Sequence record: SRR31156797_21721
DNA: 40,678 nucleotides
Direction: 5' to 3' (one strand)
The translations under genes were made by a program, and so were the position numbers. This document shows, piece by piece, positions 1 through 40,678 of the stretch. Below the pieces are notes generated by a model. It did not search any database and was not told the DNA's origin. It worked only from the letters and a program-made list of their open reading frames with translations. Numbering within the stretch: the stretch's first letter is position 1; every line of letters starts with the position of its first letter.

Positions 1-1
1 A

Positions 2-625
2 GAAAGCAAAGCCACTATCACCGTCAAAGCGGATGAAACATCCCTAAAAGTCCACGATTCAACGATCAAGCAAGGCGATGAATGGTTGCCAGAAACAAAC
101 TTTGATTCTGCCACCGATCGTGATGGCAAAAAAGTAGCCTTTTCAGAAGTAGAAGTCAATGGCACAGTGAACAACAACATAGTCGGTCAATACACGGTTT
201 CCTACCATTACGGAGCAGTGATTGCCCATGCCGTGATTACTATACAAGCAAAAGTCAGCGAAACACCTGACGAAACGCCAACAGAAGTACCAGAAGAAAA
301 TCGCCCGGAAAGTGAGTCGCCTGGGACTGAATTTCCTGAAACTGAAGCGTCTGATCCAATAACAGAAGAACCAATTAAGGCACGTCCTGAGACAGAGACG
401 TCAGAAACAAACGATGATGAGAAAAACGAAAAACGTCCATCAGAACAATCAGACAACCCCTCAGCAACAGGACAGACAACACCGATCAAAGCAAGCAAAC
501 AATCCACTGTTAAGCAACTGCCAAAAACAGGAGAAACAAGCAGTGTTTTGCTAAGTGTTACAGGTATCCTATTCTTAATCGGCGGGTTGGTGCTCTTGTA
601 CCGTAAGAAATCATGGAGAAAATAA
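2..625 (+). CDS. 3' part of an LPXTG sortase-anchored surface protein with bacterial Ig-like (group 3 type) repeats; 5'-partial at the window edge
   Basis: The frame is open from base 2 (ESKATITVKADETSLKVHDSTIKQGDEWLPETNFDSATDRDG), so the TTG at 86 is not the true start. It has a Glu/Pro/Thr-rich stalk, then LPKTG, a hydrophobic helix and a basic tail RKKSWRK. Confidence 0.92.
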   Translation, partial: ESKATITVKADETSLKVHDSTIKQGDEWLPETNFDSATDRDGKKVAFSEVEVNGTVNNNIVGQYTVSYHYGAVIAHAVITIQAKVSETPDETPTEVPEENRPESESPGTEFPETEASDPITEEPIKARPETETSETNDDEKNEKRPSEQSDNPSATGQTTPIKASKQSTVKQLPKTGETSSVLLSVTGILFLIGGLVLLYRKKSWRK

Positions 626-662
626 CAATAGGATCGACAAAAGAGCTAGAAGAATAAAACAT

Positions 663-740
663 ACAGGACGAACAAGCTGGATGAATTGCTTTAAGAGAGA
701 ACAAAAAAGCAATCACAAACATCAGCAATGTTCGTCCTGT
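663..740. repeat. Long imperfect inverted repeat between convergent genes; probable terminator or hairpin
   Basis: ACAGGACGAACA (663-674) pairs with TGTTCGTCCTGT (729-740). Inner pairings are GATG/CATC and ATTGCTTT/AAAGCAAT. Confidence 0.7.
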
Positions 741-791
741 TTATTTATATAGTGAGCAGCCGAGAGTACTAAGTTTAGCCAGCACTTGTAT

Positions 792-1367
792 TTATGAAAC
801 GATTTCCTCTTTTTCCAGACTAAGATAACGATAAAAAGTTGATCGTTTTAACCCTGTTTGGGCACAGATATCCACAACAGCTTTTCCTTCTTTTTGATAA
901 AGGTTCAATGCGTGTTGAATCAGTCCAGGATCGATTCGTGGGCGACCACCGATATTTCCTCTAGCACGAGCGGATTCTAAGCCTTCTTTGGTCCGTTCGA
1001 CGATGATGTCTCGTTCGAATTGGCTAAAGGCTTGGAAAACAGTCATCATCAATTTCCCTTGTGGGGTTTGCGTATCAAAATTTTCTTTAATACTGATAAG
1101 CTTTACTCCTTTTTTTTCAAAAAAGTAGACAAGATCAATGAGATCTTTGGTACTTCTTCCTAGTCGCGAGAAACTTTCAATGATGATTTTATCGTTTTCT
1201 TTCACTCGTTTTTTTAATTTATTTAATTCAGGACGATTCGCACGAACACCACTGATCTTTTCCGTATAAATTTTATTGCACTCATACCGGTCAAGTAAAT
1301 CTAACTGACGCGAGAGATCCTGTTGTCTTGTGGAGACACGTGCGTACCCATAAACCATATTTGTCAT
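792..1367 (-). CDS. Small serine recombinase (resolvase/invertase family)
   Basis: YARVS catalytic motif, SRLGRS, ERDIIVERTKEGL..AR.RG..GGRP, C-terminal HTH ending STFYRY; GGAGG RBS upstream. Confidence 0.95.
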   Translation of the reverse strand: MTNMVYGYARVSTRQQDLSRQLDLLDRYECNKIYTEKISGVRANRPELNKLKKRVKENDKIIIESFSRLGRSTKDLIDLVYFFEKKGVKLISIKENFDTQTPQGKLMMTVFQAFSQFERDIIVERTKEGLESARARGNIGGRPRIDPGLIQHALNLYQKEGKAVVDICAQTGLKRSTFYRYLSLEKEEIVS

Positions 1368-1380
1368 ACGAATTCCTCCA

Positions 1381-1490
1381 GTTGCACAAAAATAAGTCTA
1401 CATAGAGAATACCTTGTTTGTTCACTTAAGTACACATTCAAGAAGCTTCTTAATGTGAATTTGGGAAATAGGAAGGTTTTTTTATGCACC
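1381..1490. promoter_or_regulatory. Candidate res/operator region between the divergent recombinase and Mga genes
   Basis: Palindrome CACATT-C-AAGAAGCTTCTT-AATGTG at 1433-1457, flanked by a 10/12 inverted pair GTTGCACAAAAA (1381-1392) and TTTTTATGCACC (1479-1490). Confidence 0.4.
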
Positions 1491-1547
1491 TAAATATTGT
1501 ACTATAGTAAAGACACTAGTCGGTGAGGAAGAAACACGGAGGGGAAA

Positions 1548-3038
1548 ATGAGAGAATTGCAGTTAAATTTTATGCTAAATAAGACGACCGTTCGCTGGCT
1601 TCAAATGTTAAATACTTTTGAGCGAGAACGGACTTGTTCCATCGCAAGTTTAGCAAACAAACTTGATGTGACCCAACGGACGATCAGCTCGGATATCAAA
1701 GAATTGAAAACCTATCTACAAGAGGCAGCCGAATTTTCGCTTGTAGCCAATGGCTATCATTTTAGGGAAACGAATCCGAAAAAATACTTGTCCCAAAAAA
1801 AGGAGCTTGTTGCAGAAGAAGGAATGTATCAAATCGTGGAAGCCATTTTCCACGGTGAATTCTGTTCGGTTGAAGAGTGGGCGCAGCGCTTGTATGTATC
1901 AGAAAGTACGATGCGTCGTTATTTGAATACTGCTTCTGTGACGTTGCGAAAGTATCATGTGGAGTGGATCTTGCAACCGGTTAATTTGAGTGGCTCCGAA
2001 GCCAATATTCGCAAGTTCTTTAAAGATTTTTATTATGAATCAGATGTCACCCCTCATACGCTATTGCCCCCCAAAGAACTGATTGCACTAGTCAGTGATG
2101 TCTTCTCAGAAATGCCCGCAGAGCTGGTGAATACAGGCGTTTCTCCGAGTGATTTTTATTATAGCTTGTATATTGCGATCAAGCGTTACCAATTGGGAAA
2201 GACGGTTCAGATTCCTCAATCGTTGGAAAAAATCATCGAAACCCATGAGGCATTTGCCGTAATGAATGACTTAGCACCTAAAATCGAAGCGCTATACCGA
2301 GTAAGACTGCCGCAACAAGAAATTATGTGGCTTTATTTAGTGACCGTGATGAAACGGACTTTGACCGAGCCTGAAAAAGAGCAGCAATTCGTTGCATCGT
2401 TTGGACTGTATCCTGAACTCGAAGAACTGAGTCAGCGCTTCGTTCAAGAATGGGGCATTTCCTTTCAAGAGCCCCAACGGGTCAAGACGATGATCCACGC
2501 CTTTTTCCTGTCAAAGAAAATCAATGAGCAACTGGCGCCCGTTTTAAATCACTTGCTAACAGAAGTAAAAAATGAAGCGAAGAAGCATCGTTCTGCCGCT
2601 TATCAAAGGAATCTGGCATTTATGAAGCAGCACCAAGCGATTCTTGGGATCAAGCAGGAGTATCTGGTAGATATTTGTGCGGCACTGACCCTTTACAGTG
2701 AAGCAATCAGGGAGCTCTATGCTCAAAAAGTCAGACGGATCGCATTGATAATAGAAGGTGATCTCTATGCCTGTCACACGATTCGTGCGCGCTTTTTGCG
2801 TTATGTCGGCAATGATCATCTGGTATTTTTTCCAAAAATCAATGAATTGACGACCGATTATTTGAAGGGAAATGCCATTGATCTTGTGGTTACAAATTAT
2901 AGTGAATATTTATCAGAGTTCATCTTATCGACTGATTATCTTTTGCTCAAAGCAATCCCCGATCATCAAGATTGGCAAAGAGTGATTGAAAAAATCGATC
3001 CTCAGTTAGGGCAAGCGTTAAACGCTCCCACAGCCTAA
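1548..3038 (+). CDS. Mga/AtxA-like HTH transcriptional regulator (paralogue 1)
   Basis: 496 aa with two N-terminal HTHs (VTQRTISSDI, LYVSESTMRR), GSEANIR..FYYESD.TPH, and a C-terminal EIIB-like DLVVTNY segment; GGAGG RBS. Confidence 0.88.
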   Translation: MRELQLNFMLNKTTVRWLQMLNTFERERTCSIASLANKLDVTQRTISSDIKELKTYLQEAAEFSLVANGYHFRETNPKKYLSQKKELVAEEGMYQIVEAIFHGEFCSVEEWAQRLYVSESTMRRYLNTASVTLRKYHVEWILQPVNLSGSEANIRKFFKDFYYESDVTPHTLLPPKELIALVSDVFSEMPAELVNTGVSPSDFYYSLYIAIKRYQLGKTVQIPQSLEKIIETHEAFAVMNDLAPKIEALYRVRLPQQEIMWLYLVTVMKRTLTEPEKEQQFVASFGLYPELEELSQRFVQEWGISFQEPQRVKTMIHAFFLSKKINEQLAPVLNHLLTEVKNEAKKHRSAAYQRNLAFMKQHQAILGIKQEYLVDICAALTLYSEAIRELYAQKVRRIALIIEGDLYACHTIRARFLRYVGNDHLVFFPKINELTTDYLKGNAIDLVVTNYSEYLSEFILSTDYLLLKAIPDHQDWQRVIEKIDPQLGQALNAPTA

Positions 3039-3090
3039 TATACGTGTTGAAAAAGAGCATGACGAGGACATGTGTGGATAAATTAAAAGG

Positions 3091-3128
3091 AAAAGCCGCA
3101 ACCGTTGCGATCAACGGTTGCGGCTTTT
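3091..3128. terminator. Bidirectional intrinsic terminator
   Basis: Perfect 17-bp stem AAAAGCCGCAACCGTTG, loop CGAT, CAACGGTTGCGGCTTTT, between convergent genes. Confidence 0.9.
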
Positions 3129-3234
3129 ATTCGTTCATCTAATAAAAAAGGGAGTTATCTGAAAATAGGCCCACTGTTCCTGAATACCAAAAGATTGGGT
3201 TATTTTGGTGAAAGAACAGCCTACGTTGAAACAG

Positions 3235-3438
3235 TTAGTTGGCATTTACTAGTTTATCAAAAATTGCTTCAAAGGTTTTGAACGTATCACTATCTAACTG
3301 ACAAAGCCATAAAAGGTAGCTTTTTTCTTTGAATGTCCATTCGATCGAAGGGTAAGAGGCAATCAAGGCATGGTATTTCTCTCGTTGTTCACTGGTAGCT
3401 AATAACCACCGCTTCTCAAAAATCTTTTTCTCTTCCAT
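3235..3438 (-). CDS. Small hypothetical protein (67 aa)
   Basis: ATG with a GGGGGA RBS; extended -10 TGGTATACT on the minus strand at ~3522-3530. Confidence 0.7.
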   Translation of the reverse strand: MEEKKIFEKRWLLATSEQREKYHALIASYPSIEWTFKEKSYLLWLCQLDSDTFKTFEAIFDKLVNAN

Positions 3439-3669
3439 TTTTATCTATCCCCCATAAAGAAACGTTGCCTGAAACTTCACTAACGGGCAACGTAAATCTA
3501 ATGATATGCAGATCTATGTTTAGTATACCAAAGAAAAATGAATTTTTTTAGAAGATGTGTAAAATTACATACAATTTCTTTTATTTTGCTTTTTTTGGGA
3601 CCTTTTTTGAAGAAAAGAAGCGTTCTGTTGAAAGGAACTGTTGTTAAAAATGTTTGTGATAATACTAAG

Positions 3670-3773
3670 AATTAGTAGGCAGAAACCTTGTATCCATCGT
3701 ATTGAGTCAAGTGGTTACAGGTAATAACAAAAATGGACGATCCTTTTTAAATGATAAGGAATCGTCTTTTTTT
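3670..3773 (+). ncRNA. Candidate ~100-nt small RNA or attenuated leader
   Basis: Extended -10-like TGTGATAAT at 3655-3663, hairpin 3685-3722, and terminator hairpin 3736-3766 followed by T7. Confidence 0.35.
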
Positions 3774-3884
3774 ATAACACTTTTTTTTGCACAAACTTTT
3801 AAAATGCCTTATTTAAAAAGAAAATGAAAATCAATTTATTCATACAGGTTTGCAAATCTTGATTTATCGATTGATGATCAACCA

Positions 3885-4002
3885 TGGTAAATTTAATCTT
3901 GTTAAAAACGATAAAATTTCGTCAAAAAAGCATTATTTTATAGCTCTAATTTAGGTTTTTAGAGAGTTTGTATCGAATAGGTTGTTCCGATAAGAGCTAT
4001 AA
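3885..4002 (+). promoter_or_regulatory. Putative promoter and structured 5' leader of the surface-protein/polysaccharide operon
   Basis: Extended -10 TGGTAAATT at 3885-3893 with no good -35; 10-bp inverted repeat TTATAGCTCT (3938-3947) / AGAGCTATAA (3993-4002). Confidence 0.4.
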
Positions 4003-4098
4003 CTGATTTTTTTCGAGGGAGTAAGAAAGGGTGACTGATAAAAACGTGAAATGAATCTTTAAAGTACAAGAGAAAGAATAGAGAAAAAGGAGTTACTT

Positions 4099-7000
4099 AT
4101 GAATAACAAATTTAGTAAAAAAGTCACAGGTTTATTGTTGATTAGTCATTTAACTTTATCGGCGTTGCCAATAAATGCGATGGCGACAGAAAAAACTGAT
4201 AATTCTTCAGGAGTGACACAAGAGAGAATAGAAGCTCCAAATTTATTATTAGATAGTGAAGCAACTCAAAGCACAGAAAATGACCATACAGCAACCAATG
4301 AGCAAGCAGTTCAGGAAACAGAGGGTTCTCCTACTGAAAGTGAAGAAGCTCAAACAGAAGTTTCTACTGAGAACTCTTCAGAAAATAATGAAGTCGCAGA
4401 AAATGATGAACAAGCGGATGCACCAAATGAAGAAACCTCAGAAAGTAATTCTAACGAATCATCAGAAGACGCTGCTGAAACCCGTTCAACAAGGGCAAGT
4501 GTCCAAGTAACATCTGATGCTGAATTACGGACAGCGTTAGCCAATGCGACGGTTACACAAATCAGCTTAGCCAATAACATCACGATGACCAGTAGTGTGA
4601 CATGGACAGGGACGACCAAAACGATTGAAGGTAATGGTCATACGTTAACCTTCGGGAATAATGTTCGGTTGTATGGAAATACGGTAAATCAAGGATTAAG
4701 TATCAGAAATGTGAGAATCGTGGCTCATGCAACAAATACGATCTATCAAAATAGAACGTCCAGTGTTTCCTTCACAAACGTTACTCATGAAAATAGTCAT
4801 GCAACGGGGCGCTTACTCTATTTAGCCGCTAGCAATTCTTCAGCTAATTTCTTTGGCGAAAACCGATTAAATGCAGGTTCCTTGATTTGGGCTACTTCGA
4901 ATGTCCGAATGAATATCGGCAGTGGTGCTTCTGTAGTTGCAAATAACAATGGAACAGCTCGTGCGATTTATCTTGCAAGTGGTGGTCGAATTGATTTAGG
5001 TGAAGGCAGTTTATTAGACGTTACTCAAAACAATCCTTCAAATACAGCAAAAGCAGTCTTGATCGAAGGAAGTGCCTCAAGCGTAGTAGTTAATTCGAAT
5101 GCAACGTTTAAGATCACAAGTGCGCCAAATACGCAAAAAACACAAGAAGCATTGGGGTTGCGAGGTGCTTTGACCGTATTATCTGGGGGAACACTGGATG
5201 TCGTGGGAAGAAGCACGTATTCTACGGTAAACGTTGGACAATCAAGCACTTTCCACGAAGGATCAAATGTTCGAATCCAAAACAATCATACGAATGGAAC
5301 CGCAATTGGGTCCTATCCAGGAACAACGAACTACACGATCCACTCATCGACAGGAATGCAAACTTGGAGAAGATCAGCTGATTTTTCAGGAGAGCCCAGC
5401 TTTAATTATCCAGAGTTTAGACAAGGTTCTTTCTCACTAAATACTTATACGAACAAACAAGTTACTTCGCGAATTGAATCCAATGACTCAATCTTCAACG
5501 CAACATTCAATAGTTCTCAAATCGGAAAAATCGCTTTTGGTGACTTTGTGGATACCGCAACGATTCAACAAACGACCATTGACGACTTAACCACAAGCTC
5601 AACGCACATTACGGGGCGAGCTGAGCCAAATGCCGATTTAGCAGTCACTATTGAAGGACAAGGAAGTTTAACGGGACGCGTTGCAAGTGATGGAACTTAT
5701 CAATTTGCGATTCCGAACGCACCATTAGCAGTTGGAACAAAAGTGACTGTTACCGCAACGTCCAATGGTATTCAATCGGTTGCAGAAACAGTTGTAGAGG
5801 ATAGTGAAAAAGAAACGATTGCCGAAACAACGATTTCCGAGCTAAATACTGACTCCACAAGTGTGACGGGAACGGCTGAGCCGAATGCTGAGATTACGAT
5901 CAAAGCCGGTGACACGATCATTGCGAATGGACGAGTGGGTAGTGATGGCATCTATGCATTGACGATTGAGAAACAACAAGCTGGTACGGTAGTTACCGCC
6001 CAAGCAACCTTAAATGGCATTTCATCAAATATTGCAGAAACCATGGTTGATCGAGCAACGATCGCCGAAACAACATTGAATGAGGTGACAACCACATCCA
6101 CTACCGTTAGCGGAACAGCCGAACCAGATGCACATGTGGAAATTACTATAGGCGATTCTGAAACGAAAAATGCGACTGTCGATAGTGATGGTAATTTTGA
6201 AGTAGAGATTGATCCGCAAGCAGCGGGAACCATTATTACCGCTCAAGCAAGCATCGATGGATTGCAATCAAATATTGCTTCAACGATCGTTGTCACTGAT
6301 CCAGCAAACACCGAAGGCACGATTACACCAGCAAGCTACAATGTTTCTTCGGCCGATCAGTTCCTGAGAGGGGCGTATACGGGTGATGTTGTATCTGCCC
6401 GTGTGTATGTAAATGGATCATCCGTTCGTGGTGGGAATTTTGCTGATGGTTCGTTTGAATTCTTTATCGGCAATCGCATCCAATCCGTAGATGATGTCGT
6501 AGAAATCGAAGCCTTGGATCAATATGGCAAAGTACTTGATCGGACAACCGTTGAATTAACTAGAGATTTGGCTGGTTCGATCACACCGGATCAATATCGT
6601 GTTGGCGAAACAATGATTACAGGGACCTTTACGGGTGATGTCAATTTTGCACGTTTAGTGATCAATGGCACGCCTTCTAATGCATGGGGTGGTACCTTCA
6701 ATGCCGATGGCACCTTCTCGTTTTATGTAGCGAATCTTGGAATCAAAGCGGGCGATAAAGTTGAGATCCAAGCGTTGAACCGCCAAATTAACGGTAACAC
6801 GGAAGCAATCGAAGTGCTAGAAACCAAAGAAGTAACAGTGATTGATCAACTTCAAGGGACGATCACACCGGATCAATACAGTTACACCGATACCATGATT
6901 ACGGGAACCTTTACGGGAGATATCAATTTTGCCAACTTAGTGATTGATGGACAGTCAGTAGGGAACTGGGGTGGCACATTCAATAAAGAAACTGGCCGCT

Positions 7001-7707
7001 TTGAATTCTTTGTTCACGCACAATTTAGAGAACAGATCAGAACGGCAACGAAAGTAGAATTGCAAACCTACCATCGTGAAACAGTCGATGGACAAACGAT
7101 TGATCATAAGCTGGTGTTGCAGCCGATAGAAATCGTCAAAGCAGCAGGCACGATTCAACCAGCAGCCTTCAAAGTGACAGAGAGTGAAATTACTGGAACC
7201 TTTACAGGCGATGTGAATTTCGCCAACTTGATCGTTGATGGACGTTCAATTTCATGGGGAGGCACCTTTAACACCGCAAACCAGACGTTTACTTACTTTG
7301 TCAATCAAACGACCCGCGACTTGATTCGCGATGCGGAAACAGTTGAATTGGTTGCTTACCATCGGGAGGTTGTTAGTGGCCGTCCGGTAGACACCGAATT
7401 GGATCGCAGTGTAGTCACTATCGATAAAGAATTTACTGGAACGATTACGCCAAATCCATACAAGCTGGGAGACAGAACCATTACGGGGACCTATACAGGC
7501 GATGACATCAACTTTGCTCGACTTGAAATTGATGGCATGATCCTGTGGGTGAGCGGTTTTGCGGATGGTACCTTTACCGCCTACTTGAACCAAGAACAAG
7601 CCAACAGTGTGACAAAAGACAGCCAGATGACGATCTATGCATTGCATCGCTTTGCTGACTTAAGTACACGAGAGATTGCACAAGCAACCGTTTCAATCAC
7701 AGAATAA
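4099..7707 (+). CDS. Large secreted surface protein: signal peptide, acidic linker, pectate-lyase-like beta-helix/adhesive region, 3 Ig-like repeats of one type and 5 C-terminal Ig-like repeats of a second type
   Basis: Signal peptide ending AMA; ELRTALAN..ISLANNIT..IEGNGHTL; three TT(I/L)..(L/V)T.S..(I/V)(T/S)G.AEP.A repeats from 5572; five G(T/S)I(T/Q)P..(Y/F)...G.(Y/F)TGD repeats from 6316; AGGAG RBS. Confidence 0.9.
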   Translation: MNNKFSKKVTGLLLISHLTLSALPINAMATEKTDNSSGVTQERIEAPNLLLDSEATQSTENDHTATNEQAVQETEGSPTESEEAQTEVSTENSSENNEVAENDEQADAPNEETSESNSNESSEDAAETRSTRASVQVTSDAELRTALANATVTQISLANNITMTSSVTWTGTTKTIEGNGHTLTFGNNVRLYGNTVNQGLSIRNVRIVAHATNTIYQNRTSSVSFTNVTHENSHATGRLLYLAASNSSANFFGENRLNAGSLIWATSNVRMNIGSGASVVANNNGTARAIYLASGGRIDLGEGSLLDVTQNNPSNTAKAVLIEGSASSVVVNSNATFKITSAPNTQKTQEALGLRGALTVLSGGTLDVVGRSTYSTVNVGQSSTFHEGSNVRIQNNHTNGTAIGSYPGTTNYTIHSSTGMQTWRRSADFSGEPSFNYPEFRQGSFSLNTYTNKQVTSRIESNDSIFNATFNSSQIGKIAFGDFVDTATIQQTTIDDLTTSSTHITGRAEPNADLAVTIEGQGSLTGRVASDGTYQFAIPNAPLAVGTKVTVTATSNGIQSVAETVVEDSEKETIAETTISELNTDSTSVTGTAEPNAEITIKAGDTIIANGRVGSDGIYALTIEKQQAGTVVTAQATLNGISSNIAETMVDRATIAETTLNEVTTTSTTVSGTAEPDAHVEITIGDSETKNATVDSDGNFEVEIDPQAAGTIITAQASIDGLQSNIASTIVVTDPANTEGTITPASYNVSSADQFLRGAYTGDVVSARVYVNGSSVRGGNFADGSFEFFIGNRIQSVDDVVEIEALDQYGKVLDRTTVELTRDLAGSITPDQYRVGETMITGTFTGDVNFARLVINGTPSNAWGGTFNADGTFSFYVANLGIKAGDKVEIQALNRQINGNTEAIEVLETKEVTVIDQLQGTITPDQYSYTDTMITGTFTGDINFANLVIDGQSVGNWGGTFNKETGRFEFFVHAQFREQIRTATKVELQTYHRETVDGQTIDHKLVLQPIEIVKAAGTIQPAAFKVTESEITGTFTGDVNFANLIVDGRSISWGGTFNTANQTFTYFVNQTTRDLIRDAETVELVAYHREVVSGRPVDTELDRSVVTIDKEFTGTITPNPYKLGDRTITGTYTGDDINFARLEIDGMILWVSGFADGTFTAYLNQEQANSVTKDSQMTIYALHRFADLSTREIAQATVSITE

Positions 7708-7722
7708 GAAACAGAAACTACG

Positions 7723-7758
7723 AGAGCCCCTTGTACCTTGCCTGTTGCAAGGGGCTCT
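7723..7758 (+). terminator. GC-rich intra-operon stem-loop without a strong U tract
   Basis: AGAGCCCCTTG (7723-7733) pairs with CAAGGGGCTCT (7748-7758), followed only by TCATT. Confidence 0.65.
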
Positions 7759-7783
7759 TCATTGATAGAAAGAGAGAAAGCAA

Positions 7784-8278
7784 ATGAACATGAAGAAAAA
7801 AATCGTTAGCCTCTTTAGCCTTGCCCTCATGGGGAGTTTTTTAGCGGCTTGCTCGACGGATGACCAAGCAAAGACGGATACTACCCAAGGCAGCGAACCA
7901 ATCGAACAAATCACGGATCAAAGCAATGCCGAGCCGCAATCGATCATTGGTGGATTAAAGATCATCATCGACAAACAAGAAATCAATCAAAAGAAAACAG
8001 AAGATGGGGAACAAGTTTTACATACATTTACCATCACAGCAGAAAACATGGGGTCAGTTGCCGCAGGATTAGGTTCGATTGATTTTCTTTTAGAAACTGA
8101 AGAGGGAGAATTTCTTGAACTTGATCATACCATGGCGATGTTTGGCAATGAGATCGCTGTAGGTGAAACCATCACTGGACAAGTTTCCTTTGCTTTAGAA
8201 GAAGGACAAGTGGTGAAAAAACTGATTTATAAACCCGGTGAAGAACAATTAGCAGAATGGGATGTTAAGAGCGAATGA
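7784..8278 (+). CDS. Lipoprotein, DUF4352-like Ig-fold
   Basis: Basic N-terminus, hydrophobic stretch and lipobox LAAC; ITAEN.G...DFLL...EIAVGETITGQVSF pattern; 4-bp overlap with the next gene. Confidence 0.8.
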   Translation: MNMKKKIVSLFSLALMGSFLAACSTDDQAKTDTTQGSEPIEQITDQSNAEPQSIIGGLKIIIDKQEINQKKTEDGEQVLHTFTITAENMGSVAAGLGSIDFLLETEEGEFLELDHTMAMFGNEIAVGETITGQVSFALEEGQVVKKLIYKPGEEQLAEWDVKSE

Positions 8279-9528
8279 AGGTAAACGTTATTGGATTGGG
8301 GTATATCGGGCTGCCCACAGCACTTACTTTTGCAAACCATGGGATTGAAGTCGTTGGGGTTGATGTGTCAGAAACAGTCGTTCAATCACTTCAAGCAGGT
8401 CAGGCACCAATCGAAGAACCCCACATTGATCGCTATCTAGCACAAGCTTTAGCGAAAAAGACATTCAATGCACAGTTGGTACCAGAAAAAGCGGATGTCT
8501 TTATTATTGCCGTACCAACGCCAAATATTGCCGATCAATTTGGTAGTTGCGACTTGTCCTACGTGAAAGCGGCGATGGCTGCTATCTTACCCTATCTTGA
8601 AAAAGGCAACACAGTCATTGTTGAATCGACCATTCAACCCCGCACGATGGAAGACATCGTTGGACCATTTTTTGAAAAAGCAGGTTATACCATTGGAGAA
8701 GATCTCTATTTGTTGCATTGCCCAGAGCGAGTTTTGCCAGGGAAAATCTTTGAAGAGCTGGTGATGAACAATCGAATCATTGGTGGCATGACGAGCGCTT
8801 GCACCCAACAAGGCAAACGCATTTATCAGACCTTCGTCAAAGGAAACGTGCTGGAGACTTCTGCAAGTATCGCTGAGCTATCGAAATTGATGGAAAACAC
8901 CTATCGCGACTTGAACATTGCACTAGCCAATGAATTGGTCCAAATTGGGGATCGCCTAAACATTGATGCACTCCAAGTGATTGAGTTAGCCAATCAGCAT
9001 CCACGGGTCAATATCCATCAACCGGGACCTGGTGTCGGCGGTCATTGCTTAGCAGTCGATCCGTATTTTGTTGTCGCGGCAGCACCTGATGACGCGAAGT
9101 TAATTCAATTGGGGCGGATGATCAATACAGAGATGCCTGAATTCATTATAAAAAAAGTCGAAGAAATCTTAGCGATTCATGGTGGAAACAAAATCGCGGT
9201 CCTAGGGTTGGCGTATAAGGGCAACATTGACGATGCCAGAGAAAGTCCGGCTGTTGAGATCGCCAAAAGATTGAAACAAAAGAAAGCTCTGCAAGTCACT
9301 ACCTATGATCCTTATGTCGCCACTTCTGATGTTGCACAAATTGAAGCAGCACTAACAGACAGTGATCTGGCATTGATCCTCTGTGACCATGATGCCTTTA
9401 AAGACATAGCGCCGGCAGCCATTCAAGCGATGAAACAAAAAATCGTTTTTGACACGAAAAATATTGTGACAGGTAAAACGAGGTTCGAGGCTGCCTATTC
9501 TCTTGGGTCATTACCAAGCGCCCAGTAA
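8275..9528 (+). CDS. wecC: Nucleotide-sugar dehydrogenase, probably UDP-ManNAc dehydrogenase
   Basis: GLGYIGLP Rossmann motif, VESTI, HCPERVLPG, KLMENTYRD.NIALANE, PGPGVGGHCLAVDP, AYKGNIDD.RESP; WecB epimerase in the same operon. Confidence 0.88.
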   Translation: MKVNVIGLGYIGLPTALTFANHGIEVVGVDVSETVVQSLQAGQAPIEEPHIDRYLAQALAKKTFNAQLVPEKADVFIIAVPTPNIADQFGSCDLSYVKAAMAAILPYLEKGNTVIVESTIQPRTMEDIVGPFFEKAGYTIGEDLYLLHCPERVLPGKIFEELVMNNRIIGGMTSACTQQGKRIYQTFVKGNVLETSASIAELSKLMENTYRDLNIALANELVQIGDRLNIDALQVIELANQHPRVNIHQPGPGVGGHCLAVDPYFVVAAAPDDAKLIQLGRMINTEMPEFIIKKVEEILAIHGGNKIAVLGLAYKGNIDDARESPAVEIAKRLKQKKALQVTTYDPYVATSDVAQIEAALTDSDLALILCDHDAFKDIAPAAIQAMKQKIVFDTKNIVTGKTRFEAAYSLGSLPSAQ

Positions 9529-9568
9529 ATGGTTTGATTGCTATTTCTGTTATTGAAAGGGAAAACCA

Positions 9569-10303
9569 ATGAATAAAGAAATAAATATGAAAAAATTGAA
9601 GCAAGTCCTTCAGCAACGAATAGGCTGGATCCTCATGATCATTAGTATTCCCTTACTAGCGATGTTGCTTTATCTAACCCTGTTTGCTGAACCCATTTAT
9701 CAAAAAAGTGCGCAGTTGCTGATTAGTCAGTCAGAAACGATAGCTGGCAATCGTCTGGAAAACCAGACGATTCAGGCAGACCTTCAGCTCGTCAGTACCT
9801 ATAGCACCATCATCATGAGTCCTCGCATCTTAAATGAAGTCAGTGAGGCGCTAGAGGGAAGCTACGATGTGGCTGAATTGTCGGAGATTTTGAGTGTTAC
9901 CAATGCCACCAACTCGCAGATCATCGAAATCAACGCTTACCATCAAAGTCCGAAGATCGCAGCCGAAATCGCCAATACGACCGCCAGCGTTTTTAGTGAA
10001 GAGATCCCTAAGATCATGAACATTGATAATGTCACGATCTTAGCAGAAGGAACCGTTTTGCCACAAGAAACGCCTGCTCGTCCAAACAAGTTTTTGTTGT
10101 ACAGTTTGACCACTTTTTTAAGTCTTCTTTTCGCTTTTACGTATGTGTTCCTCCTGTTGGTTTTTGAGCGCAGCTTTGCTTCGAATACGGAAATCGAAGA
10201 GGTCTTAGGGGTAAAAGTCATCGGTGAGATAAGCAAAGAAAAACGAGTTGCTTCGTTTAAAACCATCCAGTCGAGAAGCTTTAGAGGAAGGAAGCGTGTG
10301 TGA
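9569..10303 (+). CDS. Polysaccharide co-polymerase / BY-kinase activator (Wzz/CpsC/CapA family)
   Basis: Two TM segments flanking an extracellular loop, TYSTIIMSPRIL, NSQIIEI, P.RP before the second TM, EIEEVLGVKVIG tail. Confidence 0.88.
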   Translation: MNKEINMKKLKQVLQQRIGWILMIISIPLLAMLLYLTLFAEPIYQKSAQLLISQSETIAGNRLENQTIQADLQLVSTYSTIIMSPRILNEVSEALEGSYDVAELSEILSVTNATNSQIIEINAYHQSPKIAAEIANTTASVFSEEIPKIMNIDNVTILAEGTVLPQETPARPNKFLLYSLTTFLSLLFAFTYVFLLLVFERSFASNTEIEEVLGVKVIGEISKEKRVASFKTIQSRSFRGRKRV

Positions 10304-10944
10304 TGCGTAGCATGAAGGAAAATTATTCCATCATCAGTGAACAAGTCAAGTTGATTCGCGAAAATGTCGACTATTTATGCCAACAACAAGATGCTCAAAC
10401 GATTTTGATTACTTCAGGAGAAAGCGGTACGGGAAAATCCACGGTCTCGGCAAATTTGGCGGTCGCCTATGCCCAAAAAGGGAACCGAACCTTATTGATC
10501 GATGCGGATCTGCGTAAACCCACCCAACATTATTTGTTTTCACAAGAAATGCACGTGGGCTTGTCCAACTATATCCGACGGGACATCTCGATCGAAAGCT
10601 GTGTCCAACAAGTGATTTTAGAAGATTGCGAATTTTCAATCATTACTAGCGGAGCCATTATGTCAAACCCTAATGATCTGCTCGCTTCTTCGAAAATGAC
10701 CGCAGCCTTGCAAGAGGTCAAACAACTATACGATGTGGTCATTATTGATACGCCACCAGTCAATGTCGTTTCGGATGCCTTGATCCTAGCCAAGAAAGTC
10801 GACGGTGTACTTTTAGTCGTTCATGCGGATAAAACGAACAAACAATCCGCAAAAAATGCCGTCAAAAAGCTACGCCTAGTTAACGCAAACATCTTAGGTG
10901 TCGTGGCGAATGGCACGGACACGGGCGAAAATTACTATTATTAA
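10300..10944 (+). CDS. Bacterial tyrosine kinase (CpsD/CapB family)
   Basis: Walker A GESGTGKST, A' LIDADLRKP, Walker B IIDTPP, C-terminal tyrosine cluster NYYY. Confidence 0.93.
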   Translation: MMRSMKENYSIISEQVKLIRENVDYLCQQQDAQTILITSGESGTGKSTVSANLAVAYAQKGNRTLLIDADLRKPTQHYLFSQEMHVGLSNYIRRDISIESCVQQVILEDCEFSIITSGAIMSNPNDLLASSKMTAALQEVKQLYDVVIIDTPPVNVVSDALILAKKVDGVLLVVHADKTNKQSAKNAVKKLRLVNANILGVVANGTDTGENYYY

Positions 10945-10957
10945 GGAGGGGAACTTT

Positions 10958-11605
10958 GTGGAAAGACCCGCTTTAGACAAGCAGTCAAGGGTTCAAGCGA
11001 CTAGTTATTTACGTTGGAAACGCACGATAGAAACTATCTTTAGCTTGGGCTTATTAGTCGTCCTTAGCCCGCTGTTACTGCTGATTTGTATAGGGATCAA
11101 ATTTTCTAACTGGCAGGCACCGATTATTTTTAAGCAAGTTCGTGTTGGCAAAAATGAGGCCACGTTTGTGATGTACAAATTTCGAACGATGGTGCCTGAT
11201 GCCGATCAATTATTAGGGCAGTACCTTGATAAAAACGAAATTGAAGGGGCCATGTTCAAGCTGAAGAAAGATCCGCGAGTGACGCGCTTAGGCCGTTTTT
11301 TAAGAAAAACGAGTCTTGATGAACTGCCCCAATTGATCAATGTCTTGAAAGGGGAGATGGCACTGGTCGGCCCCCGTCCTCCTTTAGAAAGAGAAGTCGT
11401 CAGTTATTCAGAAAAAGACAAGCAACGATTGTGTGTCACACCTGGGTGCACAGGGTTGTGGCAAGTCAGTGGACGAAACGAATTGAGCTTTCAAGAGATG
11501 GTCGCATTGGATCTCTATTACATCAATAACCTGAGCTGGTTATTGGACTTGAAAATAATTATGAAAACGATTGGCGTTGTTTTCTTACCCAAAGGAGCAT
11601 TCTAA
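10958..11605 (+). CDS. Priming phosphoglycosyltransferase (bacterial sugar transferase family)
   Basis: FKQVRVG, YKFRTM, DPRVTRLGRFLRKTSLDELPQL, VGPRP, PG.TGLWQVSGR. Start moved to the GTG at 10958, behind AAGGAGG. Confidence 0.92.
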   Translation: MERPALDKQSRVQATSYLRWKRTIETIFSLGLLVVLSPLLLLICIGIKFSNWQAPIIFKQVRVGKNEATFVMYKFRTMVPDADQLLGQYLDKNEIEGAMFKLKKDPRVTRLGRFLRKTSLDELPQLINVLKGEMALVGPRPPLEREVVSYSEKDKQRLCVTPGCTGLWQVSGRNELSFQEMVALDLYYINNLSWLLDLKIIMKTIGVVFLPKGAF

Positions 11606-12351
11606 TGGAGCAACAAGTACGTGTATCACTTTTAGGCAGCAATCTCGATTCCTTAAACTTTCAGGAAACCATTACTAAGATCGAGGCAATGATCGAACAG
11701 GGGATGCCCGCACAGCATGTTTCAATTAACGCGGGAAAAATAAACTTGATGCGAAAAGATCCCTCGTTGCGATCGATCGTCAATCGGGCAGCTTTGATCA
11801 CGGCTGATGGGCAGTCGATTGTCTGGGCAGCGAAATATTTAGGGTGCCCGGTACCAGAAAGGGTAACAGGCATCGATCTTTTTCGCGAGCTGGTCAAATT
11901 GGCAGCAGAAAAAGGCTGGCGTCCTTATTATTTAGGAGCAACTGCCGAAGTCGTAGAAGCCGTCGTCAAACATGACCAACAGCTCTATCCCGACCTGAAC
12001 ATAGCGGGTTTTCACCATGGCTATTTTTCCGAAGTCGAATCATTGGACGTGGCAAAAGAGATTGCACGGACGCAACCAGACTTGCTGTTTGTCGCTTTTT
12101 CTAGCCCGCAAAAAGAGATTTGGCTCGATACATTCAGCGAAGTGTTGCAAGTGCCATTTGCGATGGGCGTTGGCGGCAGCTTTGATATCGTCGCAGGCAA
12201 AACCAAACGAGCGCCTTTGTGGATGCAGCGGGCAGGTTTGGAATGGTTTTATCGCTTTGCGCAAGAGCCAGTCAGGATGTTTGATCGCTATATCATAGGA
12301 AATTTACGCTTTTTACAGTATGTGTGGGGAGAAAAAAGAAGAAACGCATGA
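11605..12351 (+). CDS. WecG/TagA/CpsF-family glycosyltransferase (ManNAc or ManNAcA transferase)
   Basis: ADGQSIVWA, PERVTGIDL, GVGGSFD, KRAP.WMQ..GLEW.YR..QEP motifs. Confidence 0.92.
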   Translation: MEQQVRVSLLGSNLDSLNFQETITKIEAMIEQGMPAQHVSINAGKINLMRKDPSLRSIVNRAALITADGQSIVWAAKYLGCPVPERVTGIDLFRELVKLAAEKGWRPYYLGATAEVVEAVVKHDQQLYPDLNIAGFHHGYFSEVESLDVAKEIARTQPDLLFVAFSSPQKEIWLDTFSEVLQVPFAMGVGGSFDIVAGKTKRAPLWMQRAGLEWFYRFAQEPVRMFDRYIIGNLRFLQYVWGEKRRNA

Positions 12352-13601
12352 AATCAAAACAGCAAAGCCATCACCGCTTCTTCCTGGGGATTGTGGCCAT
12401 TTTTCCGATAATCGACGTCTTAAACGGCTTATTTCTAAGTCTGGGCATTCCTTTTCCCATTGGCGTGTTTTACCGTTTGCTGTTCTTTTTGTTCTTAGTG
12501 ATTATGATCGTGACAGAAAAGATTCCCCATAGCTACTATACATATTTAACGTATGGGTTTATCGCTGTGACGCTTACGATTTTTCTGTTACAAGCACTTT
12601 TTCTAGGGTACAGCTGGCAGTGGGTGATCGAGGATCTATCGGTGTATATCAAATACCTCTTATGGGTACTGATTCCTTATTATGTCTATCAACGAAAAAA
12701 CGACTTCTCCAAACTGCACTACGACAGCTTATTTATTGTTATCAGTGTCTGCTTCACCTTGGGGCTACTGATTCCTTATTTTTTAGGGCTAGGCTACCAA
12801 ACTTATGACAATTCTGATGCTGGGTATAAAGGCTATTTCTTTGCCAATAATGATACGAGCTTTGCCTTTATTGTTTCAATCACCTTTACAGTCCAGGCAC
12901 TAATTGTTTCGATCAAAGAACAGACCCATAAGTTTTCACTGTTTTTGGCTAGTTTATTCGCTGGGAATTTCGTCTGTTTGGTCTTGGTCGGTACGAAAAC
13001 CGGCGTGTTTTATGGTGTCGGTGTGTTGTTCTATCTTTTAATCCGATTGGTGCTAGGCATTGAACGTAAAGCATTTCTGCAACAATTGTTTATCTGGTTT
13101 ATGAGTTTTATTACGATTGCTTGGCTGCTTATTCAAGGACTACCATTGCTGATCCAAGCCGTCGAAGGAACCTATCTTCGCATAGTGTATTTTTATCATC
13201 TTTTCGACGGGGACTTGATCCGGTTACTTTCTAGTTCAAGAAGTGATTTTTTGATTGGTGGGATGAACGCCTTCTTAAATGATGAGGCCCGACACTTTAC
13301 CATGATCTTTGGCCAAGGCTTTGAATACCGTTTGGCACACTTTGGTCGTCTTGGCTTAATTGAAATGGACTTCTTCGACACCCTTTTCGGGCAAGGCCTA
13401 CTGGGAATAGCGTTATTGCTGCTAATGCTCGCCTATTTTGTCTATTTGGCCTTTCAGCCACGAAAACGATCGGTTTATAGTTTTGCCTTGATCGTGGTGC
13501 TTTTTTATAGTTTTTTTGCCGGGCATGTTTTGTATTCGGCATTGTCTTCCACCTTTTTAGGATTGATTTGTGGAGGCATTATTTTAACAGAGAAAGAGTG
13601 A
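12348..13601 (+). CDS. Polytopic Wzy polymerase / O-antigen-ligase-like membrane protein
   Basis: About 11-12 hydrophobic segments, a large loop containing SSSR..IFGQG..EMDFFD, and its position in the glycan operon. ATG at 12348 overlaps the previous stop. Confidence 0.75.
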   Translation: MKSKQQSHHRFFLGIVAIFPIIDVLNGLFLSLGIPFPIGVFYRLLFFLFLVIMIVTEKIPHSYYTYLTYGFIAVTLTIFLLQALFLGYSWQWVIEDLSVYIKYLLWVLIPYYVYQRKNDFSKLHYDSLFIVISVCFTLGLLIPYFLGLGYQTYDNSDAGYKGYFFANNDTSFAFIVSITFTVQALIVSIKEQTHKFSLFLASLFAGNFVCLVLVGTKTGVFYGVGVLFYLLIRLVLGIERKAFLQQLFIWFMSFITIAWLLIQGLPLLIQAVEGTYLRIVYFYHLFDGDLIRLLSSSRSDFLIGGMNAFLNDEARHFTMIFGQGFEYRLAHFGRLGLIEMDFFDTLFGQGLLGIALLLLMLAYFVYLAFQPRKRSVYSFALIVVLFYSFFAGHVLYSALSSTFLGLICGGIILTEKE

Positions 13602-13609
13602 ACAACTGA

Positions 13610-15025
13610 TTGAAAAAATTACTTTTGAGGCTGGGCTTTTTCTCCCTCGGTTCGTTAGGTTCGGCGGTCTTAAACTTGGTGCTTTTGCCCGTAACGACCA
13701 GCTTTTTGACACCCGAAGAATATGGGAAGACCAGTATGTTTTTCCTTGCACAGACCTTTTTGATATACGTGATCTATCTCGGCTTCGACCAAGCCTTTAC
13801 GAGGGAATACCATGACCACGAAAACAAACGCGAGTTATTGCAACAAGCGATGCTCGTCCCGTTGCTCGGTTCATTTTTCTTTCAGCTGATCCTAGTGGTT
13901 TTTGCAGCAGATTTCTCGCAGCTTTTATTTGAGTCTCCACAGTACACCCGTGCGATTTATTTATTTGCTCTTTCGTCGGGACTGCTGATTTTTGAACGGT
14001 TTCTTTTGTTAACGGTTCGAATGCAAAACAAAGCGATCCAGTTCTCCGTTTACAGTATTTTGGTGAAATTCATGGTCTTGTTCATCACGTTGCTGTTTCT
14101 CTTTTTTGGTCCGCCGACGTTTATTACGGTGGTCTATGGCATGCTCTTCGGTCAGATTATCGGTGATTGTCTGTTGATTCTGGCAAACCTGGCGCTTTTT
14201 GTGCCGCTCATTCGCCAAATCGATCGCAACCTGATCAAAAAGCTGAGTCGTTTTGGCTTGCCGACGGTGGTGGGAACGTTCCTCTATAGCCTGTTAATGA
14301 TTATCGACAAAATGATGCTGCGCTATTTTGCTGATTTTGCCGCTTTGGGTATCTACACGGCTGCATTCAAAGTGGCAAGTGCCTTGATGATTCTACAAGT
14401 TAGTTTTGCCAATTTTTGGATTCCCACCTCCTATGAATGGTTCAAAAAAGGCAAACCATTGATTTATTACGAACGAGTCAGTCACTTTATCATGTTCGTC
14501 TTGTCGATTTTCTTTTTACTGATGGTCTTTTTCAAAGAAACGATCGTCATCTTATTGTCGCAAGACTACTTAGAGGCCCAGTACTTGTTTCCCTTGTTAT
14601 GTTTTTATCCCTTGATGATGACGATCAGTGAAACGACCAATCTCGGGATCGTTTTTTATAAGAAAAGTCATTTGAATATTGCTGCCTCTTTGCTGGCGGT
14701 CTTAGCCGCATCCCTTGGTCATCTCCTACTCGTACCGACAATTGGCGCCACAGGAGCGGCTTGTGCTACGGCATTAGGGTACTTGGTCTTCTTTTTTGCC
14801 CGTACATATTTTTCGATGACCTATTGGCAGGGGTTCTCAGTCAAACGCCAAATCAGCCTTTCGATCATGCTGTATTGCTTTGCGCTGTTTACGGCATTCA
14901 ATCGGACTCTTTGGCTGGAAAAGAGCCTCGTTTTGCTGCTGATGCTCTTCGTCGTTGTTCTTTATCGCAAGGAACTAAAGCAGGTAACTAGATTTGTACA
15001 AGAAAGGAAAATCAACAAAGCATGA
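13610..15025 (+). CDS. Wzx oligosaccharide flippase (MOP family)
   Basis: LLPV.T..LTPEEYG, LGFDQAFTR, IDKMML...LGIY.AAFK..S, LLVP.IGA.GAA.AT; TTG start. Confidence 0.9.
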   Translation: MKKLLLRLGFFSLGSLGSAVLNLVLLPVTTSFLTPEEYGKTSMFFLAQTFLIYVIYLGFDQAFTREYHDHENKRELLQQAMLVPLLGSFFFQLILVVFAADFSQLLFESPQYTRAIYLFALSSGLLIFERFLLLTVRMQNKAIQFSVYSILVKFMVLFITLLFLFFGPPTFITVVYGMLFGQIIGDCLLILANLALFVPLIRQIDRNLIKKLSRFGLPTVVGTFLYSLLMIIDKMMLRYFADFAALGIYTAAFKVASALMILQVSFANFWIPTSYEWFKKGKPLIYYERVSHFIMFVLSIFFLLMVFFKETIVILLSQDYLEAQYLFPLLCFYPLMMTISETTNLGIVFYKKSHLNIAASLLAVLAASLGHLLLVPTIGATGAACATALGYLVFFFARTYFSMTYWQGFSVKRQISLSIMLYCFALFTAFNRTLWLEKSLVLLLMLFVVVLYRKELKQVTRFVQERKINKA

Positions 15026-16053
15026 ATATCTTACTTATCGGTCCAGATCCAGCAGCAAAAGGGGGGATCGCAACGGTCATTTATAATTTCCAAAAAGCAA
15101 AAGCGCCAGAGGACGTGCGTTTCGTCGTCCATAAGACTTGGTCGGAAAAAGGAAAATATTGGACGCAGCTCAAAGCGTTTCTTACGTTTCGTCGGCACAT
15201 CAAAAAAGAAAGGTGCCAGATCCTTCATTTCCACGTTGCGCAAAAGGGCAGTTTCTATCGCAAGAGTTTGCTGTTGTTGCTAGCACCAAAACATTGCAAG
15301 ACGATTTTTCATATGCATGCTTCGCAATTTGACCAGTTTTATCAAAACAGTCCTTCGTGGGCAAAGTGGTGGGTCCGTTTTACCTTAGCTCGGGTGGATC
15401 AGCTCGTAGTGCTAAGTAGTAGCTGGTCAGCATTTTACCAAACGATTACCGATACCTCAATCGAGGTCTTGCCAAATGCCGTAGCGGTGCCGGAGGAATC
15501 CTTTTATGACCCCACCGCAAAATGGATCATCACTCTTGGCAGGATCGGGCAAAGAAAAGGCAGTTTTGATCTGTTGGCAGTTGCAAAAGCAATGGCTGTT
15601 TCCTTTCCCGAGATTCGCTTTATGTTATTTGGCGATCAAGAAAATCAACAGGTTGCCCAACAGCTCCAAGAAGAGGCTCTCACCAATGTGTTCTTAAATG
15701 AGTGGGTAGCAACCGATGCGTTACCAGCTGTTTTTCGTAAGGCAGCCATCCATTTTCTCCCTTCTTATCACGAAGGCTTGCCGATGGCGATCTTAGAAAC
15801 CATGGCGGCAGGTATCCCCAATGTAACGACGAAGGTTGGGGGAATCCCAGAGTTGATCCAATCGGGTGAAAACGGCTACCTAGTAGCTGCCGGTGATATT
15901 CAAGCAATGATCGAGACGTTGAGCGGTCTGTTAGCTAACGAGGAAGAACGAATCAAAAGCAGCCAACAAGCCAGAGCAACGATTGAGCAACAGTATGCCT
16001 TAACGTCGTATATGAAGCGCTGGCAGAAGATTTACAAAAAGCAACTTGATTAA
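15022..16053 (+). CDS. GT4-family glycosyltransferase
   Basis: KGGIA, GRIGQRKG, LPSYHEGLPMAILETMAAG (EX7E motif), VGGIPELI. Confidence 0.92.
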   Translation: MNILLIGPDPAAKGGIATVIYNFQKAKAPEDVRFVVHKTWSEKGKYWTQLKAFLTFRRHIKKERCQILHFHVAQKGSFYRKSLLLLLAPKHCKTIFHMHASQFDQFYQNSPSWAKWWVRFTLARVDQLVVLSSSWSAFYQTITDTSIEVLPNAVAVPEESFYDPTAKWIITLGRIGQRKGSFDLLAVAKAMAVSFPEIRFMLFGDQENQQVAQQLQEEALTNVFLNEWVATDALPAVFRKAAIHFLPSYHEGLPMAILETMAAGIPNVTTKVGGIPELIQSGENGYLVAAGDIQAMIETLSGLLANEEERIKSSQQARATIEQQYALTSYMKRWQKIYKKQLD

Positions 16054-16085
16054 TGCTCAAATTGCTGAAAAAAAGGAGAAGTACG

Positions 16086-17183
16086 ATGCAAAAAATAAAG
16101 GTATTATCTATTTTTGGTACACGACCAGAAGCCATCAAGATGGCACCGGTCATAAAAAAACTAGCAAATGATCCACGCTTTCTATCAAAGATCGTCGTGA
16201 CAGGGCAGCATCGAGAAATGCTTGAGCAAACATTAGCGGCGTTTGAGCTGACCCCTGATTACGACTTGGCTATCATGCGAGAAAATCAAACCTTGTCTAG
16301 TATCACCAGTCGTATTTTAGAAGGACTCGAAGGTATTTTTCAATCAGAAGAACCAGACGTAGTGTTGGTCCATGGCGATACGACGACGGCAGTGGCAGCT
16401 GCGCTGGCCGCTTTTTATCAGCAGATCTTGATTGGTCATGTGGAGGCTGGGCTACGAACAGGTAACAAGAATGATCCGTTTCCAGAAGAAATGAATCGCC
16501 GGTTGATTGATCAACTAGCAGATTTTCTCTTTGCCCCTACAGATCAAAGCCAGGCAAATCTGCTAAAAGAAAATCATCCACAAGACCGCATCGTCGTTAC
16601 TGGCAATACGTCTATTGATGCTTTGTACCACACCTTGGCACAAAAAAAAGACCGAAAACCAATCAGTGAGAAAAAAATCCTTTTAGTTACGATGCACCGG
16701 CGAGAAAATATTGGGCAACCCATGGAACAAGTGTTTCGTGCACTAAAACGCATCGCTATTGCTTATCCCGCACTGACGATGGTCTTTCCGATGCATAAAA
16801 ACCCTCGTGTCCGTACACTAGCCAAGCGCTATTTAGAAGGGCAGCAAAATATTGAGCTGATCGAACCATTGGATGCCCCTGCATTCTATCAGTTACTGGC
16901 AGGCAGCTACCTTGTTTTGACCGATTCAGGAGGGATTCAAGAAGAAGCACCCTCCTTGGGGATTCCTGTCTTGATCGTACGTGAAACGACGGAACGCCCA
17001 GAAGGGGTGGCAGCAGGGACTTTGAAACTTATTGGTACCCATGAGGAGCATGTGTATTCAGAAATCGTTCATTTATTGTCTGATGAGGCAGCATACAAAC
17101 AGATGGCGCAAGCCAAAAATCCCTATGGAGATGGACAAGCCAGTGAGCGAATCGTGGCTGAATTAAAAAGTTATTTCGAGTAG
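16086..17183 (+). CDS. wecB: UDP-N-acetylglucosamine 2-epimerase (non-hydrolysing)
   Basis: FGTRPEAIKMAP, TGQHREML, HGDTTT, HVEAGLRT, PFPEEMNR, TDSGGIQEEAP, NPYGDG. ATG at 16086 follows AGGAG. Confidence 0.95.
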   Translation: MQKIKVLSIFGTRPEAIKMAPVIKKLANDPRFLSKIVVTGQHREMLEQTLAAFELTPDYDLAIMRENQTLSSITSRILEGLEGIFQSEEPDVVLVHGDTTTAVAAALAAFYQQILIGHVEAGLRTGNKNDPFPEEMNRRLIDQLADFLFAPTDQSQANLLKENHPQDRIVVTGNTSIDALYHTLAQKKDRKPISEKKILLVTMHRRENIGQPMEQVFRALKRIAIAYPALTMVFPMHKNPRVRTLAKRYLEGQQNIELIEPLDAPAFYQLLAGSYLVLTDSGGIQEEAPSLGIPVLIVRETTERPEGVAAGTLKLIGTHEEHVYSEIVHLLSDEAAYKQMAQAKNPYGDGQASERIVAELKSYFE

Positions 17184-17197
17184 AGGAAGGCGAATCT

Positions 17198-18658
17198 ATG
17201 AGACAATTCCAATCATCTTTTGTCATTAGTAAAACGACGCTAAGGTGGCTACATTTGCTAGAACATATGGAGCACGCTTCTCATACACCGATCCGTGGGT
17301 TGTCAAAAGTGATCAAAAGCTCTAGCCGAACCATCATTGAAGATTTACAAAACATTAAAGAGTATTTCGAAGATGCTATCGAAATGGAAACGTCAAATAG
17401 TGGCTATCAGCTACAAGTCATCGACACAGAAAGCTACTTAGAAAAAAAACGGAATTTGATCAGTAACGAGCCGTTGTTTCGCATCTTTGAGAGCATTTTC
17501 TTAGGGGAAATATTGACCATCAATGAGTGGTCAGACATTTTGTTTATTTCCCCTGCAACGTTGATGCGGTATTTTCGAAAGATCGACCCAATTTTAGCAC
17601 AGTACCAACTGACATTAAATAAAACCACCGTTGATCTTATTGGTGAGGAAGTCAATATTCGCCATTTTTTTCTGAACTTTTATTATGAATCCGATAGTAC
17701 GCCGCATACCGTATTTCCGCCGTTGATCATTCATGAGATCGGTTTAAACTTGAAAAAAGAAGAATTCGATAGCAATTTCTCTAATCTTGCCTTTGAGGAA
17801 ATCAGTTACATGCTTTATATCATTTTAGAGCGAACCTCTCATGGCCATTACGTCACGATCGATCCAGCCATCGTCAAGCAGTTTCGTAAAGAGTATTATC
17901 TTGAGCTGAAAAAATTAAAGACGATGCTATCGAACCATTTGCAAACGACGATCGCCGAAAAAGAAATCATCTACTTTTATGCGTTATCGATGGGAAAACG
18001 GACGGTGTTTGATATTGATATGGAAAGGGACTTTTGCAACAAGTTAGGCAAAGACTCGCAGATCCTGCAACTAACCCAACGTTATCTAAAGGAGGCAGGC
18101 GTACCGCCGTATGCGCTGGAATATAGTACGGTTTTGATCCAGTCGTTTTTTGCGACGATCTTACTAAAAAATAAACTTTCACCGGTCTTGAACAAAGTGA
18201 TTCCCGATTTGATCTCATTTGTAAAAAAACATTTTCCAGAGGAAATGGCACAAAACACAGCGTTCTTACAAAAACAATTCAAACAACTGAAGTGTCTGTC
18301 TTTAGACATGATCGTAGATATCAGCGCAGTGTTTACCATTCACATGGACTGTGTGAAAGAATTGTACTGGGGGAAGCCTAAAAAAATTGCGTTCCTGTTA
18401 GAAGGGAATCAATTTATCTCGCAACGAATTCAGGTCACTGCTCGTAAGTATCTAGGCAGTTATCAGAAACTCTTTTTTCCGAATGTATTAGATATCAATC
18501 CCGGCTATTTTGAGGCGAACCAATTTGATATCGTCGTCACAAATTATAATGAGCATATGTCGAATTTTTCTTGTTCTGGCGTGTATTTATTGTTCAATAA
18601 AATCCCGAACTCAACCGATTGGCGCAGACTCATGTCATTGATCGACTTTAAACTTTAA
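17198..18658 (+). CDS. Mga-like HTH regulator (paralogue 2), 14 bp downstream of wecB
   Basis: KTTLRWL, SSRTIIEDL, FISPATLMR, GEEVNIR..FYYESDSTPH, DIVVTNY. Confidence 0.88.
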   Translation: MRQFQSSFVISKTTLRWLHLLEHMEHASHTPIRGLSKVIKSSSRTIIEDLQNIKEYFEDAIEMETSNSGYQLQVIDTESYLEKKRNLISNEPLFRIFESIFLGEILTINEWSDILFISPATLMRYFRKIDPILAQYQLTLNKTTVDLIGEEVNIRHFFLNFYYESDSTPHTVFPPLIIHEIGLNLKKEEFDSNFSNLAFEEISYMLYIILERTSHGHYVTIDPAIVKQFRKEYYLELKKLKTMLSNHLQTTIAEKEIIYFYALSMGKRTVFDIDMERDFCNKLGKDSQILQLTQRYLKEAGVPPYALEYSTVLIQSFFATILLKNKLSPVLNKVIPDLISFVKKHFPEEMAQNTAFLQKQFKQLKCLSLDMIVDISAVFTIHMDCVKELYWGKPKKIAFLLEGNQFISQRIQVTARKYLGSYQKLFFPNVLDINPGYFEANQFDIVVTNYNEHMSNFSCSGVYLLFNKIPNSTDWRRLMSLIDFKL

Positions 18659-18711
18659 CAATGGTCCAGGTGCAAAATAATTCTCAGATGAAAGATAGGA
18701 ATGATGCAATC

Positions 18712-19074
18712 ATGATGAAAAAAGGACATATGACACCAGAAGCCTATTTAAAAAATTACAGCGAACTTTGTTACTTGCAGGAATTTCCCCTAATCAAACA
18801 AGTATGTACAGAGTTGCAAACACGATTCAAAGAAATTTGCTATACCGAGTACGATAATGTGCTACAACAAATGGCGGATTTGCTAGAAATCGATGCCCAA
18901 CTGCAAATGTTTTTAGATTTTTTCCGACACGACTTTTTTAAAGAAATCGAATTAGCAGAAGAAGAGATCGTCGAAATGATCAAAAAGGACAAAAATGTCT
19001 ATTACCGACAAATGGCAGGGATCGGCACAAACCAGAAAGCGCCCCATGGCTTGATTTATCTCAGCGAGAAATGA
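18712..19074 (+). CDS. Hypothetical helical acidic protein; start uncertain, ORF open from 18661
   Basis: ORF directly after Mga paralogue 2 with plausible composition; AGGA lies upstream of the ATG at 18712. Confidence 0.65.
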   Translation: MMKKGHMTPEAYLKNYSELCYLQEFPLIKQVCTELQTRFKEICYTEYDNVLQQMADLLEIDAQLQMFLDFFRHDFFKEIELAEEEIVEMIKKDKNVYYRQMAGIGTNQKAPHGLIYLSEK

Positions 19075-19099
19075 ACACTGTGATCGCTGAGATAAATCA
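19052..19099. repeat. Perfect 16-bp inverted repeat spanning the stop codon of the hypothetical gene
   Basis: TGATTTATCTCAGCGA (19052-19067) / TCGCTGAGATAAATCA (19084-19099). Confidence 0.8.
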
Positions 19100-19201
19100 G
19101 AGTGTCAACCACTCGTTGGGTAAGAATGGTTTTTATAAAATAACACTTCGAAATGCTTTGTGACCGTAATGATTCCACAAGATAGTGTCTAGCAAGTTGA
19201 C

Positions 19202-20095
19202 TTACGCATTGTCCAACACAACCAGACGCAAGATCCGTGGATTGATTTGATTAAGTAATCGATTCCAATCTGTCGCATCTGGAAACGATTTTAGAAGAAC
19301 GCATTCTACTTCCAGTAAGTATTCTGTCGTATACTCCGAATAATTGGTGACTAATAGATCAATTTGCTTTTCTTTTAAATAGGTTGGAGAGAGTTCACTG
19401 GCATTAGGATAATACAATGTATGGAAGCGACCCAAATATTTTCGCACGATACTTTCGGCATATTCACAAACATATTCGTTTCCTTCAAAAATCACGGCGA
19501 TCGTCCGTTGTGATCCCCAATTTTCTTCTTTGATCGCTTCCATATGAATCGTTAAGCTGGCACAGAAATCGTCAAGATAGGAGGATGAATACAGCTTTTT
19601 GACTAGCTTGTGTTTTGCCAAAAATGCATAGTTTCTCTTATATTCGTAGGAAAACTTCTCTTTGACGAATTGCGTAAGATCGTCAATATTGACATTCATG
19701 ATGGGCGAGAGCATATCGCGTATTTTCACAATCGTAAAAAATGATTCTAACCAGTGTAAATCTTTTTGTTCATCATAGGAATTGCCTTGATTTAGGGCAT
19801 AGAAATCTTTTGTCACTTGTTGGATCTCAGGCCAGCGATTATACTTTCGGCAAAATTCTTCGATCGAAGGATGATTGATTTTTCGGCGACAGATGAGACA
19901 AAGTAACAAATAAATGATTTCGTCCTCTGGCAGATGGTAATGAAAATAGGAATAAAGGATCTCTCTTAATGTATCTGGAGCAATCAATGAATGATAAGCA
20001 TAAAAGATGTCCTTTAGTTCAGGTGAAAGTTCGACTTGTAACCCTTTCTTGCTGCGTTCCAGTGTAATGTAGAGAATATAGGAAAAGATTGAATA
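19202..20095 (-). pseudogene. 5'-truncated Mga-like regulator (paralogue 3) lacking both HTH domains
   Basis: Similarity to the other paralogues begins only at SIFSYILYITLER, about residue 200 of intact copies. It retains IAVIFEGN, DLLVTNYSEY and PDATDW. Upstream sequence belongs to the opposite-strand WxL gene. Confidence 0.85.
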
Positions 20096-21507
20096 CGGAG
20101 ACATTTGGCAATCAGGGACTGACAGCGTACTCTCGCGTAAGTTCAAACAATGCGCGTTGGGCGATCGTCGATGAGTTACGGGTGCCGACGAATTCGGACA
20201 AAAAAATTCATGGGCGAGTCAGCTTGCCTGTTGGTTTTGATGGCACTCGCCCTGCTTGGGATGATGAAGCGAAAGTGACCGTTGAAATTGAAACAGCAGA
20301 TGGTGAGAAGGAAGAAGTCACTGCAAAAACCGTCGGACATACAGAAGAAACACCGGGGATCAGTATCTATGGAGAAGAGGCGCAAGGAGGGATTTTTGAG
20401 ATTCCTCTTGAGGCTCCTTTGGAAGCAGGAACCATCGTCCGAGTCATCGCTGTCGAATTAACCAGCGGCGAACTGACAGAAGGTGCCCAACATCAAATAC
20501 GGACCGAGTCTGTGCAGGTTTTCCCTATTTTGCCGCCAACGCCCGCAGCTTTTGCTTCCTACGTACTTCTTGAAGAAACAACTGAGATCCATGGCCACAC
20601 GGAAGACAAAGAGGTTGAGCTAAGTGCTGCACATAATGGCGCCTGGTTTGATACAGAGGCGGTGGTTATCGATGAAGATGGAACATTTACGATTGATGTA
20701 AGTGATCGGCAGTTAAAAGCGGGGGATGAGATCCAAGTCTTTCTGAAAGATTCTGCTGCTTCGGCAAAAGAAGCTGGAGTGATCAATCCGCCGACAACGA
20801 ATGGCGAACACGGCAATCAGAATCCAGCCTCAGAAGTTGTTTTTCGGGACGCTGTGTTTCCCGCTGCAACTACCCTGCGAATCGCCCAGACTGGACCACT
20901 GCCACCGGTTGATCCATTAGAACCGGATGTAGAAGTGAATCCAGAAAATCCGTCGGTCATTCCTGAGAACCAAGGGTTGCTCAGTCTTGATTTTGTTTCC
21001 CAGTTCCGATTTGGTCAGGTGCCGATCCGCAGTGCCAAAGGAACGTATCACGCACTGCCTCAGCATATGAATCTTGCCGAAGGGGCAACCGAAACTAAGG
21101 AACGTCCGAATTATGTGCAAATCACGGATCAGCGTAACGATGCAGAAGAGACGAGTTGGCGTTTATCGGCGACTCTTGATTCGCAGGGCTTCCAAAATGA
21201 AGACAATGAGCCCTTGATCGGTGCTCAAATCAGCTTAGCCAATCAACGGCTTATGACGACCTCAGCAAATTCCAATGCCAGTATGCCAGAGCTTTCCACG
21301 GTGAATGATAGTGTAACTTTGACGCCAGGTGAAGCGCAGCCTCTACTAACTGGCGACAGTCAGAGTACGGGAACATGGGTCTATCGTTTTGGTGATCAAG
21401 AGACGGCAGCCACCAGTGTCGCCTTGGAAGTGTCTGCTGGTGCAAATACCAAGTTGGGATGGTACCGTGCAACGATTGAATGGTCGTTAAGTAGTGTGCC
21501 AGAGTGA
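20089..21507 (+). pseudogene. 5'-truncated large WxL-domain surface protein
   Basis: PPVDPLEP..EVNPEN linker, LSLDFVSQF.FG, RPNYVQITDQR, WRL and terminal IEWSL motifs. It has no signal peptide and no convincing RBS at the TTG. Confidence 0.8.
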
Positions 21508-23034
21508 AGAAAGAATACTAGTCGGCAATAAGAAACGAATGGAAAAGGTGCTTTTTTCGATGTTTCGCAACGCAAAATTATGGATGATTTTTGGGTTGAT
21601 GATTTTCAAGAAATTGTTCCAATCATCTGCATCTGGGATCGATTTTATCAGGAGGCATTCAACATCTAAAATATACTCTTCCAAATACTCTGCGTAATTC
21701 GTCACGACTAGATCAATCTTGTTTCGTTCCACATAATCCAAAGAAAACTCACTGGAATCAGGAAATTGCAAAATATGATATCGACCAAAATATTTTACGG
21801 CAAAAGCATTGATGTGAAGACAAATATGCGCATCCCCTTCTAAAAGAAAGGCGATTCGGCGTGGGTTGCCCCAGTATTTTTCTTTTAATCCTTAAAAGTA
21901 TAAAGTGAAGCGGGCACTGATTGCTGACAGAGCGGTTGCTTCAAAGAGGGGCTGCCTAAAAAGAAACTCTGTATTTTCCTCATACTCTTTAGGGTATTGC
22001 GTTTGTGCATAACTGGAAATTTCTTCCATACTTAGATTATAGGTAGGGGAAATCAGCTGTTTTATTTTTTCTGTTATAAAGAAAGAATGGAGAAAAACAA
22101 ACTCTCGGGACTGATCATGATCGGAAATCTGATGGAGCTGGCAAAAATTGGCAGTCAGTTCTTTTAGCTCAGGCCAATGGTCAAAGCGGTTAACAAATGA
22201 TATTTCCCTGAGATAGTTGTTTATCCCACGGTTACTTGCTAGTAGAGCGAAAAGGTAGACCAGCTCCTCTGACGGTAAAGACAAGGAAAAAGCCGTTTGG
22301 AGTCGTTGATTGAGGGGCTGGATTTCTTGGAAGAGCTCATCTGCCAAGACGATCTTTTTTAATTGATCGGAGACAATGACAGTTTCTCCTGCTTGAGTAC
22401 GCTCAAGGACAATATACAACCAATAACTGATATACCAAAATGAAGCCGTATTATTGGTTTTGCCGCGTATATTTCGAAAAAAATCTAAGACGATGTTTTG
22501 TACAGCGATCGTTGGACGTACCGTATGAGGCGTAGCGTCTGACTCATAATAAAAGGTATGAAAAAATTTGCGAATATCCGCTTCTGATCCGATCAGACGG
22601 AAATTCTTATGATCAACAGATAACTGAAAGGGCCTCAGGGCTTTTTCAAAAAGCGTTAAATAGCGTAAAAGGGAACTTTCAGAAAGATAAAAATAGTCTG
22701 CCCATTCGGAAACTGTCCGATATTCTCCCTTAAACAGATGCTCAAGAATAACGAATAACGGTTCATTCTGAAGGAGCGCTCGTTTTCGTTCAAGATATTC
22801 CTTCGGTAGTAATTCGTGAAGAGAATAGCCATTCGACGTGGATTCGATCATTAGCGTACTTCCAAAGTAGCTCCGTAGCCCCTCCATATCATAAATGATC
22901 GTGCGCCGCGAACTCTGGACAGCTTTTGATAATTCACGATTCGAAAGGGTCTTATGCCGTTCCAAGAGATTCAATAGTTTCAACCAACGAATGGTGGTAG
23001 TAGAAGTAATAAACGTCATCTGAAAATTTTTCAT
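21487..23034 (-). pseudogene. Mga-like regulator (paralogue 4) interrupted by one in-frame TAA at 21892-21894
   Basis: Reading continues in frame: FTLYF*GLKEKYWGNPRRIAFLLEGDAHIC...DLVVTNYAEY. The ATG at 23034 follows GGGAG. Confidence 0.88.
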
Positions 23035-23132
23035 TCGTAACACTCCCATATGGTCTGTTTGGTGGATCGTCTCTCACGTCTGATTATGGAATATGGATAC
23101 TGGCAAGGCAAGGGAAAGGTTTTTGGTAGGTA

Positions 23133-23161
23133 ACAAGTGTTTCTTGTACAGGAACACTTGT
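23133..23161. promoter_or_regulatory. Palindrome upstream of Mga paralogue 4; possible operator
   Basis: ACAAGTGTT (23133-23141) / AACACTTGT (23153-23161). Confidence 0.35.
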
Positions 23162-23187
23162 GCTACTTAGGGATGAAAAGCAAATAA

Positions 23188-23238
23188 CCGAAAAGTCCAA
23201 CGATTCGTCATAGACATCGTTGGACCTTTCGGCTTTTT
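23188..23238. terminator. Terminator-like hairpin downstream of the ABC operon
   Basis: CCGAAAAGTCCAACGAT...ATCGTTGGACCTTTCGG. Confidence 0.7.
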
Positions 23239-23240
23239 CA

Positions 23241-25025
23241 TCAAGCTGTTGCAAACTGGCTGTTATATAGTTGGGCGTAAAGGGAATCTTGTGCCAGCAA
23301 TTGAGTATGGGAGCCTTTTTCGACGACGGAGCCGTCTTTCATCACTAGAATCAAGTCGGCATTTTTGATGGTAGAAAGACGATGGGCGATGATAAAACTG
23401 GTCCTTCCTTGGGTCAAACGATCCATTGCCGTTTGGATCATTTGTTCCGTCCGAGTGTCGACACTGGAGGTGGCTTCATCAAGGATCAGGATCGTTGGGT
23501 CCGCTAAAATCGCCCGGGCGATCGTCAATAATTGTTGTTGTCCTTGAGACAGTTCGCTTTCGGAGCTAATGACGGTATCGTAACCGTTGGGCAGGGTCCG
23601 CACGAAGTGGTCGCATTGGGCGGCTTTGGCTGCAGCCAAGATGTCTTCCCGAGTGGCATCGGGATTGCCATATGCGATATTTTCAGCAATGGTTCCTTGG
23701 AACAGCCATGTATCCTGCAGCACCATACCGAATTTTTTCCGTACTGCCGGTGCCGAAAAGGACATCATGTCTTGATCGTCCAGCAAAATCTTTCCACCGT
23801 TCAAAGGATAAAAGCGCATCAAAAGATTGATCATGGTGGTTTTTCCAGCGCCTGTTGGTCCGACGATCGCAACCGTTTGTTTTGGTTTGACGGAAAATTC
23901 GACGTTTTCCATCAGGAGTTTTTCCTTGTTGTAGCCGAAGGAGACGTGTTGGAAATCGATTTTTCCTTTGATGGTTTGCGGTACCGGCAGTTGCTGGGTC
24001 GCTGTTTCTTCTTCAGGATAATCAAGGATCTCAAAAATTCGTTCGAGAGATGCTAAGGCACTTTGCAAGGTATTCATAATATAAGAAGCTTGCGTGATCG
24101 GTTCAGACACTTGGTTGATGTATTGCAGATAGGCTTGTACAAGACCAATGGATAATTGCCCTTGCAACACCATCAGACCACCAACGACGGCGCTTAAGAT
24201 AAAGCCGATTTGATTGATAAAGCGCACGAAAGGATTGATCGCTGCACTGACGAACTGTGCTTTCCGAAAAGCTTTAAATTGAGCTTCGCTCAATTCCGCC
24301 ATTTCCGCTTCAACGGCAATTTGCTGGTTGTAGGATTTGATCAGCGGATTTGCGGTATAAAACTCTTCCGCACGACTGCTGACTGCACCTAATGTTTCTT
24401 GGTTTTTGGTAAAGTAGCTCAAGTTTTTTCGTGCGAGAACGGTGGTCACAAAAGCACTCAAAAGCAAAATCAGGACCACACCGATCGTCAGTAATGGGCT
24501 GAGATAAAGCATGGCGATCAAGCCGAAGGTAATGCTGATGGTTGCGGTGATCAGCTGCATCAAACCGACTTGTAAGACTTCGGACACTTTATCTAAATCG
24601 AGAATCACTCGGCTTAAAATATCGCCGGTATGATGTTTGTCGTAAAAACTGATAGGCAGGCGATTGAATTTGTCACTGATTTGTTTGCGTAAAGTCAAGG
24701 TCAGGGTTTCACTGACACTGGCCATCGTATACTCTTGTAGCAAGGAAAAGAGACTGATCAAAAGCCATGTTCCCGCTAATAGGACGACCGGGCCTAAAAT
24801 ACTTTGCCAAAAATCATTGATTTGCCAGCCTTCTTGTTGAAACAAGGCGATCAGATTATCCAGTCCACGTCCCAAGATCAAAGGGGCGATGGACATTAGT
24901 AAGGAAAAGAACAAGGCAGAGACGATGATCAGCAGAAAGCGGGCTTTTTGTTCCATTAGTAATCGAAGTAGGCGCCGGCTTGTATGTTTCATGTTTTTTG
25001 GTGTATCCATTGTTTGTTTACTCAT
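23241..25025 (-). CDS. ABC exporter half-transporter (TMD-NBD), subunit with consensus catalytic residues
   Basis: GPTGAGKTT, VLQD, LSQGQ, ILDEATSSVD, IAHRLST; N-terminal TM domain. Confidence 0.93.
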   Translation of the reverse strand: MSKQTMDTPKNMKHTSRRLLRLLMEQKARFLLIIVSALFFSLLMSIAPLILGRGLDNLIALFQQEGWQINDFWQSILGPVVLLAGTWLLISLFSLLQEYTMASVSETLTLTLRKQISDKFNRLPISFYDKHHTGDILSRVILDLDKVSEVLQVGLMQLITATISITFGLIAMLYLSPLLTIGVVLILLLSAFVTTVLARKNLSYFTKNQETLGAVSSRAEEFYTANPLIKSYNQQIAVEAEMAELSEAQFKAFRKAQFVSAAINPFVRFINQIGFILSAVVGGLMVLQGQLSIGLVQAYLQYINQVSEPITQASYIMNTLQSALASLERIFEILDYPEEETATQQLPVPQTIKGKIDFQHVSFGYNKEKLLMENVEFSVKPKQTVAIVGPTGAGKTTMINLLMRFYPLNGGKILLDDQDMMSFSAPAVRKKFGMVLQDTWLFQGTIAENIAYGNPDATREDILAAAKAAQCDHFVRTLPNGYDTVISSESELSQGQQQLLTIARAILADPTILILDEATSSVDTRTEQMIQTAMDRLTQGRTSFIIAHRLSTIKNADLILVMKDGSVVEKGSHTQLLAQDSLYAQLYNSQFATA

Positions 25026-26751
25026 CCTTCATTCCTCCCATTCCTTGAGATGAGGCAAACTCTTGATAAGTTTGGCAAGTGCGTAATAATTCTTCGTGGG
25101 TTCCATTACCGACCATTTTGCCGTTATCCAAGACAATGATTTGATCGGCATTTTTGACGGTCGATACCCGTTGAGCCACGATAATGACGGCGGCATCTTT
25201 CGTGTATTCTTTCAATGCACGCCGCAAGTTGGCGTCTGTTTGATAATCCAAAGCAGAAAAGCTGTCGTCAAAGAAGTAGATTTCTGCGGGCTTTGTCAGC
25301 GCTCGGGCAATACTCAATCGTTGCTTTTGACCGCCAGAGAAATTGCTGCCTTTTTGAGCAACCGGACTTTCATAACCTTCAGGCAAGCCTTCAATAAATG
25401 ACTTGGCTTGAGCAACTTCAGCGGCTTTTGCCATCGCCTCATGGGTTGCTGGACGATTGCCGAAACGCAAGGTTTCTTGAATCGTGCCGCTAAGCAAGAG
25501 CGCTTTTTGCGGGACATAACTAATTTGGTCCCGTAATTCGGCTTGTGAGATCTCTTTGATGTTGCGGCCAAAAAGCGTGATCGAACCAGCAGTCACATCT
25601 TTGAAACGCAACAGCGCTTTGGCGATGGTGCTTTTGCCAGAGCCGGTTCCGCCAACGATCGCTGTCGTTTTGCCTCGGTGGATCTCGAAGCTGATATCTT
25701 CTAAGACAGGTTCTTCGGCGCCTTCATACGTAAATTGCACGTGATTGAAAGCGGCGATCGTTTCTGACAAGGCGGATTTTTTTAAGGTTTGGTCACCGTC
25801 AATCAAATCAATTGGTTCTTCTAAGACTTCTTCGATTCGTTGTAAGGAAGTCAAGCCTTTAGGCACCATCACGATCACCATCGCTGCCATGGTCAAAAAC
25901 CAAAGGCTCAAAATCGTGTATTCGATAATGGCAGTAATACTACCAATAGCTAGGTGGCCCTGAAGACTTTGATAGCCGCCGTAGACTAGGATGGTCGAAA
26001 TCGAGAGTCCCATTACTAAGTTGACGGTCGGATTCAAGACAGCAAAGAGGCGATTGACTTTAATCATGGTTTTCGCATATTCCGTCAAGGTTTGATCTGT
26101 CCGTTCTTTTTCGTAAGCCGCTTTGTCAAATGCCCGAATCACCCGAGCGCCGGTAAAGGTTTCTCGTAAGATCCGCATCATGTTATCGACTAGTTTTTGC
26201 GTGATTTGTGATAATGGGATCGCTTTGCGAATCACCCCATAAGCGATCATTGAAAAACATAGGATCGCTACGATTGGGACCCAAATCATCCGTAAAGAGA
26301 CGGTGCCGGTTAGAAAAATCGAAGCTGCGACGATCATTGGGGCTGGCAAAATCATTTGCAGCGCCATCATCAAAATTTGTTGGATGTTGTTGATGTCGCT
26401 GGTGGTACGTGCCAGCAAAGTGGGTGTACCATAGCCATCAACAGCGGATACAGAGAGTTCTTGTGTTTTTTTGAAAAAGCGCATCCGCAAAAAATGCCCG
26501 AATTTTCCTGAAAGGTGGGCAGATAAATAACTACCGCCTACCGAGACAATCACGGTGCCGATGGCAATGGCAAACATCCACCAGCCATTGTGCCAAATGG
26601 CCGTCGTGTCGACTTTTAAGATTCCTTCATCAATGATTTTTGCCAGAAAATACGGCAACAAGAGTGTGCCGAAGGATTGGACTAGCATCAAAAGAAATAA
26701 ACTGAAAAAGAAGCGTCGTTCTTCTTTATAAAATAACTGTAATTGTTTCAT
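25018..26751 (-). CDS. ABC exporter half-transporter (TMD-NBD), degenerate-site subunit
   Basis: GGTGSGKST, FSGGQKQR, FFDDSFSALD (D replacing catalytic E), VAQR (Q replacing switch H); heterodimeric multidrug-type exporter. Confidence 0.93.
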   Translation of the reverse strand: MKQLQLFYKEERRFFFSLFLLMLVQSFGTLLLPYFLAKIIDEGILKVDTTAIWHNGWWMFAIAIGTVIVSVGGSYLSAHLSGKFGHFLRMRFFKKTQELSVSAVDGYGTPTLLARTTSDINNIQQILMMALQMILPAPMIVAASIFLTGTVSLRMIWVPIVAILCFSMIAYGVIRKAIPLSQITQKLVDNMMRILRETFTGARVIRAFDKAAYEKERTDQTLTEYAKTMIKVNRLFAVLNPTVNLVMGLSISTILVYGGYQSLQGHLAIGSITAIIEYTILSLWFLTMAAMVIVMVPKGLTSLQRIEEVLEEPIDLIDGDQTLKKSALSETIAAFNHVQFTYEGAEEPVLEDISFEIHRGKTTAIVGGTGSGKSTIAKALLRFKDVTAGSITLFGRNIKEISQAELRDQISYVPQKALLLSGTIQETLRFGNRPATHEAMAKAAEVAQAKSFIEGLPEGYESPVAQKGSNFSGGQKQRLSIARALTKPAEIYFFDDSFSALDYQTDANLRRALKEYTKDAAVIIVAQRVSTVKNADQIIVLDNGKMVGNGTHEELLRTCQTYQEFASSQGMGGMKDE

Positions 26752-26781
26752 GATTTCCCTCCAAAAATGTCGTTCTATGGT

Positions 26782-26812
26782 AGAATAAACTGTAACGTTA
26801 CGTTACAGTCAA
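26782..26812 (-). promoter_or_regulatory. MerR-type promoter/operator for the ABC genes
   Basis: Minus strand reads TTGACT, 19-bp spacer, TATTCT. A perfect dyad ACTGTAACGT-T-ACGTTACAGT lies at 26789-26809. A plus-strand extended -10 TGGTAGAAT could serve the regulator gene. Confidence 0.88.
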
Positions 26813-26830
26813 GCAAGGAGTGAAATTTTT

Positions 26831-27661
26831 TTGAAAAAACAATTGACCATCAGTGAGATGTCCGCTTATGCTGGCGTGAGTCGGCGCACATTGATTTATT
26901 ATGATCAAATCGATTTGTTCAAACCGCAATCGATTGGTGAAAACAGCTATCGCTATTACGGCTTTGAACAATGCCTTGAGTTAGACGTGATTTTGATGTT
27001 GCGTTCTTTAGACATGCCCTTGCAAGACATTCGCCAATTTTTGAAAAACCGCAACCCGGAATACACGCAAAAGGAACTTGTGGAACGGCGAGGAGAAGTC
27101 CGTGACAAAATCGCTGCGCTACAAGAATTGGAACGAACCTTCGATCGCTACATCCAGCGCTATGAAAAAGTACAGAAAGCCGATTTTGAGACCTTTACGA
27201 TAGCGCAGCACGAAGCAGAGGCGTTTATCGTTTCCGAAGAGATCGCTGGCGATGATCCAGAATCTGCTTATCAAGTGTACGCCCGTTTTTATCCGCTAGT
27301 GGATTATAAAGATGCCTTCAGTGGCTATCCCATCGGCTTTTTAAGTGCAGGAACGACGTTGGAGGATCAGACTTTTCACGCATCGCCTTATCGGGCATTG
27401 ATCTTGATTCCCCAAGATCGGCTACATCTCTATCCGGAAAAGCTGATCATCACACGTCCCGCTGGTACGTATGTTTCTGGATTTGTCAGTGAGGGAGAAG
27501 AACAAATTGCCGCTTTTACCCACCGCATCCAAGCCTTTCTAAAAGAGAAGCAGTTGAAAATCGATGGCGATGTTTGGGAATTGTTATGGCAAGATGAAGT
27601 CTTTACCACACAAAAAGAATTGCAGATATTTGAAGTGATGGTTCCAGTGAAGCCCGAGTAA
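26831..27661 (+). CDS. MerR-family transcriptional regulator (BmrR/BltR-like, GyrI-like C-terminal domain)
   Basis: LTISEMS...GVSRRTLIYYDQIDLFKP...ENSYRYY; TTG start after AAGGAG. Confidence 0.92.
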   Translation: MKKQLTISEMSAYAGVSRRTLIYYDQIDLFKPQSIGENSYRYYGFEQCLELDVILMLRSLDMPLQDIRQFLKNRNPEYTQKELVERRGEVRDKIAALQELERTFDRYIQRYEKVQKADFETFTIAQHEAEAFIVSEEIAGDDPESAYQVYARFYPLVDYKDAFSGYPIGFLSAGTTLEDQTFHASPYRALILIPQDRLHLYPEKLIITRPAGTYVSGFVSEGEEQIAAFTHRIQAFLKEKQLKIDGDVWELLWQDEVFTTQKELQIFEVMVPVKPE

Positions 27662-27865
27662 TGGACGAGGCACGCGTATCTGTAAGAAACGAAAACTAAG
27701 ATACGCAATAGCAATGATTATTGCCGCTGGCTTTTCAATAGAAGCAAAGGAGATGACTAAGCCAGATCCCTTCCATACAAAAAGCCCTGTGAAGCGTTGA
27801 AATTCCCATTTTGCTTTTTTCTCGTTATACTTGAAAGAACAGATGAGAAAAAAGGGGAAATTTTA

Positions 27866-28501
27866 ATGAAAAAAGAAACAGGAATACGCTCGCTTTATGC
27901 GTTGATTGGTGTCGCCATTTTAGGATTCGGGGCGGCATTGCTGCGGGTCGGCGGAGTAGGGCTAGACCCATACACAGCAGCCAATATCGGTGTCGGCGAG
28001 CTGCTAGGGTTATCCCTTGGGGTCTATCAATTGATGATCAATATCGCTGTCCTAGTATTGATTTTTATCTTTGGCCGTCGTCATATCGGCATCGGGACGG
28101 TCATCAATATGGTGCTGACAGGATTTTTCATCGACTTTTATACCAACGTTTTTGATTGGTTATCCGTCGGTCCAAATAACTGGTGGCAGCAAGGCTTGTT
28201 CTTGTTGATCGGGATCATCTTCTTTACCTTCGGTGCTTCGTTTTATATGTCAGCGAATTTGGGTAGCGCCCCCTACGACGCGATCGCCCCAACCATCGTC
28301 GATCAGACGAAAGCCAACTATCGAGTGGTGCGGGTGATTCAAGACGTTGCCTTTGCCTTGATTGGGCTCTTCACAGGCGGGCCAATCGGGATCGGAACCT
28401 TCATCAGTGCCTTTTTAGTGGGCCCACTGATCAAATTCTGGGACAACCGTGTCTCTGAGCCATTCATCGAAAGCAGTGTCAAAAAAGCGATTTTTAAATA
28501 A
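27866..28501 (+). CDS. YczE/YyaS/YitT-family membrane protein
   Basis: GLDPY, IGIGT twice, LGSAPYD; ATG at 27866 follows AGGGG. Confidence 0.8.
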   Translation: MKKETGIRSLYALIGVAILGFGAALLRVGGVGLDPYTAANIGVGELLGLSLGVYQLMINIAVLVLIFIFGRRHIGIGTVINMVLTGFFIDFYTNVFDWLSVGPNNWWQQGLFLLIGIIFFTFGASFYMSANLGSAPYDAIAPTIVDQTKANYRVVRVIQDVAFALIGLFTGGPIGIGTFISAFLVGPLIKFWDNRVSEPFIESSVKKAIFK

Positions 28502-28640
28502 AAAAAGGTCTGCAGCAAAGAGAAGTCGAAGCGATTTAATCGCCCACTTCACTCAGCTGCAGTTTTTTTGCCATTTGCTCAAGGAATTCTTGCATAATTG
28601 CTTCTCAGTCGCTAGAATAAAAAAGCCGAGGAGGGGTAGT

Positions 28641-30008
28641 ATGCAATTACCAACACCATTTATTGAAAAATACCAACGGTTGCTAGGAGAAGAAGCACCA
28701 GCTTTTTTTACCGCTTTAACCGATAATCAGCCAGTCAAAGGCTTTCGCTTGAATGTTGCTAAGCCGCACGCACAAGCGATGCTGGCAAAATATGGACCAG
28801 CTGCTGTACCCGCCCCCTATGCAGAAGCGGCTTATATTGGCGAAGTCAAAGGCCGTTCGTTGCTCCATCAAGCTGGCTATGTCTACAGCCAAGAACCTAG
28901 TGCGATGATCGTGGCAACGATCGCAGCCGCTCAACCAGGGGAGCGGGTCTTAGATTTATGTGCGGCACCGGGAGGCAAAACAACGCAGCTGGCAAGCCAA
29001 TTACAAGGAAAAGGGCTGCTTGTAGCAAATGAGATTTTCCCGAAGCGTGCCAAAATCCTATCAGAAAATGTGGAGCGTTGGGGCTTTCCGAATGTAGTCG
29101 TCACCAATCAGGCTCCACAAGAATTGAGCCGCCATTTTCCTCAGTTTTTTGACAAGATCGTGGTGGACGCCCCATGTTCTGGTGAAGGGATGTTTCGTAA
29201 AGATCCCGTCGCCTTAGAAGAATGGCAGGCAGAAACACCTGATCAGTGTGCGATCAGGCAAAAAGACATTTTGGCACAAGCCGTTGCGATGCTAAAACCG
29301 GGGGGCCAGCTGATCTATTCCACCTGTACCTTTGCCCCTGAAGAAAACGAAGCGATGATGGCTTGGTTAATGGAGGAGTATCCCTTCACAATCGAAGCGA
29401 TCGACTTGGCCAATGTATCTCATGGGCGCAGCGAGTGGGGAGCTGCATCTGGGATCGAGAAAACCATCCGCTTATGGCCGCATTTAAACCAAGGAGAAGG
29501 TCATTTCGCTGCGAAATTGACCTCCCAAGCAGAAGCAGCGCCAGTGAAAAAGAAGAAAAAAGGCAAAGGAGCGACAGCCAAGAGCCCATTGGATGCAACG
29601 ACTCAAAAGTTGTGGCAAGCCTTTCGCAAGGAGTTTCCTTTTTTACAGGCACTGAATGCGACACCTCAGCTGCTAGGAGAAAACCTCTGGCTCGTTCCTG
29701 AAGAAATGCCTTCTTTAAAAGGGATCAAGTTTATGCGCCCAGGTTTGCATGTCGGCGTCGTTAAAAAGAATCGGATCGAACCTAGTTATGCGTTGGCATT
29801 GGCGATCCATGCAGAAGAAGGGGCACCGACAGTGCCGATCACTTTGCCGCAATGGCAGCAGTATGTGGCAGGTGAAACCATGAGCGTGCCAGGAAATGCT
29901 GGATGGGTGATTTTGACAGTCGATGAGATCCCCGTCGGTTTTGGAAAACAAGTCCAAGGAACTGTGAAAAACTTCTTTCCAAAAGGATTAAGATTCAAAG
30001 CGATTTAA
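28641..30008 (+). CDS. rsmF: RsmF/RsmB/NOP-family rRNA m5C methyltransferase
   Basis: YSQEPSAM, LDLCAAPGGKT, VDAPCSGEGMFRK, YSTCTF.PEENE, C-terminal KNFFPKGLR; ATG at 28641 follows GAGGAGG. Confidence 0.88.
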   Translation: MQLPTPFIEKYQRLLGEEAPAFFTALTDNQPVKGFRLNVAKPHAQAMLAKYGPAAVPAPYAEAAYIGEVKGRSLLHQAGYVYSQEPSAMIVATIAAAQPGERVLDLCAAPGGKTTQLASQLQGKGLLVANEIFPKRAKILSENVERWGFPNVVVTNQAPQELSRHFPQFFDKIVVDAPCSGEGMFRKDPVALEEWQAETPDQCAIRQKDILAQAVAMLKPGGQLIYSTCTFAPEENEAMMAWLMEEYPFTIEAIDLANVSHGRSEWGAASGIEKTIRLWPHLNQGEGHFAAKLTSQAEAAPVKKKKKGKGATAKSPLDATTQKLWQAFRKEFPFLQALNATPQLLGENLWLVPEEMPSLKGIKFMRPGLHVGVVKKNRIEPSYALALAIHAEEGAPTVPITLPQWQQYVAGETMSVPGNAGWVILTVDEIPVGFGKQVQGTVKNFFPKGLRFKAI

Positions 30009-30076
30009 ACGAAATAGTGTTTTTATTTCAGTCCTCGTGCTATGATGGAAGTAGCAAAATAAGGGAGCTGATCGAT

Positions 30077-30412
30077 ATGAAAACATCATCAAAAGTAACG
30101 ATTGGATTAAGCATTGCAGCGATCGCTGGGATCACTACTGCCGTCGTTGTATCAGACAAAGTATTCAATAAAGTACGCTTCGCTTGCAACCGACACAAAG
30201 TAAAGAAATTTGTCGATGACAAATTCAACGGCAATGAAAAATTGTTGGATGTCGTAGACGGCTTGTCTGACAATGAATTGGATTCGTTGTTAGGTGTGAT
30301 GAAAAAAGTCAATGAGGGCCGCAACAAAATCTCTGTTTACGGAGACAACATCAAAGATTCGACAGAACATGTCAAAGACAAGTTGACGAGCTTTGTTGAT
30401 TCCGTCTTTTAA
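30077..30412 (+). CDS. Hypothetical protein with an N-terminal membrane anchor
   Basis: ATG at 30077 follows AGGGAG; single hydrophobic helix; followed by a terminator. Confidence 0.75.
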   Translation: MKTSSKVTIGLSIAAIAGITTAVVVSDKVFNKVRFACNRHKVKKFVDDKFNGNEKLLDVVDGLSDNELDSLLGVMKKVNEGRNKISVYGDNIKDSTEHVKDKLTSFVDSVF

Positions 30413-30429
30413 GCCAATCATTCCATTTG

Positions 30430-30463
30430 AAACTCGCAGGGACATCGGTCTTTGCGAGTTTTT
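30430..30463 (+). terminator. Intrinsic terminator
   Basis: AAACTCGCAGGGAC-ATCG-GTCTTTGCGAGTTTTT. Confidence 0.8.
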
Positions 30464-30543
30464 CTCGTCTTTCTAAGCGTTTTTCGTTATACTAACAAGG
30501 AAATGCACGAAATGGTGCGAGGTAGAGGAGTGAAAGTGAAGTC

Positions 30544-31050
30544 GTGGAAAAAACAAGTACCTTGACTGCCGAGGAAAAAGCGTTCTTTATGGAAGAAGCA
30601 ATCAAAGAAGCCCGAAAAGCAGAAGGTGTGGCAGAAGTACCGATCGGTGCTGTCGTCGTCTTGGATGGCAAAATCATTGGTCGTGGGCACAATCTACGAG
30701 AAACGCAGCAACAAGCCGCAGCGCATGCGGAGATGTTTGCGATCGAGGAAGCCTGTCGCACTGTCGGAAGTTGGCGCTTAGAACAAGCGCAGCTGTTTGT
30801 GACCTTGGAACCATGCCCGATGTGCAGTGGGGCGATGTTATTGGCACGGGTGGAAGAAGTGTATTTTGGTGCCTACGATCCCAAAGGCGGCACTGCTGGT
30901 ACATTGATGAATTTATTGGAAGATGAGCGCTTCAACCATTGGTCCTATGTGGAAGGCGGCATTTTAGAAGAAGCATGCGGCCAGCTGCTAACAGATTTTT
31001 TCCGAGCATTACGAGAAAAGAAAAAACAAAAAAAGGCTGGCAATCTCTAA
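30544..31050 (+). CDS. tadA: tRNA adenosine(34) deaminase
   Basis: EVPIGAV, AHAEM, TLEPCPMCSGA, GAYDPKGG, FNH; sits next to the SRP RNA gene, as in other Firmicutes. Confidence 0.95.
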   Translation: MEKTSTLTAEEKAFFMEEAIKEARKAEGVAEVPIGAVVVLDGKIIGRGHNLRETQQQAAAHAEMFAIEEACRTVGSWRLEQAQLFVTLEPCPMCSGAMLLARVEEVYFGAYDPKGGTAGTLMNLLEDERFNHWSYVEGGILEEACGQLLTDFFRALREKKKQKKAGNL

Positions 31051-31071
31051 CGAAATACGTTATACTAAGTT

Positions 31072-31171
31072 TTGCCGAAAGGCTAGGACAATGGAGGTCT
31101 TGTGAAGCGTGTCAGATCCGGAAGGAAGCAGCACTAAGCAGGATTCTCCATGTGTCTGATTGAAAAACTGC
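31072..31171 (+). ncRNA. ffs: Signal recognition particle RNA (small bacterial type); ends approximate
   Basis: Domain IV motif GTGTCAGATCCGGAAGGAAGCAGCAC within a long stem (ATGGAG/CTCCAT). Promoter TGGCAA-17-TATACT at 31038-31066. Confidence 0.92.
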
Positions 31172-31217
31172 CTGCTTTTGAAGAAAGCAGTAGTACTAAT
31201 TGAATCGATGATCATTC

Positions 31218-31248
31218 AAACCTGAGACAGACTGTCTTAGGTTTTTTT
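31218..31248 (+). terminator. Intrinsic terminator after ffs
   Basis: AAACCTGAGACAG-A-CTGTCTTAGGTTTTTTT. Confidence 0.8.
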
Positions 31249-31800
31249 ATTGTCTGAAAGTCTTTGTGATACCAAGGGCTGTTCTAATTGTATTCTGCTT
31301 TAAATCTAGGCAATCGATAGCAGCTCTCAGAGGGTTAAGTTGTATTTTTGATACAAAGGCTTTATTCCTGTTTAGAACCTTACTCTGATAACTTTTCCGT
31401 TGGCGATTTTTATACTCTCAAAGAATCAGTAGTTCTGACGAACTGAAACATGGATTACCTGCTCTCGATATTCGATAGAATCTTCGTTTCAAGAACTCTT
31501 TATTTTCGCTTCAACGAATTGCCTCCGCCGTGTTATCGGTTGCAATTCCCCCAAATAACCAGAAAAAATCACTTTCCTTTTTACAGTCAGAAAAGTGATT
31601 TTTTCTTTTGAACAACTGTCACTGTAACTGTTTCTTTTTTACAAAAAGTCACCATTCTTTTCCAAGCATTCCAATGGTTTCCCAGAGATTTTATGCTATG
31701 CTTATTTTGTAGAGAATTCCGTCGTCTTTCTACTGGCAACCCTTGATGCCAAGAGAAACGGATAGTGATTTCAGGCGACGTATTTGAAAAGAGGCGCACA

Positions 31801-33183
31801 ATGGAAAAAATTACGATTATCCATACCAACGATCTGCATTCCCACCTAGAACATTGGCCGAAGATGCGGCGTTATTTGGATCAAAGAAAACGAGAAGCGG
31901 ATACGACCGAAGAGACAGTGATCGCGGTCGACTTAGGCGACTTTGTCGATCGCTGGCATCCTTTGACAGAAGCAACTGACGGCAAGGCGAATGTCGACTT
32001 GATGAATCAAGGGCATTATGATGCGGTGACGATTGGGAACAATGAGGGAGTCGGCAATCCCAAAGAGGTCTTGCAGCATCTGTATGACCAAGCAGCATTT
32101 CCGGTCATTTTAGGCAACTTATTTGATAAAAAGGATTTGCGTCCGCCAAAGTGGGCACAAGAATACAAAATCATGGAAAGCAATCAAGGAGCCAAAATCG
32201 GCTTGATCGCTTTTACGGCACCGTTTCCGCTAACATATGCCCCCAACGGTTGGGACATTCGCGAACCCTTGGAGATTTTGCCTTCATTGGTGCAGCATTT
32301 GCGCCCCGAGGTCGATCTGCTGGTCTTGATGAGCCATCTAGGCATCAATGCTGACCGCCAGATTGCGAGGGACTTTCCAGAGTTAGATGTTATATTAGGT
32401 TCCCACACGCACCATTTGTTTGAAAAGGGCGAAGTCATCAATGGGGTTCAAATTGGCGCAGCTGGCAAGTTTGGTTTTAACATTGGCGAAGTCGAAGTGG
32501 TCTTAGATGATCACCACCGCCCGATCAAGCATCGCGCACGTGTGATTCCGACGGATTCGTTGGTGGCTTTTCCGCAAGATGAGGACGAGATCGCCGAATA
32601 TCTATCGATCGGCCATCGCTTGCTGCGGGCAAATCAGGTGGCAGAAATTCCAGCAGCGTTTACGAGGGATTGGCAAAGTGAACATTCCTTGGTTCGGGAG
32701 GCTCTTTTGGCATTATGTGCCAAAGGACAGACGGATGCCGCCATCTTAAATACGGGGCTATTTTTAGATGATTTACCACAAGGACGGGTCGATCAAGATC
32801 AGCTGCACACGATTTTGCCCCATCCGATGCATTTGATTCGAGTGACGCTGCAAGGCGCGGATGTCATTCGATTGGTCTTAGAGATGGAAAAAAATCGCAA
32901 CTTTTTGCGCAATTTCCCAATTATGGGGATGGGCTTTCGAGGGAAGATTTTTGGCGAACTGGTTTATGAAGGCATTCGCTTTGATGAAAAAAACCACCAA
33001 GTTTTGTGGAAGCAAGAACCAGTTGATGTCTCTCAAAGCTACACGTTGACTCTTGTGGATCACTACTTGTTTATTCCGTTTTTCCCGACGATCGAGATTG
33101 CTGGAACTGTTGAGTTTCTTTTTCCAGACTTTATTCGGACGGTGGTCGGTGATTACTTGAGTCAGAAATACCCTATTCAGTAG
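31801..33183 (+). CDS. Bifunctional metallophosphatase / 5'-nucleotidase (YunD-like)
   Basis: HTNDLHSH, DLGD, IGNNEG, MSHLG, GSHTHH; ATG at 31801 follows GAGG. Confidence 0.88.
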   Translation: MEKITIIHTNDLHSHLEHWPKMRRYLDQRKREADTTEETVIAVDLGDFVDRWHPLTEATDGKANVDLMNQGHYDAVTIGNNEGVGNPKEVLQHLYDQAAFPVILGNLFDKKDLRPPKWAQEYKIMESNQGAKIGLIAFTAPFPLTYAPNGWDIREPLEILPSLVQHLRPEVDLLVLMSHLGINADRQIARDFPELDVILGSHTHHLFEKGEVINGVQIGAAGKFGFNIGEVEVVLDDHHRPIKHRARVIPTDSLVAFPQDEDEIAEYLSIGHRLLRANQVAEIPAAFTRDWQSEHSLVREALLALCAKGQTDAAILNTGLFLDDLPQGRVDQDQLHTILPHPMHLIRVTLQGADVIRLVLEMEKNRNFLRNFPIMGMGFRGKIFGELVYEGIRFDEKNHQVLWKQEPVDVSQSYTLTLVDHYLFIPFFPTIEIAGTVEFLFPDFIRTVVGDYLSQKYPIQ

Positions 33184-33271
33184 TTGGTACTCCTCCAGTG
33201 GTTTTTTGAGGAAAACCGCGACTATCATTGAGGAATAAAACAAGGTATAATAAACAGCAGGTGGTGAAAAA

Positions 33272-33892
33272 ATGACCGAAAAACAAACGATCACAGATGA
33301 AATGACATCTGTACTAGAAGAAATTATTGAAGAACCAGCGAAACAACCGCAAAAAGGCGAGTTGGTGACTTTGTTGAATGATGAAGAATTAATGATTGGC
33401 AATCGACAATACAAATTGGTCATGGATTATCGTGAAGGCTTCGATCCTGAAAAACTTGGTGAGCGTTACAGTGAAGTTTTGGCACGCTATGATTATATCG
33501 TAGGTGATTGGGGTTATGAACAGCTACGCTTGAAAGGCTTTTTTGAAAAGGATAACCGCAAAGCATTACCCGATCAGCGCATTGACATGCTGGAAGACTA
33601 TTTGTATGAGTATTGCAACTTCGGTTGTGCCTATTTCGTGATCCAGAGGGTTGGCGGCAAGAAAGAAAAAAGTACCTCCCGAAGACGTAAGAAAAAGCCA
33701 GCTCAAACGAATCAAAATCAAACTACACAACAAAACGCACATATAGAAGAAAAGCGTGAAGCAATTCCGCAGAAGAAAAGCAAACCAACGATTAAAAATC
33801 GTAAACCAAAAGAAAAAAACGTCAAAAAAACCGAAACAACTACGGTGAAAAAAGGCAAAAAAGAGTTTACGATTCGACAAAGGGAAGAATAA
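33272..33892 (+). CDS. YutD-family protein with a basic C-terminal tail
   Basis: [32 protein letters not shown]. Confidence 0.9.
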
Positions 33893-33893
33893 G

Positions 33894-34664
33894 ATGAAAT
33901 ATAAAGGCTATTTGATTGATCTAGACGGCACGATTTATTTAGGAAAAGAGCCGATCCCTGCTGGGAAACGCTTCGTAGAATCCTTACAAGAAAAAGGACT
34001 GCCTTATTTATTTGTGACCAACAATACGACCCGCAGTCCCGAAGTCGTGGCACAGCGATTGGCGGATGAATTTTCGATTCACGTGGCACCAGAAACGATC
34101 TATACCGCAAGCTTGGCAACGATCGATTTTATGAAAGACCATGGCAAAGGCCGCAAAGTGTTTGTGATCGGCGAAGCGGGGTTGATCGATTTGATCTTAG
34201 CTGCTGGGTTTGAGTGGGAAGAAACCAATCCGGATTATGTCGTGGTTGGTTTAGACAACCACGTGACGTATGAAAAATTTGTTTTATCAACGTTAGCGAT
34301 CCAAAAAGGAGCTACCTTTATCGGGACCAATCCAGACAAAAATATCCCGACGGAAAGAGGCTTGTTGCCAGGTGCGGGTTCACTGATTGCAATGGTGGAG
34401 ACTGCCACCCAAATGCAACCGATTTTTATTGGCAAACCAGAAGCCATCATTATGGAAAAAGCGGTGGCACACATCGGCTTATCAAAAGAAGAGGTCTTGA
34501 TGGTGGGGGACAATTATGAAACGGATATCCGTTCGGGGATCCAAAACGGGATCGATTCTTTGCTCGTATTATCTGGATTTACCCCGAAAGCGGCAGTTCC
34601 GACATTACCAGTAGCACCAACCTATGTGGTTGATTCTTTAGATGAGTGGGATTTTGAACAATGA
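33894..34664 (+). CDS. HAD-IIA hydrolase (YutF/NagD-like)
   Basis: [31 protein letters not shown]. Confidence 0.92.
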
Positions 34665-35299
34665 AAAAACAAGTGTGGCTTGAACGCTTAGGATTTGTCT
34701 GCTTGTTTTTGTTTTTGGTCAGTCTAGCGATCACCCTAACGATCAATTTTCGACCGTTATATTGGTTTGATGTCGATCACTTAAATCTGCTGGATTATAC
34801 CTCGCTAACAAGAGAAGAGTTGTTGAAGAACTATGGCTTATTGCTAGATTTTCTAAACAATCCCTTTGCAAGTACGCTCGCCTTGCCCGATTTTCCAATG
34901 TCTGAAGCTGGCGCTGGGCATTTTTACGATGTGAAGCAGTTGTTTCTATTAAATTATGCCGTGATGATCGTCACGGTGCTGCCCAGTATCTGGTTCGTCA
35001 ATCGGTTACGGCAAAAACAACAGCAATGGCGCTTGATTCGTCCCTTTCAATGGGGGATGATTTTGCCGCTGATTTTCGGGTTTTTGATGGCAGTCGGCTT
35101 TGATCGCTTTTTCGTTACGTTCCATGAGATTTTCTTCAGTAACGACGATTGGCTATTTAATCCAGCCACCGATCCGATCATCAACGTATTGCCAGAAACG
35201 TTTTTCATGCATTGCTTTATTCTCTTTTTTGTCTTGATTGAAGTCTTCTTTTTTGCTTTCTATTGGTGGGGCAAACGAGGCTTGAAAAAAACAGCGTAA
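34661..35299 (+). CDS. TIGR01906/DUF1461-like integral membrane protein
   Basis: [33 protein letters not shown]. Confidence 0.85.
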
Positions 35300-35301
35300 T
35301 G

Positions 35302-35357
35302 AAAAAAAGACCAACGATCCACTTCCTTTGAAGAAGGCGGATCGTTGGTCTTTTTTT
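35302..35357. terminator. Bidirectional intrinsic terminator
   Basis: 19-bp perfect arms AAAAAAAGACCAACGATCC / GGATCGTTGGTCTTTTTTT. Confidence 0.9.
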
Positions 35358-35865
35358 ATTGCGTGATGTAATGAGATTTACTTGGGTGTTGATGGGCTAA
35401 GCGACTTGCGGCAGAAGCGGCAATGGCACCTACGATATCATCTAAAAAGGTGTGAACGCGGGGACCGTCGTGCTTATTCAGTTCTTTCAAAATGCCCGGT
35501 TTGACTTTATCAATGTATCCGTAGTTAGTAAAACCGATGGAGCCGTACACATTGACGATGGATAGTGCGAGGATCTCATCGATCCCATAAAGCCCTTCGT
35601 CTTCTTTGACGATTTCTTGCAGTGGATGCAGCAGTTGATTTTCTTCTGCCAAAATATCCAATTGGACACCCGTCAAAATCGTGTTGTGGACTTCCCGCTT
35701 GCTTAAGACAGCGTTGACGCTTTCGATACACATCTCCAACGTGATGCCTTCAATGTAATCTTTTTGCAAGAACATCACCAATTCCCCGATGTCTTGCAGT
35801 GAGACACCGCGGTCGGCCAACAATTCTCTTGCTTTGTCTTCAAGTGTTTTGCTTTCTAATACCAT
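35356..35865 (-). CDS. Phosphatidylglycerophosphatase A family protein (YutG-like)
   Basis: KREVHN.ILTG, DEGLYGIDEILA, YGSIGFTNYGYIDKVKPG, FLDDIVGAIAA; ATG at 35865 follows GAGGGG. Confidence 0.88.
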   Translation of the reverse strand: MVLESKTLEDKARELLADRGVSLQDIGELVMFLQKDYIEGITLEMCIESVNAVLSKREVHNTILTGVQLDILAEENQLLHPLQEIVKEDEGLYGIDEILALSIVNVYGSIGFTNYGYIDKVKPGILKELNKHDGPRVHTFLDDIVGAIAASAASRLAHQHPSKSHYITQ

Positions 35866-35989
35866 ATAGTTCCCCTCCATGTAAAAATAGTTTATTCAAA
35901 AGTCAACATGCGACTGATGGATTGCAATCATAAGTTGTGCCCTATTCCAGTTGCAGCCCATGCCGTTTGGGTTTAGTCCCTTCTGACAT

Positions 35990-36595
35990 TTAGGTGTTTG
36001 CTAATTTTGCTTTGGCTGCCACTGCCCAAGGATGGGGGACCACTAAGTCACCGGCAAAGAGCCAGTCCATATAATAGCCAGCGGCAGATTCCAAGGAATC
36101 ATCGAGGCGCTCTAATAAACCGGTTAAGAAAGGTGCTTGATCTTTGCGATCCCATTTGATTTTGTCGGCTAAAAAAACGATCAGATCGAGACGACTATAT
36201 TGGGCCTTTAAGGTGGTATGACAGCTGATGGCGGACAGAATCTCTGGGTCAGACACCTGAAAAACCGTTTTTGCCAACAAAGCGGATTGCTGCTGATGCA
36301 GCAAAAAAGGTGCTTGCCGCTCCGCGTCTAAGATCGGTTCGCCTACCGCTATCTGCAAGGCGATTCGCTGGTCATTAGGGATGACGACGCTGACATCGTG
36401 CAGCAGTCCTGCTGAGTAAGCTTTGTCCGCGTTGACTTGAAACCGTTCTGCCAATCCTTTGGCTTCTTGGGCAACGGCTAGATTGTGGACCGCCGTTTCG
36501 GCATGATCGAAGGCTTCCAGATACTGAACCATTTGCTCAGTGAGGGTCTTCCCCTGTAAAGGGAGAGTATAGGTGGCAAGACCAACTTGTTTCAT
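35990..36595 (-). CDS. HD-domain phosphohydrolase, YqeK-like (symmetrical Ap4A hydrolase family)
   Basis: H..AVA..A..LA, AGLLHD, LLH, AISCHTT, FLADK. Confidence 0.78.
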   Translation of the reverse strand: MKQVGLATYTLPLQGKTLTEQMVQYLEAFDHAETAVHNLAVAQEAKGLAERFQVNADKAYSAGLLHDVSVVIPNDQRIALQIAVGEPILDAERQAPFLLHQQQSALLAKTVFQVSDPEILSAISCHTTLKAQYSRLDLIVFLADKIKWDRKDQAPFLTGLLERLDDSLESAAGYYMDWLFAGDLVVPHPWAVAAKAKLANT

Positions 36596-36600
36596 CTCAG

Positions 36601-37578
36601 CTACTCCTTAAAAAGACTCGTACTGTGGGCGGGTTGCGTCCGCGTTTTGGGATCAATGTAATGGAGTGCATTGTTCACCGCAGTTGGGGCTTCCCCGAAA
36701 CCAGTAGCGATCAGGTCGACTTTTCCATCGTATAAAACGACATCCCCACAGCCATAGATCCCAGGAACAGACGTGCTCATATCTGAAGAGACGAAGACTC
36801 CTTGGCGGCTGCTTTTCATGCCCCAATCCTTGATGTTCAATGTGGAAGAAAAACCGTAATTGACGATCAAAGCATCCAATGAAAGGCTGACCGTTTCATC
36901 ACCCTTGACTTGCTGCAACGAGACACCAGTCAAACGTTGCTCTCCTTGGAGCTCTTGAATCACATAAGGAGTCAGAATGTTGACGGCAGAAGCTTGTAAT
37001 TTGCTGACGCTATGTTCATGAGCACGAAATTCAGGACGGCGATGGATCAAGTAGACTTCACTAGCGATCGGCTCCAGCATCAATGCCCAATCGATGGCAG
37101 AATCGCCGCCACCGGCGATCGCTACTTTGCGTCCGGCATACTTCATCAAATCGGTGACAAAATAGTCTAAGCCGTATCCTTCAAACCGCTCGCTTTCTGG
37201 CAAAGTCAGTTTGCGCGGCTGGAAGGAGCCGTTTCCTAAAGCCAAAATCACGGCTTTCGAGTAATGGATTCCTTTGTCGGTAGTGACTTCGATATAGTCT
37301 TCTTGTTTTTCGACCGACAAGACGGTTTCTTCTAAACAATATTGGTGATTGAAGGTCGTCAACTGTTTTTCCAGGTTTTGGACAAGATCGCCCGCTTTGA
37401 TTTTCGGATAACCTGGGATATCGTAGATGTATTTTTCTGGGTATAAAGTAGCAAGCTGACCGCCTAATTGCGGCAAGCTGTCGATGATCTTGGTTTTGGC
37501 GTTACGCATACCGGCATAGAAGGCAGAAAACATCCCGCTAGGTCCGGCGCCGATAATCGTTATATCAAAAATATCCAT
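36601..37578 (-). CDS. Ferredoxin-NADP+ reductase, thioredoxin-reductase-like (YumC family)
   Basis: IIGAGPSG, LGGQL..LYPEKYIYD, GGGDSA.DWA, FRAHE, GFGEAPTAV; lacks CXXC; ATG at 37578 follows AGAGGA. Confidence 0.9.
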   Translation of the reverse strand: MDIFDITIIGAGPSGMFSAFYAGMRNAKTKIIDSLPQLGGQLATLYPEKYIYDIPGYPKIKAGDLVQNLEKQLTTFNHQYCLEETVLSVEKQEDYIEVTTDKGIHYSKAVILALGNGSFQPRKLTLPESERFEGYGLDYFVTDLMKYAGRKVAIAGGGDSAIDWALMLEPIASEVYLIHRRPEFRAHEHSVSKLQASAVNILTPYVIQELQGEQRLTGVSLQQVKGDETVSLSLDALIVNYGFSSTLNIKDWGMKSSRQGVFVSSDMSTSVPGIYGCGDVVLYDGKVDLIATGFGEAPTAVNNALHYIDPKTRTQPAHSTSLFKE

Positions 37579-37718
37579 GTTATTCCTCTTTTCTAAGCAC
37601 GTTGGGGTGAAGCATGTTCGTGTTGTACGAATAGCTTCATTATAGCAAAAATTATCCAAACTAGCATTTTTTCAATTTTCTGCTATCATGGATTTATGAG
37701 AGAGAAGGAGGAGTTAAT

Positions 37719-38306
37719 GTGTCTGAATTTCCACAGTTAGCATTAGAAAAACAAACTGGCCATAAAGCAGTCATCAAAACCAATCGTGGGGATGTAGTTG
37801 TACAATTGTTCCCAGAATTGGCACCAAAAACAGTCAAAAACTTCGTTGAATTAGCGAAAAAAGGGTATTACGATGGGATCATCTTCCACCGTGTCATTCC
37901 TGATTTTATGATTCAAGGCGGTGACCCAACTGGTACAGGAATGGGCGGCGAAAGCATCTATGGCGGCAACTTTGAAGATGAATTTTCAAAAGAATTGTTC
38001 AATCTTCGTGGCGCTTTATCCATGGCAAACGCTGGTCCGAATACTAACGGCAGTCAGTTTTTCATCGTCAACAATCAAAATGTTCCTAGCAACATGTTAG
38101 GTCAATTAGAAGGTGCTGGTTATCCAGCTGAAATCATCGAAGCCTATCAAGCAGGTGGTACTCCTTGGTTAGATTTCCGTCACACAGTCTTCGGTCATGT
38201 GATCGAAGGAATGTCAGTTGTTGATGAAATCGCTGGCGTGCAACGGGGACCACAAGATCGTCCAGTGCATGATGTAGTGATCGAAACGATCGAAATCAGC
38301 GAATAA
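37719..38306 (+). CDS. Cyclophilin-type peptidyl-prolyl isomerase
   Basis: [40 protein letters not shown]. Confidence 0.95.
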
Positions 38307-38309
38307 AAC

Positions 38310-38382
38310 AAAAGAACCCAAAGCAGTTTCAACGGTCATCCTCAGGAGACCGTTGAAATGGCAGCTTTAGGGTTCTTTTTTT
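38310..38382. terminator. Long bidirectional terminator hairpin
   Basis: AAAAGAACCCAAAGC..TTTCAACGGTC / GACCGTTGAAA..GCTTTAGGGTTCTTTT. Confidence 0.85.
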
Positions 38383-38393
38383 ACACGTAAGCG

Positions 38394-39575
38394 TTAATCG
38401 ATCGGTTGGTCTTTAAACGCGGCGGCGATTTGATTGAGTGCTTTTTCTAATAGCTCTTTAGGGCAGGCAAAGTTTAGCCGCATATGGTGACTCCCGTGGG
38501 GACCAAAGATACTTCCTTGATTCAACACGACGCTGGCTTCTTTGATCAGTTTTCTATGTAGCTGATTGTCCGTTAGGCCATAGGCAGAAAAATCTAGCCA
38601 GATCAAGTAAGTTCCTTCAGGCTTTTGAAACGACACGGTTGGCAGTTGGTCAGTCAAAAAGTCACAGACAAAGGTGCGATTTGCCTCTAAGTAGGACAAT
38701 AGTTCTTCTAACCATTCTTCAGATTCACGATACGCTGCTTCAGTAGCGATCAATCCAAACGTATTGATCTCCCCTTGAACGTTACGCTCCTGTGTTTTTG
38801 AAAATTGGCTGCGCAAGGTTTTATCTTTGATGAATACCATCGAATTTTTGATCCCAGCTAAATTAAAGGTCTTGGTTGCTGAAGTCAAGATGATTGAAAA
38901 ATCGGCAAAGTTTGGCTCAACTGTTTGGAAAGAAACAAAGTGATTTGGCGCAAAAACGATGTCTTGATGAATCTCATCACTGACAACGATCACTTGATGT
39001 TTTTGACAAATACGGCCGATCGCCAGTAGTTCTTCTTTGGACCATACCCGGCCACCAGGATTATGCGGATTACATAGAAGAAACAATTTTACCTTCTTTT
39101 CGATGATCGTTCGTTCCATCGCATCAAAATCGATGACGAAGCGTCCATCTTTTTCCAATAAGGGTTCTTGAATTAAGGTACGCTGATTGTTTTTGACAAC
39201 ATGGGCAAAGGGATGGTAAACCGGATCGTGGATCAATACGGCATCTCCTTCTTGGGTGTAACTTTGGATCGCTAGTGCAATACTAGGAACGACACCGCTA
39301 TTAAAAAGGATCGCTTCTTTATTGATGGTATAACCATGACGTCTTTGCTGCCAATCGATGATGGATTCAAGCAGCGAATCAGGGATGGTGGAGTACCCAT
39401 AGATCCCTTGGGCAACTGCTTTTTCTAACGCTTTTTTCACTGGTTCTGGTGCCAGAAAATCCATGTCGGCTACCCAAAGCGGCAATAAGTTTTCTTCCTT
39501 ATAGGTTTTTGCAATTGTATCCCATTTGACGCTATTGGTATTTAAGCGCGGATGAACTTTGTCAAAATTGATCAT
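38394..39575 (-). CDS. MalY/PatB-family PLP-dependent C-S lyase
   Basis: PLWVADMDF, LCNPHNPGG, SDEIH, SATKTFNLAG, PEGTYL.WLD, RLNFACP. Confidence 0.93.
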   Translation of the reverse strand: MINFDKVHPRLNTNSVKWDTIAKTYKEENLLPLWVADMDFLAPEPVKKALEKAVAQGIYGYSTIPDSLLESIIDWQQRRHGYTINKEAILFNSGVVPSIALAIQSYTQEGDAVLIHDPVYHPFAHVVKNNQRTLIQEPLLEKDGRFVIDFDAMERTIIEKKVKLFLLCNPHNPGGRVWSKEELLAIGRICQKHQVIVVSDEIHQDIVFAPNHFVSFQTVEPNFADFSIILTSATKTFNLAGIKNSMVFIKDKTLRSQFSKTQERNVQGEINTFGLIATEAAYRESEEWLEELLSYLEANRTFVCDFLTDQLPTVSFQKPEGTYLIWLDFSAYGLTDNQLHRKLIKEASVVLNQGSIFGPHGSHHMRLNFACPKELLEKALNQIAAAFKDQPID

Positions 39576-39668
39576 GCGTTTCCCTCCTATATTGTGTAAC
39601 GTTGTTTCTGATGCTTCAAATCTACCACTAGTTCAAGTATAATGAAAGTGGAAAAGAGAGGAAAGACT

Positions 39669-40049
39669 ATGAATTATCAAATCGGGAACATTATAGAAGG
39701 AACAGTCACTGGGATTCAACCCTATGGTGCATTTGTTTCGTTAGATAAAGAAACGCAAGGCTTGATCCATGTTTCAGAGATCCAATCCGGGTTTACTAAA
39801 AATATCCATGAAGTCTTACAGATCGGCCAAAAAATCCGTGTACAAATCATTGATATTGACGAATACAGCCAAAAGATCAGTTTGTCCCGCCGTACATTGG
39901 AAACAAGTTTTGTTCAGCCACCCTTTAAGCGTAAACGCTACTTTACAAATAAGAATAAGCGGATTGGTTTCCGTACGGTTGGAGAAGCTTTACCAGTGTG
40001 GGTGAAAGAAGCTAAAGAAATGTTAGAAAAAGAAAACAGCAACAGATAA
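39669..40049 (+). CDS. S1-domain RNA-binding protein (GSP13/YugI/CvfD-like)
   Basis: GTVTGIQPYGAFV...GLIHVSEI...KISLS; ATG at 39669 follows AGAGGA. Confidence 0.9.
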   Translation: MNYQIGNIIEGTVTGIQPYGAFVSLDKETQGLIHVSEIQSGFTKNIHEVLQIGQKIRVQIIDIDEYSQKISLSRRTLETSFVQPPFKRKRYFTNKNKRIGFRTVGEALPVWVKEAKEMLEKENSNR

Positions 40050-40107
40050 TCGTGCATATTTTCTGAAAATGTGCTAAAATTAGTTTACAAACAGATGAAT
40101 AACTGAG

Positions 40108-40479
40108 GTGGGTATTTTGGGATCCAAAAAAGTAGCGGGTACAGTTATGATGCACTTAACAAATGGTTCGAAACGATTTTTGATGCAAATACACGAAGGC
40201 ACTGCGGAATTAGCGTCAACGGATTTTTCTGAAGATAAAACCGGCTTGGCTACGATCTTACAATTGTTTAAAGACCGTATTCACCTTGATGTGACAGCGA
40301 TCGAACTCGTTGAACTCACAAACGGAAATATTGATACGCAAAATATTCCTTTATTTGTTTTTGAAACACAAGAAGCAGGACAAACGCAACAGCTGCCAGA
40401 GGGGTATGCGTGGGAAGAGCCCAATATCTTTCGTAAGATCATTGAAGACTATAAGATCGAAGGCGTTCCGTTCTTTTAG
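40108..40479 (+). CDS. Hypothetical protein; true start may be the TTG at 40117
   Basis: ORF with an upstream TGCTAAAAT -10, GAGGTG RBS and a downstream terminator. Confidence 0.75.
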   Translation: MGILGSKKVAGTVMMHLTNGSKRFLMQIHEGTAELASTDFSEDKTGLATILQLFKDRIHLDVTAIELVELTNGNIDTQNIPLFVFETQEAGQTQQLPEGYAWEEPNIFRKIIEDYKIEGVPFF

Positions 40480-40504
40480 CAACTGTATACTAGTGAAAAG
40501 ACTG

Positions 40505-40529
40505 AAGACCGTTATGACGGTCTTTTTTT
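40505..40529 (+). terminator. Intrinsic terminator
   Basis: AAGACCGT-TATG-ACGGTCTT followed by a T run. Confidence 0.85.
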
Positions 40530-40539
40530 ATTGAAAACT

Positions 40540-40678
40540 TTTTGTAAATAAAATGAAATATTTCCTTGACCTGAGTCAAGAAGAATGGTAAATTAGTCAA
40601 CGTTGGCAATTGAGTCAGCGGGTCAAAAATGCTTTTGAAAAAACTTCAAAAAAAGACTTGACCAAAAATGAAACAGAT
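40540..40678 (+). promoter_or_regulatory. Tandem sigma-A promoters, probably rRNA operon P1/P2
   Basis: AT-rich UP region, then TTGACC (40566-40571), 17 bp, TAAATT (40589-40594) with extended TG. A second TTGACC at 40658 follows A tracts. The downstream gene is outside the window. Confidence 0.6.

Follow-up and report, generated by a model that had tools for sequence, protein, structure and literature searches.

A conserved gene cassette of Enterococcus and Listeria relatives that may build a matched protein-plus-glycan surface layer

The stretch of DNA analysed here (the window; 40,678 nucleotides, sequence record SRR31156797_21721) is from Enterococcus entomosocium or a near relative. Positions 4099-19074 hold 13 genes, all in one orientation on the + strand, and the features of the locus are as follows.

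3845..4098, +, leader or promoter region upstream of the cluster (in run X2 the single RNA-library contig over the cluster starts at 3845)
4099..7707, +, 1202-aa secreted protein with no recognisable anchor (Pfam, sequence inspection, orthologues)
6316..7704, +, C-terminal array of five Big_15 repeats, residues 740-1202, to the last residue (Pfam and repeat boundaries)
7723..7758, +, hairpin between the big gene and the lipoprotein gene (folding, conservation)
7784..8278, +, lipoprotein, 164 aa (lipobox LAAC, AF2/Foldseek)
8275..9528, +, WecC-like UDP-ManNAc dehydrogenase (TIGR03026, 422 bits, cut-off 189.8)
9569..10303, +, CpsC/Wzz-type chain-length determinant (Pfam Wzz; TIGR01006, 147.7 bits, below cut-off)
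10300..10944, +, CpsD-type tyrosine autokinase (TIGR01007, 195.7 bits, cut-off 108)
10898..11605, +, small polyprenyl-phosphate sugar-phosphate transferase, the initiating enzyme (Bac_transf, 8.8e-67)
11605..12351, +, WecG/TagA/CpsF-family ManNAc(A) transferase (PF03808, 1.1e-60; TIGR00696, 148.5 bits, cut-off 69)
12324..13601, +, Wzy-type polymerase, an O-antigen-ligase-like membrane protein (PF13425, 1.3e-21)
13610..15025, +, Wzx flippase (Polysacc_synt, 1.3e-16)
15022..16053, +, GT4 glycosyltransferase (Glycos_transf_1, 8.8e-30)
16053..17183, +, WecB UDP-GlcNAc 2-epimerase (Epimerase_2, 6.7e-122)
17198..18658, +, Mga/PRD-family regulator within the cluster (PF05043, 1.1e-12)
18661..19074, +, DUF7006 small soluble protein, partner of the Mga gene (PF22652, 2.2e-30)

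The ORF list matches exactly the tightly spaced, co-oriented set of 13 genes given in the preliminary description: no gap exceeds 76 bp (7708-7783), and wecC does begin inside the end of the lipoprotein gene, over its stop (8275-8278). The same description had proposed a complete repeat-unit pathway followed by an Mga-like gene and a small ORF, and the Pfam domains agree, running from Pectate_lyase_5, three Big_6 and five Big_15 domains in the big protein to, after the lipoprotein, UDP-sugar dehydrogenase, Wzz, CpsD-like ATPase, Bac_transf, WecG/TagA, O-antigen_lig, Polysacc_synt, GT4, Epimerase_2, Mga and DUF7006. A consensus promoter scan returned 33 sites against 35.0 expected, a number not above chance.

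From its N-terminus, the big protein comprises a signal-peptide-like segment, an acidic low-complexity linker, a beta-helix head, three Big_6 domains (approximately residues 490-735) and the five Big_15 repeats, which begin at residues 740, 826, 920, 1017 and 1114. A Pectate_lyase_5 match covers approximately residues 135-234 of the head, and beta-helix-like repeats can be followed by eye to around residue 490. The protein had been described as anchorless and its C-terminus (...ATVSITE) bears this out, with no LPXTG, WxL or hydrophobic tail. Full-length orthologues are found in E. entomosocium (99%), E. innesii (94%) and E. mundtii (70%). The AF2 model of Big_15 repeat 2 (pLDDT 95.8) finds its best structural match in the Bap C-region (Z 9.8, rmsd 2.3 over 84 residues), and residues 492-623 match the Bap structure 7dm0 in sequence (E 1.3e-11). 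As the modelled fold is Bap stalk-like, and no lectin or CBM fold stood out in the structural comparison, the array may be a mere spacer.

The lipoprotein has a LAAC lipobox with an invariant cysteine (Cys23), an unconserved linker of ~30 residues rich in Ser, Thr, Asp and Gln, and a beta-sandwich of the DUF4352 fold (AF2 pLDDT ~90). Its labelling as DUF4352-like is upheld by modelling: the Pfam score of 23.7 lies below the gathering cut-off of 25.9, yet the AF2 model matches DUF4352-type lipoproteins, with Foldseek matches to YxkC, YcdA, YjhA and MPT63 at E 1e-4 to 3e-4. The hairpin in the gap before this gene (MFE -25.5 kcal/mol, z -3.75) was equalled by none of 200 shuffles and its stem is maintained, with both arms changed, in E. 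innesii, E. casseliflavus and E. mundtii. A simple terminator scan did not list it; we regard it as a candidate leaky terminator or 3' stabiliser.

Among the pathway genes, the wecC product scores 388 bits against the UDP-ManNAc dehydrogenase model PRK11064, under the cut-off of 459, compared with 198 bits against the best UDP-glucose dehydrogenase model. The true start of the phosphotransferase is probably near 10958, some 20 codons after the listed GTG, since its homologues align from residue 21. The Mga/PRD gene occupies the same position in E. mundtii, where the Mga and DUF7006 pair is followed by an LCP gene that closes the cluster. The contrast drawn earlier with capsule loci, that this locus is devoid of LCP and phosphatase genes, is correct for the window but does not extend to the E. 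mundtii orthologue.

Across the whole cluster, E. entomosocium and E. innesii match the window at 92-100% identity, and two E. mundtii genomes do so at 67-80% at the amino-acid level. This synteny, together with recurrence across families, places the arrangement far from chance. The gene-neighbourhood search that had been suggested proved clearly positive: five families (Enterococcus, Listeriaceae and three others) contain the triad of Big_15-ending protein, DUF4352-fold lipoprotein and wecC-led glycan genes, frequently with multiple copies in one genome. Of 401 genomes sampled across the order, 34 have the lipoprotein, 30 the wecC subfamily (at least 53% identity; 77 genes), 42 Big_15 and 29 all three, counts that overstate independence because the genomes are related. 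It had been reasoned that the idea would fall if the glycan genes commonly occurred without the protein and lipoprotein; 29 of the 30 wecC-subfamily genomes carry both. A lipoprotein match lies no more than 500 bp upstream of wecC in at least 57 of the 77 subfamily genes, a lower bound, since weaker lipoprotein homologues turned up at eight of the ten misses (from 20) that were fetched, seven directly upstream and one elsewhere in the same cluster.

A lipoprotein-centred set of 40 loci (the 20 best matches and 20 weaker ones, hand-picked and non-random, two of them cut by contig ends) gives a similar picture. In 31 the gene just upstream, on the same strand, encodes a Big_15-array protein; in 27 the next gene downstream is a wecC homologue, and 25 have both. 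At L061, L071, L089 and L091 the lipoprotein and glycan genes have no adjoining Big_15 protein. Apart from frameshifted fragments and a single protein each in L086 and L075, cassette proteins are closed by arrays of 2-14 Big_15 repeats, whilst the N-terminal heads vary and the C-terminal array is constant. A second copy in E. entomosocium, for example, has a lipoprotein 98% identical and C-terminal repeats 90-93% identical, with a different head. In each of three families (f2, f8 and f9) a single sampled genome (1/26, 1/36 and 1/61, respectively) has any part of the cassette, and each has the whole of it, adjacent, which points to movement as a unit.

In all three ant metatranscriptome runs examined, contigs cover the cluster far more deeply than its flanks and bridge the protein-lipoprotein-wecC joints (7707-8275), although these are assembled contigs, perhaps from one campaign and possibly with DNA content, and are no proof of a single transcript. 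In run X2 a single contig (3845-19660) reaches depth 261, whereas depth is 42 upstream and 14 in the first contig past the end; X3 has a contig (4223-17489) at depth 92, with flanks at 20 and 18; X10 has three pieces at ~20, with adjacent flanks at 1-5. A WxL gene beyond 20088 is also well covered in all three runs.

On the observed gene content, triad conservation, C-terminal architecture and RNA-library coverage, we propose that the 13 genes are a conserved cassette, horizontally mobile, whose products make up a matched protein-plus-glycan surface layer (a coat or matrix), a reading whose chances we put at about even. Unlinked proteins of the same design, which cassette-bearing Listeria-family genomes also encode, speak for it; the 13 of 42 Big_15-bearing genomes that are cassette-free, the four glycan loci with no adjoining Big_15 protein and the big gene still open in E. 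casseliflavus NBRC 100478 despite its pathway deletion count against it. That protein and glycan form a matched unit, as the preliminary description held, is well supported by the co-occurrence count (29/30), the adjacency counts (at least 57/77, and 31/40) and the RNA contigs over 7707-8275; its further step, that the polymer is an anchor, ligand or modification of the protein, we infer, as we do the sugar chemistry, the wall linkage and physical contact among protein, polymer and lipoprotein. WecB, WecC, the small phosphotransferase, the WecG/TagA-type transferase, GT4, Wzx, Wzy and CpsC/CpsD would constitute the polymer pathway. Its product would most likely be a ManNAcA-containing acidic heteropolysaccharide of the CP5/8, teichuronic-acid or ECA kind, with probably about three sugars per repeat unit, and would probably be linked to the wall by LCP enzymes, in trans in the window genome and from within the cluster in E. 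mundtii. Sec would export the big protein, whose variable N-terminal head (in this case an adhesin-like beta-helix) is borne on an Ig-like stalk. The constant Big_15 array, which has no covalent anchor signal, would retain the protein in the layer by associating with the polymer, the membrane-tethered DUF4352 lipoprotein or both. The lipoprotein would be an obligatory extracytoplasmic accessory, the Mga-type regulator and DUF7006 would control the unit, and the relative amounts of protein and pathway message are probably set by the hairpin that follows the big gene.

Mga-family regulators lie both inside the locus and flanking it, and many Listeria-family cassettes are adjoined by Mga-like genes, as would be expected were this an ordinary capsule or exopolysaccharide operon with an adhesin linked to it through a shared Mga-type surface regulon. 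The protein would then never need the polymer, and would be either released or retained by a general wall component such as peptidoglycan or lipoteichoic acid. A Big_15 fold that is stalk-like rather than lectin-like fits this alternative, as do Big_15-array proteins unlinked to the cassette (proteins of the same design in cassette-bearing Listeria-family genomes at 9 of 12 loci fetched; 11 proteins, two of them pieces of one gene at a contig end) and E. casseliflavus NBRC 100478, where the big gene is still open and the pathway is deleted from within wecC onwards. We nevertheless judge it unlikely. Regulon linkage leaves unexplained an adjacency that persists down to ~30-45% identity across five families, a dedicated lipoprotein placed between the Big_15 protein and the glycan genes, and the restriction of C-terminal arrays, among the genomes sampled, to those bearing the cassette; in five Big_15 proteins from three cassette-free genomes the repeats are N-terminal or internal.

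Rather less likely still, in our view, is that the DUF4352 lipoprotein is simply a membrane anchor for the last Big_15 repeat, with the Ig array as a wall-spanning stalk and the polymer as a separate, simultaneous capsule. The Big_15 protein followed by the lipoprotein is indeed the tightest pair in the 40-locus set and also holds at loci lacking an immediately following wecC (L075, L076, L085, L086, L090 and L092); LPXTG proteins, too, have an N-terminal head on a C-terminal stalk, and the DUF4352 relative YxkC appears in a deposited protein-protein complex model with DacA (9a4z). However, no lipoprotein gene lies beside the unlinked array proteins, wecC too is tightly coupled to the lipoprotein gene, often translationally, and at L061, L089, L094 and L096 the lipoprotein accompanies glycan genes where no Big_15 protein is adjacent.

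The Wzy_C-type superfamily (the PF13425 match here) also holds O-oligosaccharyltransferases, and the polymer could in principle be attached covalently to the big protein or to the Ser/Thr-rich lipoprotein linker, as in S-layer O-glycosylation, with the O-antigen-ligase-like protein as oligosaccharyltransferase, a reading favoured by the linker composition and by the lack of an LCP ligase within the window's cluster but very improbable given that the sole Wzy_C-type protein already has the polymerase role (the CpsC/CpsD pair implying polymerisation), that variants such as L082 keep the Big_15 protein, lipoprotein and wecC with no Wzy match among the ORFs examined, and that the E. mundtii cluster includes an LCP gene.

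A literature search found no paper on the Big_15 protein, lipoprotein and wecC cassette; this conserved mobile cassette, common to Enterococcus and Listeria relatives, may represent an undescribed strategy for a protein-plus-glycan surface coat. The closest known systems each share some of its features. The Staphylococcus aureus cap5/cap8 loci likewise combine Wzx/Wzy, a chain-length and tyrosine-kinase pair (CapA/CapB), a small Bac_transf initiator, GT4 and a UDP-GlcNAc 2-epimerase with a UDP-ManNAc dehydrogenase that supply ManNAcA, but the window cluster lacks FucNAc synthesis genes and a CapC-type phosphatase and has a WecG/TagA-family transferase; to our knowledge those loci have no counterpart of the 1202-aa secreted protein and lipoprotein with which it begins. 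Teichuronic acid pathways (the Bacillus subtilis tua operon; the ManNAcA-glucose polymer of Micrococcus luteus) share the acidic, uronic-acid wall polymer predicted here and a phosphotransferase, GT4, dehydrogenase, flippase, polymerase-like and Wzz-like protein. NCBIfam matches to TuaC and TuaD are weak, far under the Tua cut-offs, and the window cluster adds a tyrosine kinase, WecB, WecG, the big protein and the lipoprotein.

In non-covalent wall-polymer anchoring, as by SLH domains on pyruvylated SCWP (Bacillus anthracis), CWB2 on PSII (Clostridioides difficile) and pneumococcal choline-binding repeats, families of anchorless secreted proteins also bear a terminal tandem-repeat module, with a dedicated wall-polymer locus nearby or in the same genome. 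Big_15 is unrelated to these modules, its fold is Bap stalk-like and its polymer binding putative; Pfam revealed no CsaB-type pyruvyl transferase among the 13 genes, and the cassette has the lipoprotein as an added constant part. Bap-family proteins are similarly large and secreted with long runs of Ig-like repeats, but the window protein lacks LPXTG, its beta-helix head is unlike Bap N-terminal regions and its gene is fixed beside a glycan pathway. The slg S-layer O-glycosylation clusters of Paenibacillus alvei and Geobacillus also use Und-P-linked assembly, a WecG/TagA-type ManNAc transferase, Wzx and Wzy in the service of a particular surface protein; here, neither a separate oligosaccharyltransferase nor an S-layer-type protein was found in the cluster, and some variant cassettes have no Wzy match among the ORFs examined. 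Finally, the E. casseliflavus group has the canonical enterococcal cpsA-D-like capsule region (Palmer 2012, PMC3374389), which shares the Wzz/tyrosine-kinase module but starts LCP-Wzz-kinase-phosphatase. On another contig of the nearest genome, a third tyrosine-kinase gene, 44% identical, has an LCP gene ~1.1 kb away and may belong to the canonical region; the window cassette is a second, differently organised locus.

The preliminary description had placed thirteen co-oriented genes at 4099-19074 (+) with no gap longer than 76 bp, and the ORF listing confirms the coordinates, the spacing and the overlap of the lipoprotein and wecC genes at 8275-8278, one of several stop/start codon overlaps in the cluster. 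Naming of the thirteen products with Pfam and NCBIfam agrees with the assignments made earlier. In order, the genes encode:

4099-7707 (+): 1202 amino acid secreted protein with a Pectate_lyase_5 'adhesive' beta-helix, three Big_6 domains and five Big_15 repeats
7784-8278 (+): 164 amino acid lipoprotein
8275-9528 (+): WecC-like dehydrogenase
fourth gene (+): CpsC/Wzz
fifth gene (+): CpsD kinase
sixth gene (+): small Bac_transf phosphotransferase
seventh gene (+): WecG/TagA-family transferase
eighth gene (+): Wzy-like protein
ninth gene (+): Wzx
tenth gene (+): GT4 glycosyltransferase
16053-17183 (+): WecB
17198-18658 (+): Mga/PRD regulator
18661-19074 (+): DUF7006 protein

The initiating phosphotransferase (Bac_transf, 8.8e-67), the flippase (Polysacc_synt, 1.3e-16) and the polymerase-type protein (O-antigen_lig, 1.3e-21) are all recognised by Pfam, and the CpsC/CpsD pair is present (Wzz, 3.7e-15; TIGR01007 kinase model, 195.7 bits against a cut-off of 108). 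No match to LytR_cpsA_psr or a PHP phosphatase was found among the thirteen products or the scanned ORFs of the window, bearing out the earlier view that the cluster lacks the LCP and phosphatase genes that head capsule loci; the Enterococcus mundtii orthologue has an LCP gene at its 3' end.

That the secreted protein and the lipoprotein are encoded together with their own glycan pathway had been suggested from this one locus, and a gene-neighbourhood comparison upholds the suggestion. A direct protein search recovered relatives of the lipoprotein in just 11 clusters, from Enterococcus and Listeria. A profile built from the members of these clusters was run on 401 genomes sampled across the order, with the best nine candidates per genome scored, and matched in 34 of them: 8 of 63 in the window's own family, 23 of 38 in a family (f7) taken as Listeriaceae because Listeria proteins are among the direct-search matches, and one genome each in three other families. 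Forty lipoprotein loci were then fetched, comprising the 20 best matches and 20 weaker ones chosen by hand rather than at random. In 31 of the 40, the gene immediately 5' of the lipoprotein gene, in the same orientation, encodes a protein ending in Big_15 repeats; the next gene downstream is a wecC homologue (53-77% identical) in 27, and both neighbours are present in 25. We refer to this three-part arrangement as the cassette. Among the other loci, two are cut by contig ends and two have Big_15 genes a few small ORFs away; no Big_15 protein was found nearby in four of the 40, and the HMM did not find the lipoprotein ORF in one.

The genes that usually follow in the cassettes encode Wzz, the kinase, the phosphotransferase, WecG, Wzy, Wzx and GT4, with acyltransferases, a hexapeptide acetyltransferase or an AsnB-like amidotransferase as extras; in a variant form, wecC precedes two GT4 genes and a gene for a 734 amino acid glycosyltransferase. 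The AsnB-like glutamine amidotransferase (about 600 amino acids) is encoded between wzy and wzx at L058:15585-17411 and also in loci L060, L068 and L072, and other cassettes carry Acyl_transf_3 or hexapeptide acetyltransferases. These differences are a serotype-like variation of the polymer.

Approached from the glycan side, the picture is similar. A WecC search of the 401 genomes gave a two-humped distribution, with 77 genes of 53-99% identity in 30 genomes and eight genes of 39-42% in seven other genomes. At least 57 of the 77 genes of the wecC subfamily have a lipoprotein match within 500 bp upstream on the same strand; when 10 of the 20 misses were fetched, a weaker lipoprotein homologue was found directly upstream in seven, in the same cluster in one and not at all in two. 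Pfam Big_15 is found in 42 of the 401 genomes, and comparison of the three genome lists places all three parts in 29, a descriptive count drawn from related genomes and carrying no statistical test. The wecC subfamily occurs alone in one genome, where wecC belongs to a different cluster (L093), Big_15 occurs without it in 13 and weak lipoprotein matches occur without Big_15 in two. In each of three families (f2, f8 and f9) a single genome, of 26, 36 and 61 respectively, has any part at all, and each of these has a complete adjacent cassette (L066, L076 and L072), for which horizontal transfer of the unit is the simplest reading. Some f7 genomes (G216, G258, G265, G286 and others of genus g45) each have over 100 Big_15 repeat candidates at first look, with a maximum of 165, together with at least four wecC-subfamily genes and up to eight lipoprotein paralogues, which is a large expansion of the cassette system.

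The closest public records are two contigs of E. entomosocium IIL-Cl05, followed by E. innesii, E. casseliflavus NBRC 100478 and E. mundtii; within the GTDB genus, the lipoprotein is found in three of eight species genomes. One E. entomosocium contig encodes the cluster proteins at 98-100% identity. A 26-kb contig of the same assembly (L019/L012) carries a second copy (lipoprotein 98%, pathway 78-98%, C-terminal repeats 90-93% identical) in which the large protein is a 957 amino acid ORF with a different head and four rather than five Big_15 repeats; contig coverage of 64x versus 48x means that the contig might represent a plasmid or a duplication. Upstream of this second copy is a WxL-like fragment. 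In E. innesii the cluster is present at 92-98% protein identity. Gene content and order are fully conserved in two E. mundtii genomes (67-80% identity), where Mga and DUF7006 and then a gene for an LCP ligase come next. The E. casseliflavus NBRC 100478 locus (L021/L011) has an open, variant large gene (1121 amino acid ORF, head only 36% identical), a lipoprotein frame broken after residue 145 and a wecC gene of which the first 294 codons remain. It lacks all other pathway genes, together with the Mga-DUF7006 pair, the WxL gene and the third Mga gene, and the sequence jumps from wecC to ABC transporter genes, indicating a decayed locus from which the pathway has been deleted.

To the left of the cluster lie a resolvase gene and a second Mga gene and to the right, in order, a truncated Mga-like ORF, a WxL protein gene, a third Mga gene and chromosomal housekeeping genes; a megablast search of a plasmid collection with the cluster gave no match. 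The features outside the cluster are:

2-625 (+): C-terminus of an LPXTG protein with Big_3 domains, within which the window starts
792-1367 (-): serine resolvase, left of the first Mga gene
1548-3038: Mga/PRD-family gene
19202-20146 (-): 314 amino acid ORF, a C-terminal Mga-family fragment without HTH
20089-21507 (+): WxL-domain surface protein with a Big_6 domain, adjoining the right end of the cluster
21892-23049 (-): Mga/PRD-family gene
34661-35299 (+): Lit, the lipoprotein intramolecular transacylase that makes lyso-form lipoproteins

With 17198-18658, there are three full Mga/PRD-family genes and one fragment within 22 kb. Many cassettes in the Listeria family adjoin Mga-like genes, one having a cNMP-binding (Crp/Fnr-like) gene instead, and resolvase-like genes also flank cassettes L062, L066 and L076. 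None of the usual WxL-locus partners is in view beside the WxL gene. In all four of the public sequencing runs mapped on the window, contig matches end at 20087 or begin at 20088, within the Mga-family fragment, and the contigs continue with unlike sequence; 20087/20088 appears to be the edge of an island or a recombination site, immediately ahead of the WxL gene.

What, then, is constant in the protein part of the cassette? The large protein has a signal-peptide-like N-terminus and ends with its last Big_15 repeat. An LPXTG motif, a WxL domain, a hydrophobic tail and Gram_pos_anchor are all absent from it, and its homologues are likewise without an LPXTG anchor. A protein-atlas look-up with head residues 120-500 returned Pectate_lyase_5-type clusters only, and the head may be an enzymatic lyase or hydrolase. 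Between cassettes the heads vary, consisting of Pectate_lyase_5, runs of Big_6, Bact_surface_Ig-like domains or several hundred residues assigned to no family. Big_15 arrays of 2-14 repeats nevertheless reach the last residues in nearly every cassette protein, the exceptions being one protein in L086, one in L075 and frameshifted fragments. Among 12 further Big_15 loci, nine, in three cassette-bearing f7 genomes, encode 11 proteins of the same design (two of them pieces of one gene at a contig end) that are unlinked, with no lipoprotein or wecC within four ORFs; the nine of these 11 run through Pfam all have Ig-type domains only. Two of the remaining three loci are additional cassettes and the third, from E. 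mundtii, stands at the start of a second glycan locus. In the genome nearest to the window, all nine Big_15 repeats sit in its two cassette proteins.

The second E. mundtii locus (L113 and L091; genome G157, around 1.886-1.915 Mb) is a looser version of the association. A 2141 amino acid protein ending in Big_15 is followed by a WecC-like gene (39% identical), Wzz, kinase and more glycan genes, and an Mga-like gene and the lipoprotein gene lie on the opposite strand approximately 12 kb away, with WecB and LCP genes nearby.

Cassette-free genomes were compared in the same way, leaving aside G141, whose matches are on tiny contigs. In five Big_15 proteins, drawn from three enterococcal genomes, the repeats are N-terminal or internal (residues 47-269 of 841, 48-288 of 552, 49-332 of 510, 103-290 of 497 and 73-1123 of 1191), and a five-repeat HMM found no Big_15 ORF in two (L119 and L121) of seven loci fetched from cassette-free genomes. 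Taken together, the comparative data establish that the three parts form a functional unit, in which the C-terminal Big_15 array is what stays constant on the protein side.

A model of a single Big_15 repeat (pLDDT 95.8) has no match in the PDB at E <= 0.001 with Foldseek. In a wider VIA search the top match is the C-region of Staphylococcus aureus Bap (Z 9.8, rmsd 2.3 over 84 residues), followed by generic Ig/FnIII folds at Z <= 7.8, and the large protein also matches the Bap structure 7dm0 by sequence (E 1.3e-11). The Foldseek and VIA searches neither found nor exclude a lectin-like fold. Judged from the model, the repeat looks like a stalk unit, and the predicted fold is neutral on glycan binding. 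The lipoprotein has a lipobox cysteine (Cys23) that is invariant in all 11 family members and a DUF4352 score (23.7) below the Pfam cut-off of 25.9. Its model is a beta-sandwich (domain pLDDT about 90), with the DUF4352-type proteins YxkC, YcdA, YjhA and MPT63 as best PDB matches (Foldseek, E 1e-4 to 3e-4). The host encodes Lit, and the cassette lipoprotein would probably be in the lyso-form in this host.

In the reading we prefer, to which we give an even chance, the Big_15 array would keep the large protein within the polymer layer by way of the polymer, the lipoprotein or both. Its main rival, which we consider rather unlikely, is that the protein and glycan genes are co-regulated and their products make no contact. 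The 76-bp gap 3' of the large gene contains a hairpin with a 13-bp stem (7723-7758; MFE -25.5 kcal/mol, z -3.75), which is preserved through two-sided changes in E. innesii, E. casseliflavus and E. mundtii. A consensus promoter scan gave hits at the chance level (33 versus 35.0 expected), as did a terminator scan (18 versus 18.7), which missed this hairpin, found by eye. Of the public runs, 22 contain half or more of the words sampled from 3500-12500, and 18 of these are on record as RNA; 17 of the 18 are ant metatranscriptomes of 2025 and may stem from one campaign.

In run X2, a single contig covers exactly 3845-19660 at a depth of 261, compared with 42 upstream and 14 in the first contig past its end; in X3, a single contig covers 4223-17489 at a depth of 92, with 20 upstream and 18-22 downstream; and in X10, pieces at 4903-8074, 8026-12673 and 13031-17149 have depths of 19-23, with adjacent flanks at 1-5. 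The joints between the large gene, the lipoprotein gene and wecC are thus bridged in all three metatranscriptomes mapped, and depth changes at the cluster borders, although assembled contigs cannot prove a single transcript and carry-over of DNA is possible. The WxL gene beyond 20088 is on separate contigs of high depth (222, 112 and 28.5 in X2, X3 and X10, respectively), so the low-depth flanks extend for only a few hundred bases each side of the cluster. Cover drops after wecB in two runs, suggesting weaker transcription of the Mga-DUF7006 pair. A fourth run, X1, is labelled RNA and was set aside: its contigs are long (13.4 and 13.6 kb for the two mapped; the longest in the run 142 kb), one extends past the mapped region, and the pattern looks like DNA-level coverage.

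A tether provided purely by the lipoprotein is less probable again. Covalent glycosylation, as in S-layer O-glycosylation (slg) clusters, where a dedicated O-oligosaccharyltransferase is expected besides the polymerase, is very improbable, being weakened by the presence of a single Wzy_C-type protein in the cluster (polymerase and O-oligosaccharyltransferase are not separable by sequence) and by the lack of any Wzy match among the ORFs examined in variant cassettes.

WecB (Epimerase_2, 6.7e-122), a dehydrogenase scoring 388-391 bits with UDP-ManNAc dehydrogenase models (short of their cut-offs of 459 and 750) versus 198 with UDP-glucose dehydrogenase, and a WecG/TagA-family transferase (PF03808, 1.1e-60; TIGR00696 above cut-off) point to ManNAcA as a predicted component of the repeat unit. 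The identity of the transferred sugar is only inferred, as the TarA-, WecG- and EpsA-specific models all score under their cut-offs. One phosphotransferase and two glycosyltransferases suggest a repeat unit of roughly three sugars, and the AsnB-like amidotransferases of some cassettes would fit with amidation of a uronic acid. The LCP gene that closes the E. mundtii cluster favours a polymer that would be linked to the wall. The nearest genome has five LCP genes, all on contigs other than that of the cluster. One lies about 1.1 kb from a third tyrosine-kinase gene, and this may be the canonical capsule region described by Palmer et al. (2012; PMC3374389), which differs from the cassette.

We propose tentatively, as something possible rather than probable, that C-terminal Big_15 arrays are an undescribed surface-retention module of the Bacillota whose partners are a DUF4352 lipoprotein and a dedicated wall polymer of the ManNAcA type. 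To our knowledge, only a few routes of sortase-independent surface-protein retention exist in Gram-positive bacteria (SLH, CWB2, choline-binding repeats, GW, LysM and WxL). If the proposal is correct, the cassette would be a portable surface-display kit and a further sortase-free route, new to envelope biology in bringing its own polymer and lipoprotein, and one Ig domain of Pfam and one subfamily of DUF4352 would gain a function. Retention at the surface would then be accounted for in dozens of Ig-repeat proteins of Listeria relatives that have no anchor, and likewise in the adhesin-like proteins of insect-gut enterococci. As a mobile unit that exchanges heads between copies and has coverage in ant-associated metatranscriptomes, the cassette is a plausible colonisation determinant for enterococci of the insect gut and might also serve as a display scaffold. 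Should the parts merely be co-regulated, a capsule-plus-adhesin module that is well defined and widespread would remain.

Literature searches listed no paper that describes the cassette or Big_15; data set S4 of PMC3374389 might list the locus. The DUF4352 lipoprotein of PMC5736727, lmo0617, is distinct from that of the cassette.

Among known systems, the pathway belongs with the Wzx/Wzy pathways of the ManNAcA kind, as in cap5/8, ECA and teichuronic acid, but has no cpsA/cpsB head. The lipoprotein, with its lipobox and modelled DUF4352 beta-sandwich, belongs with the DUF4352 lipoproteins. The large protein shares a long Ig-like repeat array with the Bap-family biofilm proteins but not their C-terminal LPXTG sortase anchor. 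Closest in overall logic are the SLH/SCWP and CWB2/PSII systems: as there, a terminal repeat module is shared by several anchorless secreted proteins and is genetically linked to, and co-occurs with, a dedicated polymer locus, whereas the module of the cassette is an unrelated one and a lipoprotein has been added.
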